The notes under the pieces were generated by a model. It did not search any database. It was not told the DNA's origin and saw only the letters and a list, made by a program, of their open reading frames with translations. From the IMG/VR virus record IMGVR_UViG_3300044858_003398: a stretch of DNA of 64,000 bases; one strand, written 5' to 3'. Origin of the DNA: a virus. Shown here one piece after another: positions 1-64,000 of this stretch; position 1 is the stretch's first letter; the number at the start of each line of letters is the position of its first letter. A program made the position numbers and the translations under genes.

Positions 1-177
1 CCAACCGAAAAAATGACAGACCAAAACACCAGTGATGAACGCAAGAAAAGGACGCTTGCTGCAATTCGTTATGAACTGACTTACCGACTTCTTTTCACCG
101 CCGCTCGCAACACACCAAACATCGAATGAGCCGATTGCACAGAGAAAACCAAAGGTGACTATTCCTGTCGTGCTCAT
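1..177 (-). CDS. small membrane protein (partial, runs off window)
   Basis: ATG at 177 with GAGGTGGG RBS; MSTTGIVTFGFLCAIG... with two hydrophobic stretches; late motif at 231-237. Confidence 0.6.
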   Translation of the reverse strand, partial: MSTTGIVTFGFLCAIGSFDVWCVASGGEKKSVSQFITNCSKRPFLAFITGVLVCHFFGW

Positions 178-237
178 ACCCACCTCAAATCAACAGCGGA
201 TCAACGATCCGCGTTTACTCTCTGTAAGTAAATACGC

Positions 238-270
238 AAAAAGGTCGCAGACCTTTACTTCTGCGACCTT
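238..270 (-). terminator. intrinsic terminator after the capsid gene
   Basis: AAGGTCGCAGA/TCTGCGACCTT stem followed by a T-run on the minus strand. Confidence 0.7.
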
Positions 271-293
271 ATTTGGGTTAAATTACTAAGCTC

Positions 294-1298
294 TTAGAGG
301 GAGCCAAGCAAAATCCGACGATTGTCAAGAGCAGCGAAGCCAAGCTCGCAATTTCCGAAGAACGAAACTCTTCCCTGACGGAAGTAGCTAGGATCTGGGT
401 AGATCATAACTTCCTGTCGAACTGGCATGATGAAGGAGTCGCGACTAGTCATATCAAGACCAACAACCAACTCTACGTCGCTTGATGGGCCAAGAGCACC
501 ACTAAGCTGACTTGTAAAGTAAGATTGATATTCCTGTGACTCACCAAGCTCGTCCATAGCATGAAGGTTGATACCGAAGATTCGGGTAATAGCACCATCG
601 TCGCTAGCGACATAGATTTCTCTACGAGTCGTTTCGTCAACAATGTCCACACCCCAGTTTCGAATATCTTCCAAAGCTTCTGGGCTAAGATAGATATCAG
701 TCAATCGACCGCGAGAGATAGAGCCAGAGTTACCCCCAGCGTTTCTTCGCATAACCGACTTCATAAGAGAAACCAATCTCTTAGTAAACTGACCAGCAGC
801 AGCGTCCGCATCATAAACCATGATGTTTCGGTCAGTACCGGCGGCAAGCAGAACGTGCCAAGCATCGTCGTTAATCTTCTTAACGAAACCAGCTTCCAAC
901 ACCTTCATAGCACGACCAGCAACATCCCAGCGGGCGTCACGGGCATATTTTGCCAAAAAGTCAATTGAGTTAGCGATACCGTAGGTTGGCACCTGAATGT
1001 AATCGCCTTCAACTGATCGTTCTGGAATCCGACCATGGCCGGGATTCGTATAGGCCACGAAGTCAACTTCGTCGCCGGGATTCAGCAAGTCGAGTGGAAA
1101 CTCGGCAGTGCTATTACTATCGAGAACTAGCTTCTCAAAGATAGGAGCAGTGACGTCTCCCACCAAGATAGCTTCGCGGAGAGGAGTCTGAAGGGCTTTC
1201 GCCATCTGCTCCTGACCAGCATATGCTACAGATGGCGACACATCGCCAGCCTGCTTAAGCATTTCAATGAACTCTGGATTCGGCTTAGTGAACGACAT
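294..1298 (-). CDS. major capsid protein (HK97-type fold, by size and synteny)
   Basis: ~334 aa, last gene of the portal-protease-decoration-capsid order, followed by a terminator; ORF track start 1301 is TTG, ATG at 1298. Confidence 0.75.
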   Translation of the reverse strand: MSFTKPNPEFIEMLKQAGDVSPSVAYAGQEQMAKALQTPLREAILVGDVTAPIFEKLVLDSNSTAEFPLDLLNPGDEVDFVAYTNPGHGRIPERSVEGDYIQVPTYGIANSIDFLAKYARDARWDVAGRAMKVLEAGFVKKINDDAWHVLLAAGTDRNIMVYDADAAAGQFTKRLVSLMKSVMRRNAGGNSGSISRGRLTDIYLSPEALEDIRNWGVDIVDETTRREIYVASDDGAITRIFGINLHAMDELGESQEYQSYFTSQLSGALGPSSDVELVVGLDMTSRDSFIMPVRQEVMIYPDPSYFRQGRVSFFGNCELGFAALDNRRILLGSL

Positions 1299-1309
1299 CA
1301 AATTACCCC

Positions 1310-1759
1310 TTATAGATTGATTGAAACCTTGGCGAAACCATCAGCATCCTTAGAACTAAGGAACTGACCGACCTTCAGAGCCCCAGTGGCCTGAGTGGCA
1401 CTAATAAGACCAGTACCAGCAAGATAAGCATCCTGACCACCGGCTGGTGTTCCACTGATTGCATCAGTAGTAACCCATCCCTTACGCAGAATAGTAATCT
1501 TGCCACCCTTCTGGACTTCATCCTTGTGCTGGTTCAAGTGCTGACGAGTCAGGTCAAGATTGACCATATCATTCAGCAGAACCCCAAGAGGATATGCTCC
1601 AGATGGATTTGCTTTTACTGTCGCCAAAGCTACAGCACTATCCATAGCGGCACCTGAGCCCGCTGTGCTTACAGAAACAACCAAACCACGAGTGGCAGTT
1701 TCATTCATGAAGAATGAAATGTCTGTGTCCAGCTCGTAACGATCACCCTTTAGTGACAT
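1310..1759 (-). CDS. head decoration / capsid cement protein
   Basis: 149 aa, G/A/T-rich beta protein between scaffold and capsid genes. Confidence 0.6.
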   Translation of the reverse strand: MSLKGDRYELDTDISFFMNETATRGLVVSVSTAGSGAAMDSAVALATVKANPSGAYPLGVLLNDMVNLDLTRQHLNQHKDEVQKGGKITILRKGWVTTDAISGTPAGGQDAYLAGTGLISATQATGALKVGQFLSSKDADGFAKVSINL

Positions 1760-1769
1760 GCTTTACCCC

Positions 1770-3089
1770 TTATTTCGAATTTTTTGTGGACTGAAGGACA
1801 CTAGCACGCAGCCATTGTGAGGCAACGCTTATCTTGTCAGCGACAGAGTCTTCAACTACTACAACTGCTGGTTCATCAACCTCGGTTACAGTTTCTAGAG
1901 CTTCAGTCTCTGTTTCGACTTCGACTTCAACCGACTCAGTGTCCGCAACAGGGGTCGGCTTAACAATCAGGGCTACTACTACATCGAACATCTCGTCAGT
2001 AGCGTCTGCAAACTTAGAGAGCAACTCAGTTGCTTTATCTTCGGTTGCACCAGCGGTAACGAGAGCATTCTTTCTTGCAGCAGCTTTCACTTCAGAAACC
2101 ATCTTCTGGATTTCCTGACTCAAAGTCAGTTTTTCCTGAGAGATAGTTGCAATAGTGGCTTCAAGTTCATTTACTTTTGTCTCAAGCGAAGCAATAGTGG
2201 CTTTATGAGTGCCAATTTCTGTCGCTAGAGTGCTTGCAGTAGTCTTCTCTGTTGAGAGAGCTTCTTTCAAAGCTGTGACTTCTGCTAGTTGCACTGAATT
2301 ATCTTCAGGCATCACTACCTCCATAGCCAATGTGGAAAAAGTATCTACGGGCTTGAATGGGTTAACTTCCTTCGGGAGGATAACACTTCTTGGATTTGCT
2401 GGCTTATCTACAAGACCCTTACCAGAAAAATATAGGTCTCTCAACAAGCGGCCAATTTTGTAGCCCTCATACGATCCAGTGCCACCATAAGCCCGCAAAT
2501 GCTTGGTGAGGAACGCAGAGTTTTCGTCTCTAGCTATAACTTTTTGTGAACCATCAGGCTCAACAACTGCATAATCGAAGTTTCGAAATACGCATTCCAT
2601 AGATACAGCTAATTGACCCTCGTCTATTTTGGCAATCAAGTCATTGACTCGACTGGACTGGTCGGGGTCGCCCCAAGTCTTATAAATAACGGCGGAAGTA
2701 ACTAGATCCATCTTTTCTGGAAGAGGGAGTTCGTTAATGATGGCACCATCCTCAGCCATTGCGGCTGAAGAAATCATATGTCCGATGATATCTGTCTCAT
2801 CGTGCATATAATTGAATGGCTTGTCGACTGGTGTTTCGCGTGCCGCCCATAGGTCTGCTACATCGAATACATCGTCGTTTTTATTCCATCCCGCCGATAC
2901 TAGAATGGAATTTAGATAGTAAAGATCTGCTTGAACTGGCCTATCACTAATTGAAGCTAGTGTTATTCCAGCTATCTCAGAGTCTCCACTAAGTAATTGA
3001 GTGCTAGTAATTGGGCATACCATAGCAACACTAACGCTCTTAAGAGCGTCAGATAAGTTGTCTAATTTTTCAGCTTCATATACTTGCAT
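1770..3089 (-). CDS. prohead protease fused to scaffold
   Basis: N-terminal NYMHD...IIG and VSME...F motifs typical of phage maturation proteases; acidic coiled-coil C-terminal half. Confidence 0.7.
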   Translation of the reverse strand: MQVYEAEKLDNLSDALKSVSVAMVCPITSTQLLSGDSEIAGITLASISDRPVQADLYYLNSILVSAGWNKNDDVFDVADLWAARETPVDKPFNYMHDETDIIGHMISSAAMAEDGAIINELPLPEKMDLVTSAVIYKTWGDPDQSSRVNDLIAKIDEGQLAVSMECVFRNFDYAVVEPDGSQKVIARDENSAFLTKHLRAYGGTGSYEGYKIGRLLRDLYFSGKGLVDKPANPRSVILPKEVNPFKPVDTFSTLAMEVVMPEDNSVQLAEVTALKEALSTEKTTASTLATEIGTHKATIASLETKVNELEATIATISQEKLTLSQEIQKMVSEVKAAARKNALVTAGATEDKATELLSKFADATDEMFDVVVALIVKPTPVADTESVEVEVETETEALETVTEVDEPAVVVVEDSVADKISVASQWLRASVLQSTKNSK

Positions 3090-3141
3090 TGATTACCTCA
3101 TAATTTAAATACGCAGCTATTCTAAGTTTTCTGCTTTTTTC

Positions 3142-5136
3142 TTAAAATTCTTCGTAAGCATATGCTAAGCAGTTTATTTGACGTGCCTCATCAATAGTCG
3201 GCTGTCTATTATGGGTCGCCAAAAAGTTTCGGTAAAAAGGATGGGCATCTATTTTCTTCTTTTTCTCCATGGCCTCGGCCACAGACTCAGTATCTACTAG
3301 AGAGAATGGTTCTAGCCCACAAAGGGTCACGAACTTAATCTCCTCTAATTCGGCCTGCTGGCCCGTAGTCAATTCTCGCAGAGAATTACACCCATACTGA
3401 GAAAGCATAACTGGATTAAGAATGGCCGAAATCTTCTTCTGGGCCTCTGTGGTCCACAAGATAGTACTAGCCAAATCTGCTTTGCTCTTAGGGAGAACTC
3501 TTCTCTGCTTCCTAGGACCAGCATCCTTTTTGAACAAAGGTCGGCCATTATCTTTTACCGGCTTCTTTCCGGCAGGATTTCCGGCTCCGGGCTGGACAGG
3601 AGGCTTTCTTGCCTTATAATCTGTCACATCTTCAATGCTGAGTGTGTCTTTGGTGAGGGCCAATTTCACAAACTCAGACTCGACGTTGCCATTATGGAAT
3701 GGATCAGATTTAGGTGGCAATTTACGCTTCTTCCTGTCTTTTTCCTCTTTGGCGATTCGTGACTCTTCAATATCATGGGACTCACCGAATCTCTCCCTAA
3801 GGGTCTCAGCAGAGATGATGTGCCGATCTGACAATTGAATCCAAAGGTTCTTTTCAGCCGCCTCATCTGACAGGATCATATTGTCAAAGCGGAGTTCCGC
3901 TGGAGATGGGAAGCCCATAGCCGTAGCGATAGACTCAAACTCTAGCCTCCAGAAGTTTTCTAGTAGGCCCCGACCATATTCAAGCTTTTCAATGAGGGTC
4001 TTAAGGCTGAGGTAATTATTAGTGAAACCCCCACCAGAGGAAGTCCCAGTCATAGTTTGTGGGACTCCTAGTCCCCCATATACAGCATTAAGCACTGGGC
4101 CGTACTTCTCACTACCCAAGAAGTGGTAAATTTGGCTAGTGGATTCTTTAAAGTCGAGTTCTGGACCCCAAACAAGGTCCATAGTTCCACCACCCACATT
4201 ACTAGCCAATACATCTCGTAGCTTATCTACGGCTGCTCTAGTGGGGGCGATTTTATGCTCTAAGCTACCCAAACGCCACAGGCGTATATTAGAAATGGCC
4301 CCATCTAAAGCCGACATATCGGCCAACTTCATCTTCTCCATCATAGTAATATCATCTAAGATGGCATGGATCATTGGGTTTGCCCAAACTGCCCAATCAT
4401 CCTTCTTATAGTGATAGAGCGACAACCTCTCTGAATCTAATGGTATAAACTCGGCACCATCTAAAATCATCTTTCTGATCTTAGGGTCTACATCCTTTAG
4501 GAAGGATGGGTCGGCCTTCTTATTAGCAATAGCATTCTTGGTCTTGGAAGAGATTCTGATCTTGTAGCTCTTCTCCCCGCCGAAGATATCAGAATAGTCC
4601 CCATCTGCCTCAACGACTAGCGGATTAAGGAAGTCATATCTGAATGGGATGACTCTCTTTTCAGCCCTAGACATATCCTTCTGCTGCGACTTAGTGATTT
4701 TACCATTAGCCTTATAGACTATTACATTGCCTAGCCGGTACAGGTAATTGAGGAAACGTTCAGAACGTTCAGCCCCATTGACCTTCTGCCACCATCTCCG
4801 ATAGAATCGCTCTATGTTCTTATTAGTGTGGGAGATCCTGATGCCCTGAGAGGCAAAATCCCCCATCAGGTCAATAACCTGCTTGATAAGGCCGACATTA
4901 TCGTAAGCCTTAACGCACTTCCGCATGATGCCCTTAGCATCACCCTCTGGGGACTCCGAAGGGCGAAACCCGTAATAGTCTTCCCGATTGTACTCATCGC
5001 GAACCGATATGTTCGGCTCCAGCGAGAGATATCTGCGGTTGCTTGCAGAGGTACTCATCAATCCGGTGTACGAGGCTAAAGCCTCGTCTTGGAGAATTGC
5101 ATTGGTTGTTTGTGAAACACTCTTTTTTACTGCCAT
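3142..5136 (-). CDS. portal protein
   Basis: 664 aa immediately downstream of TerL; YRLGNV, GLGVP and LRFD portal-like segments. Confidence 0.75.
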   Translation of the reverse strand: MAVKKSVSQTTNAILQDEALASYTGLMSTSASNRRYLSLEPNISVRDEYNREDYYGFRPSESPEGDAKGIMRKCVKAYDNVGLIKQVIDLMGDFASQGIRISHTNKNIERFYRRWWQKVNGAERSERFLNYLYRLGNVIVYKANGKITKSQQKDMSRAEKRVIPFRYDFLNPLVVEADGDYSDIFGGEKSYKIRISSKTKNAIANKKADPSFLKDVDPKIRKMILDGAEFIPLDSERLSLYHYKKDDWAVWANPMIHAILDDITMMEKMKLADMSALDGAISNIRLWRLGSLEHKIAPTRAAVDKLRDVLASNVGGGTMDLVWGPELDFKESTSQIYHFLGSEKYGPVLNAVYGGLGVPQTMTGTSSGGGFTNNYLSLKTLIEKLEYGRGLLENFWRLEFESIATAMGFPSPAELRFDNMILSDEAAEKNLWIQLSDRHIISAETLRERFGESHDIEESRIAKEEKDRKKRKLPPKSDPFHNGNVESEFVKLALTKDTLSIEDVTDYKARKPPVQPGAGNPAGKKPVKDNGRPLFKKDAGPRKQRRVLPKSKADLASTILWTTEAQKKISAILNPVMLSQYGCNSLRELTTGQQAELEEIKFVTLCGLEPFSLVDTESVAEAMEKKKKIDAHPFYRNFLATHNRQPTIDEARQINCLAYAYEEF

Positions 5137-5203
5137 TTGCTCGATCCGATCGTAATTGGATTATGTACCTATAATCTAATACGGTCGAGCCGACTTGGGA
5201 GAC

Positions 5204-7192
5204 TCAATATCCATCATATGCGTCTTGAGCACTCTTGAACCATTGTGGGGCGACGTATGCGAGCTTGGCTTTCTTCCCTGCGGCCCCGCTAGAGAATCCT
5301 CCATAGCTTTCGTATGCCGCCTGACCATCTAGGGAGAAGTTTCTGGCCCCCATATTCGCCATCAGTAAAGCAGAATACCTGTCTTTTCTCATCTTCTTCT
5401 TCTTATTGGCCCCCACCTTAATGTCTGGTGTGTCCCAGCGATCTCGCCCATTTGGGGTCTTGGTAATCTCAATTAGGACTAGCTCGTTCTTCATCTCCTC
5501 AATTTCCATAACACAGTCTTCCAAAGTGTCATAGAGTTTGTTATTGACCTTGTCTTGTTCCGCAGCTAAGCCAAGAACGACGGGGTCGAACTTAGGAAAG
5601 AGCAAAGTCTTATCCTCTAGGTCTTTTCTCAATCCATGATTGGCCTCAGAGGTCCATTCAGCCTTGGCGAAATTGACAAGCTCGATAATATGCAGGCCAG
5701 CCTCATCATCTGTGGGCTTCTCTTTGTCCTCGTCAATTACGGGCCAGAAGGGGACTTCTCCGGGATGCAAATTAGAGGTTTCGTGGAGGGCTTCGTTAAC
5801 CGCAACACCACCGCCCTGAGAGTCGAGCATGATACGCTCAGTAGGGAATACACGCATAAGCTCACGAATCTTTCTAGCAGCATAACTGTAGAAGTTATCC
5901 TCAGTAGTTAGACCAAGCTTAACTCTTTCCGTGTGAGACTGACGAGTAGTAGTCCAACAGTGTACGATTCTTCTATGATCTTGATAGAGTTCCAAAACCA
6001 CTATGGAGAAGTTGTCGATTTCGGAGGCCGGGTCAACACCAATGATATATCTGGCGGCTGGATTGCCCTTTATCGCAGCATCGAATACAACTGGGCCAGA
6101 TGGGAGAATAACCTCATTATGTTCATTAGTAACACAAGACTCGATCAGGCTTCGTTTGAAAAACCCATTACTGTCTGTTACAAAAATGGCTCCCCACTCC
6201 ATATTGAAGATACCACTATGAACAGACGCCTTAGATCTGGCTACGTTTCCCTCATCCATAAAGCCCTTGGGTAGAACCTCGTATGGTATTCTAATGACAG
6301 AATAGTCTTTCCAATTAAACCCATCTGGAACACCTTCTGGGAATAGCTCTCTAACTCTTCTCGGATCGCCCTTTGAGCTGATAATCTGCTTATACTTCTT
6401 CCAGTAGTCGGCAAAGTGATTAAAGTCGTAGAAAGCGGTTCCGCACAAGATAATTTGATTTCCCATAGCTAGGTCGTTGGCTCCTAGCAATAGTGGATCA
6501 ATCCCTCTCTCAGCGGCCATCTCTTCGGCGGCTCGTCTTCTAACCACATCAGCAGGAGCGGCTGATACGTTACCGAAACCAGCAATAACGGTTTCAAAGA
6601 TTTCTCGGGAATGAGAGCTGAATTCTTCGATCAAAAGGTCTTGACAGCGATACCCTCGGATCTTCTCACCAGTACCAATAGGAATACATGTTATGGTAGA
6701 CCCATTTATGCCAAACCTACACATGTCTGGCGATCTGGTGGGGCCACTGTCTTGATCTACTAAGTCCCTTAAAATAGGAGCCCCTTTCCATATGGTCTCC
6801 ATATACTCATGAATGAATTTTGACTGTCTAAAGGCCGCTCCCGCAACAAGTATTCTCCTGTTGGGCATAATCAAGGCCCGCATCAGAGAATACAATGCAA
6901 GCATAAAACTCTTAGAGCTTCCTCGACTACCAATAAGCATAGGGTACTTGCGTACCCACAACTCTTGCAAAACTACATTCTGAAATGGCAGGATGTCTAC
7001 GTTCAAAATGTGATGACACAAGAAGGCAAAATACTCAGGCTGAGATAGTAGCCATGCTACTTTTTTCTCAAAATCTAAGTTATCGTCTGTCCTTAAAATA
7101 TCTAATGGGTTATACGCTGGTTCCTCTTTAACATACTTGGTTAAGTATGCTTCGTTGAGTTCGCGTAAAACTTGTTTAGTTAATTTTTCCAA
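5204..7192 (-). CDS. terL: terminase large subunit
   Basis: Walker A GSRGSSKS, IRGYR...LLIEEF Walker B region, nuclease motifs GVDPA, DSQGGG, KDRYSAL. Confidence 0.9.
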   Translation of the reverse strand: MEKLTKQVLRELNEAYLTKYVKEEPAYNPLDILRTDDNLDFEKKVAWLLSQPEYFAFLCHHILNVDILPFQNVVLQELWVRKYPMLIGSRGSSKSFMLALYSLMRALIMPNRRILVAGAAFRQSKFIHEYMETIWKGAPILRDLVDQDSGPTRSPDMCRFGINGSTITCIPIGTGEKIRGYRCQDLLIEEFSSHSREIFETVIAGFGNVSAAPADVVRRRAAEEMAAERGIDPLLLGANDLAMGNQIILCGTAFYDFNHFADYWKKYKQIISSKGDPRRVRELFPEGVPDGFNWKDYSVIRIPYEVLPKGFMDEGNVARSKASVHSGIFNMEWGAIFVTDSNGFFKRSLIESCVTNEHNEVILPSGPVVFDAAIKGNPAARYIIGVDPASEIDNFSIVVLELYQDHRRIVHCWTTTRQSHTERVKLGLTTEDNFYSYAARKIRELMRVFPTERIMLDSQGGGVAVNEALHETSNLHPGEVPFWPVIDEDKEKPTDDEAGLHIIELVNFAKAEWTSEANHGLRKDLEDKTLLFPKFDPVVLGLAAEQDKVNNKLYDTLEDCVMEIEEMKNELVLIEITKTPNGRDRWDTPDIKVGANKKKKMRKDRYSALLMANMGARNFSLDGQAAYESYGGFSSGAAGKKAKLAYVAPQWFKSAQDAYDGY

Positions 7193-7264
7193 GCTACACT
7201 TCGTTGGGCTAATCGCCCCGGTAAAAGAGAAAGGGCCGACTTGCCCCTTGTATGCCGTTACGCC

Positions 7265-7798
7265 CTAGTCAACCAGTCGTTCTGCCTGAGACACAAAGAA
7301 TGGTCTACAGCGAGAGGCCATAATGGGTCTAACTCCTAGTACTGTCATTCCACGTTGATCTGCCGAATCAGCAATCCTTGTCTTTATCTTGTTGCAGATT
7401 CGCCATACTCCATATTCCTTAATCTGATCACTTGATAGCTGGCTAATAATTCTGACGAGAGCTGCCCCACCAAGCATCTCTAAATGATTTTGGCCACTAA
7501 ACTGCGAGGTCTCATACTTCAGGACATCATGAATCTCATATTCAATCCCAAGCCTCCATTGCCAGTCTTTATCATCGGCGGAAGTTACAGCAATAATTGC
7601 AGTCTCACAGATTTGGCTTGCTACTGTATGAACTCGCCAATATTGAATAAGCGGCCATATTAGGTAGAGGCCCGGACCTTTTCTTCGGCCCCATCGACCA
7701 AACCAATAACAAGCTGCCTCCTCCATTGGGCCAACAATTGTTGGTCTTGGAAGAAGTTCCCAGATAAACTGGATGATCTGAGTTAGTAGGTCTAACAT
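7265..7798 (-). CDS. SPFH/band-7-like membrane protein
   Basis: N-terminal hydrophobic segment; FGR...GPGLYLIWPLIQ and VTSADD...IEYEI pattern of SPFH domains. Confidence 0.6.
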   Translation of the reverse strand: MLDLLTQIIQFIWELLPRPTIVGPMEEAACYWFGRWGRRKGPGLYLIWPLIQYWRVHTVASQICETAIIAVTSADDKDWQWRLGIEYEIHDVLKYETSQFSGQNHLEMLGGAALVRIISQLSSDQIKEYGVWRICNKIKTRIADSADQRGMTVLGVRPIMASRCRPFFVSQAERLVD

Positions 7799-8292
7799 TG
7801 TTCCAGCTCTTTAAATCGCCCAAGGACATAGTCTTCAGCATTACGCCTATTACCACAAAACACTACGGGCATTCTAGATGCCACCTTATCAACGAGGGTT
7901 TTAAGATGCCTCCCATTGATTCTAAGCTCGGACCAAGCGTCAACTCGTTCTCCCCTAGTGTATTTGCCACTAGCTATCTCTCTTACCGATGGTCTTCTGA
8001 ACTTTGGTATTCCAGAATTCTCTGGGAAGCAGTGGATATCAGACTCTGAAAACTCAAAGACGCATTCTGCCGATTCTAGGAGAAGAAGCTTATCTACTTC
8101 TCTATGAAACCTCTCCATATTCTTGGTTCTACCAAGGTTCATATAAATTTCGCCAACAGAGGCCTTCCTCTCTATGACAAACTTGCCCAAAAGGGCCCTA
8201 GTTGTATAATCCCCACAGTCAAGTTTCTGAACTGTCGTCTTCTCCATGAAGGTCCAAAAGTTTTTCTCTCTGGTGTCTCGTATGATTTCCAT
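7792..8292 (-). CDS. ERCC4/XPF-type nuclease
   Basis: IIRDTRE, LDCGDY and VIERK motifs. Confidence 0.8.
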   Translation of the reverse strand: MEIIRDTREKNFWTFMEKTTVQKLDCGDYTTRALLGKFVIERKASVGEIYMNLGRTKNMERFHREVDKLLLLESAECVFEFSESDIHCFPENSGIPKFRRPSVREIASGKYTRGERVDAWSELRINGRHLKTLVDKVASRMPVVFCGNRRNAEDYVLGRFKELEQC

Positions 8293-8857
8293 CTCTTACC
8301 TTGTTTACCTTTATATATCCCACATAGCACTGAACTACATCTTCGTCATTTTTTACAGCCATGGCAGATGCAGTCACGTCAAGCTCTATGCCATCTCTCT
8401 TATTAATAATAGTATAGTCACAATCATACGCTATATCGTTTTCAATTGAGTAGATCCAATGATCGTTTACTCTCTTTCTGTCAGACTGGTGTATGCCTTG
8501 CAGCCAGCCAAACCCCATCATATCCTTCGAGTCAAGACAAAATAACTCATTGAGGTATGAGTTGCTCCATGTACATCTGCCTTTTGTGTCGCAGATGAAT
8601 ATTCCAATTTTGATATGCCGTTCTGTAATTTGCTGCCGAAGTTCATAGACTTCATAGGAGGTCTGAATGGCGTCATGAATTTCCTTAATAGATTCCGCTG
8701 GGTTATCACCAAATACGACATGGAAACGATCCCCAAGCACAAGAGACCTAATTGCATTTTTTACATACCTCCTGCATCTTACTACAAAAGTAATGATGCT
8801 GACTAAAAATATAGAAATAGTACCATAGTTCTCAACGAGAACTTTAATTATGTCCAC
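8219..8857 (-). CDS. membrane-anchored PAS-domain protein
   Basis: N-terminal TM; GIFICDTKGRCTWSN...MMGFGWLQGIHQSDRKRV...YVG PAS/PAC pattern. Confidence 0.75.
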   Translation of the reverse strand: MDIIKVLVENYGTISIFLVSIITFVVRCRRYVKNAIRSLVLGDRFHVVFGDNPAESIKEIHDAIQTSYEVYELRQQITERHIKIGIFICDTKGRCTWSNSYLNELFCLDSKDMMGFGWLQGIHQSDRKRVNDHWIYSIENDIAYDCDYTIINKRDGIELDVTASAMAVKNDEDVVQCYVGYIKVNKVRDGNHTRHQREKLLDLHGEDDSSET

Positions 8858-9107
8858 TTATGATACTCCTGAATAAAGGGGCATAATGTAGCTCCTTGTC
8901 CTTTATGGAGTCATGGCAGGTTTTACACAAAGTTACTAAATTAAACAGTTCGAACCGAAGAGATGGGGCATCGCTCCACCTTTCTATGTGATGGACCACT
9001 AACTTCTTCTTTGCCTTACACCCCGGCATTTGGCATCTCTTCTTGTCCCGCTTGATACAAGCAAGTCTGGCTTCCTTATAAAATGGGCAGTCATAATCTC
9101 TTTTCAT
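8844..9107 (-). CDS. small HNH endonuclease (packaging-associated type)
   Basis: RD..RCQMPGC, VHHI, NLVTLCKTCH; upstream of terminase. Confidence 0.85.
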   Translation of the reverse strand: MKRDYDCPFYKEARLACIKRDKKRCQMPGCKAKKKLVVHHIERWSDAPSLRFELFNLVTLCKTCHDSIKDKELHYAPLFRSIISGHN

Positions 9108-9919
9108 TCATCGCCAACCGTTTCATGCGAGAGAATGATACGATCCACCTTGCCATCAGCATAGGTATGATATGAGCCTAATTCTTCTTTGGCCCCATGA
9201 GCGGCGAGACGCATCATTTCCATAATTCTACCTTGCTCTTCAAAGAAGTCTGGGTCTTGTAGGAGCTTACTCATTAAGCCTGCAAAGGTAGTCTTATTGC
9301 TTTCAAGCTTCTGGACTCGCTGCTCTCTAGTCGCCTTAAGGTCCTTGAACATGGCTGATTTTTTAGTCTGAAGCTCTTTGTAGTCTCGGCTCAGAGCTTC
9401 CTTGGCCGATCGCAAACTTGCGATCTGCCTCTGTAAAGAGAAATGATGCTCCTTGTCGCGATCTGCGACCGCTTTGGCGTCTTCTACAGCAATCTGCTCT
9501 TCTAGATCTCTAACGGTCTCGATTGTCTGCTGCTGTTCCCTTAACGCCCTATTCATCAATACTTCTAGCTTGATCGTATCAATGATCTGAAGTTCCTCAG
9601 TTGCGAGTACATCTCGGCGGAACTGGGCGATAATTTGCTTCCAGTGGTAAAGGAACATCTCTAGTTCATCTTTACTGAATTGTCCCTGTAGTTCCTTCCA
9701 GAAAGGCCGCGTCTTGATGTCGTATTCGGCCTGAACCTCAAAGGCTTCCTTCTTATTATTAGTCTTGCCGATTTTTTGCAGATAGAGCCTAACAGGCTCG
9801 ATATCTCGACCAAGATTCTTGGCCATCTGGTCAGCCGTCATCTTGTTACAGTTTTTCTCGATGTAGTCCCACTCGGCTTTACTTAGTCTACCCTTAGCCT
9901 TAGCTATATTACTGGCCAT
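9104..9919 (-). CDS. HTH + coiled-coil protein, possible terminase small subunit
   Basis: N-terminal HTH-like segment, long coiled coil, position in the packaging operon. Confidence 0.4.
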   Translation of the reverse strand: MASNIAKAKGRLSKAEWDYIEKNCNKMTADQMAKNLGRDIEPVRLYLQKIGKTNNKKEAFEVQAEYDIKTRPFWKELQGQFSKDELEMFLYHWKQIIAQFRRDVLATEELQIIDTIKLEVLMNRALREQQQTIETVRDLEEQIAVEDAKAVADRDKEHHFSLQRQIASLRSAKEALSRDYKELQTKKSAMFKDLKATREQRVQKLESNKTTFAGLMSKLLQDPDFFEEQGRIMEMMRLAAHGAKEELGSYHTYADGKVDRIILSHETVGDE

Positions 9920-10358
9920 CGACTAGATCCTTCACTACTTTAATGAGGGCTGCTCGTCTTGCCGAAGGCAGAGACACCCCATTTGCCCATCTTAGATAGT
10001 CAGACCTCATACTCACTGAGAGATTATCGAGGATATAATCAACTAGATCAGGAGTAATAAAGTCGTGTTCCTCGGTTGGGTGCTCCAGAATCTCAGAGAA
10101 ATCTAAAACAGACCTCTTCTCTTGATTCTTGTAGTAACTTCGTGATAAGGAGATGAGTCGCTTTGAAACGGAGTACATTAGGAAGAACTCTAAGGAACGG
10201 ACCCTGTCCCATTTATCATAAAGTTGGCAGGCTATGATCATGGCCTCCTGTCCTATATCCTCTTCGGTCATAAACGAGAAAGGTTTCTTCTTGACTTTGT
10301 CTACGACGAAGTAGATAATATCAAGGTGTTCCTTGGGAATCTCTGTCAGCTTTTTCAC
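9909..10358 (-). CDS. sigma-70-family-like factor (region 2)
   Basis: EEDIGQEAMI...KWD..RSLEFFL pattern of sigma region 2. Confidence 0.6.
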   Translation of the reverse strand: MKKLTEIPKEHLDIIYFVVDKVKKKPFSFMTEEDIGQEAMIIACQLYDKWDRVRSLEFFLMYSVSKRLISLSRSYYKNQEKRSVLDFSEILEHPTEEHDFITPDLVDYILDNLSVSMRSDYLRWANGVSLPSARRAALIKVVKDLVDGQ

Positions 10359-10491
10359 GGACTTTACCTAGGATAGCTTTCGCCATCTCCTTTGGGGGAT
10401 CGGGTATAAGAAGCTCATCTTCAATTCGCTTCTTTAGATCTGCAGTAGCTATAGCTATATAGTGGCTATCGCCACGAACAAGAACTTTCAT
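10321..10491 (-). CDS. hypothetical protein (56 aa)
   Basis: GAGGTTG RBS then ATG at 10491; overlaps the start of the next gene. Confidence 0.5.
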   Translation of the reverse strand: MKVLVRGDSHYIAIATADLKKRIEDELLIPDPPKEMAKAILGKVREKADRDSQGTP

Positions 10492-10546
10492 TATCAACCT
10501 CTTGAGTCCGTAGGACTCCGGTAAAAGAGAAGGTGTACCATTATTA

Positions 10547-10595
10547 TATACGCATTTAGCTAATTCTGGGGCTGTTTAGTAAGAAATAGCGTATA
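10547..10595. promoter_or_regulatory. divergent pair of SCGTATW late-type motifs
   Basis: GCGTATA on minus (10547-10553) and on plus (10589-10595) at the divergence point. Confidence 0.5.
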
Positions 10596-10643
10596 ATGGG
10601 GGTGGAGTACCCCTTCTTTTCTATTACATCATTGTTATAAGGC

Positions 10644-11069
10644 GTGGCCATGAAACTCTGGTTGTCTGGTGTTGCTGGTGCTGGTAAGTATGCAGAGGTT
10701 GATCCGGAAGATTATGTTCGGCTCAACCGATACAAGTGGTTCTTGAGGAACACATATGCGGTGGCCGTAGTGGACGGCTGTACAGTCCGCATGCACCGAA
10801 TGGTTATGAACGAGGATGATCCTAGGATCGTCATTGACCACGTTAATAGGGATCGGTTAGATAACCGGACATCCAACTTACGTAGGATGTCACCCATCGA
10901 AAACGCAAATAATCGAGTAGATAACGTAAGAGTCGAAGCTTTTGGGGAGACTCTCACTATTGCAGAGTGGGCGAGAGATCCTAGGTGTGGGGTGTCTTAT
11001 GATACGCTGCATAAGCGTATATATCGTGGATATCCAGCCGAAGTAGCGATCTTAGCAAAGGAAGAATAA
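10644..11069 (+). CDS. HNH homing endonuclease
   Basis: MHRMVM...IDHVNRDRLDNRTSNLR; C-terminal GETLTIAEWA DNA-binding module. Confidence 0.85.
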   Translation: MAMKLWLSGVAGAGKYAEVDPEDYVRLNRYKWFLRNTYAVAVVDGCTVRMHRMVMNEDDPRIVIDHVNRDRLDNRTSNLRRMSPIENANNRVDNVRVEAFGETLTIAEWARDPRCGVSYDTLHKRIYRGYPAEVAILAKEE

Positions 11070-11986
11070 TGGCTAGACCAATTGGCAAATTGAGCAACAA
11101 TAACCCGCTGACGGCAGCAGAGACTAGATCTTTAGTTGCTGAATATTCTACTATGACCAATAATGACCTGATGAAGAAATACAATATTTCTAAGACTCAG
11201 TTTAAATCTATAGTAAAACACTATAAGTTAAAGACTAAGTACTTTGGGAAATTTATATCTGGGAAGAAGGATTTAGATTTCTTCAAGGATAAATGTGGTG
11301 TTTACGCGATAGTCAGAACTGACTGCACAAAGGTCTACATAGGATCTAGCACGAACGTACATTCTAGATTCCAGACTCATATATCTCAGCTTGACAGGGG
11401 ATCGCACAAGAATGTAGACCTTCAGAATGACTGGGGCAAGTATGGTTTTTATTTGGCCTATATAGAAGACTGTGATGAGAAAGACTTACTAAGGAGGGAA
11501 AATGAAATCATGTCTGGTCTAGATTCATGGTGTCTGTACAACCGTACAGTAGTCTCTGACAAGGACATTGATTATCCAGAGATCTGGCAAAAGATGCAGC
11601 CTGACTTAGTTATAATGGAATCTGGATGCTGGGAATATGGAAAGCCGGGCATATCATTATGTGGGAAAAAATTTATTCCCCATCGCGTGTCCTACATGTA
11701 TCATTATGGGGACTTCTCCTATATGGTGCAGAGAAAATGCAAGAACTTTAAGTGCTGTAATCCTGACCATTTAGTGAGCGTATCATGTAAGGAAAGTTGC
11801 AAGCTTAACACGAAGAGAATAGCTAATATGAGCTATCGCGGGAGCAAGCTGGATCGATTCAGGGATCAAATATTAGCAATGAAAGATGACGGGAAGACGC
11901 TAAGGGAGATAGCTATGGCCTTGCCGTACGAGGTCCATGTGTCTACGCTATCGAGATTTCTAGGGCGTTGCGTGGGTGGGGTTTAA
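11069..11986 (+). CDS. GIY-YIG endonuclease fused to a His-Me/HNH zinc domain
   Basis: GVYAI...VYIGSS..R; SGCWEY..HRVSY..C.N..CCNPDHL. Confidence 0.75.
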   Translation: MARPIGKLSNNNPLTAAETRSLVAEYSTMTNNDLMKKYNISKTQFKSIVKHYKLKTKYFGKFISGKKDLDFFKDKCGVYAIVRTDCTKVYIGSSTNVHSRFQTHISQLDRGSHKNVDLQNDWGKYGFYLAYIEDCDEKDLLRRENEIMSGLDSWCLYNRTVVSDKDIDYPEIWQKMQPDLVIMESGCWEYGKPGISLCGKKFIPHRVSYMYHYGDFSYMVQRKCKNFKCCNPDHLVSVSCKESCKLNTKRIANMSYRGSKLDRFRDQILAMKDDGKTLREIAMALPYEVHVSTLSRFLGRCVGGV

Positions 11987-12209
11987 TTGGGTTTGGCGGG
12001 ACATTACTTTTGAGCAGGCCCCGGCATCTTAACATACCTGTACAGACCCCTCCCCCTAAGGAGATAAAACCCCACCCCTCCTACGCCATCGACCAATTCC
12101 AGAAAAGTTTTTTTTATTTTGGTCGAATCATTGATGCCAGCATTGACGTATGGCCGATAAGTATGGTATGATCCGCGTGTCAATTCAAAACACTCTAAGG
12201 AAAACAGTC

Positions 12210-12371
12210 ATGGAAATCAACGGATTCACTTTCTCATCCCGCCTCATCGGAACCGCAGCTTGTTACCATATCGCCAAACGAGGCGACGTAGTTTTCACTT
12301 CGAAAGAAATGAGTTATTTGATTCGAAAAGTGAAAAGTTATGCTCCTGCTATTGCAATCAAAACGAAGTAA
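12210..12371 (+). CDS. hypothetical early protein
   Basis: ATG 12210 after AAGGA. Confidence 0.5.
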   Translation: MEINGFTFSSRLIGTAACYHIAKRGDVVFTSKEMSYLIRKVKSYAPAIAIKTK

Positions 12372-12421
12372 CGCTATACTTCACCCGGTTCAAGAGTTAA
12401 CCCCCGATAGGAAAAACGATC

Positions 12422-12604
12422 ATGAGATACGATGACAGGGAAACAGCAATCGAATCAGATGACCGATTGGTTTACGAGATGATGGAAGCCGAAGCTGCTG
12501 AAATGCAGAATTGGATCGCAGACGTGGTCGAGACCGCAACAGCGGTCTACGATCCGACTCCTGAATATCTCGACCAAGATTGGTGTGATAAAGGCAATTA
12601 CTAG
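12422..12604 (+). CDS. hypothetical acidic early protein
   Basis: ORF with AGGA RBS downstream of TTGCAA-17-TATACT. Confidence 0.6.
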   Translation: MRYDDRETAIESDDRLVYEMMEAEAAEMQNWIADVVETATAVYDPTPEYLDQDWCDKGNY

Positions 12605-12668
12605 GCTTGACACAGTTCGGGGAATCTGCTAAAATCCCCCTATCATTCACCCCCTGAGGAGAGTTAAA

Positions 12669-12938
12669 ATGGGCAAATTGTCTGACCTGATGATCGAATT
12701 CTGCGAAATCAAAGAAAAGTCTGGCTTCGACTTCGATGCAACGATGTCTGCGCTTGTACGTGGCGGCAACCCTACTACTGATGAATTCTGTGCATGGCAT
12801 AGTACCAACTACTCCCCCCCTAAGTGGGAGATGCCAATGCACCTAAGGAGTGAGGCCGATAAACAACTAATGGCTATCGCTGAAAAGATGCGGGCAGCTA
12901 ATGCCGCACCCGTAGGGTGGGATAGTGTTGAGGCCTAG
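12669..12938 (+). CDS. hypothetical early protein
   Basis: GAGGAG RBS; TTGACA-17-TAAAAT promoter upstream. Confidence 0.65.
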   Translation: MGKLSDLMIEFCEIKEKSGFDFDATMSALVRGGNPTTDEFCAWHSTNYSPPKWEMPMHLRSEADKQLMAIAEKMRAANAAPVGWDSVEA

Positions 12939-13204
12939 TACAATTTGATCTTTCCCTGTAGGGGGCGAAAGCCCCCACCCTTACTCTCTTTAGGATACAC
13001 CCCATGCAGTACATCAAGATCACCTCCCTCAAGGCTATTCAGCGTGGTATGCTTACTGGCAAGGCACCTCGCTCCACCTACGTGCCAGTGCCACTACCCC
13101 CTAGCTTCCAGCCCATAGCCGCCCACAAGGCAGCTCAGGAGGCTGCCCGTAAGGCTCAGCAGTAGGTCACCCTATAAGGGTGACTATGCAGCCCACCCTA
13201 TGGG

Positions 13205-13255
13205 AGGGTGACGGGGGCCTCCCTCCCCGCTCCACCCGGCAAGGATGGCGGGTGG
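13205..13255 (+). repeat. module-boundary element copy 1 (divergent)
   Basis: AGGGTGA-N17-GCT-CCACCC-GGCAAGGATGGC-GGGTGG. Confidence 0.75.
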
Positions 13256-13295
13256 TAGTTGTTACCATCTTCAGACACTCTTCAGGACCTGCACT

Positions 13296-13613
13296 ATGAT
13301 CGTTACCCCCGGCATGGCTGGCTACGCTACTGGCTTTGGCTTCATTGGGAACCCTTACTTCCATGGTGACGTCCACTGGCGTCTCAAGGACGGGGACACC
13401 GTAATGGAGTGCGAGAGCACCCACCCTCAGGCCATGCCAATCGCAGAGGCCTACGCCGAGCTGCGTCGGCAGTTCGAGGAAGACAACGCCGCGTGGGAGT
13501 GTGAGGCGGCACGCCTAGATGACCTGTATGAATCCGCCCGGTATGAGGCGATGCTGGAGGCCGAGTGGGCACCCATCGAGCGGCTCTATGCCATTCAGGA
13601 TGCTCTCTCGTAG
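13296..13613 (+). CDS. hypothetical protein
   Basis: ATG after AGGA; sole gene between repeat copies 1 and 2. Confidence 0.6.
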   Translation: MIVTPGMAGYATGFGFIGNPYFHGDVHWRLKDGDTVMECESTHPQAMPIAEAYAELRRQFEEDNAAWECEAARLDDLYESARYEAMLEAEWAPIERLYAIQDALS

Positions 13614-13642
13614 GGGGACCTACTCGGTCGCACAAGGAGAGG

Positions 13643-13693
13643 GGCCTGAAAGGGCCCTATCCTCCTGTTTCACCCGGCAGGCGTGGCGGGTGA
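13643..13693 (+). repeat. module-boundary element copy 2
   Basis: GGCCTGA-N17-GTT-TCACCC-GGCAGGCGTGGC-GGGTGA. Confidence 0.9.
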
Positions 13694-13989
13694 CACATCA
13701 CACAACTCTCAGACGGATACCTGATCATGAGAAAATTCCTTGTTTCTTTCGTTTTCTCTAATGGCTTCACCCACGAGATTCAGGTTGATGCGATCACTGC
13801 AATGCTGGCCGTGAGAAACGCCCACGCGAAACTCTCAGAAACGGTAAATCTGTCTGAAGCTGTTGAAATTATTTGTACAGAGAAAGTCTGAAAAATGAAG
13901 ACAATCGACTGGCTTTGTGTGGTGTTCTACTATACAATTGGGCCTGTGGTTGGCCTATGGTGGTTTTTCCTGTTGAGAGAATTAATGTT

Positions 13990-14136
13990 ATGACACAATA
14001 CATCTGGATAGTTGTGGATTATGATTCTTGGGAATACCCAATCTACTATGGGGCTTTCCAGTCTCAGGAAGCGGCAGAAGCCAAAGCCGCAGAAATGCGA
14101 GCCGATGTTGAGAAAGTAGAATTCTTTACTACATAG
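13990..14136 (+). CDS. small protein of the YG(P/A)F family
   Basis: MTQYIWIVV...YYGAFQSQEAAE. Confidence 0.55.
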   Translation: MTQYIWIVVDYDSWEYPIYYGAFQSQEAAEAKAAEMRADVEKVEFFTT

Positions 14137-14343
14137 TCGGACGACCTCCGGCAAAACCGGCCATATAGACGGAAGCCATGTGCGACCGCGTGACCGGCGT
14201 TATCTCTCGGGACTATGGAAGACCGAGACACCCTGCAAAAGAAAATCAGCAGGAGTCGATGCCTTTGGGCTAATTTTACTGAGCTTCCCAGTCTTGAGAC
14301 TCGACATGGGAATAGGTATGCTTAGAGTCCACACTAAGGGGGA

Positions 14344-14394
14344 GGGGTGAAGTGCCCCTCCCTTCCTGTTTCCACCGGCAGGCGTGGCGGTGGA
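14344..14394 (+). repeat. module-boundary element copy 3
   Basis: GGGGTGA-N17-GTT-TCCACC-GGCAGGCGTGGC-GGTGGA. Confidence 0.9.
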
Positions 14395-14410
14395 TAGTTA
14401 AACACAAACA

Positions 14411-14623
14411 ATGGAGCGAAGCATGTTCATTACCCTCACGATCAAGTCTCTGTCACCAACCAAGTCTGAAATCCATGTACGCACGACCAGCGTCACAAGC
14501 GTCAAGGCCGATGGGAATGGCTCGCTTCTCTCAGTAATGGGAATCGGTGATCTTGCCGTTACTGAGAAACCTCTGCATATTCTGAATTGGATTTCTGATA
14601 AAGAAACAATTTCTCGTCGCTAG
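14411..14623 (+). CDS. hypothetical protein
   Basis: ORF directly after repeat copy 3. Confidence 0.5.
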   Translation: MERSMFITLTIKSLSPTKSEIHVRTTSVTSVKADGNGSLLSVMGIGDLAVTEKPLHILNWISDKETISRR

Positions 14624-14883
14624 GGCTTGACGGGAAATGCGGATTTGATACAATGGGGCCTAACGGCCCCTAAACCCCTGAGGAGAAAAGCTCATGCAAC
14701 CATACTGTGTCGAAATCACTTTCGCGTCTGGCTCTACAATCCAACAGGAAGTCAGAGCATTGGGTTTCACCGATGCAATCAACACTATTGTTGACAAAGT
14801 GTCCACATACGTCTTCGAGACAATCATTATGGTCAAAGTCTGGCCACTAGCTTAATTGGACACGAGCGGCCAGTACTAAGGGT

Positions 14884-14934
14884 GGGGCGACAGGCCTCTA
14901 CCTTGCGGTTCTACCCGGCAGGCGTGGCGGGTAG
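14884..14934 (+). repeat. module-boundary element copy 4
   Basis: GGGGCGA-N17-GTT-CTACCC-GGCAGGCGTGGC-GGGTAG. Confidence 0.9.
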
Positions 14935-14956
14935 CAAAACACACAACAGTGCTGAG

Positions 14957-15101
14957 AAGAGGGTTCACAGGGGGATAAGGGTGTTTCCTGATACTGGTGT
15001 ACACAGTGTTGGGCACAAGCCTTATTGTACAGTGGTTGTATACGATAGGCGTATGAGCCACTAGGATTCGCGACAGCGAGTATCCCCCTGCGAGCCCTTT
15101 T
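14957..15101 (+). ncRNA. unnamed structured RNA with a pseudoknot
   Basis: 20-bp closing stem, internal hairpins, loop AGTGGTT complementary to AGCCACT. Confidence 0.55.
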
Positions 15102-15138
15102 AGGCCACAAAAATTCACCCCTTTTAGGATTGTCAATT

Positions 15139-15462
15139 ATGAGAACTTCAATCAAGACCATGGTCAAGACCAAGAGCACTTCAGGCCAGCATCATGCGTC
15201 CCTGACTTTCTGGACACGGGACGAACAGGGCAACCTGCGAGGGATCTGGGTGTCGGGGAGCACATTCTCATCTGGAGACTCGATCCTCGGGATTCGGATG
15301 ACTGGAAATCAGGAAGTTTCCAGCGAAATCTTCAAGAGCCTTGACAATGCTGTCGAGTTCCCTACAATGCACGGGAAGGTCAAGGCCCGGATCTGCAAGA
15401 ACCGGATTTTCGTGAAAATCCCTGACGGGGTTGTGATGGATCACGAGCATCTGCCAGTATAA
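15139..15462 (+). CDS. hypothetical protein
   Basis: ATG after AGGA. Confidence 0.6.
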   Translation: MRTSIKTMVKTKSTSGQHHASLTFWTRDEQGNLRGIWVSGSTFSSGDSILGIRMTGNQEVSSEIFKSLDNAVEFPTMHGKVKARICKNRIFVKIPDGVVMDHEHLPV

Positions 15463-15558
15463 TCCCGCTCGGGATGACGAAAAACGACTTTTCCAAAAAC
15501 ATTGGCTTTATTAACCACCCGGTCGGGCCTTGTCCCGATCGGGATTCCGGAGGAATCC

Positions 15559-15762
15559 ATGAGACGTTTTGAGATTATGGCAACAACGGAACGAGACGGG
15601 GAACAGGTTTTCCTCCCAGCGTTTTACATCGACGCGGAGAATGCTTTAGAGGCTCGTAGGCTTGCGAGGAACGTAGTGGGGGGTAGAGAGACCGCCCTAG
15701 CTGTAATCGCCGAGGGTGCCCTAGAGGGTAGTGTGGCAAGCAACAGGACGTGGGGCCGGTAA
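15559..15762 (+). CDS. hypothetical protein
   Basis: GGAGG RBS. Confidence 0.6.
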   Translation: MRRFEIMATTERDGEQVFLPAFYIDAENALEARRLARNVVGGRETALAVIAEGALEGSVASNRTWGR

Positions 15763-15778
15763 AAGAGGAATAGGGGGT

Positions 15779-15829
15779 GGGGTGACAGGCCCCTTTCTTT
15801 CCGTTCTACCCGGCAGGCGTGGCGGGTAG
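15779..15829 (+). repeat. module-boundary element copy 5
   Basis: GGGGTGA-N17-GTT-CTACCC-GGCAGGCGTGGC-GGGTAG. Confidence 0.9.
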
Positions 15830-15854
15830 CAAACAATACAACAAAGGGATAGAC

Positions 15855-16133
15855 ATGACGGCCACAGTATACAAAAAAGATGCAGAAGTAGCGAAAGTAG
15901 AACGAGACAGCCTTTGGGGTATGATTCATGCCCTTAAGGGTCTTATCCCTGATGAGCTATACACACAGCTTCAGACATCGATGTCAGATGTCGATCAAGC
16001 GTGCGTCCCAAAAGTTCCGATCTGGCGAGGATATACCCAGATTGGAGTCGGCCTCAGTAAATCACAAAAGGCTATTGCCTGTGACCAGATGAGTGCCATC
16101 ATCAAACAAATCAAAGCTTTAAAAGCATGGTAG
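15855..16133 (+). CDS. hypothetical protein
   Basis: AAGGGA RBS after the repeat. Confidence 0.6.
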   Translation: MTATVYKKDAEVAKVERDSLWGMIHALKGLIPDELYTQLQTSMSDVDQACVPKVPIWRGYTQIGVGLSKSQKAIACDQMSAIIKQIKALKAW

Positions 16134-16259
16134 GATTGACAGGTTAAAGTCTCTCTGATATAATCCCTCATAAGGAGAATGATGATGTCGTGGAAATATG
16201 TTCGATTTCGCGAATAATAAAAACGTGAGAATCGAGCAGTAAAAGAGAAGTTGAAACAC

Positions 16260-16310
16260 GGGCCGAAAGGCCCCTTTCTTTCCGTTCTACCCGGCAGGCG
16301 TGGCGGGTAG
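16260..16310 (+). repeat. module-boundary element copy 6
   Basis: GGGCCGA-N17-GTT-CTACCC-GGCAGGCGTGGC-GGGTAG. Confidence 0.9.
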
Positions 16311-16338
16311 CAAACAATACGACATACGGAGAAACGAA

Positions 16339-16572
16339 GTGATCAACACTATTGAATGCTGGGCTGAGATCTGCATGCAAGACATTGCTGAAAACTGTGA
16401 ATTCTGTAAGGTTGTTTGTATCAACCCCTCGACAAACCGGAAGGAATCACATATAATGGTTCCAAGTGAGAAGGTTATCGAGGGAATCAAGAATGGTGGT
16501 CTCAAGGTGAACAACGGAGAACGGTATATTCTGGTGTCGGTCGATCCCGACAACATTGATAGGCTCTGGTAG
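16339..16572 (+). CDS. hypothetical protein
   Basis: GGAG RBS, GTG start. Confidence 0.55.
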   Translation: MINTIECWAEICMQDIAENCEFCKVVCINPSTNRKESHIMVPSEKVIEGIKNGGLKVNNGERYILVSVDPDNIDRLW

Positions 16573-16576
16573 TCTT

Positions 16577-16651
16577 GAGCAAACTTACCTAGCGGTCCAA
16601 CAGGGCTGACGTGCAGGGTTTGGTTTAGTGGTTCGATTCCACAGTTTGCTC
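16577..16651 (+). ncRNA. degenerate tRNA-like RNA
   Basis: GAGCAAACT/AGTTTGCTC closing stem, GTGG-TTCGATT-CCAC T arm; anticodon arm poorly paired. Confidence 0.4.
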
Positions 16652-16688
16652 CTCTTGCAAGACGGTTTATGATCTTTTGGAAGGTGTG

Positions 16689-16922
16689 ACTTGCACCGTA
16701 AGCAAAAACATCCTTATCCGGTTTATGGCTCCACTTCAGAAGCAAGAGATTTTCCTCAAAAAGTATTGGTAGTCTCGTCAATAGGTTCGCAACTCAACTG
16801 ACGTTAACTTTGAGTGTGCCGTAGAATGGTTTGATTCAGCAGGTTCGTGTCCTCAACGCAGTAGGAAAGAAGAACCGCCAGCGAGGAAACTCTTAAAGTG
16901 TCACGCCCTAACGGTGTAAGCC
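16689..16922 (+). ncRNA. unnamed multibranch structured RNA
   Basis: nested long-range pairings CACCGT/ACGGTG and AAGAG-TTTCCTC/GAGGAAA-CTCTT enclosing several hairpins; no plus-strand ORF. Confidence 0.5.
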
Positions 16923-16999
16923 GATTCCTCCAGAAATTGGAGTGGGCCTAGGGGGAAACCTGTGAACACACTGAACGCCATCATCTTAAGGAGTGTACC

Positions 17000-17323
17000 A
17001 TGATTAGCGAAAAACGAGATACAAGCACGATTTTCAAACTATCGAGCGAAGTATTCACAACGGTGATTGATGTTCCTGTGACTTTTGTAATTGACACAGC
17101 GGACGACTTCCATTGTCGTGTCCATCCGATGGACTGGATGAAATATGTTTCCAGTATATCGGACGACGGGGAATCCGTTTACTCGGAATGCACAATCGAG
17201 GAATTCTGTAAAAAAGAAAAGATCAGCATCTATCGACTTTGCGACGGAATCGCTGATCAGTCTGCATCTCTGGTTTGGGAAATTCTCTGTCGGCCTAGAC
17301 ATGGCGGAATGCTAAACGGTTGA
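17000..17323 (+). CDS. hypothetical protein
   Basis: AAGGAG RBS. Confidence 0.65.
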   Translation: MISEKRDTSTIFKLSSEVFTTVIDVPVTFVIDTADDFHCRVHPMDWMKYVSSISDDGESVYSECTIEEFCKKEKISIYRLCDGIADQSASLVWEILCRPRHGGMLNG

Positions 17324-17342
17324 AACACGGGGGTGGGGACTG

Positions 17343-17393
17343 GGGCCGAAAGGCCCCTTTCTTTCCGTTCTCACCGGCAGGCGTGGCGGTGAG
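17343..17393 (+). repeat. module-boundary element copy 7
   Basis: GGGCCGA-N17-GTT-CTCACC-GGCAGGCGTGGC-GGTGAG. Confidence 0.9.
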
Positions 17394-17577
17394 CACTTAA
17401 GCGACACATTCAAGCACACGAGGGACTATGAACTCACTATCTCAAGAACAGTTGATGATTGTTATTCGTGCTCTGTCTCTGTACATGATTGATCAGGTAC
17501 AGAATGGTGATTTGGATAATTCAGAGAAAACGGCCAAATTGATTCACGAAGCGGCCCACAACATTAAGGGGTAAGAT

Positions 17578-17844
17578 ATGAACGTTCGTCAAGCTGTTGC
17601 GAAAATCCGAGAACAAGAAAGCAAAACGGGAGTCAAAGAGGTTTTGCTGATTGATTCGGGTTTTGTCGGCAGGGCTGAAAAGGCCTATCGTAGAAACCTG
17701 CAAGATCCCGGAGATTGTGCAGTAGATGAATTCCTACTTCTGGGACTTTCGATCGCTGAAGCCGACATTGGACAGGGAACTGGTTGGATTCCCGAAGTCC
17801 AGAAAATCGGCGTCAGATATGCCGAAATCCTAGAGAAAGCCTAG
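17578..17844 (+). CDS. hypothetical protein
   Basis: AAGGGG RBS. Confidence 0.6.
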   Translation: MNVRQAVAKIREQESKTGVKEVLLIDSGFVGRAEKAYRRNLQDPGDCAVDEFLLLGLSIAEADIGQGTGWIPEVQKIGVRYAEILEKA

Positions 17845-17998
17845 GCAGAAAGAAGTTCTGCCATGGAAGCAACAATTAAAGAACTCTGGCAAGAATACAC
17901 CCGGAAGTACCTTGCTAAATTCGGAGAGTTCCCTAGAATACGCATCACAAGTCGTGACGCTTTAATCCTTGCAATTCTTGAATTGGAAAACCCCTACG

Positions 17999-18361
17999 AT
18001 GAGCCAGACTATGACTTTGATTGAGCAGATTGATTCCCTGAAGACTCCGGCCCGAGACCTATTGAAAGGTCTCTATGATGCTTGGAGCGAAGCTATTGAG
18101 ATTCCCAATTCTCTGCTGCCGCCTAGGCTGCATGGTCGCACTGGCCGAACGGCCAAAGACCTCCTTCACCCGAAGAAAACCGCCGCCGAGATCAAAAAGC
18201 AGGAAGCTGAAGACCGCGAGATTGAAAAGGAACTCCGGCTTGAAGCCTATTGTGCGGACACTGACGCACAACGAGAGATCCGCTTCCACGAGGACGAGGA
18301 ACGCCTCTACCGTAATCAATTGGCTTTCGCCAATCTAATCGGGATCGAATTTGATGAATAG
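17999..18361 (+). CDS. hypothetical protein
   Basis: ORF track, internal ATG. Confidence 0.6.
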   Translation: MSQTMTLIEQIDSLKTPARDLLKGLYDAWSEAIEIPNSLLPPRLHGRTGRTAKDLLHPKKTAAEIKKQEAEDREIEKELRLEAYCADTDAQREIRFHEDEERLYRNQLAFANLIGIEFDE

Positions 18362-18446
18362 CATAATGGTCTGGATAGTTGTTGTTATCATCTGTATGAT
18401 TTCAACATGCTTAGTGTTAGACAATGACAATTTCTAGGAAATGAGA

Positions 18447-18497
18447 GGGGTGACGAGCCCCTCCTTTGCTGTTTCACCCGGCAGGCGTGGCGGGTGA
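18447..18497 (+). repeat. module-boundary element copy 8
   Basis: GGGGTGA-N17-GTT-TCACCC-GGCAGGCGTGGC-GGGTGA. Confidence 0.9.
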
Positions 18498-18542
18498 CAC
18501 TTAGTGTTACTCTGGTGCTCCTCGGAAAGTTCTGTTTTGTGC

Positions 18543-18570
18543 TTGACAACGGAACGTTGTCTGGTACAAT
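18543..18570 (+). promoter_or_regulatory. sigma70-type early promoter
   Basis: TTGACA-16-TACAAT with inverted repeat GACAACG/CGTTGTC. Confidence 0.75.
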
Positions 18571-18624
18571 GTACCTGTCTGGTGGCAATTCGCCGCCTAA
18601 AACCCCTGTTTCTGGAGAATTGGT

Positions 18625-19500
18625 ATGACTACTTTGATTTCTGCTGCTGACGTTGTTCGCTCTACTTTCAACTTTACTGTTGACAAACTGCGTCTGGAAG
18701 GTCCGGACGGGTTTAAGACGCCCTATTACGGGCTTTTCAAGTCCGACGACAATTCCTGCCTGAATGCGGTGACGGCGAAGTATTCGCCGCACACCACTGA
18801 CGATGTTGTCGTTCTGGTTGAGGCCGCTCAGGCTGCTTTCGATGATGGTGTCAACGTCCAGTGCCATTGGCGAAACGGCCACTACGTGGTTATCGAGCCT
18901 ACTCGCGAGCACCGCAAAGCGGTTTACGGGACTGCCGACAACATCTTCCCACGCATGATCGTCTCGGCGGGGTATGATGATCGTCCGTTCCGTGCGTCTC
19001 TCGGTATGTTCCGAGATGCCTGCTTGAATCTTGCTCGCCTGAAGCAAGTGTCTGGAACCAGCGTTTCAATTCGTCACACTCAGTCGCTCCGGCCTCGCCT
19101 GAATGAACTGATCGACGTGTTCTCTGGCCTGAAAGAGGGCTGGAAGTCGGTGACTGAGACCGTCGCAGAAATGGAAGCGAGACAAGTCTCGCTTGTGAGT
19201 TTCCTCGATGCCGTCTACCCGCTCGCGTCTGATGCGACTCCGCGATCAGTCACGATTCACAAGAATCGTACCGAAGCGATTGTAAAGCGTGTAATGTCCG
19301 AATGCTATCGGACTGGCCGAACTTTCGGCGGGGACTTCATGGTCTCTCGGTTTATAGCGTACAACAGCGTTCAGGGGTATGTTCAGCACGTCCAGCGTGC
19401 GGGTAAGGGTGGCGATCGAATGTCCCGTATGGATCAGACCCTGATGGCCCTTGAGGACCCCGCAGTCGACCGTGCTGAGGCACTGGCGATTGCCGCCTAG
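18625..19500 (+). CDS. DUF932/DUF945-like phage/plasmid protein
   Basis: 291 aa; LGMFRDACLNLA...SIRHT pattern of this family. Confidence 0.6.
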   Translation: MTTLISAADVVRSTFNFTVDKLRLEGPDGFKTPYYGLFKSDDNSCLNAVTAKYSPHTTDDVVVLVEAAQAAFDDGVNVQCHWRNGHYVVIEPTREHRKAVYGTADNIFPRMIVSAGYDDRPFRASLGMFRDACLNLARLKQVSGTSVSIRHTQSLRPRLNELIDVFSGLKEGWKSVTETVAEMEARQVSLVSFLDAVYPLASDATPRSVTIHKNRTEAIVKRVMSECYRTGRTFGGDFMVSRFIAYNSVQGYVQHVQRAGKGGDRMSRMDQTLMALEDPAVDRAEALAIAA

Positions 19501-19530
19501 GGGGTAGGGTGGTGAGAGACCCGAGGGAGG

Positions 19531-19581
19531 GGGCTGAGAGGCCCCTTCCTTCCTGTTCCCACCGGCAGGCGTGGCGGTGGG
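19531..19581 (+). repeat. module-boundary element copy 9
   Basis: GGGCTGA-N17-GTT-CCCACC-GGCAGGCGTGGC-GGTGGG. Confidence 0.9.
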
Positions 19582-19617
19582 CAATCAAGCCAAATACCTG
19601 AGCCAAAAGAATCTCAC

Positions 19618-19645
19618 TTGACAAGCACAATTGTTGTGCTACAAT
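19618..19645 (+). promoter_or_regulatory. sigma70-type early promoter, palindromic spacer
   Basis: TTGACA-16-TACAAT, AGCACAA/TTGTGCT. Confidence 0.8.
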
Positions 19646-19683
19646 GCGTGTGTCAGTTAAAAACCCCTAGTTGAGAGACAGTC

Positions 19684-20970
19684 ATGAAGTACGTTAAAAT
19701 CGTTAGCAAGTCCGTTACAACTCCGGAAGACATGTTCACTCTTGGTGTTAGCACCTCTCGTGGCAAGGCAGACAAAATTGGTCAGTTCGGATCGGGGACC
19801 TTACTCGGGACCCTTGCGTGGATGCGAGCCTATGGTACGTCCCCGATCTTCATGATCAATGGGAAGAAAGTAGTCTTTGAGACGAAAGAGATTCTCAAGT
19901 CTGACGGGGAACCCTTTAAGCAGGTTCTCATGTGTCATAGTCGCAAGAAAGCCCCACTCAACGTTGCGTTGGAATATGGTACGCTCGATTGGCCTACTGC
20001 CTGCCTCGGATTGCGAGAATGGATCTCTAACGCGATTGATGGTTCAAAGGAAGGAACCGATCCTAGTACTCTGATCACATTGACGAATAAGATTGAAGCG
20101 TCTGACGATGAGGTCGCGGTCTTCGTTCCCTATACCGATCTCGCGAAGGAATACTTCGACAACATCGGCAAATACTTCCTGCATTTCGTAGGGAAGCAGG
20201 AGAACAAAGTTGTCGAGAAAGACACTGTCTCGAAGTGCCGAATCTATCGGAAGGGTGTTTTCATTCGGGAACTCAAGGAAGATTCCCTGTTTGATTACAA
20301 CATGAACTTCGACATCAACGAGTGTCGCACGGGTAGCTCTGATTCCTTGCTCAATAGCATTGAGTACCATATCACCTACTACGAGCAGGATACGACAAAA
20401 CTCCGACAGATCCGAGATGCGGTTCTGGCAAATCTGGACTTAGTTGAGACCGGCAAAACATACCACTCTCTGAGTGATTCATTCACTGAAGTTTGGCGAG
20501 AACTCATTGGCAAGGTGGGATTGTGCCCGTCGAACTTCACGGTGGCAAACTGCACAGCCATCGCCCCGATCTGGCACAAATCTGTCATCAAGGCTGTTCC
20601 AGAATTGGATGGTCTGAAGGAAGTCTGCGAAGCAGAGATTAAGGGGTTTCTAATCTCGCCACCTAGTGAGGCAGTGCTGAAGCACTATCACAACATCTGC
20701 GAATTGATTGAGACGGTCGGACTTTCTGGTGGAATGAGTCGGCCAAAGCTGATTATGTACAACACAAAGGACAATTGCCATCCGGGATTCCTCGGGTTGT
20801 ACAGTACGGGCAAACAGGAAGTTATGCTCTGGGAAAAGAACAAGAAACTGAGCGAGACTATGGTGCATGAACTTGCTCACCACTACACTCGTGGGGCAGA
20901 TGACTACACTTCAGAGTTTGCCAAGTTTGGACATGATCTGGTTGCTGCGATTGTCAACCAACTGATGTGA
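19684..20970 (+). CDS. GHKL-ATPase-like domain fused to an HExxH zinc metallopeptidase
   Basis: IGQFGSG and LREWISNAID GHKL motifs; C-terminal TMVHELAHH. Confidence 0.6.
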   Translation: MKYVKIVSKSVTTPEDMFTLGVSTSRGKADKIGQFGSGTLLGTLAWMRAYGTSPIFMINGKKVVFETKEILKSDGEPFKQVLMCHSRKKAPLNVALEYGTLDWPTACLGLREWISNAIDGSKEGTDPSTLITLTNKIEASDDEVAVFVPYTDLAKEYFDNIGKYFLHFVGKQENKVVEKDTVSKCRIYRKGVFIRELKEDSLFDYNMNFDINECRTGSSDSLLNSIEYHITYYEQDTTKLRQIRDAVLANLDLVETGKTYHSLSDSFTEVWRELIGKVGLCPSNFTVANCTAIAPIWHKSVIKAVPELDGLKEVCEAEIKGFLISPPSEAVLKHYHNICELIETVGLSGGMSRPKLIMYNTKDNCHPGFLGLYSTGKQEVMLWEKNKKLSETMVHELAHHYTRGADDYTSEFAKFGHDLVAAIVNQLM

Positions 20971-21042
20971 GGCTAAAGCCTCGAATATGGTGGCTAGGGT
21001 TCAGGGGTGTCCCCTAGCCGCCCTGAGGGGTGGGGTCGAAAG

Positions 21043-21094
21043 GCCCTGCCCCTCCCCTTTCTTCCCGCTCGTCCCGGCCACTTGTGGCGGGACG
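21043..21094 (+). repeat. module-boundary element copy 10 (loop variant, upstream box displaced)
   Basis: GCT-CGTCCC-GGCCACTTGTGGC-GGGACG. Confidence 0.8.
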
Positions 21095-21119
21095 CACTAC
21101 TCGACACACTGAGACAACC

Positions 21120-21290
21120 ATGTACGAAGTCAAGCCTATCAACTCTGTCTTTGGCATTGTCAACATCTATGGTGATTTTATCACCAATGAGAATGGCATC
21201 ATGATCTTTGAAACAGAGCTTGACGCCCAGACTTTCTGTGATAGAATTAACGTGTGCAGTGATGGTGGTATCATCACTAATTTCATCTAG
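21120..21290 (+). CDS. hypothetical protein
   Basis: ATG after the repeat. Confidence 0.55.
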   Translation: MYEVKPINSVFGIVNIYGDFITNENGIMIFETELDAQTFCDRINVCSDGGIITNFI

Positions 21291-21299
21291 GACAAAGCC

Positions 21300-21584
21300 A
21301 TGTATCGTGCAGATTTTGAAGAATCAATCGATTTTGACCAAATCCTCCTGTTTGAGGTTAAAGAGACACGGTATCTCTACAGGTTTAGTCACTACGAGTG
21401 CTATCACTACTTCCGCAATGGAGTAGAAATTGCATACTTCATTCCATGCATGGATCGTGGGCTAGTGTTTGAAACTCCCAGAATCTGGCATGAATCTTTC
21501 AAATCTCATCCGAGTATGAGAGATCTTAATTACAGAAAGGATGATTGTGGACTGCAAACGACTACAGATTTACCGCCATCGTGA
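21300..21584 (+). CDS. hypothetical protein
   Basis: start preceded by GGACAAAGCC. Confidence 0.55.
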   Translation: MYRADFEESIDFDQILLFEVKETRYLYRFSHYECYHYFRNGVEIAYFIPCMDRGLVFETPRIWHESFKSHPSMRDLNYRKDDCGLQTTTDLPPS

Positions 21585-21744
21585 CATGATGGCAATTCAG
21601 GGGGAAGGATTCCCCACGATCTATCTGAACGCTGCCATGTGTCACATGTTGGCCAAGAACCTTCAGGATGGAGTCGTGAGTTTGCTCAGCGACAAGGAAT
21701 TCTCAAAGAGCAATTTTCCAGATACGACCTTGCAAGCGAACTAA
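21541..21744 (+). CDS. hypothetical protein
   Basis: ORF track. Confidence 0.5.
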   Translation: MIVDCKRLQIYRHRDMMAIQGEGFPTIYLNAAMCHMLAKNLQDGVVSLLSDKEFSKSNFPDTTLQAN

Positions 21745-21806
21745 AGTTCGCTATAATGGGCTCACAAATTCACCTGTTTCATTTTTAACCCCTAAGAGGC
21801 GAAGCC

Positions 21807-22100
21807 ATGCAGTACGTTTCACGAGCCGAACTCATCGAAAAGATCAAAGCCACCAATGGGACCATTTTCAGCGTCCTGTTCCTCAAGAGTCGTAGCAACA
21901 ACGAACCCCGCCGCATGAATTGCATGCTGAACGTGAAGAAGCACCTTACAGGTACGGGGAAGGCCGCTCCTGAGTCCGCCAAAGTTATTACAGTCTATGA
22001 CCTCGTCAACAAGGGCTATCGCTCCATTGCCCACGAGGGGCTGATTCAAGCCCAAATCGGTAAAGAGGTGTATGAGGTCCGAGAATTGGTGGCGAAGTAA
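21807..22100 (+). CDS. SH3/WYL-like beta-barrel protein
   Basis: FSVLFLK...R.M.C....VYDL..KGYRS pattern; own promoter 21730-21757. Confidence 0.55.
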   Translation: MQYVSRAELIEKIKATNGTIFSVLFLKSRSNNEPRRMNCMLNVKKHLTGTGKAAPESAKVITVYDLVNKGYRSIAHEGLIQAQIGKEVYEVRELVAK

Positions 22101-22115
22101 GTTCCATAGGAACTT

Positions 22116-22188
22116 GGGTAGTGTCCTCGACGGTTTTGAGGACGGTCCTTATAAGGCCGCACACATGGTTCGATTCCATGACTGCCCA
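22116..22188 (+). tRNA. tRNA-Ile (UAU)
   Basis: acceptor GGGTAGT/ACTGCCC, anticodon arm CGGTC-CTTATAA-GGCCG, T arm CATGG-TTCGATT-CCATG. Confidence 0.8.
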
Positions 22189-22189
22189 C

Positions 22190-22217
22190 TTGACAGCAAC
22201 ATATTTGTTGCTATAAT
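22190..22217 (+). promoter_or_regulatory. sigma70 promoter for the RNA cluster, palindromic spacer
   Basis: TTGACA-16-TATAAT, AGCAACA/TGTTGCT. Confidence 0.8.
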
Positions 22218-22292
22218 TCAAATCCCGCCCTGATTCATCAGGTGGTGTAAATAAGCACACAAGTGTTCACTCACTAGGAGTGCGGGATTTTC

Positions 22293-22364
22293 GGCCCATT
22301 AGTTGTGAAGTCATGACGTCGCACTTTCACTGCGAAGGAGCGGGAGCATTACCCGCATGGGTCA
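22293..22364 (+). tRNA. tRNA-Glu (UUC), atypical T loop
   Basis: GGCCCAT/ATGGGTC acceptor, TCGCA-CTTTCAC-TGCGA, T loop AGCATTA. Confidence 0.7.
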
Positions 22365-22430
22365 TTTGAGGTCGCGGCTCGATAGGTTCATGGGGTTCAT
22401 TCCAGCAGACCTATCGGGCGGGCCTCGTTT

Positions 22431-22521
22431 TAAGCCAGCCTATTACATTGGTTCGAATCCAATACACTTCGTGTTCGTCTAGTGGTCAGGACGATAGGTA
22501 TTTTCAATTTTCAGAAGGCTT
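22431..22521 (+). ncRNA. circularly permuted tRNA mimic (YrlA/Y-RNA-like)
   Basis: T arm precedes D arm, acceptor closed by ACAC-TTC-GTGT, CCTAT/ATAGG and AAGCC/GGCTT closing stems. Confidence 0.7.
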
Positions 22522-22527
22522 TAGCCC

Positions 22528-22794
22528 ATGTTTCAATTGGTCAAATTCTCCTGTGATTGTGTCGGAACTGCCCCAATCGGTGGGGTCACAACAATGGTTA
22601 AAAGTTGCGATGGAGAAGGCAATCTTTCCTTCTACCAGCGAAAAGTTGAGAACAAGAGTTTCCGCCCGCTCTCCTCTGAAGAAACTGAGGAATTCCGCTC
22701 AGAGCTTGAAAAGCTCATCTTGGATGGATACAATATGAAGGCCATGAGGTCGGTCCTAGGCGTTCAAACACAACTTAAGAAACTACTGGAGTAA
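22528..22794 (+). CDS. hypothetical protein
   Basis: ORF track. Confidence 0.6.
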   Translation: MFQLVKFSCDCVGTAPIGGVTTMVKSCDGEGNLSFYQRKVENKSFRPLSSEETEEFRSELEKLILDGYNMKAMRSVLGVQTQLKKLLE

Positions 22795-22799
22795 GTCAT

Positions 22800-22851
22800 G
22801 GGCTGAAAGGCCCCTTTCCTCCTGTTCTAGCCGTCCACTTGTGGCGGCTAG
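22800..22851 (+). repeat. module-boundary element copy 11
   Basis: GGGCTGA-N17-GTT-CTAGCC-GTCCACTTGTGGC-GGCTAG. Confidence 0.9.
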
Positions 22852-22876
22852 CACATAACACCCAACTGAGACCACC

Positions 22877-23041
22877 ATGAGATCAATCAAAGTCTACTTC
22901 TCTAACGGCGATCATCTGTTCACCAACATCAATGGTACGAATGATCACATCCTCGCTTACTACATCGGGAAAGAATTCAATCTCGGGAATGGTGAGCATG
23001 ATCTGATGGCAATTGCCACAAAGGTTGAGTTTCTAGATTGA
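22877..23041 (+). CDS. hypothetical protein (54 aa)
   Basis: read from sequence: MRSIKVYFSNGD...VEFLD. Confidence 0.55.
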   Translation: MRSIKVYFSNGDHLFTNINGTNDHILAYYIGKEFNLGNGEHDLMAIATKVEFLD

Positions 23042-23263
23042 CTTTCCTTTTACTGATGGTATAATTTTACTATGAGCAGCAAAATAAAGTACCATACCCA
23101 CTATGACGTATTTGCCAGACTCTATCGTTTGACGTTATTGGGTGGTGAATTTGCCAATTGTCATGGACAGGGGCCAACGATAGAACAGGCTGAGATCAGT
23201 CTCAGGCTGACTATCAATGCGTTGCGAAAAAGGTCTTGACTTCTCTTTTACTGATGGTATAAT
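23038..23263 (+). promoter_or_regulatory. two near-identical sigma70 promoters carrying the 13-bp box (or a near copy) in the spacer
   Basis: TTGACT-16-TATAAT at 23038-23065 and 23236-23263. Confidence 0.75.
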
Positions 23264-23269
23264 AACCCC

Positions 23270-23473
23270 ATGAAACCAACACCAGAACAAGTAGAATCAC
23301 TAGCAAACTTGGTAGTCGAGTCAATGACACTCGAACAACTTCAGCAATTTGTCTTCGACGACATATATTCCATCATGCTGGAAGATGATGATTGTTTCGA
23401 GTCAAATCTAGAAATGTTGAAAATCTCAGTCGATGACTTAGTTATCGATCCAATTCCATTGATGCCACTATAA
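23270..23473 (+). CDS. hypothetical protein (probably leaderless)
   Basis: ATG 7 nt after the -10 box. Confidence 0.6.
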   Translation: MKPTPEQVESLANLVVESMTLEQLQQFVFDDIYSIMLEDDDCFESNLEMLKISVDDLVIDPIPLMPL

Positions 23474-23640
23474 TTCCCGGCGTCAGTCGGGTGACACACA
23501 GGGGGCATTAAACAGCCTAGGGGCCTATCGGCTAATCTTCAAACGTCCCAACGTGCGAAGTACCTAACACAAGCTTGAAAAGCTTAAATACCCTGTGTGG
23601 CTTATTTTATAAACCACACTGAAAAACTAAGGGGACTAAA

Positions 23641-23877
23641 ATGGTTGGCGTAGACGAAGTTGTTGTTGAGTTCTCGGGCTGGTGCCGAATTCCTGCCAGA
23701 AAGATTAAGTTCCAGTATACTGGAGAGAATGAATCCATTCCTGAGATTATCTCAGGAGAAGAGTATATTAAGCTCTCAGTAACAGAACGACAGGACTACA
23801 TCGCAGAAAGCATCTGTGATGCAATGAGAGACTCCGACGATCTTGAGTGGTCCGATATTCAGATCGTTGCTGATTAA
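23641..23877 (+). CDS. hypothetical protein
   Basis: AGGGG RBS. Confidence 0.6.
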   Translation: MVGVDEVVVEFSGWCRIPARKIKFQYTGENESIPEIISGEEYIKLSVTERQDYIAESICDAMRDSDDLEWSDIQIVAD

Positions 23878-23885
23878 AACACCAC

Positions 23886-24020
23886 GCCCACTTAGTTTAT
23901 CTGGCGAAAACACGCCTGTCAGTCAACCGAATACGTGGGTTAACACGCGGATAGGGTCACGGAGTAATTAACCGCTGATAGCTGACGACCGAGAACGGGG
24001 TTCGAAGCCCTGAGTGGGCT
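23886..24020 (+). ncRNA. tRNA shell with a branched domain in place of the anticodon arm
   Basis: GCCCACT/AGTGGGC acceptor, intact D arm and T arm, ~80-nt insert. Confidence 0.65.
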
Positions 24021-24027
24021 ACTTACA

Positions 24028-24087
24028 TGCAGAGTGGAAGGGGGAGAAATCCCCCTTGTAATGCGACTTTCCGGTCACAAGTCCGGA
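24028..24087 (+). ncRNA. twister ribozyme, type P5 permutation
   Basis: P2 TGCA/TGCG, L1 GAGTG and TAA, P1 AAGGGGG/CCCCCTT, P4 TCCGG-TCACAAGT-CCGGA, both pseudoknots supported (GTG/CAC, AC/GT). Confidence 0.75.
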
Positions 24088-24093
24088 CACTTT

Positions 24094-24120
24094 GAGCCTA
24101 GCAATTGCTAGGCTCTTTTT
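24094..24120 (+). terminator. intrinsic terminator
   Basis: GAGCCTAGC/GCTAGGCTC + TTTTT. Confidence 0.8.
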
Positions 24121-24126
24121 GTTGGT

Positions 24127-24178
24127 GGGCTGAAAGACCTCTGCCTTCCTGTTACACCCGGCCACTTGTGGCGGGTGT
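24127..24178 (+). repeat. module-boundary element copy 12
   Basis: GGGCTGA-N17-GTT-ACACCC-GGCCACTTGTGGC-GGGTGT. Confidence 0.9.
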
Positions 24179-24291
24179 CACTTCAGTAACTTCCAAGCGA
24201 CTCAAATCGTGAGTTTTTCGCTTGACTCTTATTGATAGTGTGTTACAATGCACCAGTCAAGTCAATCACCCCTAGTTTACGGAGTAAACCT

Positions 24292-25041
24292 ATGAAGTTC
24301 TCACCAGCTAACGTCAAGATCAAGGCATTATCCGGCGTTCCTGCAATCGCCAAATACCTTCCCAAAGGCAAGAAAGTTTACAGTTTCGACATTCTTTCTG
24401 GACATTCGTGCCCGTTCGCGGATGAGTGCCTTTCGAAAGTTGTTGAGACTCCCGAAGGATTCCGCATTCAAGACGGTCCAAATACTGAATTCCGATGTTT
24501 TTCTGCTTCTCAGGAAGTCATTTTCACGAACGTGCGAAAACTACGTTCTGCAAATTTTGCAGAACTGAAAGGACTGACGACTGAACAAATGGCCAGCAAA
24601 TTGCTGGCGGCTATGCCGAAGAATTTAGGAGTCTGCCGGGTTCACGTTGCCGGGGATTTTTTCAATCAAAATTATTTCAATGCGTGGTTGGCTATCGCTC
24701 TTGCGAATCCTGACCGATTGTTTTACGCTTATACGAAAAGCCTGCCATATTGGGTGAATCAGATTGGTATCATTCCTGAGAATTTTGTGCTCACAGCTTC
24801 TCGCGGTGGTCGCAAGGATGATATGATCGACACCTATGGGCTTCGTTCTGTCAAGGTAGTTTTTCATCCGAGTGAAACAATTCTCGAAATTGACCACACG
24901 GATGAACACGCCGCAAACCCTGAAACTCGCAATCAGGATTTTGCTCTACTGATTCACGGAGTACAGCCGAAGGGATCTAACGCCGCAAAAGCTATTCGAA
25001 CTCTCAAATCCGAGAACGTGGAATTCTCATATTCCGCGTGA
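24292..25041 (+). CDS. gp88-like (radical-SAM-related) phage protein
   Basis: SCPFADECL...CF, RVHVAGDFF, FYAYTKS. Confidence 0.65.
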   Translation: MKFSPANVKIKALSGVPAIAKYLPKGKKVYSFDILSGHSCPFADECLSKVVETPEGFRIQDGPNTEFRCFSASQEVIFTNVRKLRSANFAELKGLTTEQMASKLLAAMPKNLGVCRVHVAGDFFNQNYFNAWLAIALANPDRLFYAYTKSLPYWVNQIGIIPENFVLTASRGGRKDDMIDTYGLRSVKVVFHPSETILEIDHTDEHAANPETRNQDFALLIHGVQPKGSNAAKAIRTLKSENVEFSYSA

Positions 25042-25159
25042 AAGGGGGTCGAATGAGATTGCTTTTCTGGCTCATGATTGTCCTGATTGCGGGAATGCTC
25101 AAAGGAATCCTAGGATATAAGGACGGGCGGTGAGTAAGGGGGAGGGAATACCTCCCCTC

Positions 25160-25210
25160 GGCTCGCCGGGCCTGAGCCTTCCTGTTCGTTCCGCCTGTCA
25201 TGGCGGAACG
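25160..25210 (+). repeat. module-boundary element copy 13 (divergent)
   Basis: CCTTCCTGTT-CGTTCC-GCCTGTCATGGC-GGAACG. Confidence 0.75.
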
Positions 25211-25315
25211 TGTTTCTGTGTCTTCTGTCTCAATCTTTTGCCTAATTGCTATTGACATTAGAAACATGTGTGATACAATGGGTGTATAAGAAACAACGAA
25301 CCAAAGGAGTCAACA

Positions 25316-25549
25316 GTGGAAATCAATTGGCCAGAGAATTCAAAATCAGAAATTTCCGCAAAGATTATCTCTGATGGAATCACAATTCGGCACACCGGAA
25401 CAGGATGTTACGATGGGGACTATGCTCCTATTGTCATCGAGTGGTATGATGGGGTTCCTCGTATCATCATCTGGGCAGACATCAACGATCAAGATCCGAC
25501 ACACATCATCGACATGAGCAAGGCTCTGGAGTCTAACCGCCATGAGTAA
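25316..25549 (+). CDS. hypothetical protein
   Basis: AAGGAG RBS, promoter 25252-25279. Confidence 0.65.
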   Translation: MEINWPENSKSEISAKIISDGITIRHTGTGCYDGDYAPIVIEWYDGVPRIIIWADINDQDPTHIIDMSKALESNRHE

Positions 25550-26015
25550 ACCGATTGCAAACAGCCATGAGGGCCAATTGGCCCTTCTCAATCCCGAGAA
25601 ACCTTGCCGGATCTACCGCAATCTCCACACCGGCCTCTGGTCAGTGAAACAGGGTGTAGTACGGTTTCATACCGACTGCATTTTTCTGAAAGACGCAACT
25701 TTTCTCGTTAATGAGAAAGTTCGGCAACGTGTAATTGCTAACAAGAGGAAAGAAGTTCACGCCTACGTACAGGGGTTCATCTGCGATCGTCCCGACTACT
25801 TCACAGTTGGTGTCGATTGTTACGAAGTGACCTACAATCCGTATAAGTGCCGACACTTCGTAACAGGTGACAGATTCGCCTTCTCTGCTGACATAGTTTG
25901 CCTGAACAAGCAGAGAGAAGGAAATGAATTCAAGATGCGAGTATTCGCATCAAACATATTGACAGAGGCTATCGCCTCTGATATGATTCAGTCAGTTCCA
26001 GTTCACATCCTCTAG
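25542..26015 (+). CDS. conserved phage hypothetical protein
   Basis: YRNLH..WSV...KEVHAYVQG...YNPY. Confidence 0.6.
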   Translation: MSKPIANSHEGQLALLNPEKPCRIYRNLHTGLWSVKQGVVRFHTDCIFLKDATFLVNEKVRQRVIANKRKEVHAYVQGFICDRPDYFTVGVDCYEVTYNPYKCRHFVTGDRFAFSADIVCLNKQREGNEFKMRVFASNILTEAIASDMIQSVPVHIL

Positions 26016-26025
26016 GGAATCTACC

Positions 26026-26535
26026 ATGCCAAACTGGTGCAACAACTATGTGGAATTCTCATGTTCAAGAGAACTCTACAACAAGTACAACATGGGAGCG
26101 TTTCAGTTCTCTAACCTGCTACCATGCCCACCTGAATTGCTGGAACGGTCAGCTCCGAATAGCGACGACCCAGAAGAAATGCGAGCAAAGTACGAACACC
26201 CAGACTGGTACGATTGGTGCGTATGCAGATGGGGCTGCAAATGGGATATTGAAGAAGCAACCCCATCTCTGGATGATTCCCATTCGTCAGAAGTTGTGTC
26301 TGGCTCAATCGCATTTGATACAGCGTGGTCGCCACCGATTGAACTCTACAGACATATGGAAAGTTTAGGCTTTCAGATTGATGCCATGTACTTCGAAGGT
26401 GGTATGGCGTTCTATGGGTTCTATCACGATGGTAGCGAAGACACCCAGAACTTTTCAAACTACGATGATATTCCCGAGAACGTAGCCACTACTTTCGGGA
26501 TTGATGAAGAGTGTTACGAAGAATGTGAAGACTAA
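26026..26535 (+). CDS. DUF1281/YubB-like ferredoxin-fold protein
   Basis: MPNWCNN, WYDW...WGCKWD, FDTAWSPP. Confidence 0.7.
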   Translation: MPNWCNNYVEFSCSRELYNKYNMGAFQFSNLLPCPPELLERSAPNSDDPEEMRAKYEHPDWYDWCVCRWGCKWDIEEATPSLDDSHSSEVVSGSIAFDTAWSPPIELYRHMESLGFQIDAMYFEGGMAFYGFYHDGSEDTQNFSNYDDIPENVATTFGIDEECYEECED

Positions 26536-26601
26536 TAGGTCTGGTATGTTCCAGACCGATTTTTTCGAAACCCGGCAAAGCCGGACAATAGGGGTAAAAT
26601 C

Positions 26602-26949
26602 ATGGTCACAGTTACAGAACTTCGCTCAGCTTACGCAGCCGCCGCCGCCAATGGTGAGACCAACGAACAGTTGGCCGCAACACTTGGAATCAAGCTAGCT
26701 TCGCTCCAACAGAACATCACAGCGGCCCGAAAAGATCTGCGGGAGATTGGCACCACTGAGGATGAACTCAAGCTTATCTTCCCTCCTCTCAAGCGTCGTA
26801 CCGGCCCACGCACCTCGAAGCGAGCCGAAGCATTGCTGGCGATGCGAGACGCGGCCCGATTGATTGCTGCTCCTGCGGAGCCGGAAGCTCCGACCGATTC
26901 CGAGGTCGAAGACCTCAGCGAACTCGAAGCATTGACCGCTCCCGTGTAG
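26602..26949 (+). CDS. putative HTH DNA-binding protein
   Basis: NEQLAATLGIKLASL HTH-like segment. Confidence 0.45.
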   Translation: MVTVTELRSAYAAAAANGETNEQLAATLGIKLASLQQNITAARKDLREIGTTEDELKLIFPPLKRRTGPRTSKRAEALLAMRDAARLIAAPAEPEAPTDSEVEDLSELEALTAPV

Positions 26950-27096
26950 TCCGATCCGAGGGGGCGGAAAGTTTCCGTCCCCTCTTGACTTTGGGACAAA
27001 GTCTCTTAAAATGGAGCGAGGGGTGCTGAATGCGTGTATTAAAGTTTGTGGCGATTTTGATCATTTTGTCGATGTTCAGAGGGATTTCGAGTTACA

Positions 27097-27282
27097 ATGA
27101 CGGCAGAAGTTAGCACAATTGATGGGGAAACTGAGGTAATTCGGGTACTTCGTGCTCGAATTGCCTCTCTTGAGACCGAGAATTCGTCACTAAAGGACGA
27201 TATTGCTGAGTTAGAGCGTGAAATGGAGTACATTTCGCGTGCAAAACACACAAAACGGAGACGTCAAGATGAGCTGGATTAA
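27097..27282 (+). CDS. hypothetical coiled-coil protein
   Basis: ORF track. Confidence 0.5.
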   Translation: MTAEVSTIDGETEVIRVLRARIASLETENSSLKDDIAELEREMEYISRAKHTKRRRQDELD

Positions 27283-27535
27283 GGCGGCAGAACGCGAAGA
27301 CGCCAAAGACAGAACTAAGATCCGATCAATGTTCGGGGTAACAGCACACGTCCCGATCATCGAAGACGAAAAATTCACAGAGCCGACACTAGACGGAACG
27401 TCTGGCGGCTGGTTCACTAAAGGTGGAACACCTATCGCTTACCCTTCAGCCTACTCGAAGAAGGGATTCAGCAATATGGTATACGAAGGATCATCTCTGA
27501 CGATCCGAGTCCCTAGAGGATTCAAAATACGATAG
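27269..27535 (+). CDS. hypothetical protein
   Basis: GGAG RBS, followed by a terminator. Confidence 0.55.
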   Translation: MSWIKAAEREDAKDRTKIRSMFGVTAHVPIIEDEKFTEPTLDGTSGGWFTKGGTPIAYPSAYSKKGFSNMVYEGSSLTIRVPRGFKIR

Positions 27536-27567
27536 AGGGGGGAGGGCGATTGCTCTCCCTCTTTTTT
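27536..27567 (+). terminator. intrinsic terminator
   Basis: G-rich/C-rich stem + T-run. Confidence 0.65.
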
Positions 27568-27572
27568 GTTCT

Positions 27573-27624
27573 GGGGTGACTGGGCTGTACTATGCAGTTC
27601 ATTCCGCCCGAAAGGGGCGGAATG
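27573..27624 (+). repeat. module-boundary element copy 14 (divergent)
   Basis: GGGGTGA-N17-GTT-CATTCC-GCCCGAAAGGGGC-GGAATG. Confidence 0.7.
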
Positions 27625-28080
27625 CGTTTAATCCAATTTTTCCCGGAACTAGGACCCCTCCCCATCCCCGAGAAAATCCGACTTCCACCTTGACACCGCC
27701 CAGCTTCCCAGTTCGCCTTGGTGCCACAGATCCGCAGTGGTCAGGACCTGCAGTTACTTTTTGTCGGAGTCAATAGATATGTGCCTACATTTAGTAACTT
27801 TCCAGAATCTTTCTGAATTTGAAATTCTTGCACGAATGTTCTTGATTCTCGGTGTGTTTAGTCATATTTGAATCGCAGTGAATGACGGACGGTTGCGACT
27901 AGCACCGGGCTCCGGCAGAACGAAGATTGGGGTTCCCCCGACCATGCCACTACAGAATCTCATAAGCACACGGTAAAAGAGAATAGCAACAGGGGCGACC
28001 AGTGCTCTAACCAAGGAGGGGAAGTCTTCAGAACCCCACCTTCTCCGGAGGAGTTGTCTTGATATTCTTCAGAGTTGTTC

Positions 28081-28108
28081 TTGACTTCAGTAAAAGAGAA
28101 TGTATAAT
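28081..28108 (+). promoter_or_regulatory. sigma70 promoter with CAGTAAAAGAGAA box in the spacer
   Basis: TTGACT-16-TATAAT. Confidence 0.75.
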
Positions 28109-28158
28109 GGAGGAGTGCGGTGACGCGGCTCTTGTCCTCAGTTAAGGGCGACAACGTA

Positions 28159-28353
28159 ATGAATCCCATCATCTTGATCTACTACAAAGAATGGAGAAGA
28201 GCTTATCCTCTTGTTCCTGCTAAGTGGGTTTTGTATTATGCTAAGCATTGCAGTACTGGATATATGCATCCAGTATCTGCTGTAGCATTCTTTGGGTTCG
28301 CTACCAGAGCGGCCAAGTTTAAAGAACTCATCAGTAAAAGAGAAATGGGCTGA
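28159..28353 (+). CDS. hypothetical protein
   Basis: ORF track, internal ATG. Confidence 0.5.
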   Translation: MNPIILIYYKEWRRAYPLVPAKWVLYYAKHCSTGYMHPVSAVAFFGFATRAAKFKELISKREMG

Positions 28354-28552
28354 CGTAGCCCTTCCTTCCCGTTCGCCCCTAGTGACACCTTTTGACTGTG
28401 GTTAGGACTTCCATGATAACCTCTTTGTTCTTTGCTGTACTTAATCTGTTCATTGCTATGAACTCTGATAATCCTAACCCATGGTATAATTGGATGGCGT
28501 CAGGCTTCTGTTTTGGACTTTTCTTAGCCTCGGTCGTAATGGAGATGTCTGA

Positions 28553-28744
28553 ATGAATCTAATAGCAGTACTCATAGATGAAGACGGAAACATTCTATCT
28601 GCCTATGGGCCATTCCCATCAAGTGAAGCATTAAGAGAGTGGGCTAATAACGAACTCATGAAGATTGATCGGCTTGAGTGGTGGAGATACGAAGAGGTAA
28701 GGTTGGTGGGCGTAACGGAAGACAAGGGGGAAGTAGGCCCATGA
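28553..28744 (+). CDS. small YGPF-family protein
   Basis: AYGPFPSSEA; ends in repeat-encoded GVTEDKG. Confidence 0.55.
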   Translation: MNLIAVLIDEDGNILSAYGPFPSSEALREWANNELMKIDRLEWWRYEEVRLVGVTEDKGEVGP

Positions 28745-28971
28745 ATTGGCAACAAGTCCCAAATACAAGAGAGCTAGAACTATATATTGGATTCCTCCGA
28801 TATACAATAAGTGGCAAGTCTTGGAAGTGTGAATGTAAACTTGCTGACGGAAGCTTTGGTTTAGTGAAATCAGGGAAGGCAAGATCCCGCCCAGAAGCAG
28901 GTAAAAAGGCAGACCTACACTTCTTTAGTAACATCCTGCCTAACATGGGCGTAACGGAAGACAAGGGCTAA
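28741..28971 (+). CDS. hypothetical protein
   Basis: ATGA-coupled; ends in GVTEDKG. Confidence 0.5.
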   Translation: MNWQQVPNTRELELYIGFLRYTISGKSWKCECKLADGSFGLVKSGKARSRPEAGKKADLHFFSNILPNMGVTEDKG

Positions 28972-29014
28972 GTCGGCCCATTTCCTTTTTACTGAATGCG
29001 ATTGAGGCGAAGCC

Positions 29015-29218
29015 ATGGAATACATTGTAGTTCTCTCTGACTATCGTAAGGAAGACTGGGGCGAAGATACCCTAGTTCCGTTTAAGACGTTCGGCCCGTT
29101 CAATACGGAGGAGTCCGCTTGGAACTGGGTCATTGAGAAATTGCCAGAGCGGAACATAACTCACACCATGTCCAACATAGTGGAGATATCATGTCCGTGG
29201 CCGGATCTGCAACCTTAG
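29015..29218 (+). CDS. small YGPF-family protein
   Basis: TFGPFNTEESA; GGCGAAGCC before ATG. Confidence 0.6.
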   Translation: MEYIVVLSDYRKEDWGEDTLVPFKTFGPFNTEESAWNWVIEKLPERNITHTMSNIVEISCPWPDLQP

Positions 29219-29228
29219 GAGCGAAGTC

Positions 29229-29387
29229 ATGTACTGTGTAGCTATACAAGATGAGTACAATCTAGTCCAAGAGATCTATGGTCCATATAATAATACCAAC
29301 GAGTGTATGATGCATGTGGACAAGATGAGTCGGATGAATCAGATCCCGGAGGATTGGAAGTTCAAGATCTTCCCTATGCTCAAATAG
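29229..29387 (+). CDS. small YGPY-family protein (52 aa)
   Basis: read from sequence; paralog of 30550-30702. Confidence 0.6.
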   Translation: MYCVAIQDEYNLVQEIYGPYNNTNECMMHVDKMSRMNQIPEDWKFKIFPMLK

Positions 29388-29452
29388 GTCTATGAGGTCT
29401 CCCGATCACAGTCCTTAAAGCGGCAAGGCTTAGGTCCGCCAAATCACCTCCA

Positions 29453-29803
29453 AAAACATTGGGGTTTTGATAAAAAATGAGGTTTTGGGACCGCTATAAC
29501 ATAAACATAGATGAGGCCAATTTCTGGGCTCACTGGGCACGCCAAAACATCAAAAAACATTGGGGTTTTACATATGAACGATGACATGAACAAGGCTTTT
29601 GGGTTCGGATTCTTCTTCGGGGTCCTATTGAGTGCTGTACCTTGGGTGTTCTTAGGTGGATTCTTGGCTAGAATAGACCTTAGAGAGGCAGCCATCAAGG
29701 CAAAAGTAGCCGAGTACGACTCCAAAACAGGGGAGTTTAAGTACAAGATAGTGGACGAGGATTCCAGTATGTAGGACGCGAAATTGCGGAAAACATTGGG
29801 GTT
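29453..29803 (+). repeat. three copies of AAAACATTGGGGTT
   Basis: 29453-29466, 29554-29567, 29790-29803. Confidence 0.75.
29574..29774 (+). CDS. small membrane protein
   Basis: TM segment; AEYDSKTGEFKY. Confidence 0.5.
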   Translation: MNDDMNKAFGFGFFFGVLLSAVPWVFLGGFLARIDLREAAIKAKVAEYDSKTGEFKYKIVDEDSSM

Positions 29804-30075
29804 ATTGGAAAATATGGCATGCGGTGAGCCCATCTGTTTCCAAAATGGAAATAATTACCCCCTCTCGCTCTCGTCCTTCTTGTTCTTCTATTATTACTTC
29901 CTGTTTCTTATTAGGAATACAAGGAATTTGGCTCTATTTATTACGGTTGTTTAGAGCCACGTTCTATGGTCTATTCTGCCTTGTTCTCTCCGGTTCCTCC
30001 CCACGAATTCCAGAGAAACGGTGCTTGACAGATTGATTAGCATCGAGTAAGATAAGGAAAACGAGGAGAAAAAAG

Positions 30076-30291
30076 ATGAGATCTACTGAGAAAAGCCAAC
30101 GTATCGCAGAAAAAATAGAAATGATACGCGACGAACTCGCTGCAATCATGTCAGAGTTATCCTGCGTAGCAGATGAATGTGCCGAACTAGGTCTACTGAA
30201 TACTGAAGACGATATATGTGTAGCCCTTGGTCGAATTGGTTATGCGAAAGATGATTGTCTTGAACATCGCACGCTGGTTCCTTTGAACTAA
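30076..30291 (+). CDS. hypothetical protein
   Basis: GAGGAG RBS. Confidence 0.6.
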   Translation: MRSTEKSQRIAEKIEMIRDELAAIMSELSCVADECAELGLLNTEDDICVALGRIGYAKDDCLEHRTLVPLN

Positions 30292-30549
30292 CTGTCGCTG
30301 AACAAATGTATAGGTGCCCTATGCTTCGTTATGACAAAGTCGGCCTCTGGGAACTAGCCAACAAGATGGCAGAGGATGCTAATCTAGATGGTACTATTAC
30401 CTTTGGCCAATTGGCCGAGAAGTATGGTGTAAGGATTGAGGATATCTGCTTTGCAGTAAGTAGACATTGACCTTGGAAGAATGGGGAATATGTTTACCCA
30501 ATTGTCCCTTCAAAACCTCCAACAGCATAAATCAATTAAAGGCTTAGCC

Positions 30550-30702
30550 ATGTTCTGTGTAGTAATCAAAGATGCATCTGGTGAAGTCATAGAGATCTAT
30601 GGCCCATACACAGATACTAACAAATGTTTGGCTAAAGTAGATACACTTAGGGGCAAGATACCAAATGTTTGGCAATTTAAAATCTTCAATCTTTATCAAT
30701 AG
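30550..30702 (+). CDS. small YGPY-family protein
   Basis: MFCVVIKD...EIYGPY; GGCTTAGCC before ATG. Confidence 0.6.
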   Translation: MFCVVIKDASGEVIEIYGPYTDTNKCLAKVDTLRGKIPNVWQFKIFNLYQ

Positions 30703-30712
30703 GGCTTTAGCC

Positions 30713-31213
30713 ATGGGTTACACACTTAAAATCGGTGAAAGAGATGTTGACCTCACTGAAGATGGTGATAGAATCATAATCAGAGATGAAGAGTTTAGTT
30801 ATGCCCCAGCCTTTGGTGAGCCAACCGACTACACCAATGCTCGTTGGCCTTCTTATACTGGATGGGGCAATTTCTGTCGAAACATCGGCATTGAAGGTAT
30901 TATGTTCAACACTAGAAATGGTGGCTCTGACATATTTGAGTTGCCTGACGGTAGTTTCGTAGGATGTCTAATGCCTGAACATCCCGGCGTGGCTCGGATT
31001 ACCCAGAAGCACTTTGACTACATCAAAGCCAAGGTGGATACTTACAAGGCTCTACACCCGACCCATCGTGCCGAATTCCCACAAGAATCAATTGGTGATT
31101 CTTTTTCGCCAGATCCTGAATGCGATGGTAATTTGTGCAGGGCCGAATGGTTGTTGTTCTGGATGGAGTGGGCGATTCTCAATTGTGAGAATCCTACCTT
31201 TTACAATAGCTGA
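30713..31213 (+). CDS. conserved phage hypothetical protein
   Basis: MGYTLKIGE...PSYTGW...WMEWA...P.FYNS. Confidence 0.65.
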   Translation: MGYTLKIGERDVDLTEDGDRIIIRDEEFSYAPAFGEPTDYTNARWPSYTGWGNFCRNIGIEGIMFNTRNGGSDIFELPDGSFVGCLMPEHPGVARITQKHFDYIKAKVDTYKALHPTHRAEFPQESIGDSFSPDPECDGNLCRAEWLLFWMEWAILNCENPTFYNS

Positions 31214-31218
31214 GGGCC

Positions 31219-31431
31219 GTGCCCTCTGGGAGACCTCCTGTGAGCCTACAAGACGATTACTTTGATCTCAAAGCTTCCCTCAAGGGAGAGAACAAGAAGC
31301 GATTCCTGAGGATCTGGGAGGCCTTCTGCGAGGCCGAAGCTGAGAACGAGGAACTCCTTGAGATCAGTCGAGGTGCTCGCATGTTAATTGAGGGGACTCT
31401 GAAGAGACAATCTAGACTAGAGAAGGCGTAG
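31219..31431 (+). CDS. hypothetical protein
   Basis: ORF track. Confidence 0.5.
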   Translation: MPSGRPPVSLQDDYFDLKASLKGENKKRFLRIWEAFCEAEAENEELLEISRGARMLIEGTLKRQSRLEKA

Positions 31432-31432
31432 G

Positions 31433-31642
31433 TTGCTTATGATCCAGAATACAAAGATCAAGTGGGGTGAAATTATGTCTCACATGCTCTCGCTATCCTC
31501 AGAAGATGAAAGATGGAAGTATTATTGGATAGTAGATCGCCATTGTTGGGGAGAGGAAGATATTGCCATTCTTGATGGAATCATGGATAAGGTTCAGGAG
31601 CAGATGGGCGTAACGGAAGACAAGGGGGAAATCAGCCCATGA
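31433..31642 (+). CDS. hypothetical protein
   Basis: ends in repeat-encoded GVTEDKG. Confidence 0.5.
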   Translation: MLMIQNTKIKWGEIMSHMLSLSSEDERWKYYWIVDRHCWGEEDIAILDGIMDKVQEQMGVTEDKGEISP

Positions 31643-31827
31643 CTACATCAGAGAAGATAGCAGCTATTATGTTTGATGGCTTAGGGCCCGGCACAAAAGC
31701 ATACTATAAAGCTGAGTACTATATGGGGCAAGCTATTGCTCAGTACGGTGAGGAGGCTGTCCTAAAGACCATGCTGGAAGGCGAGCAGGCTGAACGGAAG
31801 ATAAGGAGTAAGTCGTCCCATGACTAA
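31639..31827 (+). CDS. hypothetical protein
   Basis: ATGA coupling. Confidence 0.55.
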   Translation: MTTSEKIAAIMFDGLGPGTKAYYKAEYYMGQAIAQYGEEAVLKTMLEGEQAERKIRSKSSHD

Positions 31828-32068
31828 AGATATTGAGTTCACTCCATACTATAAGAGCCTTTATCACGAGGACGATTCCAAGGAACAGATTCCTCTTTAC
31901 TGGTGGCTTAATAGGAACCTAGACGAAGGCCACCTAGAGGATCGCCTTAAGAAGGTGTCTAGCCTGATTGCCCTTATTGGGGCAGATTGGTTAACCTCTC
32001 ATCCAGAGAGTGTTGGCGAAGCAGCATACGCAATTGGATGCAATGGAAGGGACCATAAGGTTATTTAA
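31820..32068 (+). CDS. hypothetical protein
   Basis: overlapping operon. Confidence 0.55.
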   Translation: MTKDIEFTPYYKSLYHEDDSKEQIPLYWWLNRNLDEGHLEDRLKKVSSLIALIGADWLTSHPESVGEAAYAIGCNGRDHKVI

Positions 32069-32343
32069 TGAACGCTAAACAATTGAGAGAAATTGTTGAT
32101 GAATCACATATCTCTTCTCATAAAGCTTTGAAGCAGTCTATTTGTCGAAGACTTGAGACAGCCGCAGTTAATGGGCACTACGCGATCACTTTCGACCCAA
32201 AGTCTTTTGACGGCCCTTTTCTTTTACCGGAAACTGCCAGAAAACAGTTCTTGGATGAGTTGACAAAAGAAGGATTTGAGATAGAATGTGAAACACGATG
32301 GTGGAAAAGGAAGACAATCAAGATTTCTTGGGAAAATTCATAA
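32068..32343 (+). CDS. hypothetical protein
   Basis: TAATG coupling. Confidence 0.55.
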   Translation: MNAKQLREIVDESHISSHKALKQSICRRLETAAVNGHYAITFDPKSFDGPFLLPETARKQFLDELTKEGFEIECETRWWKRKTIKISWENS

Positions 32344-32352
32344 GGGGAAGCT

Positions 32353-32790
32353 ATGACTCTATCAGAACTTGTTCAATCATTGGGTGTAGAAAGATTTAAG
32401 GCTCAGCTTATTACTGAACTAAAAATCTTAGCCGAACAAAATCCAGACCATCAGTATGTGACTCACGAACAGCTCGCACTGTCACCCAATCTCCGTCCAA
32501 GCTGTTCTTATAACTGTGGTCCTAGATATTGGAATATGGGGGAGTATGCTGCATGTCCTAATTCTACTGAGGAGCAGAACAAAGGCTGCATATTTGGTCG
32601 TGCTTTGCGAGCTATGGGGGTCGAGTTGGGCGAACAGCATTCGAATATTGAATATATCCTAAATACTGCCAATGTTGGGAATAGATTTGCTGCGGCTTGC
32701 TTAGAGATTCAGGCAGGGCAGGACACTGGATCGAGGTGGGGAGAACTGGACATCTGTTCATTAGACAGATTTGTAGAAATCCCCTCTTGA
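32353..32790 (+). CDS. hypothetical protein
   Basis: AAGGGG RBS. Confidence 0.6.
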   Translation: MTLSELVQSLGVERFKAQLITELKILAEQNPDHQYVTHEQLALSPNLRPSCSYNCGPRYWNMGEYAACPNSTEEQNKGCIFGRALRAMGVELGEQHSNIEYILNTANVGNRFAAACLEIQAGQDTGSRWGELDICSLDRFVEIPS

Positions 32791-32828
32791 CAGCTAGCGA
32801 AGCTAGCATATGATGAAAGAGAGAAGAG

Positions 32829-33200
32829 ATGATGTCTAGGACATACGTAACAACTATAGAGTTAATGAAGCTGTATTGTAAGGCTGAGTATAAATGGGCA
32901 GTCTTCTTCTCCGGACTTAACTCTGGCGAGCCATTCCATTCAGACCCAGAAGGATGGGACGCATACATAAAAGAACGCAAGAAAGCTCTTATCTTTTTAG
33001 ATCCATCAGATGATAGCTATATGCAGGTTTTGATGGATGGCGAGGGCTTTTGTATATTTGACTCAGAAGACGAGATGAGATCTTTCTACGATATGATTGT
33101 TGGAGACGATGGTCCCACCAAATCAAATCCATACAATGGACCAATTCGAGTGTATGCACTAACGTGCGGCCCGAATGGGTTGATGAATGAGAACACCTGA
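32829..33200 (+). CDS. hypothetical protein
   Basis: promoter 32787-32814 upstream. Confidence 0.6.
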   Translation: MMSRTYVTTIELMKLYCKAEYKWAVFFSGLNSGEPFHSDPEGWDAYIKERKKALIFLDPSDDSYMQVLMDGEGFCIFDSEDEMRSFYDMIVGDDGPTKSNPYNGPIRVYALTCGPNGLMNENT

Positions 33201-33283
33201 TCTGGATACCTCCACTGTTCCACTAAGAGTTCATACGTGTAGACACGTTGGCTGGAATCAATTAGAATGAGACCACTTATCTT

Positions 33284-33356
33284 GCGATAGTAACTCAGTG
33301 GTTAGAGTTCCATTCTTATAAAGTGGCGGTCGAGAGTTCGAATCTCTCCTATCGCA
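33284..33356 (+). tRNA. tRNA-Ile (UAU)
   Basis: GCGATAG/CTATCGC acceptor, CCATT-CTTATAA-AGTGG, canonical D and T arms. Confidence 0.9.
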
Positions 33357-33445
33357 CTTACCAAAAGTAATAACTCGTATTTGCAGCACTATGTGGCAAA
33401 GCCTGATATCGGGCGTAACCATCGAAAGCACCATAGGAAAACGAT

Positions 33446-33679
33446 ATGACCCCACTAACTGTCACCATCTTATACCTAGTTATAATGATGGCTCTAATCT
33501 TTCTATCAGCTATAGTAGCTTCCTTTCAAGAGAAATGGCGAGACAGAGAAAGTCTAGTATTAATTGGATTGACTCTATCTATTATATGGCCTATAGGCTT
33601 GGTAGTAGCAATAGTCCTAGCAATGGTTCACGTTCTGATAAGTTTCACTCACTATCTGCATAATAGGACCATAGAATGA
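33446..33679 (+). CDS. two-TM membrane protein
   Basis: hydrophobic; WP motif. Confidence 0.6.
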   Translation: MTPLTVTILYLVIMMALIFLSAIVASFQEKWRDRESLVLIGLTLSIIWPIGLVVAIVLAMVHVLISFTHYLHNRTIE

Positions 33680-33900
33680 AGCCTGAAGATCAAGAGTGGT
33701 ACTCAAACGCACTAGAGGTACTATCTCCACTTCGATTCCACTTATTCGTACTTATTCAAGACATTGAAAATAAGCAGAGGTGGTCTAAGGCTGCAGGACT
33801 CCCATTCGGAATAGCTGGCTTAGAGGCGGCTAAATCCGCAGCAGGCGATGCAGAATTATTCTTTACTGGCTCCAGAGGAATTTACGAGGCGAAGCCATGA
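33676..33900 (+). CDS. hypothetical protein
   Basis: ATGA coupling; ends EAKP. Confidence 0.55.
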   Translation: MKPEDQEWYSNALEVLSPLRFHLFVLIQDIENKQRWSKAAGLPFGIAGLEAAKSAAGDAELFFTGSRGIYEAKP

Positions 33901-34136
33901 ACGAACTCGATGAAGTCCCAATGACTGGAACTCCCGACAACGATTATACCTTTGGCGATTATGTCTGCCGATGCCACAGATGTGGAGCCGACTATTATGG
34001 TCCAGATGGATTATTAGTGTGTCACGAGTGCTTTATAGATGTTATGGGCAAACCTGATAGTAACTGTTCACTATGGGTAATGCTATACCTATTTGGTTTA
34101 GGTTTGGCGGTATGGTCGATTTATCAATTAATATAG
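33897..34136 (+). CDS. zinc-finger + TM protein
   Basis: CHRC...CHEC, C-terminal TM. Confidence 0.55.
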   Translation: MNELDEVPMTGTPDNDYTFGDYVCRCHRCGADYYGPDGLLVCHECFIDVMGKPDSNCSLWVMLYLFGLGLAVWSIYQLI

Positions 34137-34144
34137 GAGAGAAC

Positions 34145-34396
34145 ATGACTTCGTCTATCAAGCACCTAATAGGTGCCTTACTCGTAATCTTCGGTATTTG
34201 TTTCGGTCTTTATATCGGAATTTGGTGGGGCTTTGTCGGCGGGATTATAGCTACCGTAGAAGCCTTTAAGGCTCCAGAGATTATTGCGTCTGATGTAGCT
34301 GCGGCCCTTGTCCGCATCTTCTTCTGTCAATTCCTCGGGCTCATTGCTGGACTTATCTTTTATCTGCCCGGATATATGCTGTTAGAAAGCAAATGA
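34145..34396 (+). CDS. membrane protein
   Basis: AGGAG RBS; hydrophobic helices. Confidence 0.6.
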   Translation: MTSSIKHLIGALLVIFGICFGLYIGIWWGFVGGIIATVEAFKAPEIIASDVAAALVRIFFCQFLGLIAGLIFYLPGYMLLESK

Positions 34397-34692
34397 TGGA
34401 ACTCCCCATAGAGGTAGTATTACATGTTCTCAAGCGGGGACTGACCCCAGAAGAGTCTACCAAACTTCTGGTAGACTACAGCGATATTCGAGCAAAATTG
34501 CTTGACAGGGACAGAAAGATCGCTAGAATAAGGAAAACTGCCGCAGAAGATGTTAAGAAGCTAGAGAGCGAAATCCTCTGCGGTCACGAAGTGACCAAGT
34601 ATCATGGCGATCCTTCTGGCGGATCAGATTCGCATGAAGAATGCCTGATCTGTGGAGAGATCGTTCAAGATAAACCATATAGGCGAAGCTAA
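34393..34692 (+). CDS. hypothetical protein
   Basis: CGH...CLICG. Confidence 0.55.
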   Translation: MMELPIEVVLHVLKRGLTPEESTKLLVDYSDIRAKLLDRDRKIARIRKTAAEDVKKLESEILCGHEVTKYHGDPSGGSDSHEECLICGEIVQDKPYRRS

Positions 34693-34910
34693 TGAGTGAC
34701 ATAGATATATCTTCGATTGTTTTGTGTGTATGCCCACTCTGCGGGGCGACAGCCAACATTTATGAAGGGTTTGACATTGATTGCGAGTCTAAGACCGCTA
34801 CGATTGAATGCACCAAGTGCCCTATTATGTTTGGCCCTATGTATCCTGACACAAAGCATGATGTAGTGAGGATGATCGAGAGATGGAATAAGCGGAATGG
34901 TGACAATTAA
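34692..34910 (+). CDS. Lar-like zinc-ribbon protein
   Basis: CPLCG...CTKC...WNKR. Confidence 0.55.
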   Translation: MSDIDISSIVLCVCPLCGATANIYEGFDIDCESKTATIECTKCPIMFGPMYPDTKHDVVRMIERWNKRNGDN

Positions 34911-35063
34911 AGTTTCTGGGAAGTGGGAAATAGTCTGTAAAATAGAACATTTGGTATGGATAGCTATCATACTGGAAGACTCTCCCTCAGTAACAGAGTT
35001 TGAAGTCTGGCAAGCTGGGTGTAGGCTTGATAAGAATAAGGCTGGCTATTGCGGATTCAGTAA

Positions 35064-35504
35064 GTGGAAACAATGACAACATTAAAGAGTATATATCATC
35101 ACCCGATGTGTCCCCGCTTCTTCTTTAAAAAGTATGATGGCGGCAAAGATTCTGGGGTAGTCGGTCGGTTCTTGGTCGAATGGAAGCCTTTCTTCTCAAT
35201 TGGCTTGCTCCACTTCCGCAACGGAAGCAGAAAAAACTATCACTCTCACGCCTTCAATGCCATAAGCTGGTTCATTTGGGGCAGTGTTACAGAAGAACAC
35301 CTCAAGAGCGACTCCAAAGAGTTCAGGGCTTCGCTCATTCCCAAGATCACAAAAAGAGATTGTTTTCATCGAGTAATCTCACACGGAGACACTTGGTGTG
35401 TTACAATTCGGGGACCTTGGACCCCAACTTGGTGGGAATATAGGCCAGATACGAACACGTTCATAGAACTAACACACGGAAGAAAAGAGGCTAAAGCCCC
35501 TTGA
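35064..35504 (+). CDS. cupin-like protein
   Basis: YHSHAFNAIS...EE...FHRV. Confidence 0.55.
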   Translation: METMTTLKSIYHHPMCPRFFFKKYDGGKDSGVVGRFLVEWKPFFSIGLLHFRNGSRKNYHSHAFNAISWFIWGSVTEEHLKSDSKEFRASLIPKITKRDCFHRVISHGDTWCVTIRGPWTPTWWEYRPDTNTFIELTHGRKEAKAP

Positions 35505-35570
35505 CAGACGACAAAGTCGTCATACAATGTGTGAAACAGTCCAAATCCTTGTCGGTGAGCGGAGCGAACC

Positions 35571-36416
35571 ATGTTTGTTGCATACTCTTCAATTGAAAAT
35601 TCCTACAGAGACAAATTTGTGGCATCAATAAGGGAGGCCGGTCTCGACAAAGTTGAGTGGGTCGCACTTGAGAAAGTTCACGGGTGCAACTTTGGGTTTT
35701 GGCCAATCGACGGAGCCGTAAAGCCTAGCCAGAGAACTCAGTTTACTGATGGCAACTTCTACGGGTCTGGTCCAATAGTGGAAGAGCTAACGCCTAGGGT
35801 GCTTGCTTTGGGTAAGACCGTGTATGGGGAATTGTTTGGGCAGGGCATCCAGAAGGGCGTCAATTACGGTAAAAAGAGATTTGCCGCCTTTGATATCTGG
35901 GATAATGGATTCTTGAACTATGACGACTTCGTCACACTATGTGATAAGTTTGACATAGCAAGGTGTGCCGAGATTGCCAGAGGATCATTTGGTGATCTAC
36001 TCTCTATCGATCCTGCCTTTCCCACCAAGATGAGCGACTGTGGAGCTACCGACATAGCTGAAGGTTTCGTAATGAAGCCTGTAGTTGAAGCCTCTACTGA
36101 GTTTGGTCGGGCAATCCTTAAGAAGAAGTCTGCCAAATTCTTGGAGAAAGCGGTAAAAGAGAAGTCTAACAAGCCGACTCTGTCTGACGAGCAGAATGAG
36201 GTTCTCTCTGTATGCCTCTCTTACCTTTGCCCCAATCGGGTGTCTTCAGCCGTTTCAAAACATGGCGAGAAATTCCCAATCATCTTGAAAGAAGTGGTTG
36301 CGGATATCATCAAAGAGGTTACAATTGACGGAGTTGAAGTGGATAAGCTGGTGATGAACGAGCTTAACTCTGCTACAGCTAAGTGTATTAGAGCAGAACT
36401 ATTCCCTAATCAATAA
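35571..36416 (+). CDS. RNA ligase, Rnl2 family
   Basis: EKVHGCNF, YGELFG, FDI, EGFVMKP, KKKS..F.E. Confidence 0.85.
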   Translation: MFVAYSSIENSYRDKFVASIREAGLDKVEWVALEKVHGCNFGFWPIDGAVKPSQRTQFTDGNFYGSGPIVEELTPRVLALGKTVYGELFGQGIQKGVNYGKKRFAAFDIWDNGFLNYDDFVTLCDKFDIARCAEIARGSFGDLLSIDPAFPTKMSDCGATDIAEGFVMKPVVEASTEFGRAILKKKSAKFLEKAVKEKSNKPTLSDEQNEVLSVCLSYLCPNRVSSAVSKHGEKFPIILKEVVADIIKEVTIDGVEVDKLVMNELNSATAKCIRAELFPNQ

Positions 36417-36426
36417 AGGCAAAGCT

Positions 36427-37500
36427 ATGAGTTTTCCTACACTGCACAAGATTGACTCAAAAGGAAAAATCCGGGTATGGTGTGTGACCGTTAGCGGTCC
36501 CACCTACTCAGTATCTCACGGACTCCTGAATGGGGCTCTACAAGAGACTCTAGTGATTTGCGAGCCTAAGAACGTTGGCAGGTCCAATGAGACGACCGGG
36601 GAATCTCAGGCTATTTCAGAGGCCCAAGGCCTCTGGAATAAGCAGAAGGATCGGAAGGGGTACACGGTGGAGATTCCTACAGAAGCTCCCAATCTGCCAA
36701 TGCTCGCCCACAAATACAAAGACCACATGAAAAAGGTGAAGTGGCCCTGTATTGCAGTTCAGAAGATAGATGGTTTGAGATTGATACTCACAATTAAAGA
36801 TGGTAAGGTTACTACCACGAGTAGGACTGGTACTACTTTTACTGGATTAGACCATATCACCAGTGAGTATGCTGGATTTGACGATATCGTCCTAGATGGG
36901 GAACTGTACAGCCGTACACTCACCTTTGAGCAGATTTCCTCAGTAGTTCGTAAGGGTGATGTGAATGATCCTAGGATGGGGAGCATCTTCTTCTATGCCT
37001 TCGATATTATCAATGAGGATACCTACCATCAAAGGGTTATCTATCTGGACACTCTCGTGAGTGGGCTCGCCCATACCGAAGTAGTCCCGTGGTACTTGGT
37101 GAACTCCCATGAGGAGATTGAAACTAAGCATAAGCAGTTCCTAGCTGAAGGCTGGGAAGGCACTATGGTGAGGAATATCGACTCCCTCTATCAGAAGAAT
37201 AAGAGGTCTTACGACCTGTTGAAGCACAAATCCTTCGACGATAAAGAATTCGAGATAATCGGATGCAGGTCTGGCGTTGGCAAATTTGAGAACGTACCAA
37301 TATTTGAATTAAAAACGGACGAAGGGTTTAAGTTTGAGGCTGTCCCAAAAGGAGACGAAGCCAGTAGGTCAGAATATTTAGAGAATGCAGATAGCTATAT
37401 TGGTAAATTTGCGACTGTTAAATTCTTTGGATTTACTAATACAGACAGTCCGGTTCCACGCTTCCCAGTAATAACCAATATAGACAGAGCGGGTACATAG
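36427..37500 (+). CDS. ATP-dependent DNA ligase
   Basis: PMLA, QKIDG, LDGELY, FDI, EGTMVR, LLKHK, PRFP. Confidence 0.9.
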   Translation: MSFPTLHKIDSKGKIRVWCVTVSGPTYSVSHGLLNGALQETLVICEPKNVGRSNETTGESQAISEAQGLWNKQKDRKGYTVEIPTEAPNLPMLAHKYKDHMKKVKWPCIAVQKIDGLRLILTIKDGKVTTTSRTGTTFTGLDHITSEYAGFDDIVLDGELYSRTLTFEQISSVVRKGDVNDPRMGSIFFYAFDIINEDTYHQRVIYLDTLVSGLAHTEVVPWYLVNSHEEIETKHKQFLAEGWEGTMVRNIDSLYQKNKRSYDLLKHKSFDDKEFEIIGCRSGVGKFENVPIFELKTDEGFKFEAVPKGDEASRSEYLENADSYIGKFATVKFFGFTNTDSPVPRFPVITNIDRAGT

Positions 37501-37501
37501 A

Positions 37502-38236
37502 CTATAGTGGCTGATTAACTGAGTCGAGAAAAGCCTGTATATCTGGAGTAAGTTCAATCCTGTTGCCCTTGGAGAGGTTTTGGTTTGACCACATTGGTTG
37601 TAGGTTACTTAAGCTCCAACAGGCGATAAACGCTGGATGATCATATGAGTCAAATTTGAAGTACGACTGAGGTATCACATGGTCAATATGCCAGCCACCC
37701 TTTCCGTAGTTCTGCCAACTCATGCCGTCTGTAAATTTGGATTCAAGATGATCCATCAGTTCTTTTGGGGTGTAGGGGATTAAGTCTTGCCAGCTATGTC
37801 CGAATTTATTTTTCCTTAATCCTCTCCAAATAGCATATGACATATTCATCTTGATTCTATAGTGCGGACTTGTCGCTCTTAATTCCTTCATATAGTCTCT
37901 AAAATATTTGTTTATTTTATCTTTGTTATTACTTAGATATTTCTTCTTCCACTCATCTGATCTTTCTTTGTTGTTCTCTTTCCAGAGCTTGGCTTTTTTG
38001 ATATAAAATTCTGGATTCTGTCTATACTTCTCTTTGCTGCTTTCGCTTTGTTTCTCTTTATTCTTACTGTAATATCTGTCACGACTTTTTCTGGCCATCT
38101 CAATTCGTTCTGGTCGACTGGCTTCTTCTTTCAGACAAGATTTACATCGCGAGGCTCTTCCTAACTTACCCTGTTTTGCAGCATAAAAATTGTTAATGTC
38201 TTGCTCGATAAGGCATTTTTTACATATTTTATTCAT
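37502..38236 (-). CDS. HNH homing endonuclease (antisense insertion)
   Basis: CKKC..CKSC N-terminus; WHIDHVIP..NLQPMW..N..KGN; AGGAG RBS and late motif 38282-38288. Confidence 0.85.
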   Translation of the reverse strand: MNKICKKCLIEQDINNFYAAKQGKLGRASRCKSCLKEEASRPERIEMARKSRDRYYSKNKEKQSESSKEKYRQNPEFYIKKAKLWKENNKERSDEWKKKYLSNNKDKINKYFRDYMKELRATSPHYRIKMNMSYAIWRGLRKNKFGHSWQDLIPYTPKELMDHLESKFTDGMSWQNYGKGGWHIDHVIPQSYFKFDSYDHPAFIACWSLSNLQPMWSNQNLSKGNRIELTPDIQAFLDSVNQPL

Positions 38237-38288
38237 CTAACCTATCTCCTAATTGATACAGAATAACCCCCGTCACTATATAATACGC

Positions 38289-38534
38289 GTTAAAGACTTC
38301 ATGGATGATGAATCCGGTAAAGGAAAATTTGAGAATGTGCCGACTTTTCTTTTACGGTGCGATGGTGGCGAGTTTGAAGCTGTTCCAAAAGGCGATCAGA
38401 GTCTCCGAGAGGATTATCTTCGAAATGCAGAATCTTATATTGGATCTCTTGCAACTGTGAGATTCTTCGAGTATACTGCCGATGGTATTCCACGCTTTCC
38501 TGTCCTTATTGACTTCAGATCGGATGGAATATGA
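38289..38534 (+). pseudogene. displaced original 3' end of DNA ligase
   Basis: VKDFMDDE-SGKGKFENVP...FEAVPKGD...YIG..ATV.FF...PRFPV aligns with the ligase C-terminus; lacks FEIIGCR. Confidence 0.8.
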
Positions 38535-38815
38535 GAGTACTCCTGTTAGTCGTACTACTTTGTGGTTGCGAAGAGATTCGTCGTAATGGTAGACCGGGTG
38601 ATACTGGCTATGTCGCTCCTGAATACGTGAAGGTCAAGGTCATTGAGTTTGAGCCAGATTTGGTTATTGAAGTAGCCGGTGAGGCAATTATACGAAATGC
38701 CTATTCCGTGGTTGAGGATGAGAACGGCAGGAGATACCGTGTGGTGGGCAAAATTGGCCCAATCGGCGATACTTTCAAGATGGATGTGTCTTTGATGGAG
38801 GAGATTGGCTCATGA
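38531..38815 (+). CDS. putative lipoprotein
   Basis: MRVLLLVVLLCGC lipobox-like. Confidence 0.55.
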   Translation: MRVLLLVVLLCGCEEIRRNGRPGDTGYVAPEYVKVKVIEFEPDLVIEVAGEAIIRNAYSVVEDENGRRYRVVGKIGPIGDTFKMDVSLMEEIGS

Positions 38816-39045
38816 GTACAAGCATTAGTGATCTAGTTCCGGGCCAGTTCTTTGAGTTCAGATCTCCCGGATATTGTTTCCGCAAATGTATGTTTGTGGG
38901 AGTTGACGAGTACGGGGCGGTAAACTTCTTGCATAAGACTGCTGGCGGTGACAGGTTCCTCCTTAATAACCTACCATCTGATTATGACCCTATGGTGGAG
39001 ATTAATCTTCCACAGGATTGGACCTATAGCGGCAACAGTTACTAG
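38812..39045 (+). CDS. hypothetical protein
   Basis: ATGA coupling. Confidence 0.55.
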   Translation: MSTSISDLVPGQFFEFRSPGYCFRKCMFVGVDEYGAVNFLHKTAGGDRFLLNNLPSDYDPMVEINLPQDWTYSGNSY

Positions 39046-39070
39046 TAATCAATCTTTATGGAGCTTTAAC

Positions 39071-39397
39071 TTGGGCTACTACACCAAATATAAACTAGAA
39101 GAGCCAGACGTAGGCAGAGAATTGGGCTGGGAAATTGTCGAACAAATGGAGAGGTATGATACAGACTATGGGAAGCTTTCCAAATTCATCGGGGGATTCG
39201 GAGAATCCATAAAATGGTATGATCACGAAAGTGAGATGAAGGCATTCTCTAAGAGGTTTCCAGATGTAGTATTCACACTTCATGGTGAAGGCGAAGAATC
39301 TGGCGATCTTTGGGTTAAGTACTTCAAAGATGGTAAGATGCATAGGGTAGATGCGGTAATTAGCTACGCTCCATTTGATGAAGGACAACTTAAATGA
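39071..39397 (+). CDS. conserved phage hypothetical protein
   Basis: MGYYT..Y.L...KWYDHE..M..FS..FP...F.L.GEGEE. Confidence 0.65.
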   Translation: MGYYTKYKLEEPDVGRELGWEIVEQMERYDTDYGKLSKFIGGFGESIKWYDHESEMKAFSKRFPDVVFTLHGEGEESGDLWVKYFKDGKMHRVDAVISYAPFDEGQLK

Positions 39398-39431
39398 AAG
39401 ATCTAATCGATTTTGAAATAAGGCGAAGCCT

Positions 39432-39905
39432 ATGATCGGGATTTACTCCAAAGACATGACTAGGATTATTGGCTATACTATCAAGCGATATAGGCTCAAT
39501 TTTCCTGATGATATGCTTAGGGAAGATCTTGAGCAGGAAGTAGCCATAGGCCTATTAAAAGTCCCTCATGAGATTACCGCTGGAGACATTATTAGGCACG
39601 TCCTATGGGCAAGAGTACGAATCTGGAAAGACGCTATATCCCGACAACACAACCCGACTGAAGGAAAAGGCTTTTTGCCGTCAGAAGAGTCCATTTACGC
39701 CAAAGAGTCGGTAAAAAAGATAGTGGCAATTGAGAAGCTCACAGAACAAGAAAAAAACTTCCTGAAATGTAGGGCCGAAGGCCTTGACTCTCGGGAGATT
39801 ATGGATAAAATAGGCCTGAAGACGCGACAAAGACTTGAACAGATCAAGAGGGTCGCCTTCAACAAAGTTCGAGAACACTGTGCTGACGCAAAATACTGGA
39901 GTTGA
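39432..39905 (+). CDS. sigma-70-like factor (regions 2 and 4)
   Basis: REDLEQEVAIGLL; LTEQEK...GLDSREI...TRQRLEQI region-4 HTH. Confidence 0.65.
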   Translation: MIGIYSKDMTRIIGYTIKRYRLNFPDDMLREDLEQEVAIGLLKVPHEITAGDIIRHVLWARVRIWKDAISRQHNPTEGKGFLPSEESIYAKESVKKIVAIEKLTEQEKNFLKCRAEGLDSREIMDKIGLKTRQRLEQIKRVAFNKVREHCADAKYWS

Positions 39906-39993
39906 ATATGACAGCCGCTACATATTTCCTTGGTTCGTGTATCTTGATTCACGCAATTCTTAACTTCATTCGAAGTTACATGTGGTACGTAAA

Positions 39994-40290
39994 ATGAGCA
40001 AACCATTTCTCGAACAGCTTGAGTCTTGGATCGATCTGGAAGACTTTGTCGAACTAGAACGATGCGAGTTCAAAGTAGCAGAGATGCTCAAGAATTATGG
40101 TCGTGTAGTTGCCGAAATGGAAGAGGATAAATCCTCCTTTTTGTGGCAAGACTCGATGGCCTTAGCTGTTCACAAAGAGCTTAAAAGGCTCAAAGCCTTG
40201 GTTAAGCGTGTTGATATCCTCTACAAGAAGAAAGCAAAACATGATTCCGCAAAATTACGAGATCAGAACCCAGAAGAGAGCAGACATTGA
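39994..40290 (+). CDS. hypothetical protein
   Basis: ORF track. Confidence 0.5.
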   Translation: MSKPFLEQLESWIDLEDFVELERCEFKVAEMLKNYGRVVAEMEEDKSSFLWQDSMALAVHKELKRLKALVKRVDILYKKKAKHDSAKLRDQNPEESRH

Positions 40291-40513
40291 GGGAGACGAG
40301 TATGAGCACTTCAATGTGTACTGTGATGGAGAATATGTTTTTTCTGCTTTCTCTCGTAAGCAGGCAGAGAATCTCATCAGTAAAAGAGAAGATGCCCTAC
40401 AGCAGGCCAAAAATGAGTTTGCTGCCGCCGCATTCTTATATCTTCATAAGGACTCTTCCTATCTGAAGTATCCTATGACGAGTGCGAGATCTGGGATGGG
40501 CCGAAAGGGCTAA
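40241..40513 (+). CDS. hypothetical protein
   Basis: ORF track, internal ATG. Confidence 0.5.
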   Translation: MIPQNYEIRTQKRADIEGDEYEHFNVYCDGEYVFSAFSRKQAENLISKREDALQQAKNEFAAAAFLYLHKDSSYLKYPMTSARSGMGRKG

Positions 40514-40544
40514 ACTCTTCCGTTACAACAGCATGGAGCGAATT

Positions 40545-40736
40545 ATGGCGGCAGTCTTTCGTGAATATTCCAGAGTAGAGTTCATTCAGGTGCTCCGGTC
40601 TAACGGGTATGAGTCATCCAGACATGGGAAGCATGAGATCTTCTCTAATGGGGAAAAGCATGTCCCTATTCCTCATGACCGGAGGCTTAGTAAGATGTTG
40701 ACTAAGCGGATTATCAAGGAGCTTGGCCTGAACTGA
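40545..40736 (+). CDS. HicA-family protein
   Basis: L..NGY...R.GKHEIF......VPIPH.....L...IIKE.GL. Confidence 0.7.
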   Translation: MAAVFREYSRVEFIQVLRSNGYESSRHGKHEIFSNGEKHVPIPHDRRLSKMLTKRIIKELGLN

Positions 40737-40779
40737 AGACCTTGGGCCGATCACCCCATCTCTTTTACCGGAACCAATC

Positions 40780-41145
40780 ATGACCAGAATCAATGTCGGC
40801 ATTCTGCCGGGAGAACTACCGGACAAGTTGCTCATAGCTGAGCATAGGGAAATCAAAAGAATCCCCAATGTTGTAAAATCTGGCAGATTCTCTCTTGCAA
40901 ATCAGCCAAAATCGTTTACACTTGGGACGGGGCATGTAAAGTTTTTTTATTCCCGGCTGCTTTTTCTTAAAGAGCGATATAAAGAACTTCATGACGAGTG
41001 TCTCTTCAGAGGCTTCAATGTACAGAACTACATTTCTGCATGGGACGATGTTCCGCATGAATATCTGGGGGATTACATTCCCACTCAACGTGATCGTAGT
41101 TTAATCCTTGAAAGAATAACTTCAAAGGGTCATCATCTTGTTTAA
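40780..41145 (+). CDS. denV: pyrimidine dimer DNA glycosylase (T4 endonuclease V family)
   Basis: MTRIN, LIAEHREIKRI, FTLGTGHVKFFY. Confidence 0.9.
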   Translation: MTRINVGILPGELPDKLLIAEHREIKRIPNVVKSGRFSLANQPKSFTLGTGHVKFFYSRLLFLKERYKELHDECLFRGFNVQNYISAWDDVPHEYLGDYIPTQRDRSLILERITSKGHHLV

Positions 41146-41488
41146 TTTCGGAGCATATGGTATGTCTATGAGTGTTGATGAACTTCGTGAACTTGGTTGC
41201 TGGGTCTACATTCATCATAACCGAGTTCGCAAGAACAAATGGGTTAATACTTCCCCAACGACTAAGGTTCTAAAAGAACTGGTATGGCCTAAAGGCGGAT
41301 CTACATCAGTAGATATCGTCCTGCCTAATGGAGAAGAGTACGTAGGAATTGCTAATTGTCTATCTACAGACAGCTATAACAAGAAGCTAGGAGTTGCTTA
41401 TGCTCTTGATAGAGCAATTAGTGCCATGCTCAAACGTAACATTTTTGAAAAATCCAAGGGGGTGAACCATGCTAATTCAGCAAATTAA
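41138..41488 (+). CDS. conserved phage hypothetical protein
   Basis: PKGG.T...G.A.C...DSYNKKLG..AL.RA. Confidence 0.6.
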   Translation: MFNFGAYGMSMSVDELRELGCWVYIHHNRVRKNKWVNTSPTTKVLKELVWPKGGSTSVDIVLPNGEEYVGIANCLSTDSYNKKLGVAYALDRAISAMLKRNIFEKSKGVNHANSAN

Positions 41489-41708
41489 GGAGACTGAGGC
41501 CTCTATAACCTCTGCGAAAGAGGCTCTTAAGGCCCTAGAATCTGCCATTGGTCCGATTATGGCTGCTCCCAAGGACTCAGTTTATCCCAAGGGGGAGCCT
41601 CTCCCTGAGGGTAGTTCTGAGGCTACTAAACTCATGAAAGAGCTTGACTATTCCATTTTTCTTCTGAGGCTCGACATTGAGTCTCTCACTTCAAGGATTC
41701 AACTATGA
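41469..41708 (+). CDS. hypothetical protein
   Basis: ORF track. Confidence 0.55.
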   Translation: MLIQQIKETEASITSAKEALKALESAIGPIMAAPKDSVYPKGEPLPEGSSEATKLMKELDYSIFLLRLDIESLTSRIQL

Positions 41709-42016
41709 AGTCTATCGCTGTTGCATTGGTGTCTTTGGCTTGCGTCTATCATCTGATTACCGTAGGTAATCTTGAAAAAGAGTCTACTTTGCTTAAACAT
41801 GAAATGGCTCTCCATAAGGCCGAGGCAGATATCTTGCGTGATCAGATGACAGATATGACTTTTCAGTGGTCTTCTAAGAAGACCTATGAGGAAGGCGTTA
41901 TGGATGGAATCCATAACTCTAAGAGTCATGAATACATGGCGGGATATCATTTTGCCGTAGGTCAGCTCTTTGCTGTTCCAGAGGACTCAGTTACCAGTAC
42001 TGAAGCAAAACCATGA
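41705..42016 (+). CDS. hypothetical protein with N-terminal TM
   Basis: ATGA coupling. Confidence 0.55.
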   Translation: MKSIAVALVSLACVYHLITVGNLEKESTLLKHEMALHKAEADILRDQMTDMTFQWSSKKTYEEGVMDGIHNSKSHEYMAGYHFAVGQLFAVPEDSVTSTEAKP

Positions 42017-42185
42017 AATACCGCTGCATCAAAGAATCCCCAGACTATGCCGAGGATGGGGAAGTCGATATGTGTCGATGCGTTGAGGGCTACATCTATG
42101 ATGTTAGCGAGATCATCGACACAAAATTTGGCAAAATGCTTGTAATCTCGGGCGAGTGGCACCTAGCAGAATGCTTTGAGCAAAT

Positions 42186-42413
42186 ATGAACGATAACGAT
42201 CCATACTGTCCCGAATGCCATGGGAGACACAGGGGTAGCTGTGGTAGGTTGATCGCACAGCAGGTACGTATTAGTCCACAAGATTCGATTGAGTCTGTGA
42301 TCAAGAAGCTATCTGCTATACGACCGCATTCTGTTGTAATCTCATCATATGAAAACGATGAGACTAGAGGCGTAATAATCAACTTTGAGAACAAAACTTT
42401 TGGGTGCTATTAA
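42186..42413 (+). CDS. hypothetical protein
   Basis: CPECHG. Confidence 0.5.
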   Translation: MNDNDPYCPECHGRHRGSCGRLIAQQVRISPQDSIESVIKKLSAIRPHSVVISSYENDETRGVIINFENKTFGCY

Positions 42414-42585
42414 TGACGAAAGACGAGAAGTTTGAGATCCTTGATATGATTGAGGAAGTTCTCACAAGATGTGAGGAGTCTATTTACAAACCAGAGTCGG
42501 AGACTTATCATTCAGTTGTTAATCCTGAAAAGGCTCGGCAGGCAATTCGGGCTATAAAGGACAACCTTAACCTAAGTGGAGAACC

Positions 42586-42846
42586 ATGAAATTGCTTGCA
42601 GCATTGATGGCTTTTGCCATCTGCGTCTCAGGTGAGGCTGGCGAAACCAGCATCACCACAAAATTTGGAAATGGGACCTTGACACGTCGTTCTGATGGTG
42701 ATAGAATCATCACACAGCCCTTCGGACGAGGAACCTTATCTCGGGAAACTTTTAAGAATGGCCGCAAGGCCGTTCACATTTCTCAGCCATTTGGGCGGGG
42801 AACCATCACGAGATCCTACGGATCTCTGAGAATTAGCCCTAAATAA
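42586..42846 (+). CDS. small secreted repeat protein
   Basis: signal peptide plus 3x FG(N/R)GT. Confidence 0.55.
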   Translation: MKLLAALMAFAICVSGEAGETSITTKFGNGTLTRRSDGDRIITQPFGRGTLSRETFKNGRKAVHISQPFGRGTITRSYGSLRISPK

Positions 42847-43030
42847 TAAGCCTAACGGCAAAGAATGGGCGTATAAGATCTTAGCGGATCTTTTACAACC
42901 TATAATAAGGGGGCTTTGCCCCACCAGATCTAAGGCTTGTGTCGAGTGCGAGAGGAATTCCTAACAGGGCATTGTGTCCCACTGGACTAATCTTGGTAGA
43001 CATAAGGGTAAGCTAGGTCTGGCTTTATAT

Positions 43031-43108
43031 TCCGGAGGTAGATAGAATTGGCCACCTATCGAGTCGTCACAGACGACTCTAGCTCAATTGGCCGTAAAGA
43101 GTACCGGA
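43031..43108 (+). ncRNA. circularly permuted tRNA-like RNA
   Basis: TCCGG..T-like arm..GAGTCGTC-ACA-GACGACTC..TAGCTC D arm..CCGGA. Confidence 0.6.
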
Positions 43109-43115
43109 TCTGAAA

Positions 43116-43260
43116 CGATCGGCGGCGTTGACAGCGAAACGCACACGAGGCGAAGTACAAGCTGAGTGAATACCACAAGACTTACCGGGCTGGAAAACGA
43201 TGGCAGTCCCTGACGGAGCAATCCGCCAATAAGATACAGGTGCAATTCCTGTCCGATCGA
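43116..43260 (+). ncRNA. tRNA shell with long insert
   Basis: CGATCGG/CCGATCG acceptor, GCGT/ACGC D arm, ACAGG-TGCAATT-CCTGT T arm. Confidence 0.6.
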
Positions 43261-43267
43261 TCTGATT

Positions 43268-43333
43268 TGGGACGAATGCTAGTATAGTCTACAATTTTTA
43301 ACTGTCCCGACTATACAACTTTTTGTCGTCCCA
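43268..43333 (+). ncRNA. Y-RNA-like stem
   Basis: TGGGACGA/TCGTCCCA terminal stem with GACGAATG (GNCGAANG) on the 5' strand. Confidence 0.5.
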
Positions 43334-43502
43334 TTAATATGCCGATGGCTTTATAGCATCGGAACGATGCAGGCAGGTTCAATTCCTGCTCGTTGACCGA
43401 GATCTGGTGAAAGAGGTGGCTCGAAGCCATCACTGGTGAAAACCTTAGGGAGTGCCCCGCCTTGACGGGGAGGTCCGAGTGATGGCCGTTAGCCATCTAT
43501 AT

Positions 43503-43574
43503 CGTTACTGGGAGGTAAGTATCTTGGACGGGCTCATAACCCGTTTTAAATCGGGGCGGTTCCGATAGTAACCA
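43503..43574 (+). tRNA. tRNA-fMet-like (CAU), degenerate
   Basis: ACGGG-CTCATAA-CCCGT, 1:72 mismatch, non-canonical D and T loops. Confidence 0.6.
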
Positions 43575-43907
43575 CTTGGCTTCGCAAGAAGCCTAGAACA
43601 CTAGGCGTTAGCTGCATACTCCTATGGGGGGTGTTATTCCGAACAAGTATGGATTAGCTGTCCAGAAAAACTAGGAATGGCCACAAAGGGCAAATAGGTA
43701 GGGCTCTGAGGCTTGCTGGACGAAACGACCTGTTCCTAGTGTTCTTTTTTCGAAACTGCTTCGTAAGAAGCGCAGGTAACGTATAAGGGGGCCAAAGACC
43801 GTGGTTCTCGTGAAATAAACACCCAGAGGGAAACCTAGGCTGGGTGATAAAAACACGACGTAGCTTTTGGATGGCTTACGCCATCTCTGTACTTCTTGCG
43901 AAGCCTT

Positions 43908-43979
43908 TGACCAATAGCATAATCGGCAGTGTAACTGACTTTGACTCAGTTGGCGGTAGTTCGAATCTACCTTGGTCAA
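43908..43979 (+). tRNA. tRNA-Gln (UUG)
   Basis: TGACCAA/TTGGTCA, ACTGA-CTTTGAC-TCAGT, GGTAG-TTCGAAT-CTACC. Confidence 0.9.
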
Positions 43980-44201
43980 TGTCAAGCAAGCGTAAGCTTG
44001 CGTACTCTGTGGGGCGAAGGTACGTCGCCCATTACTAGTATAAACCAAGTATGTCTTGAGACAAACTAGTAATCGTACACAGAGGCCCCTCGGGGCATTA
44101 GATCGTTGGTTCCACAGGTAGGTGAGTCATTGGAACATCTTGTCCGGCACTTCGTGGAGTCTCTCTGGCCGGAGAATAAATAGAGACCTAGGCCTACCAT
44201 C

Positions 44202-44273
44202 GGTTCTATAGTGTATCGGTTCGCACGACAGCCTGTCATGCTGTTAGGATGAGTTCAACTCTCATTGGAATCG
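44202..44273 (+). tRNA. tRNA-Asp (GUC)
   Basis: ACAGC-CTGTCAT-GCTGT, G73 discriminator. Confidence 0.85.
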
Positions 44274-44291
44274 CTTAATAAGGCAAAGTCC

Positions 44292-44468
44292 ATGAAAATC
44301 TATTTCGTAGTAACCCGTGACACTTCTTTTACTGGTCCAGACTCCGTCATCTGCGTAACCGCCGACAAGACAAAAGCCCTTGAGTACATGCTCCCTTGTC
44401 GATATATCAAAGAGTTCGATGTAGAAACTGACCAATTTGCCGACAAATCGAACGATTTGAGGCCTTGA
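44292..44468 (+). CDS. hypothetical protein
   Basis: GGCAAAGTCC before ATG. Confidence 0.55.
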   Translation: MKIYFVVTRDTSFTGPDSVICVTADKTKALEYMLPCRYIKEFDVETDQFADKSNDLRP

Positions 44469-44534
44469 CTTCCCAAAAACGCCTGATAAAATGCGATCTG
44501 ACGATCCAAAACACAAATGACAAGGGGCGAAGTC

Positions 44535-44744
44535 ATGAGCAGAGAAGATTTCGAGGATACAATCCTCTTTGATAAAATGGGTGAGTACATTGTGAATGAG
44601 ACTCTCGTCTCAGTCCAGTACTTCAGGGATGATCTGAAGGTCGGCTACTACAATGCAATCTCGGGGAATTCGGAAACCTATTCTGGGGTTGAGGTGGCCG
44701 ATCATATCCTAAGGAATCTCACCTTCAGTGAGACTCCTTATTAG
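44535..44744 (+). CDS. hypothetical protein
   Basis: GGCGAAGTC before ATG; promoter 44465-44492. Confidence 0.55.
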   Translation: MSREDFEDTILFDKMGEYIVNETLVSVQYFRDDLKVGYYNAISGNSETYSGVEVADHILRNLTFSETPY

Positions 44745-44757
44745 GGCGAAGCCAAAC

Positions 44758-45030
44758 GGGCCGTAATTGATTTGAATGGCAATTAAGGCAATAACTGCGG
44801 GTAGGAGTTGGTCAACGGCTCCTTAAAAATTGACCGAACAATAACTGCAAAAACCTTTGCTGTAGCTGCATAAGCTGGAGGGTCTCATGCCCCTCCTTAC
44901 AAAAGCATGAGAGCAACGATACGCAACGTCAGCTTGGCTGACCACACGAACCGGGGGCTTTAGCCCCATACACCCGTAGACGTTATTGATGAGATTGTTC
45001 CATGACGGCATGTCGAAGTGCCACGGTCCA
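44758..45030 (+). ncRNA. ssrA: tmRNA
   Basis: acceptor GGGCCGT/ACGGTCC-A with G3:U wobble; ATAACT-GCA resume context; tag ORF 44847-44873 AKTFAVAA*; P2 pairings AATAAC/GTTATT and GCGGGT/ACCCGT. Confidence 0.85.
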
Positions 45031-45220
45031 TGAGCCCAATAGGGCTCTGATTTTCAGGCGTGACAGAATAGGCGAGCAAAACCCTTAGACAAGGTGTCGC
45101 AGACTTATTCCGGTGGGGTGTTTTCTTTAGCAGATTCTTGGGACCACGGGCGTTCACTCAAAAGAATCGCCGGTCTGAGTAATCCTACGTCTAATAGGAG
45201 AGCTATCACAGACCGTATCC

Positions 45221-45305
45221 TCCGGATTTTCCCATCGCTAAACTGTAAATTTAGTGCCATTAATATGATGGGTGGCGGCAAGTAGTTCGATTCTTCAATC
45301 CGGAA
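45221..45305 (+). tRNA. tRNA-Tyr-like (GUA), lacking a D arm
   Basis: TCCGGAT/ATCCGGA, CTAAA-CTGTAAA-TTTAG, weak T arm. Confidence 0.45.
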
Positions 45306-45352
45306 TTTGGTGCCTTCGGCACCATAGACTCTCTTAAAATACCGAAGATATC

Positions 45353-45592
45353 ATGATCCAAACAACTCCAGCCAGAAACCTAGATGGAACCACCAAGGTG
45401 GATGGGACCGTAGTCATCTGTCTCAAGGATGGTCGGGTCGAAGAGGTAGTCTCAGACCTACAGCTTGATGTACAGGTGTTCAGTGTGGATTACGACTATG
45501 ATGGAGGGCGAGGATATGAGGGAAGACCGTCCCGGCCCCTCTGGGAATTTTTGAGGAAACTCATACATCTCCACTCGACAAACGAGAGATGA
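45353..45592 (+). CDS. hypothetical protein
   Basis: ORF track. Confidence 0.45.
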   Translation: MIQTTPARNLDGTTKVDGTVVICLKDGRVEEVVSDLQLDVQVFSVDYDYDGGRGYEGRPSRPLWEFLRKLIHLHSTNER

Positions 45593-45881
45593 TCAAGTAA
45601 ACTTGATAGACCACTAACAAATCCTGTGTCCCTGCGTGTGAAGGACTCCTCATTTTCACACAGAAGCTCGGATAAGTTCAGCAGAGACTAAGGATAAGAA
45701 ACTTGTTAGTGGCCTTTTAGATCTGGCAAACGCTTATGAAATAATAAGAGAATCGATTTGGGTCAAGCTTTCCTTCGGGGATTCTCCAGATGCCTAGGCT
45801 TCCCTTCTAGGTCTTTCAAAAGAATAAATCTTATAGCCACTACGGACACTTTCCGAGATTAAAGTGTCTAAGATCTTTTAT

Positions 45882-45954
45882 GGCTCCGTATCCCAATGCA
45901 GAGGAACTCGGCCTAGACCCGAGTAACGTGTCGGCTCGTTCCCGACCGGAGCTA
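45882..45954 (+). tRNA. tRNA-Leu (UAG), short variable loop, degenerate
   Basis: GGCTCCG/CGGAGCT, CTCGG-CCTAGAC-CCGAG. Confidence 0.65.
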
Positions 45955-46178
45955 CTTCACTACAGAAGCCGATAGGCCTATGCGTGAAGCCCTGATATAC
46001 GGCGATGTTGCAACATCTGTATATCCTTTTACTAGGTTGTGTCAATCTAGTCGGTCTTGCCTAACCGTGCTAGGCACTCAGATTACTTGAGTATGCAGTA
46101 GTCCGCTAAATTCGCCAGCGGTAGTTGGCAAAGGCAGGCTGAACAAGGCTGTCCGGTTGGCTGCAAGGCCAACACTTT

Positions 46179-46250
46179 GGCCGATTAGTTTATTTGGTAA
46201 AACATCTCCCTTGTAACGAGAAAAGCTCAGATCGTAGCTGAGATTGGCCT
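46179..46250 (+). tRNA. tRNA-Thr (UGU)
   Basis: GGCCGAT/ATTGGCC, loop CTTGTAA, T arm CTCAG-ATCGTAG-CTGAG. Confidence 0.7.
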
Positions 46251-46286
46251 ATCATTCCGGACAAAACTGCTAAGTAGGAACTTCAA

Positions 46287-46721
46287 ATGGGTGTTAATTA
46301 CGACCAGAAGTGCATGGTGGGAATAGAAGTTGATCTCTCAGATATCACCTATGTGGTCTCTGAAGCTGTCTATGAGGACCAAAACCGTTACGACCCACGT
46401 ACTGGCAAGATTCTCAAAACTGAGAAAGTGCTTGTAAAAGCAGCAGAACTTGAATATGTGTTCATGGGAAAAGAGAGCGACGACTGGTATTGTATGATTG
46501 AGAACATCGCTGAAGAGCTTGGTCTTGATTGTTACGTACCGAGAAGTGATGACGAGCAATACTTCTACATCGGCACGTTCGTCGGAGAGGAACAAGACAT
46601 GGGCAATGTCGATATGCTCACCGGCTCTGTCGAGATAAGCTATCTCGTAAAGCTTGCAGAAGAACTCAAGAGTAAACTCTCAGGAAATATCTCCCTTCAC
46701 TTTTTAAGTAGTGCAGGTTGA
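46287..46721 (+). CDS. hypothetical protein
   Basis: AGGA RBS. Confidence 0.65.
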   Translation: MGVNYDQKCMVGIEVDLSDITYVVSEAVYEDQNRYDPRTGKILKTEKVLVKAAELEYVFMGKESDDWYCMIENIAEELGLDCYVPRSDDEQYFYIGTFVGEEQDMGNVDMLTGSVEISYLVKLAEELKSKLSGNISLHFLSSAG

Positions 46722-46944
46722 TGCAGATCACATCCATAGTGACATTGAAACCTTCTATAAGGAGCGTAGCTCTGGATAAAGATCAGAAATTCTGGCTCCT
46801 CTTCTGGACCATCGTGGTCGTGTACTTCCTAGGAAGTAATGCCCTTCACATCCTGTCGAAATATCTTGAAATTCACAGTTGACAAACAGGCTGAAGCCTG
46901 TTATGATGTAGAAAACGAGGCAAGTTGCTTTCAGAGAGTCGGAG

Positions 46945-47628
46945 ATGGACGAAATCAAAATTTTGATAGACTGTACATTTGGGCAAAACTATGGGAAAAA
47001 TCCCATAAAAACCTCAAGGGCGGTCTATCGAATCTTATGTCTGCCAAATCATAAAGTTTATGTTGGCTCTACAAACAACGCTATAGTTAGATTTCGCACC
47101 CACAAGGCGAGATTATCTAATGGTGAATTCCATTCTGTAGCGATGCAGTCTGATTTCAATTTCTATGGGAAAGAAAACTTTTCATTTGGAATCATAGAAG
47201 ATGATATCTTGATAGGAGTCGATAACATATATGCTAGGGAGGCATATTACATACGGCTTTATGATTCAACTAATCCAGATTGCGGATACAATCTTGCCCA
47301 CGTTAACGAATCCGGATCGTGCAAGTTCTCTGAAGATACAAAAAAGAAAATGAGTAAATCTGCCGAGGGCAGGATAAACTCAAGCGAGACTAGGGCAAAG
47401 ATCAAACTAGCTAACACTGGTAGAACTCCAGCCAAGCATAGCATAGAAGCCGCAGTAATCTCAAGATCAAAAAGGCATACCTTCGTTTCCCCAGATGGGG
47501 AAGTGGTGGAGATCTTCAATATTAGTAAGTTTTGTAGAGAGCACAACTTACAACAATCGTGCATGTCAGAAGTATCAAACGGTAATAGGAATTTTCACAA
47601 AGGTTGGAGGAACTATAATGGGCGTTAA
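46945..47628 (+). CDS. GIY-YIG homing endonuclease with NUMOD3-type repeats
   Basis: AVYRI...VYVGST..R..H; GYN; SEDTKKKMS and SSETRAKI. Confidence 0.85.
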   Translation: MDEIKILIDCTFGQNYGKNPIKTSRAVYRILCLPNHKVYVGSTNNAIVRFRTHKARLSNGEFHSVAMQSDFNFYGKENFSFGIIEDDILIGVDNIYAREAYYIRLYDSTNPDCGYNLAHVNESGSCKFSEDTKKKMSKSAEGRINSSETRAKIKLANTGRTPAKHSIEAAVISRSKRHTFVSPDGEVVEIFNISKFCREHNLQQSCMSEVSNGNRNFHKGWRNYNGR

Positions 47629-48358
47629 GTTGAATCAGATCATTGCTATTGCAAACGGAAAGAAAGCAGCAGCCACTGCCGCCATCACGGAAATTTACAA
47701 GGTCTTGCAGAAACCGGACCTGTTCGGGGGTTTCACTCGGGTTTACCAGCCCAATGACGACGAGGGCGAGAAGCTCCCCTCGGAATCTAAGATTGTTCAG
47801 CAGACGGTCGCTGCAAACCTACGAGCCGCCCAAGAGCAACTGGTTGAACTCTTCGACACTATTGCTACTCAAGAGGTGGCAAACTGTGAGGCTAAAGCCG
47901 ATATCGTGGTCGGTGGGACGACCTTGGCCACCCAAGTTCCCGTCTCGCTCATGCTTTTCCTTGAGAAGCAAGTAGACAACATGAAAGCACTGATTTCCAA
48001 GCTGCCCGTGCTCAGCACGGACACTAACTGGAAGGTTTCTGAGAGCGATCCAAACATCCACGTTACGGATACAGTGACGACCACACGAACCAAGAAGGTG
48101 CCCAAGGCGTTTGTCAAGGCAGCAGCCACTGACAAGCATCCTGCCCAAGTTGATGTCTTTACTGAAGACATTATCGTAGGAAACTGGAACAAGGTGGAAA
48201 TGTCTTCAGCGGTGCGAATCTCAACACGAGACGCGATGCTCAAAAAGGTCGACTCTCTCCGAGAGGCGATCAAGATGGCTCGCGAAGAAGCGAACTCCAT
48301 CGAAGTAAAGAAAATTGAGATTGGTAAGAAGATTACCGATTTCGTGTTTGGCGGCTAA
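47618..48358 (+). CDS. uncharacterised 246-aa protein upstream of tandem tRNA-mimic RNAs
   Basis: GGAGG RBS; MGVKLNQIIAIA...LLFLEKQ...ATDKHPAQV; no function recognised. Confidence 0.8.
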   Translation: MGVKLNQIIAIANGKKAAATAAITEIYKVLQKPDLFGGFTRVYQPNDDEGEKLPSESKIVQQTVAANLRAAQEQLVELFDTIATQEVANCEAKADIVVGGTTLATQVPVSLMLFLEKQVDNMKALISKLPVLSTDTNWKVSESDPNIHVTDTVTTTRTKKVPKAFVKAAATDKHPAQVDVFTEDIIVGNWNKVEMSSAVRISTRDAMLKKVDSLREAIKMAREEANSIEVKKIEIGKKITDFVFGG

Positions 48359-48403
48359 TCGCCCCAAACGAACCATATTGAGGACCTCTGGTCCCTCTGG
48401 AAA

Positions 48404-48560
48404 GTAGAGTAGCCTTAGTATAAGATTCAGTTTCATTCGTATTGATGGCAAAGTGTTGGTTCAAATCCAACCCCCTGCATTTTCAACCACGCAGGGGTAG
48501 CCCAACGGTAGAGGCACCATCAACGAAGTAAGCTTTAGCTTATCTCTACAGGCTAAGTAC
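48404..48560 (+). ncRNA. permuted tRNA-mimic RNA, domain 1
   Basis: T arm 48455-48471, acceptor 48472-78/48491-97 joined by a loop, D arm 48500-48515, extended stems. Confidence 0.75.
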
Positions 48561-48564
48561 CGAT

Positions 48565-48739
48565 AGTAGAGTTGTAAATCCAGTTCTTATCGACAAACAT
48601 TTGTTTATACGGGTTCAACTCCCGTGGTCGAAGCCATGTTCAGATGCGTCTGAGCTAGGCTTCGACCTAGCATAACGGTTAATGCAGCAGACATAAGAAT
48701 GATCGATAGGATTAAACGAAGATAGTTACAACAATACTA
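48565..48739 (+). ncRNA. permuted tRNA-mimic RNA, domain 2
   Basis: T arm 48609-48625, 10-bp closed acceptor-like helix, D arm 48670-48685, outer stems TTCTTAT/ATAAGAA and GTTGTAA/TTACAAC. Confidence 0.7.
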
Positions 48740-48765
48740 GTAATCCGAAAGGATATAACACTACC

Positions 48766-48800
48766 GCCCCGGTCTATGTGCTATTAGGCCGGGGCATTTT
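48766..48800 (+). terminator. intrinsic terminator
   Basis: GCCCCGGTCT/AGGCCGGGGC + ATTTT. Confidence 0.7.
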
Positions 48801-48830
48801 GTTGGCTACGCCAACCTTTAAGGAGAAACC

Positions 48831-49109
48831 ATGAAAGTTGTTGTAAATAGATGCTGGGGTAGGTTCAGCCTATCTCAAGAAGCTTGCGAGGCCCTCGGGC
48901 TTAAATGGAATGGATATGATTACTCCCACAGATATAATGATAAACACAGGACCGACCCAAAGCTTGTCGAAGTAGTCGAAAAACTTGGAGATCGAGCCAA
49001 TGGTAGCTGTGCCGAACTTCGAGTTATCGAGATCCCTAATGGGATTGATTGGTATATTGATGATCATGACGGGATGGAGACCGTGAGAGAGAAACATAGA
49101 TCGTGGTGA
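48831..49109 (+). CDS. conserved phage hypothetical protein
   Basis: MKVVVNRC.G.F.LS...RTDP.LVEVVE.LG..ANG..AEL...EIP. Confidence 0.7.
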   Translation: MKVVVNRCWGRFSLSQEACEALGLKWNGYDYSHRYNDKHRTDPKLVEVVEKLGDRANGSCAELRVIEIPNGIDWYIDDHDGMETVREKHRSW

Positions 49110-49123
49110 TCTAAAGATCTTTT

Positions 49124-49195
49124 GGGGCTATAGTGTAGGGAATAACACGACAATCTTCTAAATTGTAAAGCTAAGTTTGAGTCTTAGTAGCCCTA
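49124..49195 (+). tRNA. tRNA-Arg (UCU)
   Basis: GGGGCTA/TAGCCCT, ACAAT-CTTCTAA-ATTGT. Confidence 0.8.
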
Positions 49196-49230
49196 TTTTG
49201 AGACGAAGTCTCCAGTAAAGAGAAAGACCT

Positions 49231-49476
49231 ATGGTCATCTACATACCACCAATAGTCCTATGGCTCTCTGCCATTCCAATAATATTCTTGGTGTGGTTCA
49301 TAGCATTCTTTATCCTTGGTCTGGTAATTAACTGTGGGTGGTTCGGTCGCCTATGCGGCGATAGCTGGAAAGTTAGACAATTTGTTGAAGCCGCAGTAAT
49401 AGCCTTCTTAATACTTCTTCCGGCCTTCACAGCAACCTTGCTGGGATTAGCATACCACAAACTCGGACTATTTTAA
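49231..49476 (+). CDS. membrane protein
   Basis: two hydrophobic helices. Confidence 0.55.
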   Translation: MVIYIPPIVLWLSAIPIIFLVWFIAFFILGLVINCGWFGRLCGDSWKVRQFVEAAVIAFLILLPAFTATLLGLAYHKLGLF

Positions 49477-49488
49477 AGGACCTTAATT

Positions 49489-50088
49489 ATGCCAACCGGA
49501 TATACAGCAGGCGTTGCAGACGGAACTATCACTGACTTCAAGGAATACGCACTGCAATGTGCCAGAGCCTTCGGGGCGTGCGTAATGCTACGCGACGATC
49601 CTCTTAGTGGCGAAATCCCAGAGTTCGAGCCTAGCGATTATTATGCTAAACAACTATCTGAGCTAGAAACAGAGCTTGGTATATTCATTAATATGGGTCC
49701 AGTCGAAAGGCGATCTCTCTACGAAACTGAACAGATCAAGAGAATGAAGGAAAAAGAGCTTGGGCTCGCCAGTAAAAGAGAAGAAAGGGCCAGATATGAA
49801 TCTATGCTAGCTAAAGCTAAAGCATTCAAGTCCCCATCTCCTGACCATGATAGTTATGCCAAATTTATTGTGGAACAACTAGAGCAGTCGATTGATTTTG
49901 ACTGTGATACTTCATACTATGACGACCAAACAATACCTTCTTTTGATAAATGGCAAGACGAAAGATTGCAAGAATTAATCTCTGGTATTAAAAGAGCTAG
50001 AAGTAGTGTGAAAGAGGAGCAGGAACAAACCGATAGCCGCAACAAATGGGTCAAACAACTAAAGGAGACACTGGGATGCCAACAGTAA
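49489..50088 (+). CDS. conserved phage hypothetical protein
   Basis: MPTGYT...CARAFGAC..LRD. Confidence 0.7.
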   Translation: MPTGYTAGVADGTITDFKEYALQCARAFGACVMLRDDPLSGEIPEFEPSDYYAKQLSELETELGIFINMGPVERRSLYETEQIKRMKEKELGLASKREERARYESMLAKAKAFKSPSPDHDSYAKFIVEQLEQSIDFDCDTSYYDDQTIPSFDKWQDERLQELISGIKRARSSVKEEQEQTDSRNKWVKQLKETLGCQQ

Positions 50089-50294
50089 AAGAGAAGGTCT
50101 ATGATGACCAGATCTTTCCTTTAATGTCACAGATCCTAAAAATCTGCAAAGACAACAAAATAGATATGGTATTTGACGCATACTTAGGATATGATGATCA
50201 GGCCGGAGAAGATCTACATTGCACCTCTGCTCTTCTAAAATCGTCGTCGCCAGAGCACATGCACAGAGCTTTTAAGATACTGAAACCTAATTAG
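50076..50294 (+). CDS. hypothetical protein
   Basis: AGGAG RBS. Confidence 0.6.
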   Translation: MPTVKEKVYDDQIFPLMSQILKICKDNKIDMVFDAYLGYDDQAGEDLHCTSALLKSSSPEHMHRAFKILKPN

Positions 50295-50304
50295 GGCAAA
50301 GCCT

Positions 50305-50814
50305 ATGACCTTCCTAGACCTATTTGATTCTCCCTATTCCCCAGCTAACGACGACAAAGTCACTCGTCTAGCTCGTGAGCTTCCCAAGCTGCCAAAGTCC
50401 ATTATCATTGTGGACGTTAGTGGTAGCATGGAATTGCCTAACGGCAATTATTCAAGGTTGCAAATTGCGGCAGCTTTAGCTGCCGAGATCAAGTTGCGGG
50501 CTGACGCACCCCTATATGCCAGTTCAGGCCTTGACTCTGACCAATCCCACATCACCGAGCAACTCAACTATGATGGGTTTAATCTATGGTTGGCCCTAAG
50601 AAGAGCCTGTTATGATTTTGGTGGTGGTGGGATCTTCCTAGAAAAAGCTGTTAAGCATGTCAGCCACTACCATGTCAAGCCTGAAAGGCTTTACATCCTT
50701 ACAGATGAGCAGAACTCCTACCTGCCAACTTTCGGCAAAAGCGTCTTCAATGTTGATGTCGGTTGTCAGTCCTTCGAAGAAACTCGCAGAATGCTAGATT
50801 TGGAGGTCGCATGA
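50305..50814 (+). CDS. vWA-domain protein resembling the C-terminal half of Ro60/TROVE
   Basis: LPKLP..IIIVDVSGSM MIDAS, SRLQIAAALA, GGGGIFL, ILTDEQ. Confidence 0.65.
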   Translation: MTFLDLFDSPYSPANDDKVTRLARELPKLPKSIIIVDVSGSMELPNGNYSRLQIAAALAAEIKLRADAPLYASSGLDSDQSHITEQLNYDGFNLWLALRRACYDFGGGGIFLEKAVKHVSHYHVKPERLYILTDEQNSYLPTFGKSVFNVDVGCQSFEETRRMLDLEVA

Positions 50815-51266
50815 CCCTATCCTTTAAGAATGGTTGCCTAATAGAAGCGGCCAAGAATAAAGAGATCGACTACTTGATTCATTGTGCGAATTGCTTCTCC
50901 ACGATGGGTTCAGGAGTGGCCAAACTTATCAAGGAAGAATTCCCAAAAGCCTTCTTAGTAGATCAGGCCGATTATAGATCCCCGATTGAGAGGATCGGCT
51001 CATATTCTTCAGTCTTCCTGAGTGGGTTGACTATTATTAATCTATATGCTCAATATGACTATGGGACATCCTGTCGTAAGTTTGAGTATGGAGCCTTCAA
51101 GAGAGCCTTGGACGAAATCTGTAGAGACTTCTCTTTTACTGGGAAGACTATAGGTCTTCCAGAAATCGGGTGTGGTTTGGGGGGAGCCGACAAAAGTCTG
51201 GTCCACGATATCCTCGAAGATTATGCTACCGAAGGTAGCTGGACAATTTACACGCTAGGGAAATAA
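50811..51266 (+). CDS. macro-domain (ADP-ribose-processing) protein
   Basis: IHCANC..TMGSGVA, INLYAQ, PEIGCGLGG. Confidence 0.85.
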   Translation: MTLSFKNGCLIEAAKNKEIDYLIHCANCFSTMGSGVAKLIKEEFPKAFLVDQADYRSPIERIGSYSSVFLSGLTIINLYAQYDYGTSCRKFEYGAFKRALDEICRDFSFTGKTIGLPEIGCGLGGADKSLVHDILEDYATEGSWTIYTLGK

Positions 51267-51538
51267 TGGCCAAAAAAGCACAGAAGAGTCCAAGAATTGA
51301 TTTTCCAGTCGAGATCCATACCACAATTCAAATTGGTGATAATCTAGGCCTAGTCAGACGATGGGCTGAGGATCATGCCTGCGACAGGTTTACAATAAGA
51401 GAAGTGGACAAGGACAAGTTTCGTGTAAATTTGTACACCGAGTCTGGCGACACGATCCGAATCAGCCACCTTTCCCGAAGTTTTTATCTCGTCGTGGCTG
51501 ATGGAGTAATCGAGGATAAAACAATAAAAGGCTCTTGA
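51266..51538 (+). CDS. hypothetical protein
   Basis: TAATG coupling. Confidence 0.55.
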   Translation: MAKKAQKSPRIDFPVEIHTTIQIGDNLGLVRRWAEDHACDRFTIREVDKDKFRVNLYTESGDTIRISHLSRSFYLVVADGVIEDKTIKGS

Positions 51539-51607
51539 CAGGGCGATTTCGCCCGGTATGATACGTGAAGAACGAGTGGCCGAAAAACACAAGCGAAGGA
51601 CGTAATC

Positions 51608-53380
51608 ATGATCATCGAAGGCGTAAAGAAAAGTACTCAAACCTCAGGCTCGTTTCAGACCTCAGGATTCCGTATTGAGGCTAGTGCAAAAGCATTTAAG
51701 CTTCTGTCGTCGAATCCTTATAAGTACAAGGTCCGAGCCGTTATCCGAGAGCTTACATGCAATGCTCTTGACGCAAACACCGATGCTGAAGTCTCAGCAG
51801 TCCCACGAGTCCATCTCCCCACCAAGCTCGAACCTTGGTTCTCTGTAGCGGATAACGGCAAGGGCCTATCTCCAGATGATGTACGGGATGTCTATACCGT
51901 TTATTTCTGCTCCACTAAGACTAATAGCAATAAACTTATCGGAGCTTTAGGCATAGGGGCCAAAAGCCCATACTGCTTAGTAGATAGCTTTATTGTTAAG
52001 TCAGTTAATGATGGAGTTAAATATACCTACTCTGCATATAAAGACGAGGACGATCTCCCTCAGATGGCCTTGCTAACCTCTGAGCCTACCAACGAACCAT
52101 CTGGCGTTGAAGTCATTGTCAACGTAATGGGCCGGGATGATGAATTCCAGAGGGAAGCTGTTGAAGTATTTAGGTACTTCGATGCAATCCCCGACATTAA
52201 CATCTCCTCAGTAAAAGAGAAGATCGTAGCTGCCCGTGAATTTAAAGTTAAAGGTGACGGGTTCGCTTTCAATACTGGCTATGGTCAATGTAAAGCTGTC
52301 ATGGGGAATGTTGCTTACGACATCCCACATGGGTATGGGCTCGATATTGATGGGTACATCCGATTCGAGATTGGGGATTTGGACTTCGACCTTGGGCGTG
52401 AGTCACTCTCGTTAGACAACAAGACCATCGCTAATCTAAAAGCAAGAGTCAATCAAGTTAAAGACGGTATGGCGGATCATATCATCGGCCTAATTGAAGC
52501 TGAAGATACCGAATTCAAACGTGCAAAGATGTTTGATAAGGTGAACTGTGGAGTTTTGGGCAATATCATCGAATGTAATAAGAAGAAGTTCGATTATGTG
52601 CTTCCGCACACCTCTACGGAGATGTCTGTTTATTCTAAGACATATAAGTCTGTGAATATCAGCCATATGAAAGCCTTGCCACTTTCTGCCGATTACTACC
52701 GATTCAAGCCAAAGTTTACGGCTCGAATCAAGAGTTATCTGAAAGATCATGGTGGGAAGATCGTGGTCCTGACGGACCAACAAATCACTGAATGTAAGAT
52801 TGACCTTGATGTGATCAAGGATCTTGACACGCTGCCGAAGATTGTATATGCTCGTGGACCCAAGTCGAAGAGTATTAAGGTTAGATCCTGCGTTAATGGC
52901 TGTTGGAACGAGGCCCAGCTAGATACTTCTGAGCATTACGTGTATATTGAGACTATGCATGGGAAACCATCTGCATATTCTGGGTATCACGCAGTGAATA
53001 GCTTGGTCTCTGCTGCTAAGAAGTTGGGTGCTGACATTGATGTGATCTATGGGTTATCCCCCTCTGTAAAGAACAAGGGGCAGGGAGTTGAGCTTCGCGA
53101 ATTCCTGAAAGAGAACCTTGTCCTGCCGGAAAAGGCGATCTTAGACAATCCTACCAATCAGGCGATCTTGTCGAAAGTTGACAAGAGATTCGCCAAAAAG
53201 GATCTTGACAGCGATATCATCTCGTTGTACAATTTGTTCAATGTGGCCCACGATGACACACTTGATAAACTTTCTGAGAGATACTCAACAGAGTTCCCCC
53301 TTTTGAAATTTATCTCGTACCACTATTACTCAAAACCGACCGACGCAGAACTTCTCACCTACCTCAAGGAGCTGAAATGA
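51608..53380 (+). CDS. rIIA: rIIA-like protein (GHKL ATPase domain)
   Basis: IRELTCNALDA, DNGKGLS, YFCSTK, IGALGIGAKSP; paired with rIIB. Confidence 0.85.
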   Translation: MIIEGVKKSTQTSGSFQTSGFRIEASAKAFKLLSSNPYKYKVRAVIRELTCNALDANTDAEVSAVPRVHLPTKLEPWFSVADNGKGLSPDDVRDVYTVYFCSTKTNSNKLIGALGIGAKSPYCLVDSFIVKSVNDGVKYTYSAYKDEDDLPQMALLTSEPTNEPSGVEVIVNVMGRDDEFQREAVEVFRYFDAIPDINISSVKEKIVAAREFKVKGDGFAFNTGYGQCKAVMGNVAYDIPHGYGLDIDGYIRFEIGDLDFDLGRESLSLDNKTIANLKARVNQVKDGMADHIIGLIEAEDTEFKRAKMFDKVNCGVLGNIIECNKKKFDYVLPHTSTEMSVYSKTYKSVNISHMKALPLSADYYRFKPKFTARIKSYLKDHGGKIVVLTDQQITECKIDLDVIKDLDTLPKIVYARGPKSKSIKVRSCVNGCWNEAQLDTSEHYVYIETMHGKPSAYSGYHAVNSLVSAAKKLGADIDVIYGLSPSVKNKGQGVELREFLKENLVLPEKAILDNPTNQAILSKVDKRFAKKDLDSDIISLYNLFNVAHDDTLDKLSERYSTEFPLLKFISYHYYSKPTDAELLTYLKELK

Positions 53381-54291
53381 ACTACATTAAAGATCACAAT
53401 GGTTGCTGGACAGTTGTATGTGCTGGCGAAGTGCATACTTTCGATAAAAATCATACCAACTATGAGGGCCTCATTGAGGCGATCAAAGTGGGTGATGAAC
53501 AGGTGTTCAGTAGCCTGATCAGTGTTGGCAAGGCAGTACAAGAGTGGTCAAAACTTGGCTTCACTTTTACTGGTGGAATTCTCTACTATGGTAGGGAAGA
53601 AGTGGCTACTCAGATCACTGCGATTATTCTCGATATGATCGATGGTGGGTTCAGTGAGACTCCTATCCTGAACTTCATGAAACGATTGTTCGACAATCCT
53701 TCCCACAGGGCTGTTAAAGAACTCTACTCTTGGTTGGCCCATAAGAGCTTGGCAATTTGTGAGGATGGGACTTTTCTGGCGTACAAGTCTGTGCTCGTCT
53801 ATGATGGTCCTAATTTTGTTGACTGCTATGGTCGCGAGGTTAAGACTGGTGACTATGTCGATAAGTATACGGGAAGAATCCGTAATAATATCGGGGACAT
53901 TAATGAAATGCCGCGTCGTCAAGTTGATGACAATTTTGAAGTTGGCTGTTCATATGGTTTTCATGTTGGCAGTTTGAAGTACGTAACAGAGGTTTACTCT
54001 TCAAATAAGCAGATCATTTGTAAGGTTGACCCTGCCGATGTTGTGAGTGTACCACTCGATTGTGACTGTCAAAAGATTCGTTGTTGTAGCTACGAAGTTG
54101 TCTCCGAGTTCAAGAATCTAAAGATTGTTGAGCGAAAAGTAGAGGACTACGTTTGCGACGAAGACGAAGACCGCGATGAGGACGATATCTGTGAAGATTG
54201 CGGGTTCGAGTGCGATAATGGAGTCTGCGACTGTTATGACGATGACGATGACGATGACGATGAGAACATCGATATCTACTTTGGTCAATAG
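53377..54291 (+). CDS. rIIB: rIIB-like protein
   Basis: NPS..AV.ELY..L, FLAYK, CSYGFHVG, VDPADVVSVP.D...K.R.C.Y. Confidence 0.85.
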   Translation: MNYIKDHNGCWTVVCAGEVHTFDKNHTNYEGLIEAIKVGDEQVFSSLISVGKAVQEWSKLGFTFTGGILYYGREEVATQITAIILDMIDGGFSETPILNFMKRLFDNPSHRAVKELYSWLAHKSLAICEDGTFLAYKSVLVYDGPNFVDCYGREVKTGDYVDKYTGRIRNNIGDINEMPRRQVDDNFEVGCSYGFHVGSLKYVTEVYSSNKQIICKVDPADVVSVPLDCDCQKIRCCSYEVVSEFKNLKIVERKVEDYVCDEDEDRDEDDICEDCGFECDNGVCDCYDDDDDDDDENIDIYFGQ

Positions 54292-54360
54292 GCCTTAGTC
54301 GCTGCATCATACCGAGGGGCCGAAAGGCCCCTCTCTTATTAGAAAGCTCGGAGAGATTCC

Positions 54361-55635
54361 TTGAAGACACGAAAAGAGTATGTTCTCTGCGAGAACGAAA
54401 AGGGACGCATCTGGCGGATCTCTAAGCGTCTTTGCCGCATCAAACATGGAGCCGGATTCAGGTTTGTCTCCAAGGTACTACACCTCCACATAGCCGAGAA
54501 TCGCTTCTGGTTCAAGTGGTCGAACATTGGGGCCACTACATCCGTAAAAGAAATCATTTCATTTTCTATTAAGAATGGAAAGATATCAATCACTACACGG
54601 AATAATGCACATCTGCCTGTGCGTGGTGGTTACAATTGCTCATACTCTCAATTATCCAGATTCAAGACTCTAAAGAGGGGAGTTAACGCCAAGATTAATC
54701 GTGTCCTAAACAAAGAGTTTGGTCTTAAATTCAAGATCGGCCAACCTTTCTATGTGAACCTGCTCAATCAGAGATATCCACTATACAACTCTCTATACAA
54801 AGACCCAACCTTCAGTATGGTTAAGGTCTTTAAGAAACCATCAGTAAAAGAGAGTATCAGGTCATATTGCGGATTTGCTGGCAAGAAGTTCTTGGCCAAA
54901 TTATTTCAACTGAGTGAGCCTAGACAATTAGAGGTCTTGGACACTATACGGATGTTCAGGCGGCACTTGACCTTCGGGGAAATTTATACAACAATTCACC
55001 CGGTGACGGGGTTCAAGACCAAGCTAAAACCCCTGATCGGTATCAATCCCTCCTTCTTCAAGAATATCTTCATAGGGAAAGATACGGGCAACGAGGCAGA
55101 GAGAACTAACTTTGCTCTAAGCTTTTCTCCTTGGCGGATCGAAGATACGCTCAAGATGTACACAGAGATTGCCATCACTGTTGACATAGAGTCTACCCCA
55201 TTGGCCCTTTCTAAAGCTAAAAAGCTCAATGAGTATCATGACCAATTGGCCAATTACCACAAGAAACTGAAGTATCAGAATGTGGCATTCAAACCATTAG
55301 AGTTTGATGGGGCTGAACTGGGCGACTTTACAATCCGTACATGTAAGGACTGCCACGAACTAATAGAGTGGTCAACCTATATGGGCAATTGTGTAAGCTC
55401 ATACAGGAGCGAAATCATCGCTGGCAGGGTTGTTATGTGTGGGCTATTCAAAGGCGAGACCCTCGTCTATAATCTATCCCTGACTCCAGTTGGCAAAAAG
55501 TTCCGAATACAACAGCTCAACTGTCGCTATAATAAGGGTTACACATCAGAGGACTACTCTCTGGTTGAATCTTTCTTAGGAGACAGAAATGTTTTATCTG
55601 GACAAAAAAAGACAGTTGGTATTGGATGCGAGTAA
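54361..55635 (+). CDS. PcfJ-like domain protein
   Basis: C-terminal ELIEW...MGNCVSSY. Confidence 0.55.
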   Translation: MKTRKEYVLCENEKGRIWRISKRLCRIKHGAGFRFVSKVLHLHIAENRFWFKWSNIGATTSVKEIISFSIKNGKISITTRNNAHLPVRGGYNCSYSQLSRFKTLKRGVNAKINRVLNKEFGLKFKIGQPFYVNLLNQRYPLYNSLYKDPTFSMVKVFKKPSVKESIRSYCGFAGKKFLAKLFQLSEPRQLEVLDTIRMFRRHLTFGEIYTTIHPVTGFKTKLKPLIGINPSFFKNIFIGKDTGNEAERTNFALSFSPWRIEDTLKMYTEIAITVDIESTPLALSKAKKLNEYHDQLANYHKKLKYQNVAFKPLEFDGAELGDFTIRTCKDCHELIEWSTYMGNCVSSYRSEIIAGRVVMCGLFKGETLVYNLSLTPVGKKFRIQQLNCRYNKGYTSEDYSLVESFLGDRNVLSGQKKTVGIGCE

Positions 55636-55776
55636 GGAGGTCGTGGGAGTTATCCGCGACGGGAAATTCAGCCAAGACTCGCCTATGGTCTTCAGTTATT
55701 ATCGGGGTGGCTTAACGGCCACTCAGCTTGAGCAGGTATCTGAGGCCATCCAAAGAGTCACTATTGCGAGAGCCCG

Positions 55777-56277
55777 ATGATTGAGATGAAGATCTCGGAT
55801 ATCGACATGATGAATGCAAAGTCCCGCAGTGACTTGATGGGAGTCCTCGCCAGTTCCCGGACCCAAGGGAAAGGGAATTTGGCAGGATTTGTCGGAGAAG
55901 CCTTGACAGAAAGGCACACCTCTGGTAAGCTTGTGGAAAGCTACGACTACGACATAGAGATTTGTGATCTGAAGATTGATGTCAAGACAAAGTCTTGCTC
56001 CTCAGAGCCGAAGGCTCACTATCTATGTTCGGTCATGAGCTACCAACTCAAGAACGAATGTGACGGGTATATCTTTGCTAGAGTTAACCTAGCATCTGGA
56101 GTCGGCTGGCTCTTGGGGTATATTAGCAAAGTTGACTTGTTAGACAGGGGGTTCTTCGCCAAGAAGGGTTCCCCGGACGGCAGATTTACTTTTACTGAAG
56201 ATTGTTGGAACGTCCAAATTTCAAATTTGGATAACATACCTTTAAGCGAGCAAAGCCATGATTCCACTGATCAATAG
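55777..56277 (+). CDS. PD-(D/E)xK nuclease-like protein
   Basis: GFVGE...YDYDI...KIDVKTK. Confidence 0.55.
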   Translation: MIEMKISDIDMMNAKSRSDLMGVLASSRTQGKGNLAGFVGEALTERHTSGKLVESYDYDIEICDLKIDVKTKSCSSEPKAHYLCSVMSYQLKNECDGYIFARVNLASGVGWLLGYISKVDLLDRGFFAKKGSPDGRFTFTEDCWNVQISNLDNIPLSEQSHDSTDQ

Positions 56278-57229
56278 AACCCATTACAGCATCCACCGAG
56301 CCTTCTCAAAGCCTAAGGAAATAGCACAGAAGGCCAAAGCTTTAGGTTATGAGGCCGTAGGCCTCTGTGACTTTGGTAATGTCTCTGCCGCCCTCGAATT
56401 CATTGAGGAGTGTAAGTCAGCCAAGATCAAGCCTATTATCGGGTGTGACTTTGGCGAGACTTACGCCTTCTGCAAGAACCTCCAAGGGTGGAAGGATTTA
56501 TTGTCTGTTGTGAACGAATTCTCTATTCATGCCCGCCTCAATCGGGACACCTTAGCTAATTCACCCCACCTTATTTCTTTTACCGGAAAGCTCCCAGACT
56601 GCCGTTATGTCGAAAAAGAGGATGAAGAGTTCTACCGCATTCTGCGGTGCTTAGGACTTAAGATCAAACTGTCCGAACTAACCGAGATAACCTCTGGTTA
56701 CCATATGGTTTCGCCAAGTGAGATCCCCGAGAATCCAATCTATGAGGCCTTCGACCTCGTAGAGGTCTTCGAAATTGCTGCTCCCCCAAAACTCCCCAAA
56801 TTCTCCGATGGGGAAGTTGAGCTACTCTGGACTAAGGTGCGAGCAGGGCTCACTCAACATACAGAGAACTTCGATCCTATCAAGAAGGCCGAGTATGACG
56901 CTCGTGTACGCTACGAGATGAAGGTTATTGAGTTGGCCAATCTATCTGGCTATTTCCTTATTGTATCAGACTTTGTCAATAAGGGTAGAAGTGATGGACA
57001 ATTATGTAGCATAGGAAGAGGAAGTAGTGCTGGCTGCTTAGTTTCTGACCTTATAGGTATTAATCTAGTTGATCCTATGCCTTATGGGCTCTTGTTCAGT
57101 CGCTTCTTTAACGCAGCGCGAGCTTACCCTAAACACTTAAGTTTTGATGAGTATCCCTTTATTGATGAATTCAGAGACTTCGAAGCTATCTACCTGAAAG
57201 AGTTGGAGACTATTCATGCCAAAGTTTGA
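56258..57229 (+). CDS. dnaE: DNA polymerase III alpha, N-terminal part only (PHP + start of palm)
   Basis: THYS, KPIIG, YFLIVSDF, GRGSSAGCLV...DP..YGLLFSRFFN; ends before PDID. Confidence 0.85.
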   Translation: MIPLINRTHYSIHRAFSKPKEIAQKAKALGYEAVGLCDFGNVSAALEFIEECKSAKIKPIIGCDFGETYAFCKNLQGWKDLLSVVNEFSIHARLNRDTLANSPHLISFTGKLPDCRYVEKEDEEFYRILRCLGLKIKLSELTEITSGYHMVSPSEIPENPIYEAFDLVEVFEIAAPPKLPKFSDGEVELLWTKVRAGLTQHTENFDPIKKAEYDARVRYEMKVIELANLSGYFLIVSDFVNKGRSDGQLCSIGRGSSAGCLVSDLIGINLVDPMPYGLLFSRFFNAARAYPKHLSFDEYPFIDEFRDFEAIYLKELETIHAKV

Positions 57230-57479
57230 AGTATGGATGGAAGGATACCTCGCTACTGGTATGGAGGGAGTCCCAAGTGTCCCCGATAGGATTGCAATTG
57301 TTGAAGCTGATTCTTTCCAAGCTGCTTGCGATATCGTTGGAGCTAGAAAGAAATGGTCTTCACTCTATGACAAAGAGACGCGATCAATGTGGGGATGCAG
57401 ACTCTACCCAACACTAGAAGAGGCCATCGATCTCTTTAAGGACTACAAATACCGACATCCTCCTACGTATAGTGAGTAA
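57216..57479 (+). CDS. hypothetical protein
   Basis: GGAG RBS. Confidence 0.6.
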   Translation: MPKFEVWMEGYLATGMEGVPSVPDRIAIVEADSFQAACDIVGARKKWSSLYDKETRSMWGCRLYPTLEEAIDLFKDYKYRHPPTYSE

Positions 57480-57819
57480 TATGATGAATCTTGTGAAACA
57501 GCCAACTAGCACGACCTGTGGTCAGTGTTGTATAGCTATGCTACTAGACGTAAGCCTAGAAGAAGCTATCAAAATGGTAGGGCATGATGGCATATCATCA
57601 GATGAAGATATGCTTAAGCAGATTTTCGAGAGATACACGAAATACCATCATTACCTTTTCAAGGTGGGCCAGCCTCCAGATGATATTGTTGCTTTAGTTA
57701 AGCATAGAGAGCCAAATGGGGTTCGCGAACACTGGACAATCTCCTATTATGGGCAGATTTTAGATCCGGCTTGTAAGAAGAAACTATGGCCAGTTTTAAA
57801 GTGGGTGAAAGCGAGATAA
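57472..57819 (+). CDS. C39-like cysteine peptidase
   Basis: Q....TCGQCCIAM, EHW, ILDP. Confidence 0.7.
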   Translation: MSNMMNLVKQPTSTTCGQCCIAMLLDVSLEEAIKMVGHDGISSDEDMLKQIFERYTKYHHYLFKVGQPPDDIVALVKHREPNGVREHWTISYYGQILDPACKKKLWPVLKWVKAR

Positions 57820-57980
57820 TGAAAATCATCACACATCCAGATAATGAGAAGCATTTTGAGCAAATTCGCGAGGATTTTACTAAGAGGGCTGATGCTTGTG
57901 GAATCAGGGCAGCAAAAATAACCGGATTCGACATCATCTTGAACTAACTAATTCCCCCAGAAAAACCCAGTAAAACAGAC

Positions 57981-58226
57981 ATGAATTTCGTAGAAGATAG
58001 TATCGAACAAATAACTAGGTTATATTATCAAACATCAGAGATGCTCCTAAAAAAGCTAGGATGCAACATGGATAATATCCATGAATTCGAAATCAAACAG
58101 AAGATAGGATTCAACGAACCGAGAGAATTCTGGAAGAATGGACGGAAGGCCGGAGAAGTCTCTGTCAAAACTAACATAAGTGATTCAGGCATTACTTTTA
58201 CCGTGACGGCAGAAATAGTCTCTTAG
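57981..58226 (+). CDS. hypothetical protein
   Basis: ORF track. Confidence 0.5.
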   Translation: MNFVEDSIEQITRLYYQTSEMLLKKLGCNMDNIHEFEIKQKIGFNEPREFWKNGRKAGEVSVKTNISDSGITFTVTAEIVS

Positions 58227-58235
58227 GGGTCGAAT

Positions 58236-58661
58236 ATGAACAAGATTAGATTTCCAATCGGTGACTGGTCAGATGACGGTCATGGAAAATGTGATTATTT
58301 CTTTGTCACTACGCCTCTATCGGCTCAGGATGTAAGAGAGGCACACTTTGCCGCACCATCAGTAATAGGCTTTGACATAGGCTGTCTATATGCGAAGTAT
58401 AGAGAAGGATCTCTATCCCAAGAAATTGAAAATAAGATTTCAGAAATATTGCCAGATACTTCTGGGCTCAAATATGACTGGCGAGAGGAAGATTTGTCTC
58501 CACCAGAAAGTCTTTTCTTCCTCTGGATCTCTCTGCTTAACGAGATCAATCCAGCACTAGAGCTTACACCAATGGTGTCCGACTATGAGGACATCAACTT
58601 CTATGGGTTTGATGATAAGGGCAGACATCTAAAAACTCCCGGATATGGATTATTTGAATGA
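58236..58661 (+). CDS. conserved phage hypothetical protein
   Basis: IGDWSDDGHG...GYGLF. Confidence 0.65.
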   Translation: MNKIRFPIGDWSDDGHGKCDYFFVTTPLSAQDVREAHFAAPSVIGFDIGCLYAKYREGSLSQEIENKISEILPDTSGLKYDWREEDLSPPESLFFLWISLLNEINPALELTPMVSDYEDINFYGFDDKGRHLKTPGYGLFE

Positions 58662-58839
58662 GTCTTTCACAAACTGAAATGCGTAACTTACATGACGAGA
58701 GTCACAAAGTCTATTACCATCCAAAAATTGGCCTATACACTGTCCACTGGATCGAGACTGGGAACAATGATATTCCAGTGATCTGCCCGATCTATCTCAG
58801 AGATATTGATAGGCATTTGGGAGCTAGGGAATAAACAAA

Positions 58840-59061
58840 ATGGCTAGTTGGAGAACATCACTAATTTTGGCCGATCTTCTTAAGATAGTTGAGCGGGTCG
58901 ATACTGTAGATGGCAGGCACACTGTTATTTGTAAGCCCGGAGACTATGAAGAAATTGTAGCCTCTCTGGAAGAATTGAATAGATGGAAGGATAATGCGGC
59001 GACCTACTCGCCCCCAGTGTCCATTGCTGGAGTATTCTTTAAGCCTTCGGAGCGACAATGA
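58840..59061 (+). CDS. hypothetical protein
   Basis: ORF track. Confidence 0.5.
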   Translation: MASWRTSLILADLLKIVERVDTVDGRHTVICKPGDYEEIVASLEELNRWKDNAATYSPPVSIAGVFFKPSERQ

Positions 59062-59522
59062 GTAATTACCTCTTTCTTGATGTGGACGGCGTCCTTAATA
59101 ACTTCCTCTCCGAGGACGACTACTTCAACGAGTTCAACATGAGCTGTCTGCGACAGCTCTGTGAGACAATAGATTTTAAAATTGTGCTCAGTTCGGACTG
59201 GAGAAGGCTCCCAAAGAATAAGGCTAGAGTTCGTTCCGAACTCAGGCACGCAGGGCTTGAGTTATACAGTTGTACACCGACCCACACCTTCGGCGGCAAC
59301 CGTAAAGATGAAATCAAAGATTGGCTAAAAGAAGATCCAGAGGTTTGGAATAGTTTTTCTGGTCTAATACTGGATGATATGGGTCCAGACGAGTGCGATC
59401 CGAAATTACCCAACCTTCTCTTTTACCGAACCGATTACAAGCTTGGCCTAACCGAACAGGACGTTGACATTATCTTGGAGAAATTAAATGGGGCTTCGCC
59501 TAGAGGATCATATGACTCCTAA
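59058..59522 (+). CDS. HAD phosphatase (RNA-repair HAD type)
   Basis: FLDVDGVLN, IVLSSDWR, ILDD. Confidence 0.8.
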   Translation: MSNYLFLDVDGVLNNFLSEDDYFNEFNMSCLRQLCETIDFKIVLSSDWRRLPKNKARVRSELRHAGLELYSCTPTHTFGGNRKDEIKDWLKEDPEVWNSFSGLILDDMGPDECDPKLPNLLFYRTDYKLGLTEQDVDIILEKLNGASPRGSYDS

Positions 59523-60123
59523 AACATCACTTGAGTACATTGAAAAGACGGCCAACGACCTTGGCGTAGCCCACATTGCCAATGAAGTTATTGGCGATGG
59601 TAGGTTTTACCTATGGTCTGGCTCCTCACGTAGGGAGCAGCATCACTATGGAAAGCATGGACTGGTTAGACATACCGCCGAAGTAATTCAGCTATGCCTA
59701 GCGAATGATGCAATACTTGGTTGCGGCATGAGTCAGAGAGAGTTATTCTTGGCTGCATTGTTCCATGACTGTGGAAAAATGTGGGACTATGGGCCTAGCG
59801 GCCCTGAGAGCAGTCCTAATTATGATACATGGATTTCTATGCCTCACAAGCGAAGCATTCATCATATCAGCCGTTCTGCAATTCAATGGAACCTTGCCGC
59901 CGAAAAATGGGGCTTGGCTAAGCCAGCCACTATAGAGGATTTTGTTAAGTCAATTGATGTGGATGAAATCACACATGCTATTCTGGCCCATCATGGGCAG
60001 CGAGCTTGGGGAAGCCCAGTTGCTCCTAAGAGTGGATTAGCTTGGATGTTGCACCTATGTGATGGGATATCGGCAAGAATGGATGACTGTGATAGTTGGG
60101 ACCCATACTCTGGAGCGAAATAG
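59512..60123 (+). CDS. HD-domain hydrolase (YhaM-like)
   Basis: HH...GL.RHT, FHDCGK, AHHG, LHLCD.ISA. Confidence 0.8.
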   Translation: MTPKTSLEYIEKTANDLGVAHIANEVIGDGRFYLWSGSSRREQHHYGKHGLVRHTAEVIQLCLANDAILGCGMSQRELFLAALFHDCGKMWDYGPSGPESSPNYDTWISMPHKRSIHHISRSAIQWNLAAEKWGLAKPATIEDFVKSIDVDEITHAILAHHGQRAWGSPVAPKSGLAWMLHLCDGISARMDDCDSWDPYSGAK

Positions 60124-60153
60124 AGTGGCATTTGCCACTCCTGAAAGAACAAA

Positions 60154-60381
60154 ATGATCAACTTAGTCTTGACGTGTCTTGCAATTGTGCTACCATACAT
60201 CACGTATCTTGGAGTCAAAGCCGCCTACCAAAACGGTGTGACGGACGGGTATGGTTACTCGAAAGAACCAAATAACCCCGGATATCAAGAAGCCGGACGT
60301 TACTTGCGTAGCACAATGTACCACAGGTGGTCTGAATTGCGAAAGGATAAGTCGTGTACATCATCGGATCTAGAGCCCTAA
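60154..60381 (+). CDS. small membrane protein
   Basis: N-terminal TM. Confidence 0.5.
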   Translation: MINLVLTCLAIVLPYITYLGVKAAYQNGVTDGYGYSKEPNNPGYQEAGRYLRSTMYHRWSELRKDKSCTSSDLEP

Positions 60382-61199
60382 ACTGCTACGCTTCACGAAG
60401 CGTCGAAGGAAAAGATTGGGACTTCGTCCTAGAGGGCGAAGCCCTCAAACAGTCTCAAGACTGCGATTTAGCTCCGCAGGAGCTTTGTACGCTGGAGGTT
60501 TGTCGAGCCTTCGGTACTGGACTCACCACAGATACACCATATGGGGAAGCTAAGCTTCCTAGCTTAACAGCCCTAATGCTGATTAAGCGGAGCCACCTTC
60601 ATAGACCCCTCGGTTTCGAAAAGAACATCCGAGACTATCATGAGATGAAATCAATCGGCATCTCATATGACAGGCTGAACCATATTGAACGGGCTAAATA
60701 CGACGAACTTCTTAAGAAGCTCACCAAGCAGACTAAGGACCTCTACGGAGATAGGGTCCCATCTCTAAAAAAATCCAAGTCGGAATTCTTCGATGATTAT
60801 GTCACTAAGGTCTTCGACCATGATGAGATTCACGCGGCGACATGCTACGGCGACCATCCCATCTTCGAAAGGCTGAAGCCTTCGGGGGATGAGTCGGTCT
60901 GGTGTTCTAAGTCTTTGTGGGATGGCCTAAGCCACCAAGACAAGATCAGATGTGTAAGAGAAGAAGCGTTCGTAATTGCTCTCGAACGCTTCATAATTCC
61001 GCAGATTATAATTGACAAACCACACAGAAGTGCTAAGATGAGCTTCGGTTTGGCAGTAAGTAAAATTTGTACGACTCTCTGTTCGGGCTGGTTCAGAGAT
61101 TTCGCTATTGAAAACTGGCCTCAGGTTATGGAATACGAATTAGACTTTTTGGAGAAATTTCATGAGCACTTTGATAAACGACTTGCGAAAAGCAATTAA
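60354..61199 (+). CDS. putative nucleotidyltransferase-fold protein
   Basis: IIGSRAL...DWD (GS-x-DxD). Confidence 0.5.
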   Translation: MYIIGSRALNCYASRSVEGKDWDFVLEGEALKQSQDCDLAPQELCTLEVCRAFGTGLTTDTPYGEAKLPSLTALMLIKRSHLHRPLGFEKNIRDYHEMKSIGISYDRLNHIERAKYDELLKKLTKQTKDLYGDRVPSLKKSKSEFFDDYVTKVFDHDEIHAATCYGDHPIFERLKPSGDESVWCSKSLWDGLSHQDKIRCVREEAFVIALERFIIPQIIIDKPHRSAKMSFGLAVSKICTTLCSGWFRDFAIENWPQVMEYELDFLEKFHEHFDKRLAKSN

Positions 61200-61515
61200 A
61201 TCCTCTGGTGAGGATTGGAGAGATCCAGCAAATGAAATGTTCAGTGGGGATACTCCATCTGCCAAATATTACCCAATCATCAAAGAGCTAAATGATCTAG
61301 GATTCGAGTTCCGTGCGGAAGATCACTACGGTGGCGAAGGGCAGGGAGAAGAGTATTGGTCGGTCGTGAAAGTTTCTAGGAACGACGAAACCGCCTTTAT
61401 CAAGTTCACCGGCTGGTATGCTTCCTTTGCGGGTTCTGAAATGTCTCATGGTGTCGAAGAGTTCACCGAGGTCAAGAAAGTTCCGGTTGAATCTTACGAG
61501 TGGGAAGAACAATGA
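61162..61515 (+). CDS. conserved phage hypothetical protein
   Basis: YGGEGQGEEYW.V...GWYAS..G. Confidence 0.65.
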   Translation: MSTLINDLRKAIKSSGEDWRDPANEMFSGDTPSAKYYPIIKELNDLGFEFRAEDHYGGEGQGEEYWSVVKVSRNDETAFIKFTGWYASFAGSEMSHGVEEFTEVKKVPVESYEWEEQ

Positions 61516-61955
61516 TCGGCAACGCATACCAGCTTGGCTATCTCTCCATCCTAGTTATCAATAGGATTAGGGATATCTACATAGTTGCCCTTCAAAAGAG
61601 CGTAGTTGGTACGATTGCCCAGTTCCCCTTTGTGCCAATCCATAAGTCAGTCATGGAAGAGTTCGTGGAGTCCGCAAGACTCATTGGGACAGGGGTTCCA
61701 TCCCCTATCGAGGAAAGCTTCAAATTGTGGGAGAGATACGGGAGTGCCTACTTCACCATACCTCCAGAGGAAATATGGAGTATTGGGATATCCCTCCTTA
61801 GCGAGGGAAAGGATCTGCAGGATTTTAATAAGGGTGAATATTTCCTATTCCCACCAGTCTTCCCGGCCACTAGGGACGTCCTGCCTGATTTTGAAGGGGT
61901 GGCGGGTATTGTGGATCATAAGATTGGCGAAAAATCCAGCGTAGTCAGTAATTAG
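61512..61955 (+). CDS. hypothetical protein
   Basis: ATGA coupling. Confidence 0.55.
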   Translation: MIGNAYQLGYLSILVINRIRDIYIVALQKSVVGTIAQFPFVPIHKSVMEEFVESARLIGTGVPSPIEESFKLWERYGSAYFTIPPEEIWSIGISLLSEGKDLQDFNKGEYFLFPPVFPATRDVLPDFEGVAGIVDHKIGEKSSVVSN

Positions 61956-61966
61956 GGGGCGAAGCC

Positions 61967-62452
61967 ATGAAGTTTCAGATCAGTAAAAGAGAATTGTTCG
62001 AAGTAATCCCGTCTCCTGAACTCTGCCAATTTTGGGAGAAGGGGCCTAGGGGTGAGACGTGGTGGAAGGCAGAGAACCAATTCTTTAGCTCTGAAGCAAT
62101 AGGTGGATCTCTTGAAGATGCTATCCTACACCTTATGCTAGAGATTCAGAGCATTGCTGGTATCACTATCTATGTGGGCCTAGTGGCCCGAGAGGATGGT
62201 TGGTATAAGGCCGGAACCGAAGCCCTCGAATATGAAGGCATGAGAAGAATTACCTTGTCGGAATATCTAGAAGCTCTTAAGAGTGACACCTTACTTCTTC
62301 GTGGAACTAGGATTAAGGAGAACGAATCTGAGTCTAAGAGTGTCAAAATTGGCGAAGTCTATTTCGACGGGGAACAATGTTCTATAGATGAATTCGATAT
62401 CTATTTTACTACAGAGCCCATATACCTAGAGGCGAAGCCATGTACTACATAA
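61967..62452 (+). CDS. hypothetical protein
   Basis: GGCGAAGCC before ATG. Confidence 0.6.
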   Translation: MKFQISKRELFEVIPSPELCQFWEKGPRGETWWKAENQFFSSEAIGGSLEDAILHLMLEIQSIAGITIYVGLVAREDGWYKAGTEALEYEGMRRITLSEYLEALKSDTLLLRGTRIKENESESKSVKIGEVYFDGEQCSIDEFDIYFTTEPIYLEAKPCTT

Positions 62453-62745
62453 CCGTATACCATATCGACAACGATGGAAAAATCACCAAGTATGATGGTG
62501 GTACTGATTCATATAACAAGAATAGTAACAGCTATGTAGACCCAGCAAATGCTCTCTCCACCTTTTGGAAGTATGAGCATTTTTCGGAATGTGATGGATG
62601 GGATTGGGCAATGACCCCAGAAGAATTCAATGCGAAATTCGCAGAGGGGATTAGAATCCTCTATATGGATTTCATACCACAGTATGGGTTCAGGGGTACA
62701 TCTTTGGTAGAAGTCCAGCTAGATAGGGTTGGTCATGAGGAATGA
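62440..62745 (+). CDS. hypothetical protein
   Basis: GGCGAAGCC before ATG. Confidence 0.6.
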   Translation: MYYITVYHIDNDGKITKYDGGTDSYNKNSNSYVDPANALSTFWKYEHFSECDGWDWAMTPEEFNAKFAEGIRILYMDFIPQYGFRGTSLVEVQLDRVGHEE

Positions 62746-63037
62746 CTGGGAAAAATCCCCGAACGACCGAAAAGAGGAGGCATTTCATGCCTCGGATGAG
62801 ACTAGAGCTAGGGCTAAACCAAAGAAGGTTGATAAGCCTTTTCTTGTAGAAACACGATACACGCAAGTCAAGTATGTGCCGCTATTCTTCCTAACGGAAT
62901 GGCATGGCAACAGAAGGTATGAGACTCTTGAAGCTGCTCAAGTGTATGCCAAGAAGCTAAGCCGAGAGGTCATGTCTGATCGAAGAGAAGTCAGAATTAT
63001 CGATTTACGCGAGGGAACCGAGTATGCTGTGGATTAA
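62735..63037 (+). CDS. hypothetical protein
   Basis: overlapping operon. Confidence 0.55.
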   Translation: MRNDWEKSPNDRKEEAFHASDETRARAKPKKVDKPFLVETRYTQVKYVPLFFLTEWHGNRRYETLEAAQVYAKKLSREVMSDRREVRIIDLREGTEYAVD

Positions 63038-63221
63038 AGACCCACAAAAGTGGGACAAGCTGTCGCTCGTAGAACGATTGGAGGCCTTGAGGCTCCACTA
63101 TTGCACTGGTCCATGTGGCCAGTCTATGAGTGTCATGATGACACGCTCGGCTACAAATATAGCCCTTAAAGAAGCAATTATGTCAATTAACCTATGGGAG
63201 CCACTTGATGACACTAAATGA
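63024..63221 (+). CDS. hypothetical protein
   Basis: overlapping operon. Confidence 0.5.
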   Translation: MLWIKDPQKWDKLSLVERLEALRLHYCTGPCGQSMSVMMTRSATNIALKEAIMSINLWEPLDDTK

Positions 63222-63435
63222 GCTATTCGCACAATGCAAAGAACTAGTCGAAGCCGGTCTTGGTGATTGTAAAGTCATCAAGGCTACCGATGATGAGGGT
63301 AACTCTTTCATCCCAGCAGAAGGTATTCAAGAAGACTTAGCGACTGGTGGCCCATACTATTTCGAGGTGAAGGCAGAAGAGGACTATGACGAATATGAAG
63401 AAGACGAACTCCAAAGAATCATTACCGTCTGGTGA
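63208..63435 (+). CDS. hypothetical protein
   Basis: DDEGNSF motif. Confidence 0.55.
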   Translation: MTLNELFAQCKELVEAGLGDCKVIKATDDEGNSFIPAEGIQEDLATGGPYYFEVKAEEDYDEYEEDELQRIITVW

Positions 63436-63838
63436 TTACACACTCACCATCAATAAAGAGCAGGCTCGCATTATATGTGAAGCCCTAGAGGCTTACTCAC
63501 GCCTAAAACATGGGCAGATTGACGAACTACGCAATCTCTTTCGTGACCGCTGGTGCAAGCCTAACGGCTCATTCAATTGGAATTCAGAGTACCTATTTGA
63601 CGCTCTTAAGAGCGTCATCTTTCCGGAGTTGGAGAAGAATGCCTCTTATGGGGTTGGCAATAAGATATATCCGGAAAGCACTGTAGCTTGGGATATAATG
63701 CAGGTGCTTCGCCATAGGCTGGCGTGGGACCGATTGAGGGCTGAAGGCCGAGATCAGCCAGAATACTGGGGGGTCCAATATAATGTACCAATGAGGTTCG
63801 GAAGTGAGCCATTAGCTCAAATCGAGGCGAAGCCATGA
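63386..63838 (+). CDS. hypothetical protein
   Basis: ends EAKP, overlapping the next start. Confidence 0.55.
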   Translation: MTNMKKTNSKESLPSGDYTLTINKEQARIICEALEAYSRLKHGQIDELRNLFRDRWCKPNGSFNWNSEYLFDALKSVIFPELEKNASYGVGNKIYPESTVAWDIMQVLRHRLAWDRLRAEGRDQPEYWGVQYNVPMRFGSEPLAQIEAKP

Positions 63839-64000
63839 AAGATGAATCAGTAATCCCAGAGGGGCCATACTGCTACACTAGAGTTGATGGTAAGCGAGTC
63901 AACTGTCCTTTCTGGGGGAGAGACCCATCTCGACCCCAGCAAGAGTCTGGGTTTTGTACGTTCCTAGATCTAAAAGACTGGGAGGACACCTGTGGTGTCC
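63835..64000 (+). CDS. hypothetical Cys-rich protein (partial)
   Basis: GGCGAAGCC-ATG; IPEGPYCY...CPFW. Confidence 0.5.
   Translation, partial: MKDESVIPEGPYCYTRVDGKRVNCPFWGRDPSRPQQESGFCTFLDLKDWEDTCGV

Follow-up and report, generated by a model that had tools for sequence, protein, structure and literature searches.

The early region of this phage raises the question of what a spacer made of two hairpins, H1 and H2, repeated between one small gene and the next, does for the genes that it separates. In the window (the whole 64,000-nt stretch of IMGVR_UViG_3300044858_003398 that was analysed) the spacer occurs as 14 co-oriented intergenic copies at 13205-27624, all on the + strand and each at the start assigned to it in the initial annotation. 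With a covariance model built from these 14 copies, their own scores are 52-84 bits, and the next match, a weak 15th copy that lacks H2, reaches 25.8 bits. The window contains 16 instances of the motif GGNYGAM-N16-GTT where 1.8 would be expected, a count reached by 0 of 100 shuffles. The relative G002 carries 12 copies and one weak copy, and 87 copies in all, of which 74 are distinct, come from this phage lineage (window, two related viral contigs and 16 metagenome contigs). The impression that the element had not been described before is borne out by Rfam, which gave no match even at E≤5; bacterial genomes and deposited phages gave none either. The large phage that carries the array is itself previously unsequenced, and is not T4-like, its terminase being closest to siphovirus-type terminases (23% identity).

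From 5′ to 3′ the element consists of H1, a pyrimidine tract, the trinucleotide G-N-T, H2 and a CA-rich leader, followed by an SD or a sigma70 promoter. The copies and the promoter that lies among them are as follows.

Copy 1, 13205-13255, + strand: H1 region, pyrimidine tract, GCT, H2 at 13232-13255 (arms CCACCC/GGGTGG, core GGCAAGGATGGC); 61.6 bits
Copy 2, 13643-13693, + strand: H2 at 13670-13693 (TCACCC), then an SD-less leader and ORF 13727, with no sigma70 promoter
Copy 3, 14344-14394, + strand: H2 at 14371-14394 (TCCACC); missing at the corresponding position of G002
Copy 4, 14884-14934, + strand: H2 at 14911-14934 (CTACCC); G002 homology ends at 14948
Copy 5, 15779-15829, + strand: H2 at 15806-15829 (CTACCC); stop codon of the upstream ORF at 15760-15762; ORF 15855 begins 26 nt past H2
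Consensus sigma70 promoter, 16136-16164, + strand: TTGACA-17-TATAAT with TG, 12/12; upstream of copy 6
Copy 6, 16260-16310, + strand: H2 at 16287-16310 (CTACCC); sigma70 promoter 95 nt upstream, and a 12-codon ORF also upstream
Copy 7, 17343-17393, + strand: H2 at 17370-17393 (CTCACC)
Copy 8, 18447-18497, + strand: H2 at 18474-18497 (TCACCC); sigma70 promoter at 18543-18570 (45 nt downstream), then a DUF932 gene
Copy 9, 19531-19581, + strand: H2 at 19558-19581 (CCCACC); sigma70 promoter 36 nt downstream
Copy 10, 21025-21094, + strand: displaced 13-bp H1 at 21025-21054, GCT, H2 at 21070-21094 (CGTCCC; core GGCCACTTGTGGC, loop CTTG, bulged G); G002 homology ends downstream, at 21113
Copy 11, 22800-22851, + strand: H2 at 22827-22851 (CTAGCC, core GTCCACTTGTGGC); G002 homology restarts exactly at 22800
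Copy 12, 24127-24178, + strand: degenerate H1, H2 at 24154-24178 (ACACCC); upstream lie a twister-P5 ribozyme (24028-24086) and a canonical terminator (24094-24115)
Copy 13, 25160-25210, + strand: different H1 (GGCTC...GAGCC), H2 at 25187-25210, its 9-bp stem uninterrupted (CGTTCCGCC), then a T-rich tail; sigma70 promoter 41 nt downstream
Copy 14, 27573-27624, + strand: weak H1, H2 at 27600-27624 (CATTCC GCCC GAAAG GGGC GGAATG); canonical terminator 27534-27565 directly upstream
Weak copy 15, 28342-28391, + strand: H1, pyrimidine tract and GTT, H2 missing; 25.8 bits

The GC-rich H1 hairpin begins at the stop codon of the upstream gene or just past it, and its 3′ side continues into the pyrimidine tract. 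It folds in nearly all copies with a stem of 6-13 bp, and its GNRA-type loop (GAAA or GACAG) is kept even in copies 12 and 14, where the stem is degenerate. The irregularity noticed earlier in the upstream box is real, the box being displaced in copy 10 and different in copy 13. H2 is a very stable hairpin of 9-10 bp (predicted stability -12 to -19 kcal/mol) in which a G.G mismatch or bulge is conserved; invariant C-G and G-C pairs flank this purine-purine mismatch or bulge. As first described, H2 is built in each of the 14 copies from a 6-nt arm, a core of 12 or 13 nt and the perfect reverse complement of the arm; the 11 different arm sequences are those of the initial list, and the core reads GGCAGGCGTGGC throughout copies 2-9 and G(G/T)CCACTTGTGGC in 10-12. 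The GTT preceding H2 holds in most copies but is GCT in copies 1 and 10 and GAT in two relatives, and has been relaxed here to G-N-T. The distance from the H1 loop to H2 is fixed, with zero indels in 74 distinct copies, and a stretch of about 50-85 bp is nearly identical between copies.

The two hairpins differ in how their pairing has evolved. H2 is selected for pairing: over the 87 copies (74 distinct) 97.9% of cells are paired and 138 are double-change cells, a level that 0 of 500 shuffles reaches, while slid registers pair only 20-60%, in agreement with the proposal that pairing rather than arm sequence is conserved. Compensation can be followed between orthologous copies, with CGTTCC/GGAACG of copy 13 matched by TGTTCC/GGAACA in G002 and CATCCC/GGGATG in the related contig L216, CCACCC/GGGTGG of copy 1 by CCAGCC/GGCTGG in G002, and TCACCC of copy 2 by TTACCC/GGGTAA in L238. 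Only 1 of the 235 predicted H2 pairs (25 distinct hairpins) is G-U. Such near-total avoidance is unusual in an RNA helix and expected of a DNA hairpin, and thus leaves room for a DNA-level role of H2. In H1, G-U makes up 17.6% of predicted pairs, on the + strand only, which is consistent with a hairpin formed in the sense RNA.

The halves of the element also segregate separately. Pairs of copies with the same right flank and different left flanks share arms (89%), core (93%) and leader (89%) more often than H1 (57%), while pairs with the same left flank and different right flanks share H1 (75%) more often than arms (29%); H1 goes with the upstream module, and H2 and the leader go with the downstream one. 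Left flanks are joined to several right flanks (L2 to R10 or R4; L3 to R4 or R1; L4 to R12, R1 or R10), and the order W4-W5-W6-W7 of the window becomes W4-W6-W7 in L216 and W4-W5-W7 in G002, where a single element corresponds to copy 6, module 16326-17337 and copy 7 together. The region had been called cassette-like, and relatives do differ by presence, absence and re-joining of modules at the element; module content and order vary among related contigs with 36 of 138 homology breakpoints at elements against 11.5 expected (3.1-fold enrichment), and the remaining 74% outside them. Crossover points vary from case to case, the pyrimidine tract going with either side and the L223_1480 crossover lying in the leader downstream of H2, and module order is largely syntenic among relatives. 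Since the mosaic pattern persists at 28-50 kb, where elements are absent, the element is not needed for plasticity.

With respect to transcription, the elements sit close behind stop codons. An SD and start codon follow 26-35 nt past the element in copies 2, 3, 5, 6 and 7 (the copy 2 leader itself having been noted as SD-less), and a sigma70 promoter follows 36-45 nt past the hairpin in copies 8, 9, 12 and 13 only. The suggestion that many modules have their own sigma70 promoter is partly right: there are 37 promoter-like sites against 16 expected, but just these four of 14 copies are so followed. Genes downstream of the four have their own promoter after H2, so H2 cannot be the 5′ end of those mRNAs. 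The perfect promoter 95 nt upstream of copy 6 places that copy inside a transcription unit, where it is transcribed and read through. Canonical hairpin and U-run terminators occur within the array at 24094, 26958 and 27534, the first and last of these immediately preceding copies 12 and 14; H1, unlike these canonical terminators of the same phage, has no canonical U tract.

Could the two hairpins form a nut- or put-like site of processive antitermination, or another protein-loading RNA site? The H1 loop and the H2 G.G mismatch would then bind either a factor, from the phage or from its host, or RNA polymerase itself, and the polymerase would read on past canonical terminators further downstream. 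The loops of lambda and P22 boxB are GNRA-like (GAAAA, GACAA), HK022 put is a two-hairpin RNA, and these elements too are small hairpins or a hairpin pair in a nascent early transcript. The rigid H1-H2 spacing, retention of the H1 loop on degenerate stems, the H2 mismatch or bulge conserved between its invariant pairs, the strong promoter just upstream of copy 6 and the three in-array terminators that must be passed all suit such a site. However, processive systems need one site per operon, and nut and put occur once or twice per genome just behind early promoters, whereas here 14 copies lie at gene boundaries, the majority not just behind a promoter. No boxA consensus was found at the elements, and the ORFs of the array include no evident arginine-rich N-like protein. 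The G-U avoidance of H2 would go unexplained, and segregation of H1 and H2 with different flanks is odd for one functional RNA. We consider this reading unlikely. The RNase III hairpins of T7 early genes are likewise structured intercistronic elements of an early polycistronic region, and there, too, hairpin-protected ends would remain on neighbouring mRNAs; each T7 site is one irregular hairpin of about 20 bp, whereas the two separate hairpins here (6-13 bp and 9-10 bp) fall short of the length of a canonical RNase III substrate.

The Watson-Crick-only pairing of H2 suits a DNA structure, and two further readings draw on it. The element could be a promoter for a phage-directed polymerase, for example one using the phage's own 157-aa sigma-like protein, with GGGYTGAMA as upstream box, YGTT as a -10-like box at a fixed 16-17 nt from it, and H2 as a DNA hairpin or the first transcribed structure. 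The genes that directly follow copies 2, 3, 5, 6 and 7 lack a sigma70 promoter of their own, and one relative has a gene for a Sigma70_r2 protein (28.6-30.1 bits, above cut-off). The supposed box, however, corresponds to the loop and 5′ arm of a covarying, G-U-using hairpin, which is an RNA feature; it is missing from the expected position in copies 10 and 13, and structural genes have no such motif in front. The H1-only copies at 7234 and 28953 are antisense to local genes and are read there as ordinary terminators. A start 6-8 nt past GTT would fall inside the H2 5′ arm, so that the covarying stem could not form in RNA. Such a promoter is distinctly improbable, and its N4-type version, floated initially, found no positive support. 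The promoter hairpins of the N4 virion RNA polymerase, where structure rather than arm sequence would likewise be recognised in DNA, have 5-7 bp stems and 3-nt loops and number three per genome, compared with 14 interrupted stems of 9-10 bp here, in a region where host-type sigma70 promoters abound. The search for a T7-like single-subunit RNA polymerase gave zero matches, but since the control genomes gave none either it is uninformative. Alternatively, H2 could be a single-stranded DNA hairpin recognised by a recombinase or nuclease that acts site-specifically (attC-like or HUH-type), the modules being true mobile cassettes exchanged at the GTT seam. As in integrons, a sequence-variable imperfect palindrome with a mismatch or extrahelical base and a conserved GTT follows each gene unit in a co-oriented array; the G-N-T, invariant in nearly all copies, falls exactly where the part of the element that goes with the left module meets the part that goes with the right one, whole units of element and module are present or absent among relatives, and breakpoints are enriched at elements. 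Against this, the search for a tyrosine or serine recombinase turned up neither a Phage_integrase nor a Resolvase domain in G002 (139.8 kb, about 72% complete) or in G001, with controls matching in 14/14 and 13/14 genomes; there is no inverse core or stem-forming RYYYAAC/GTTRRRY pair, the GTT lying outside the stem, 5′ of the hairpin. Crossovers fall at several points, module order is largely syntenic, modules often have their own promoters, and the elements run strictly in the direction of transcription and directly adjoin stop codons. The site-specific version of the initial proposal is not upheld, and we regard this reading as very improbable.

With moderate confidence we favour instead a lineage-specific composite boundary cassette, resembling PeSL (promoter-early stem-loop), that acts mainly at the RNA level and also provides homology for recombination. 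H1, its purine-rich 5′ strand beginning at the upstream stop and its 3′ strand entering the U/C tract, would close the upstream unit as a leaky terminator or 3′-end protecting hairpin. The short single-stranded seam Y-G-N-U may be where the transcript ends or is cut, and H2 would open the downstream unit as a 5′-terminal protecting hairpin and/or a positioner for an endonuclease or binding protein, the unstructured CA-rich leader belonging to the same unit. An RNA processing or antitermination role is compatible with all observations and forms part of this account. The strict H1 loop-to-H2 length constancy of the 74 distinct copies is not something that the boundary cassette requires. The absence of a canonical U tract in H1, the G-U avoidance of H2, the promoters that lie after H2 in copies 8, 9, 12 and 13, the 74% of breakpoints located elsewhere and the mosaic pattern at 28-50 kb speak against it.

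PeSL stem-loops, of the form GGGG...CCCC, serve T4-type phages both in termination and as linkers for recombination (Arbiol et al., 2010, PMC2839356; Comeau et al., 2014, PMC4122927). The likeness to PeSL drawn in the initial annotation is supported by the gain, loss and re-joining of modules and the enrichment of breakpoints: both are short, repeated, lineage-specific intergenic cassettes in a plastic region of small early genes, both place a GGGG...CCCC stem-loop directly behind the upstream gene, and in both the indels and replacements of close relatives break at the cassette with crossovers that vary within shared sequence. The anatomy is new. The repeated part comprises two hairpins rather than a stem-loop and sigma70 promoter, the promoter following just 4/14 copies at variable distance; H2, with its covarying arms and conserved mismatch, and the G-N-T seam have no PeSL counterpart; and the phage is not T4-like as PeSL hosts are. 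Terminator activity and mini-circles have been demonstrated for PeSL; in the present element termination is putative. With about 50-85 bp nearly identical from copy to copy, the shared sequence would serve as a homology patch for module shuffling: ordinary homologous recombination, whether inside one genome or between relatives that infect together, would delete, insert and re-join whole expression-competent modules, as in PeSL.

The element holds up as a repeat: support for it is strong, and the covariation of its hairpin is genuine. The 14 copies listed by the initial annotation in the array (13205-27624) are all present on the + strand, and each has the 6-nt arm, the 12- or 13-nt core and the perfectly complementary second arm that had been described, with the same 11 arm sequences and two core types. 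The GTT before the first arm, which had been given as constant, is found in most copies, copies 1 and 10 having GCT. A covariance model built from the 14 window copies (R1) scores them at 52-84 bits, and the pattern GGNYGAM-N16-GTT occurs 16 times versus 1.8 expected. The R1 search added one weak further copy:

28342-28391: weak copy, first half present, second hairpin absent

Each copy comprises two hairpins, H1 and H2, joined at a short seam and followed by a leader. The GC-rich H1 carries in its loop (CUGAAAG, GUGACAG and similar) the box originally annotated as GGGYGA. Its 5' strand, purine-rich in most copies, begins at or beside the upstream stop codon and pairs with the pyrimidine tract (stem length up to 13 bp), so that the 17-nt tract is largely the 3' strand of H1. 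The conserved TGA of the H1 loop was considered as the upstream stop codon and rejected, the frame being open for at least 30 codons in only 2 of 14 copies. The tail of H1, a putative terminator stem-loop, is U/C-rich rather than a U run; a simple terminator scan flags H1 of copies 5, 6, 7, 8, 10 and 13 and H2 of copy 13 only, the tails of the scanned hairpins being UUUCUUUCC-like and those of H2 mostly CA-rich. At the seam a few unpaired bases end in G-N-T, immediately after which the H2 stem runs through four variable base pairs, invariant C-G, C-G and G-C pairs and a G.G mismatch. In place of this mismatch copy 11 has U.G, copies 10 and 12 have a bulged G, and copies 13 and 14 a Watson-Crick C-G pair. 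The top of the hairpin is made of two or three further pairs and a loop of 3-6 nt (GGCG, CUUG or GAAAG). The interval from the H1 loop to H2 contains no indel in any copy.

The leader 3' of H2 is rich in CA and poor in G. In copies 2, 3, 5, 6 and 7 an SD and start codon follow H2 by 26-35 nt with no sigma70 promoter between, in copies 8, 9, 12 and 13 a strong sigma70 promoter lies 36-45 nt after H2, and copies other than these last four have a promoter 118-384 nt away or none, copy 6 having one upstream. The earlier statement that many modules carry their own sigma70 promoter is therefore partly right: promoters are enriched twofold, but only four copies have one close by. A sigma70 promoter is not integral to the element, and we rejected it as a fixed part, given distances that range between 36 and 384 nt and copies that have none. 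The promoter associated with copy 6 has a perfect consensus, lies 95 nt upstream (window 16136-16260, +) and is followed by the SD AAGGAGA, a 12-codon ORF (~16180-16218) and then directly by the element; at least copy 6 must therefore lie inside a transcript and be read through. This layout resembles a leader peptide plus attenuator, and the last 55 nt of 16136-16260 are 93-98% conserved upstream of elements in several relatives.

Homologous H1-like units lacking the second hairpin occur elsewhere in the window:

7234-7259, + strand: H1-like unit without H2
28953-28978, - strand: H1-like unit without H2
31793-31818, - strand: H1-like unit without H2

These units are made up of GGSCGACTTRSCCC, a pyrimidine tract and CCGTT. 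Those at 7234 (+) and 28953 (-) are antisense to local genes, and on the opposite strand they read as a hairpin followed by TTTCTCTTTTAC, an ordinary hairpin-plus-U-run terminator for those genes. Thus the H1 unit with its fixed distance to GTT is itself a repeated terminator-like module, to which H2 is an array-specific addition. The fixed GGNYGA-N17-GTT geometry was also considered as a late promoter and rejected, since no element-like motif was found before structural genes and the H1-only relatives read as terminators.

The window derives from a large tailed phage without a close deposited relative: the closest deposited phages share only ~23% identity with its large terminase (5204-7192, - strand), and none of 50,697 phage records matched the array by megablast. 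The lineage that hosts the element is unrelated to T4. Structural genes run leftward from ~10.4 kb and small + strand genes form a long rightward series, the first part of which is the array, its 14 copies spread over 14.4 kb of such small ORFs. Extended -10 sigma70-type promoters occur at twice the shuffle frequency and nearly all on the + strand, which argues that the early region is transcribed by the host polymerase. The window also encodes a DUF932 protein, a GP88-family protein, homing endonucleases and seven tRNAs, together with:

51608-53380: rIIA-like gene
24028-24086, + strand: twister ribozyme, type P5 (57.1 bits versus a gathering score of 37.6)

On one side of the ribozyme lies a tRNA-like region and on the other a canonical terminator (24094-24115), with copy 12 immediately downstream. 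The free-standing homing-endonuclease genes (HNH and GIY-YIG/HNH; window 10644-11986, +, and 37502-38236, -) flank the start of the early region and are further mobile elements of the same plastic region.

By exact-core scan the element was located in two viral contigs related to the window, G002 (139.8 kb, with 12+1 copies) and G001 (74.6 kb), and a metagenome-contig scan added 16 further contigs with true copies, giving 87 copies in all (74 distinct); additional viral-contig scans with two other core types and terminase-based loci yielded no carriers besides G001 and G002. G002 (L285, L286, L288, L289) encodes a DnaE-type DNA polymerase III alpha and a sugar-modification block with several glycosyltransferase families, UDP-galactopyranose mutase, DegT aminotransferase and epimerases. 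Five metagenome contigs (L165, L170, L179, L223, L235) stop precisely where GTT meets H2, and several more stop inside an element, most simply because assembly breaks where copies sharing one H2 diverge upstream; arrays of this kind would then be systematically fragmented in metagenome assemblies.

Across these copies H2 pairing is kept in 97.9% of cells, including 138 cells in which both sides have changed, values that shuffles and slid registers come nowhere near, and ~25 distinct H2 hairpins are represented. Compensation is visible between orthologs of copy 13 (CGTTCC/GGAACG in the window, TGTTCC/GGAACA in G002, CATCCC/GGGATG in the relative L216), while the arm of copy 1 changes from CCACCC in the window to CCAGCC in G002 and that of copy 2 from TCACCC to TTACCC in the relative L238. 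Selection acts on the H2 hairpin and not on the arm sequence. On the + strand, G-U pairs account for 107 of 608 predicted pairs in H1 and for 1 of 235 in H2. Its free use of G-U gives H1 the look of a hairpin formed in the sense RNA; the avoidance of G-U in H2 reflects either strong selection for stability in a short, mismatch-interrupted stem or a hairpin that is read as DNA or on both strands.

The PeSL-like shuffling of modules that had been proposed is supported by comparison with the relatives, in which module content and order vary and breakpoints are enriched at the element. Syntenic blocks of the window and G002 share 80-93% identity, but the early region is a mosaic, and whole units of element plus module are present in one relative and absent from another. 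The window order W4-W5-W6-W7 becomes W4-W5-W7 in G002, W4-W6-W7 in L216 and W4-W6-(tail of W5)-W7 in L197, and two segments stand in opposite order in L210. Clustering on 150-nt flanks joins single left-flank clusters to several right-flank clusters (L2 to R10 or R4; L3 to R4 or R1; L4 to R12, R1 or R10; L11 to R5 or R3), and the parts of the element follow their flanks unequally:

Identity of element parts in pairs of copies that share one flank
Same right, different left flank (n=75): H1 same in 57%, pyrimidine tract 48%, arms 89%, core 93%, leader 89%
Same left, different right flank (n=28): H1 same in 75%, pyrimidine tract 61%, arms 29%, core 61%, leader 32%

This linkage places the module seam at G-N-T, between H1 with its pyrimidine tract and H2. 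The crossover point itself is variable; the pyrimidine tract may stay with the left or with the right module, and L223_1480 shows an exchange beyond H2, within the leader. Homology-block ends fall within elements (±10 nt) in 36 of 138 cases versus 11.5 expected, with a p-value made too favourable by non-independence among the relatives; the other three quarters of the breakpoints are outside elements, and the mosaic continues at 28-50 kb where there are none. The pattern probably reflects homologous recombination at short patches of shared sequence, with selection removing hairpins whose arms no longer match, and does not look like that of a site-specific system.

The closest known system is the PeSL (promoter-early stem-loop) cassette known from T4-type phages. 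It couples a terminator stem-loop (GGGG...CCCC) to a sigma70 early promoter and has been shown to terminate, to promote and to mark indel breakpoints between close relatives, and for which mini-circles with variable crossover points have been demonstrated (PMC2839356, PMC4122927). Common to both are a repeated intergenic cassette among small early genes of a plastic region, a first stem-loop, the association with breakpoints and the variable crossovers; unlike PeSL, the element has no integral sigma70 promoter and carries, in a phage with no relationship to T4, an additional covarying hairpin with a defined seam. As the initial annotation had suspected, the element is undescribed as a sequence family, with no deposited-phage match and no copy matching an Rfam covariance model, whether at the gathering threshold or at E<=5. 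Among 185,579 bacterial species genomes scanned for the exact core, 35 single matches turned up in unrelated taxa, none an element by R1 (best 22 bits). Since no bacterial genome in that set carries the element and its matches are chance single ones, a host REP-type repeat was rejected. The element is best classed with the PeSL kind of regulatory and recombination cassette. In a more distant relative, G003 (DUF932 protein 53% identical), the element is absent (best R1 match 10 bits), and the same neighbourhood has its own composite repeat:

L327 (IMGVR_UViG_3300030104_005320) 3700-11130: intergenic composite repeat, 6-7 copies

Its parts are CGTAAGTCSTT, GTAAGGGKTTA, a GC-rich hairpin, a second CGTAAGTCSTT and ACTTACRAC, and L327 also carries a conserved promoter-like repeat (TTGAC...GACGATA...TA(G/T)AAT). 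Lineage-specific boundary cassettes may therefore be common in such phages.

That the element is a structured boundary repeat at module seams we hold with high confidence. In the proposed cassette, H1 would mark the end of the upstream unit, terminating leakily or protecting the 3' end, and H2 with the CA-rich leader would begin the downstream unit and shield its 5' end; H2 may also, or instead, guide an endonuclease or binding protein acting at the single-stranded G-N-U seam, and the shared 50-85 bp would provide portable homology for module exchange. H1 travels with the upstream gene and H2 with the downstream gene, as this division of functions predicts. Our confidence in the specific RNA activities assigned to H1 and H2 is low, and the whole package of proposed roles has about an even chance of being correct.

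Hairpin-directed, site-specific DNA exchange, very improbable in our judgment, had been proposed by analogy with integron attC sites, which are recombined by the tyrosine recombinase IntI at a single G|TT crossover in a stem formed by the inverse core RYYYAAC and the core GTTRRRY. Breakpoint enrichment at the element and the covarying H2 accord with such exchange, and the attC analogy fails on the defining features examined: GTT precedes the stem, the 3' arm has no consistent AAC-containing partner so that no core pair forms the stem, crossovers are not confined to one point, and a recombinase search found neither tyrosine (PF00589; control found in 14 of 14 genomes) nor serine recombinases in G002 (139.8 kb, 72% complete) and G001 (48% complete). 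A promoter for a phage-directed polymerase is also quite unlikely. N4-type promoter hairpins, the model suggested for it, have a 5-7 bp stem and a 3-nt loop and are read by a virion single-subunit RNA polymerase, unlike H2 with its interrupted stem of 9-10 bp and loops of 3-6 nt. PF00940 (T7-like RNA polymerase) gave no match, but its control likewise matched in no genome, so that absence of a polymerase is not implied. G002 and G001 do encode a small sigma-like protein (Sigma70_r2, 28.6-30.1 bits), and the window has a second, much weaker candidate:

L289:2016-2489, - strand (G002 136016-136489): 157-aa sigma-like protein, 28.6 bits, C-terminal helix-turn-helix-like stretch
window 9909-10358, - strand: weak sigma candidate, 13.4 bits, adjoining the divergent region

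Antitermination or factor loading at the element is unlikely; no convincing arginine-rich N-like protein was found among the array ORFs. We would give only a slim chance to H2 being read as a hairpin by a dedicated, putative phage factor, whether as a target for ssDNA exchange or as an endoribonuclease guide. In the ssDNA version modules would be actively targeted for exchange, integron-like in a virulent phage without a known recombinase; in the endoribonuclease version every early transcript would be cut at the G-N-U seam, giving insulated mRNAs hairpin-capped at both ends. Were either true, features for recognition would include the near-absence of G-U, the conserved mismatch or bulge and a geometry free of indels, and a Watson-Crick-only H2 acting as DNA would point to a new recombination or priming signal.

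To our knowledge, the gain and loss of small early 'ORFan' genes in large virulent phages is poorly understood beyond the T4 group, PeSL being the sole worked example. As a boundary cassette, the element would extend the same logic to a T4-unrelated lineage through a different, better-defined element, which has two hairpins and a clear seam and whose halves belong one each to the modules upstream and downstream. This offers a testable model of module boundaries, in which hairpin-capped transcription units may be swapped without disturbing their neighbours, and makes the element a natural candidate for an RNA 'insulator' part.
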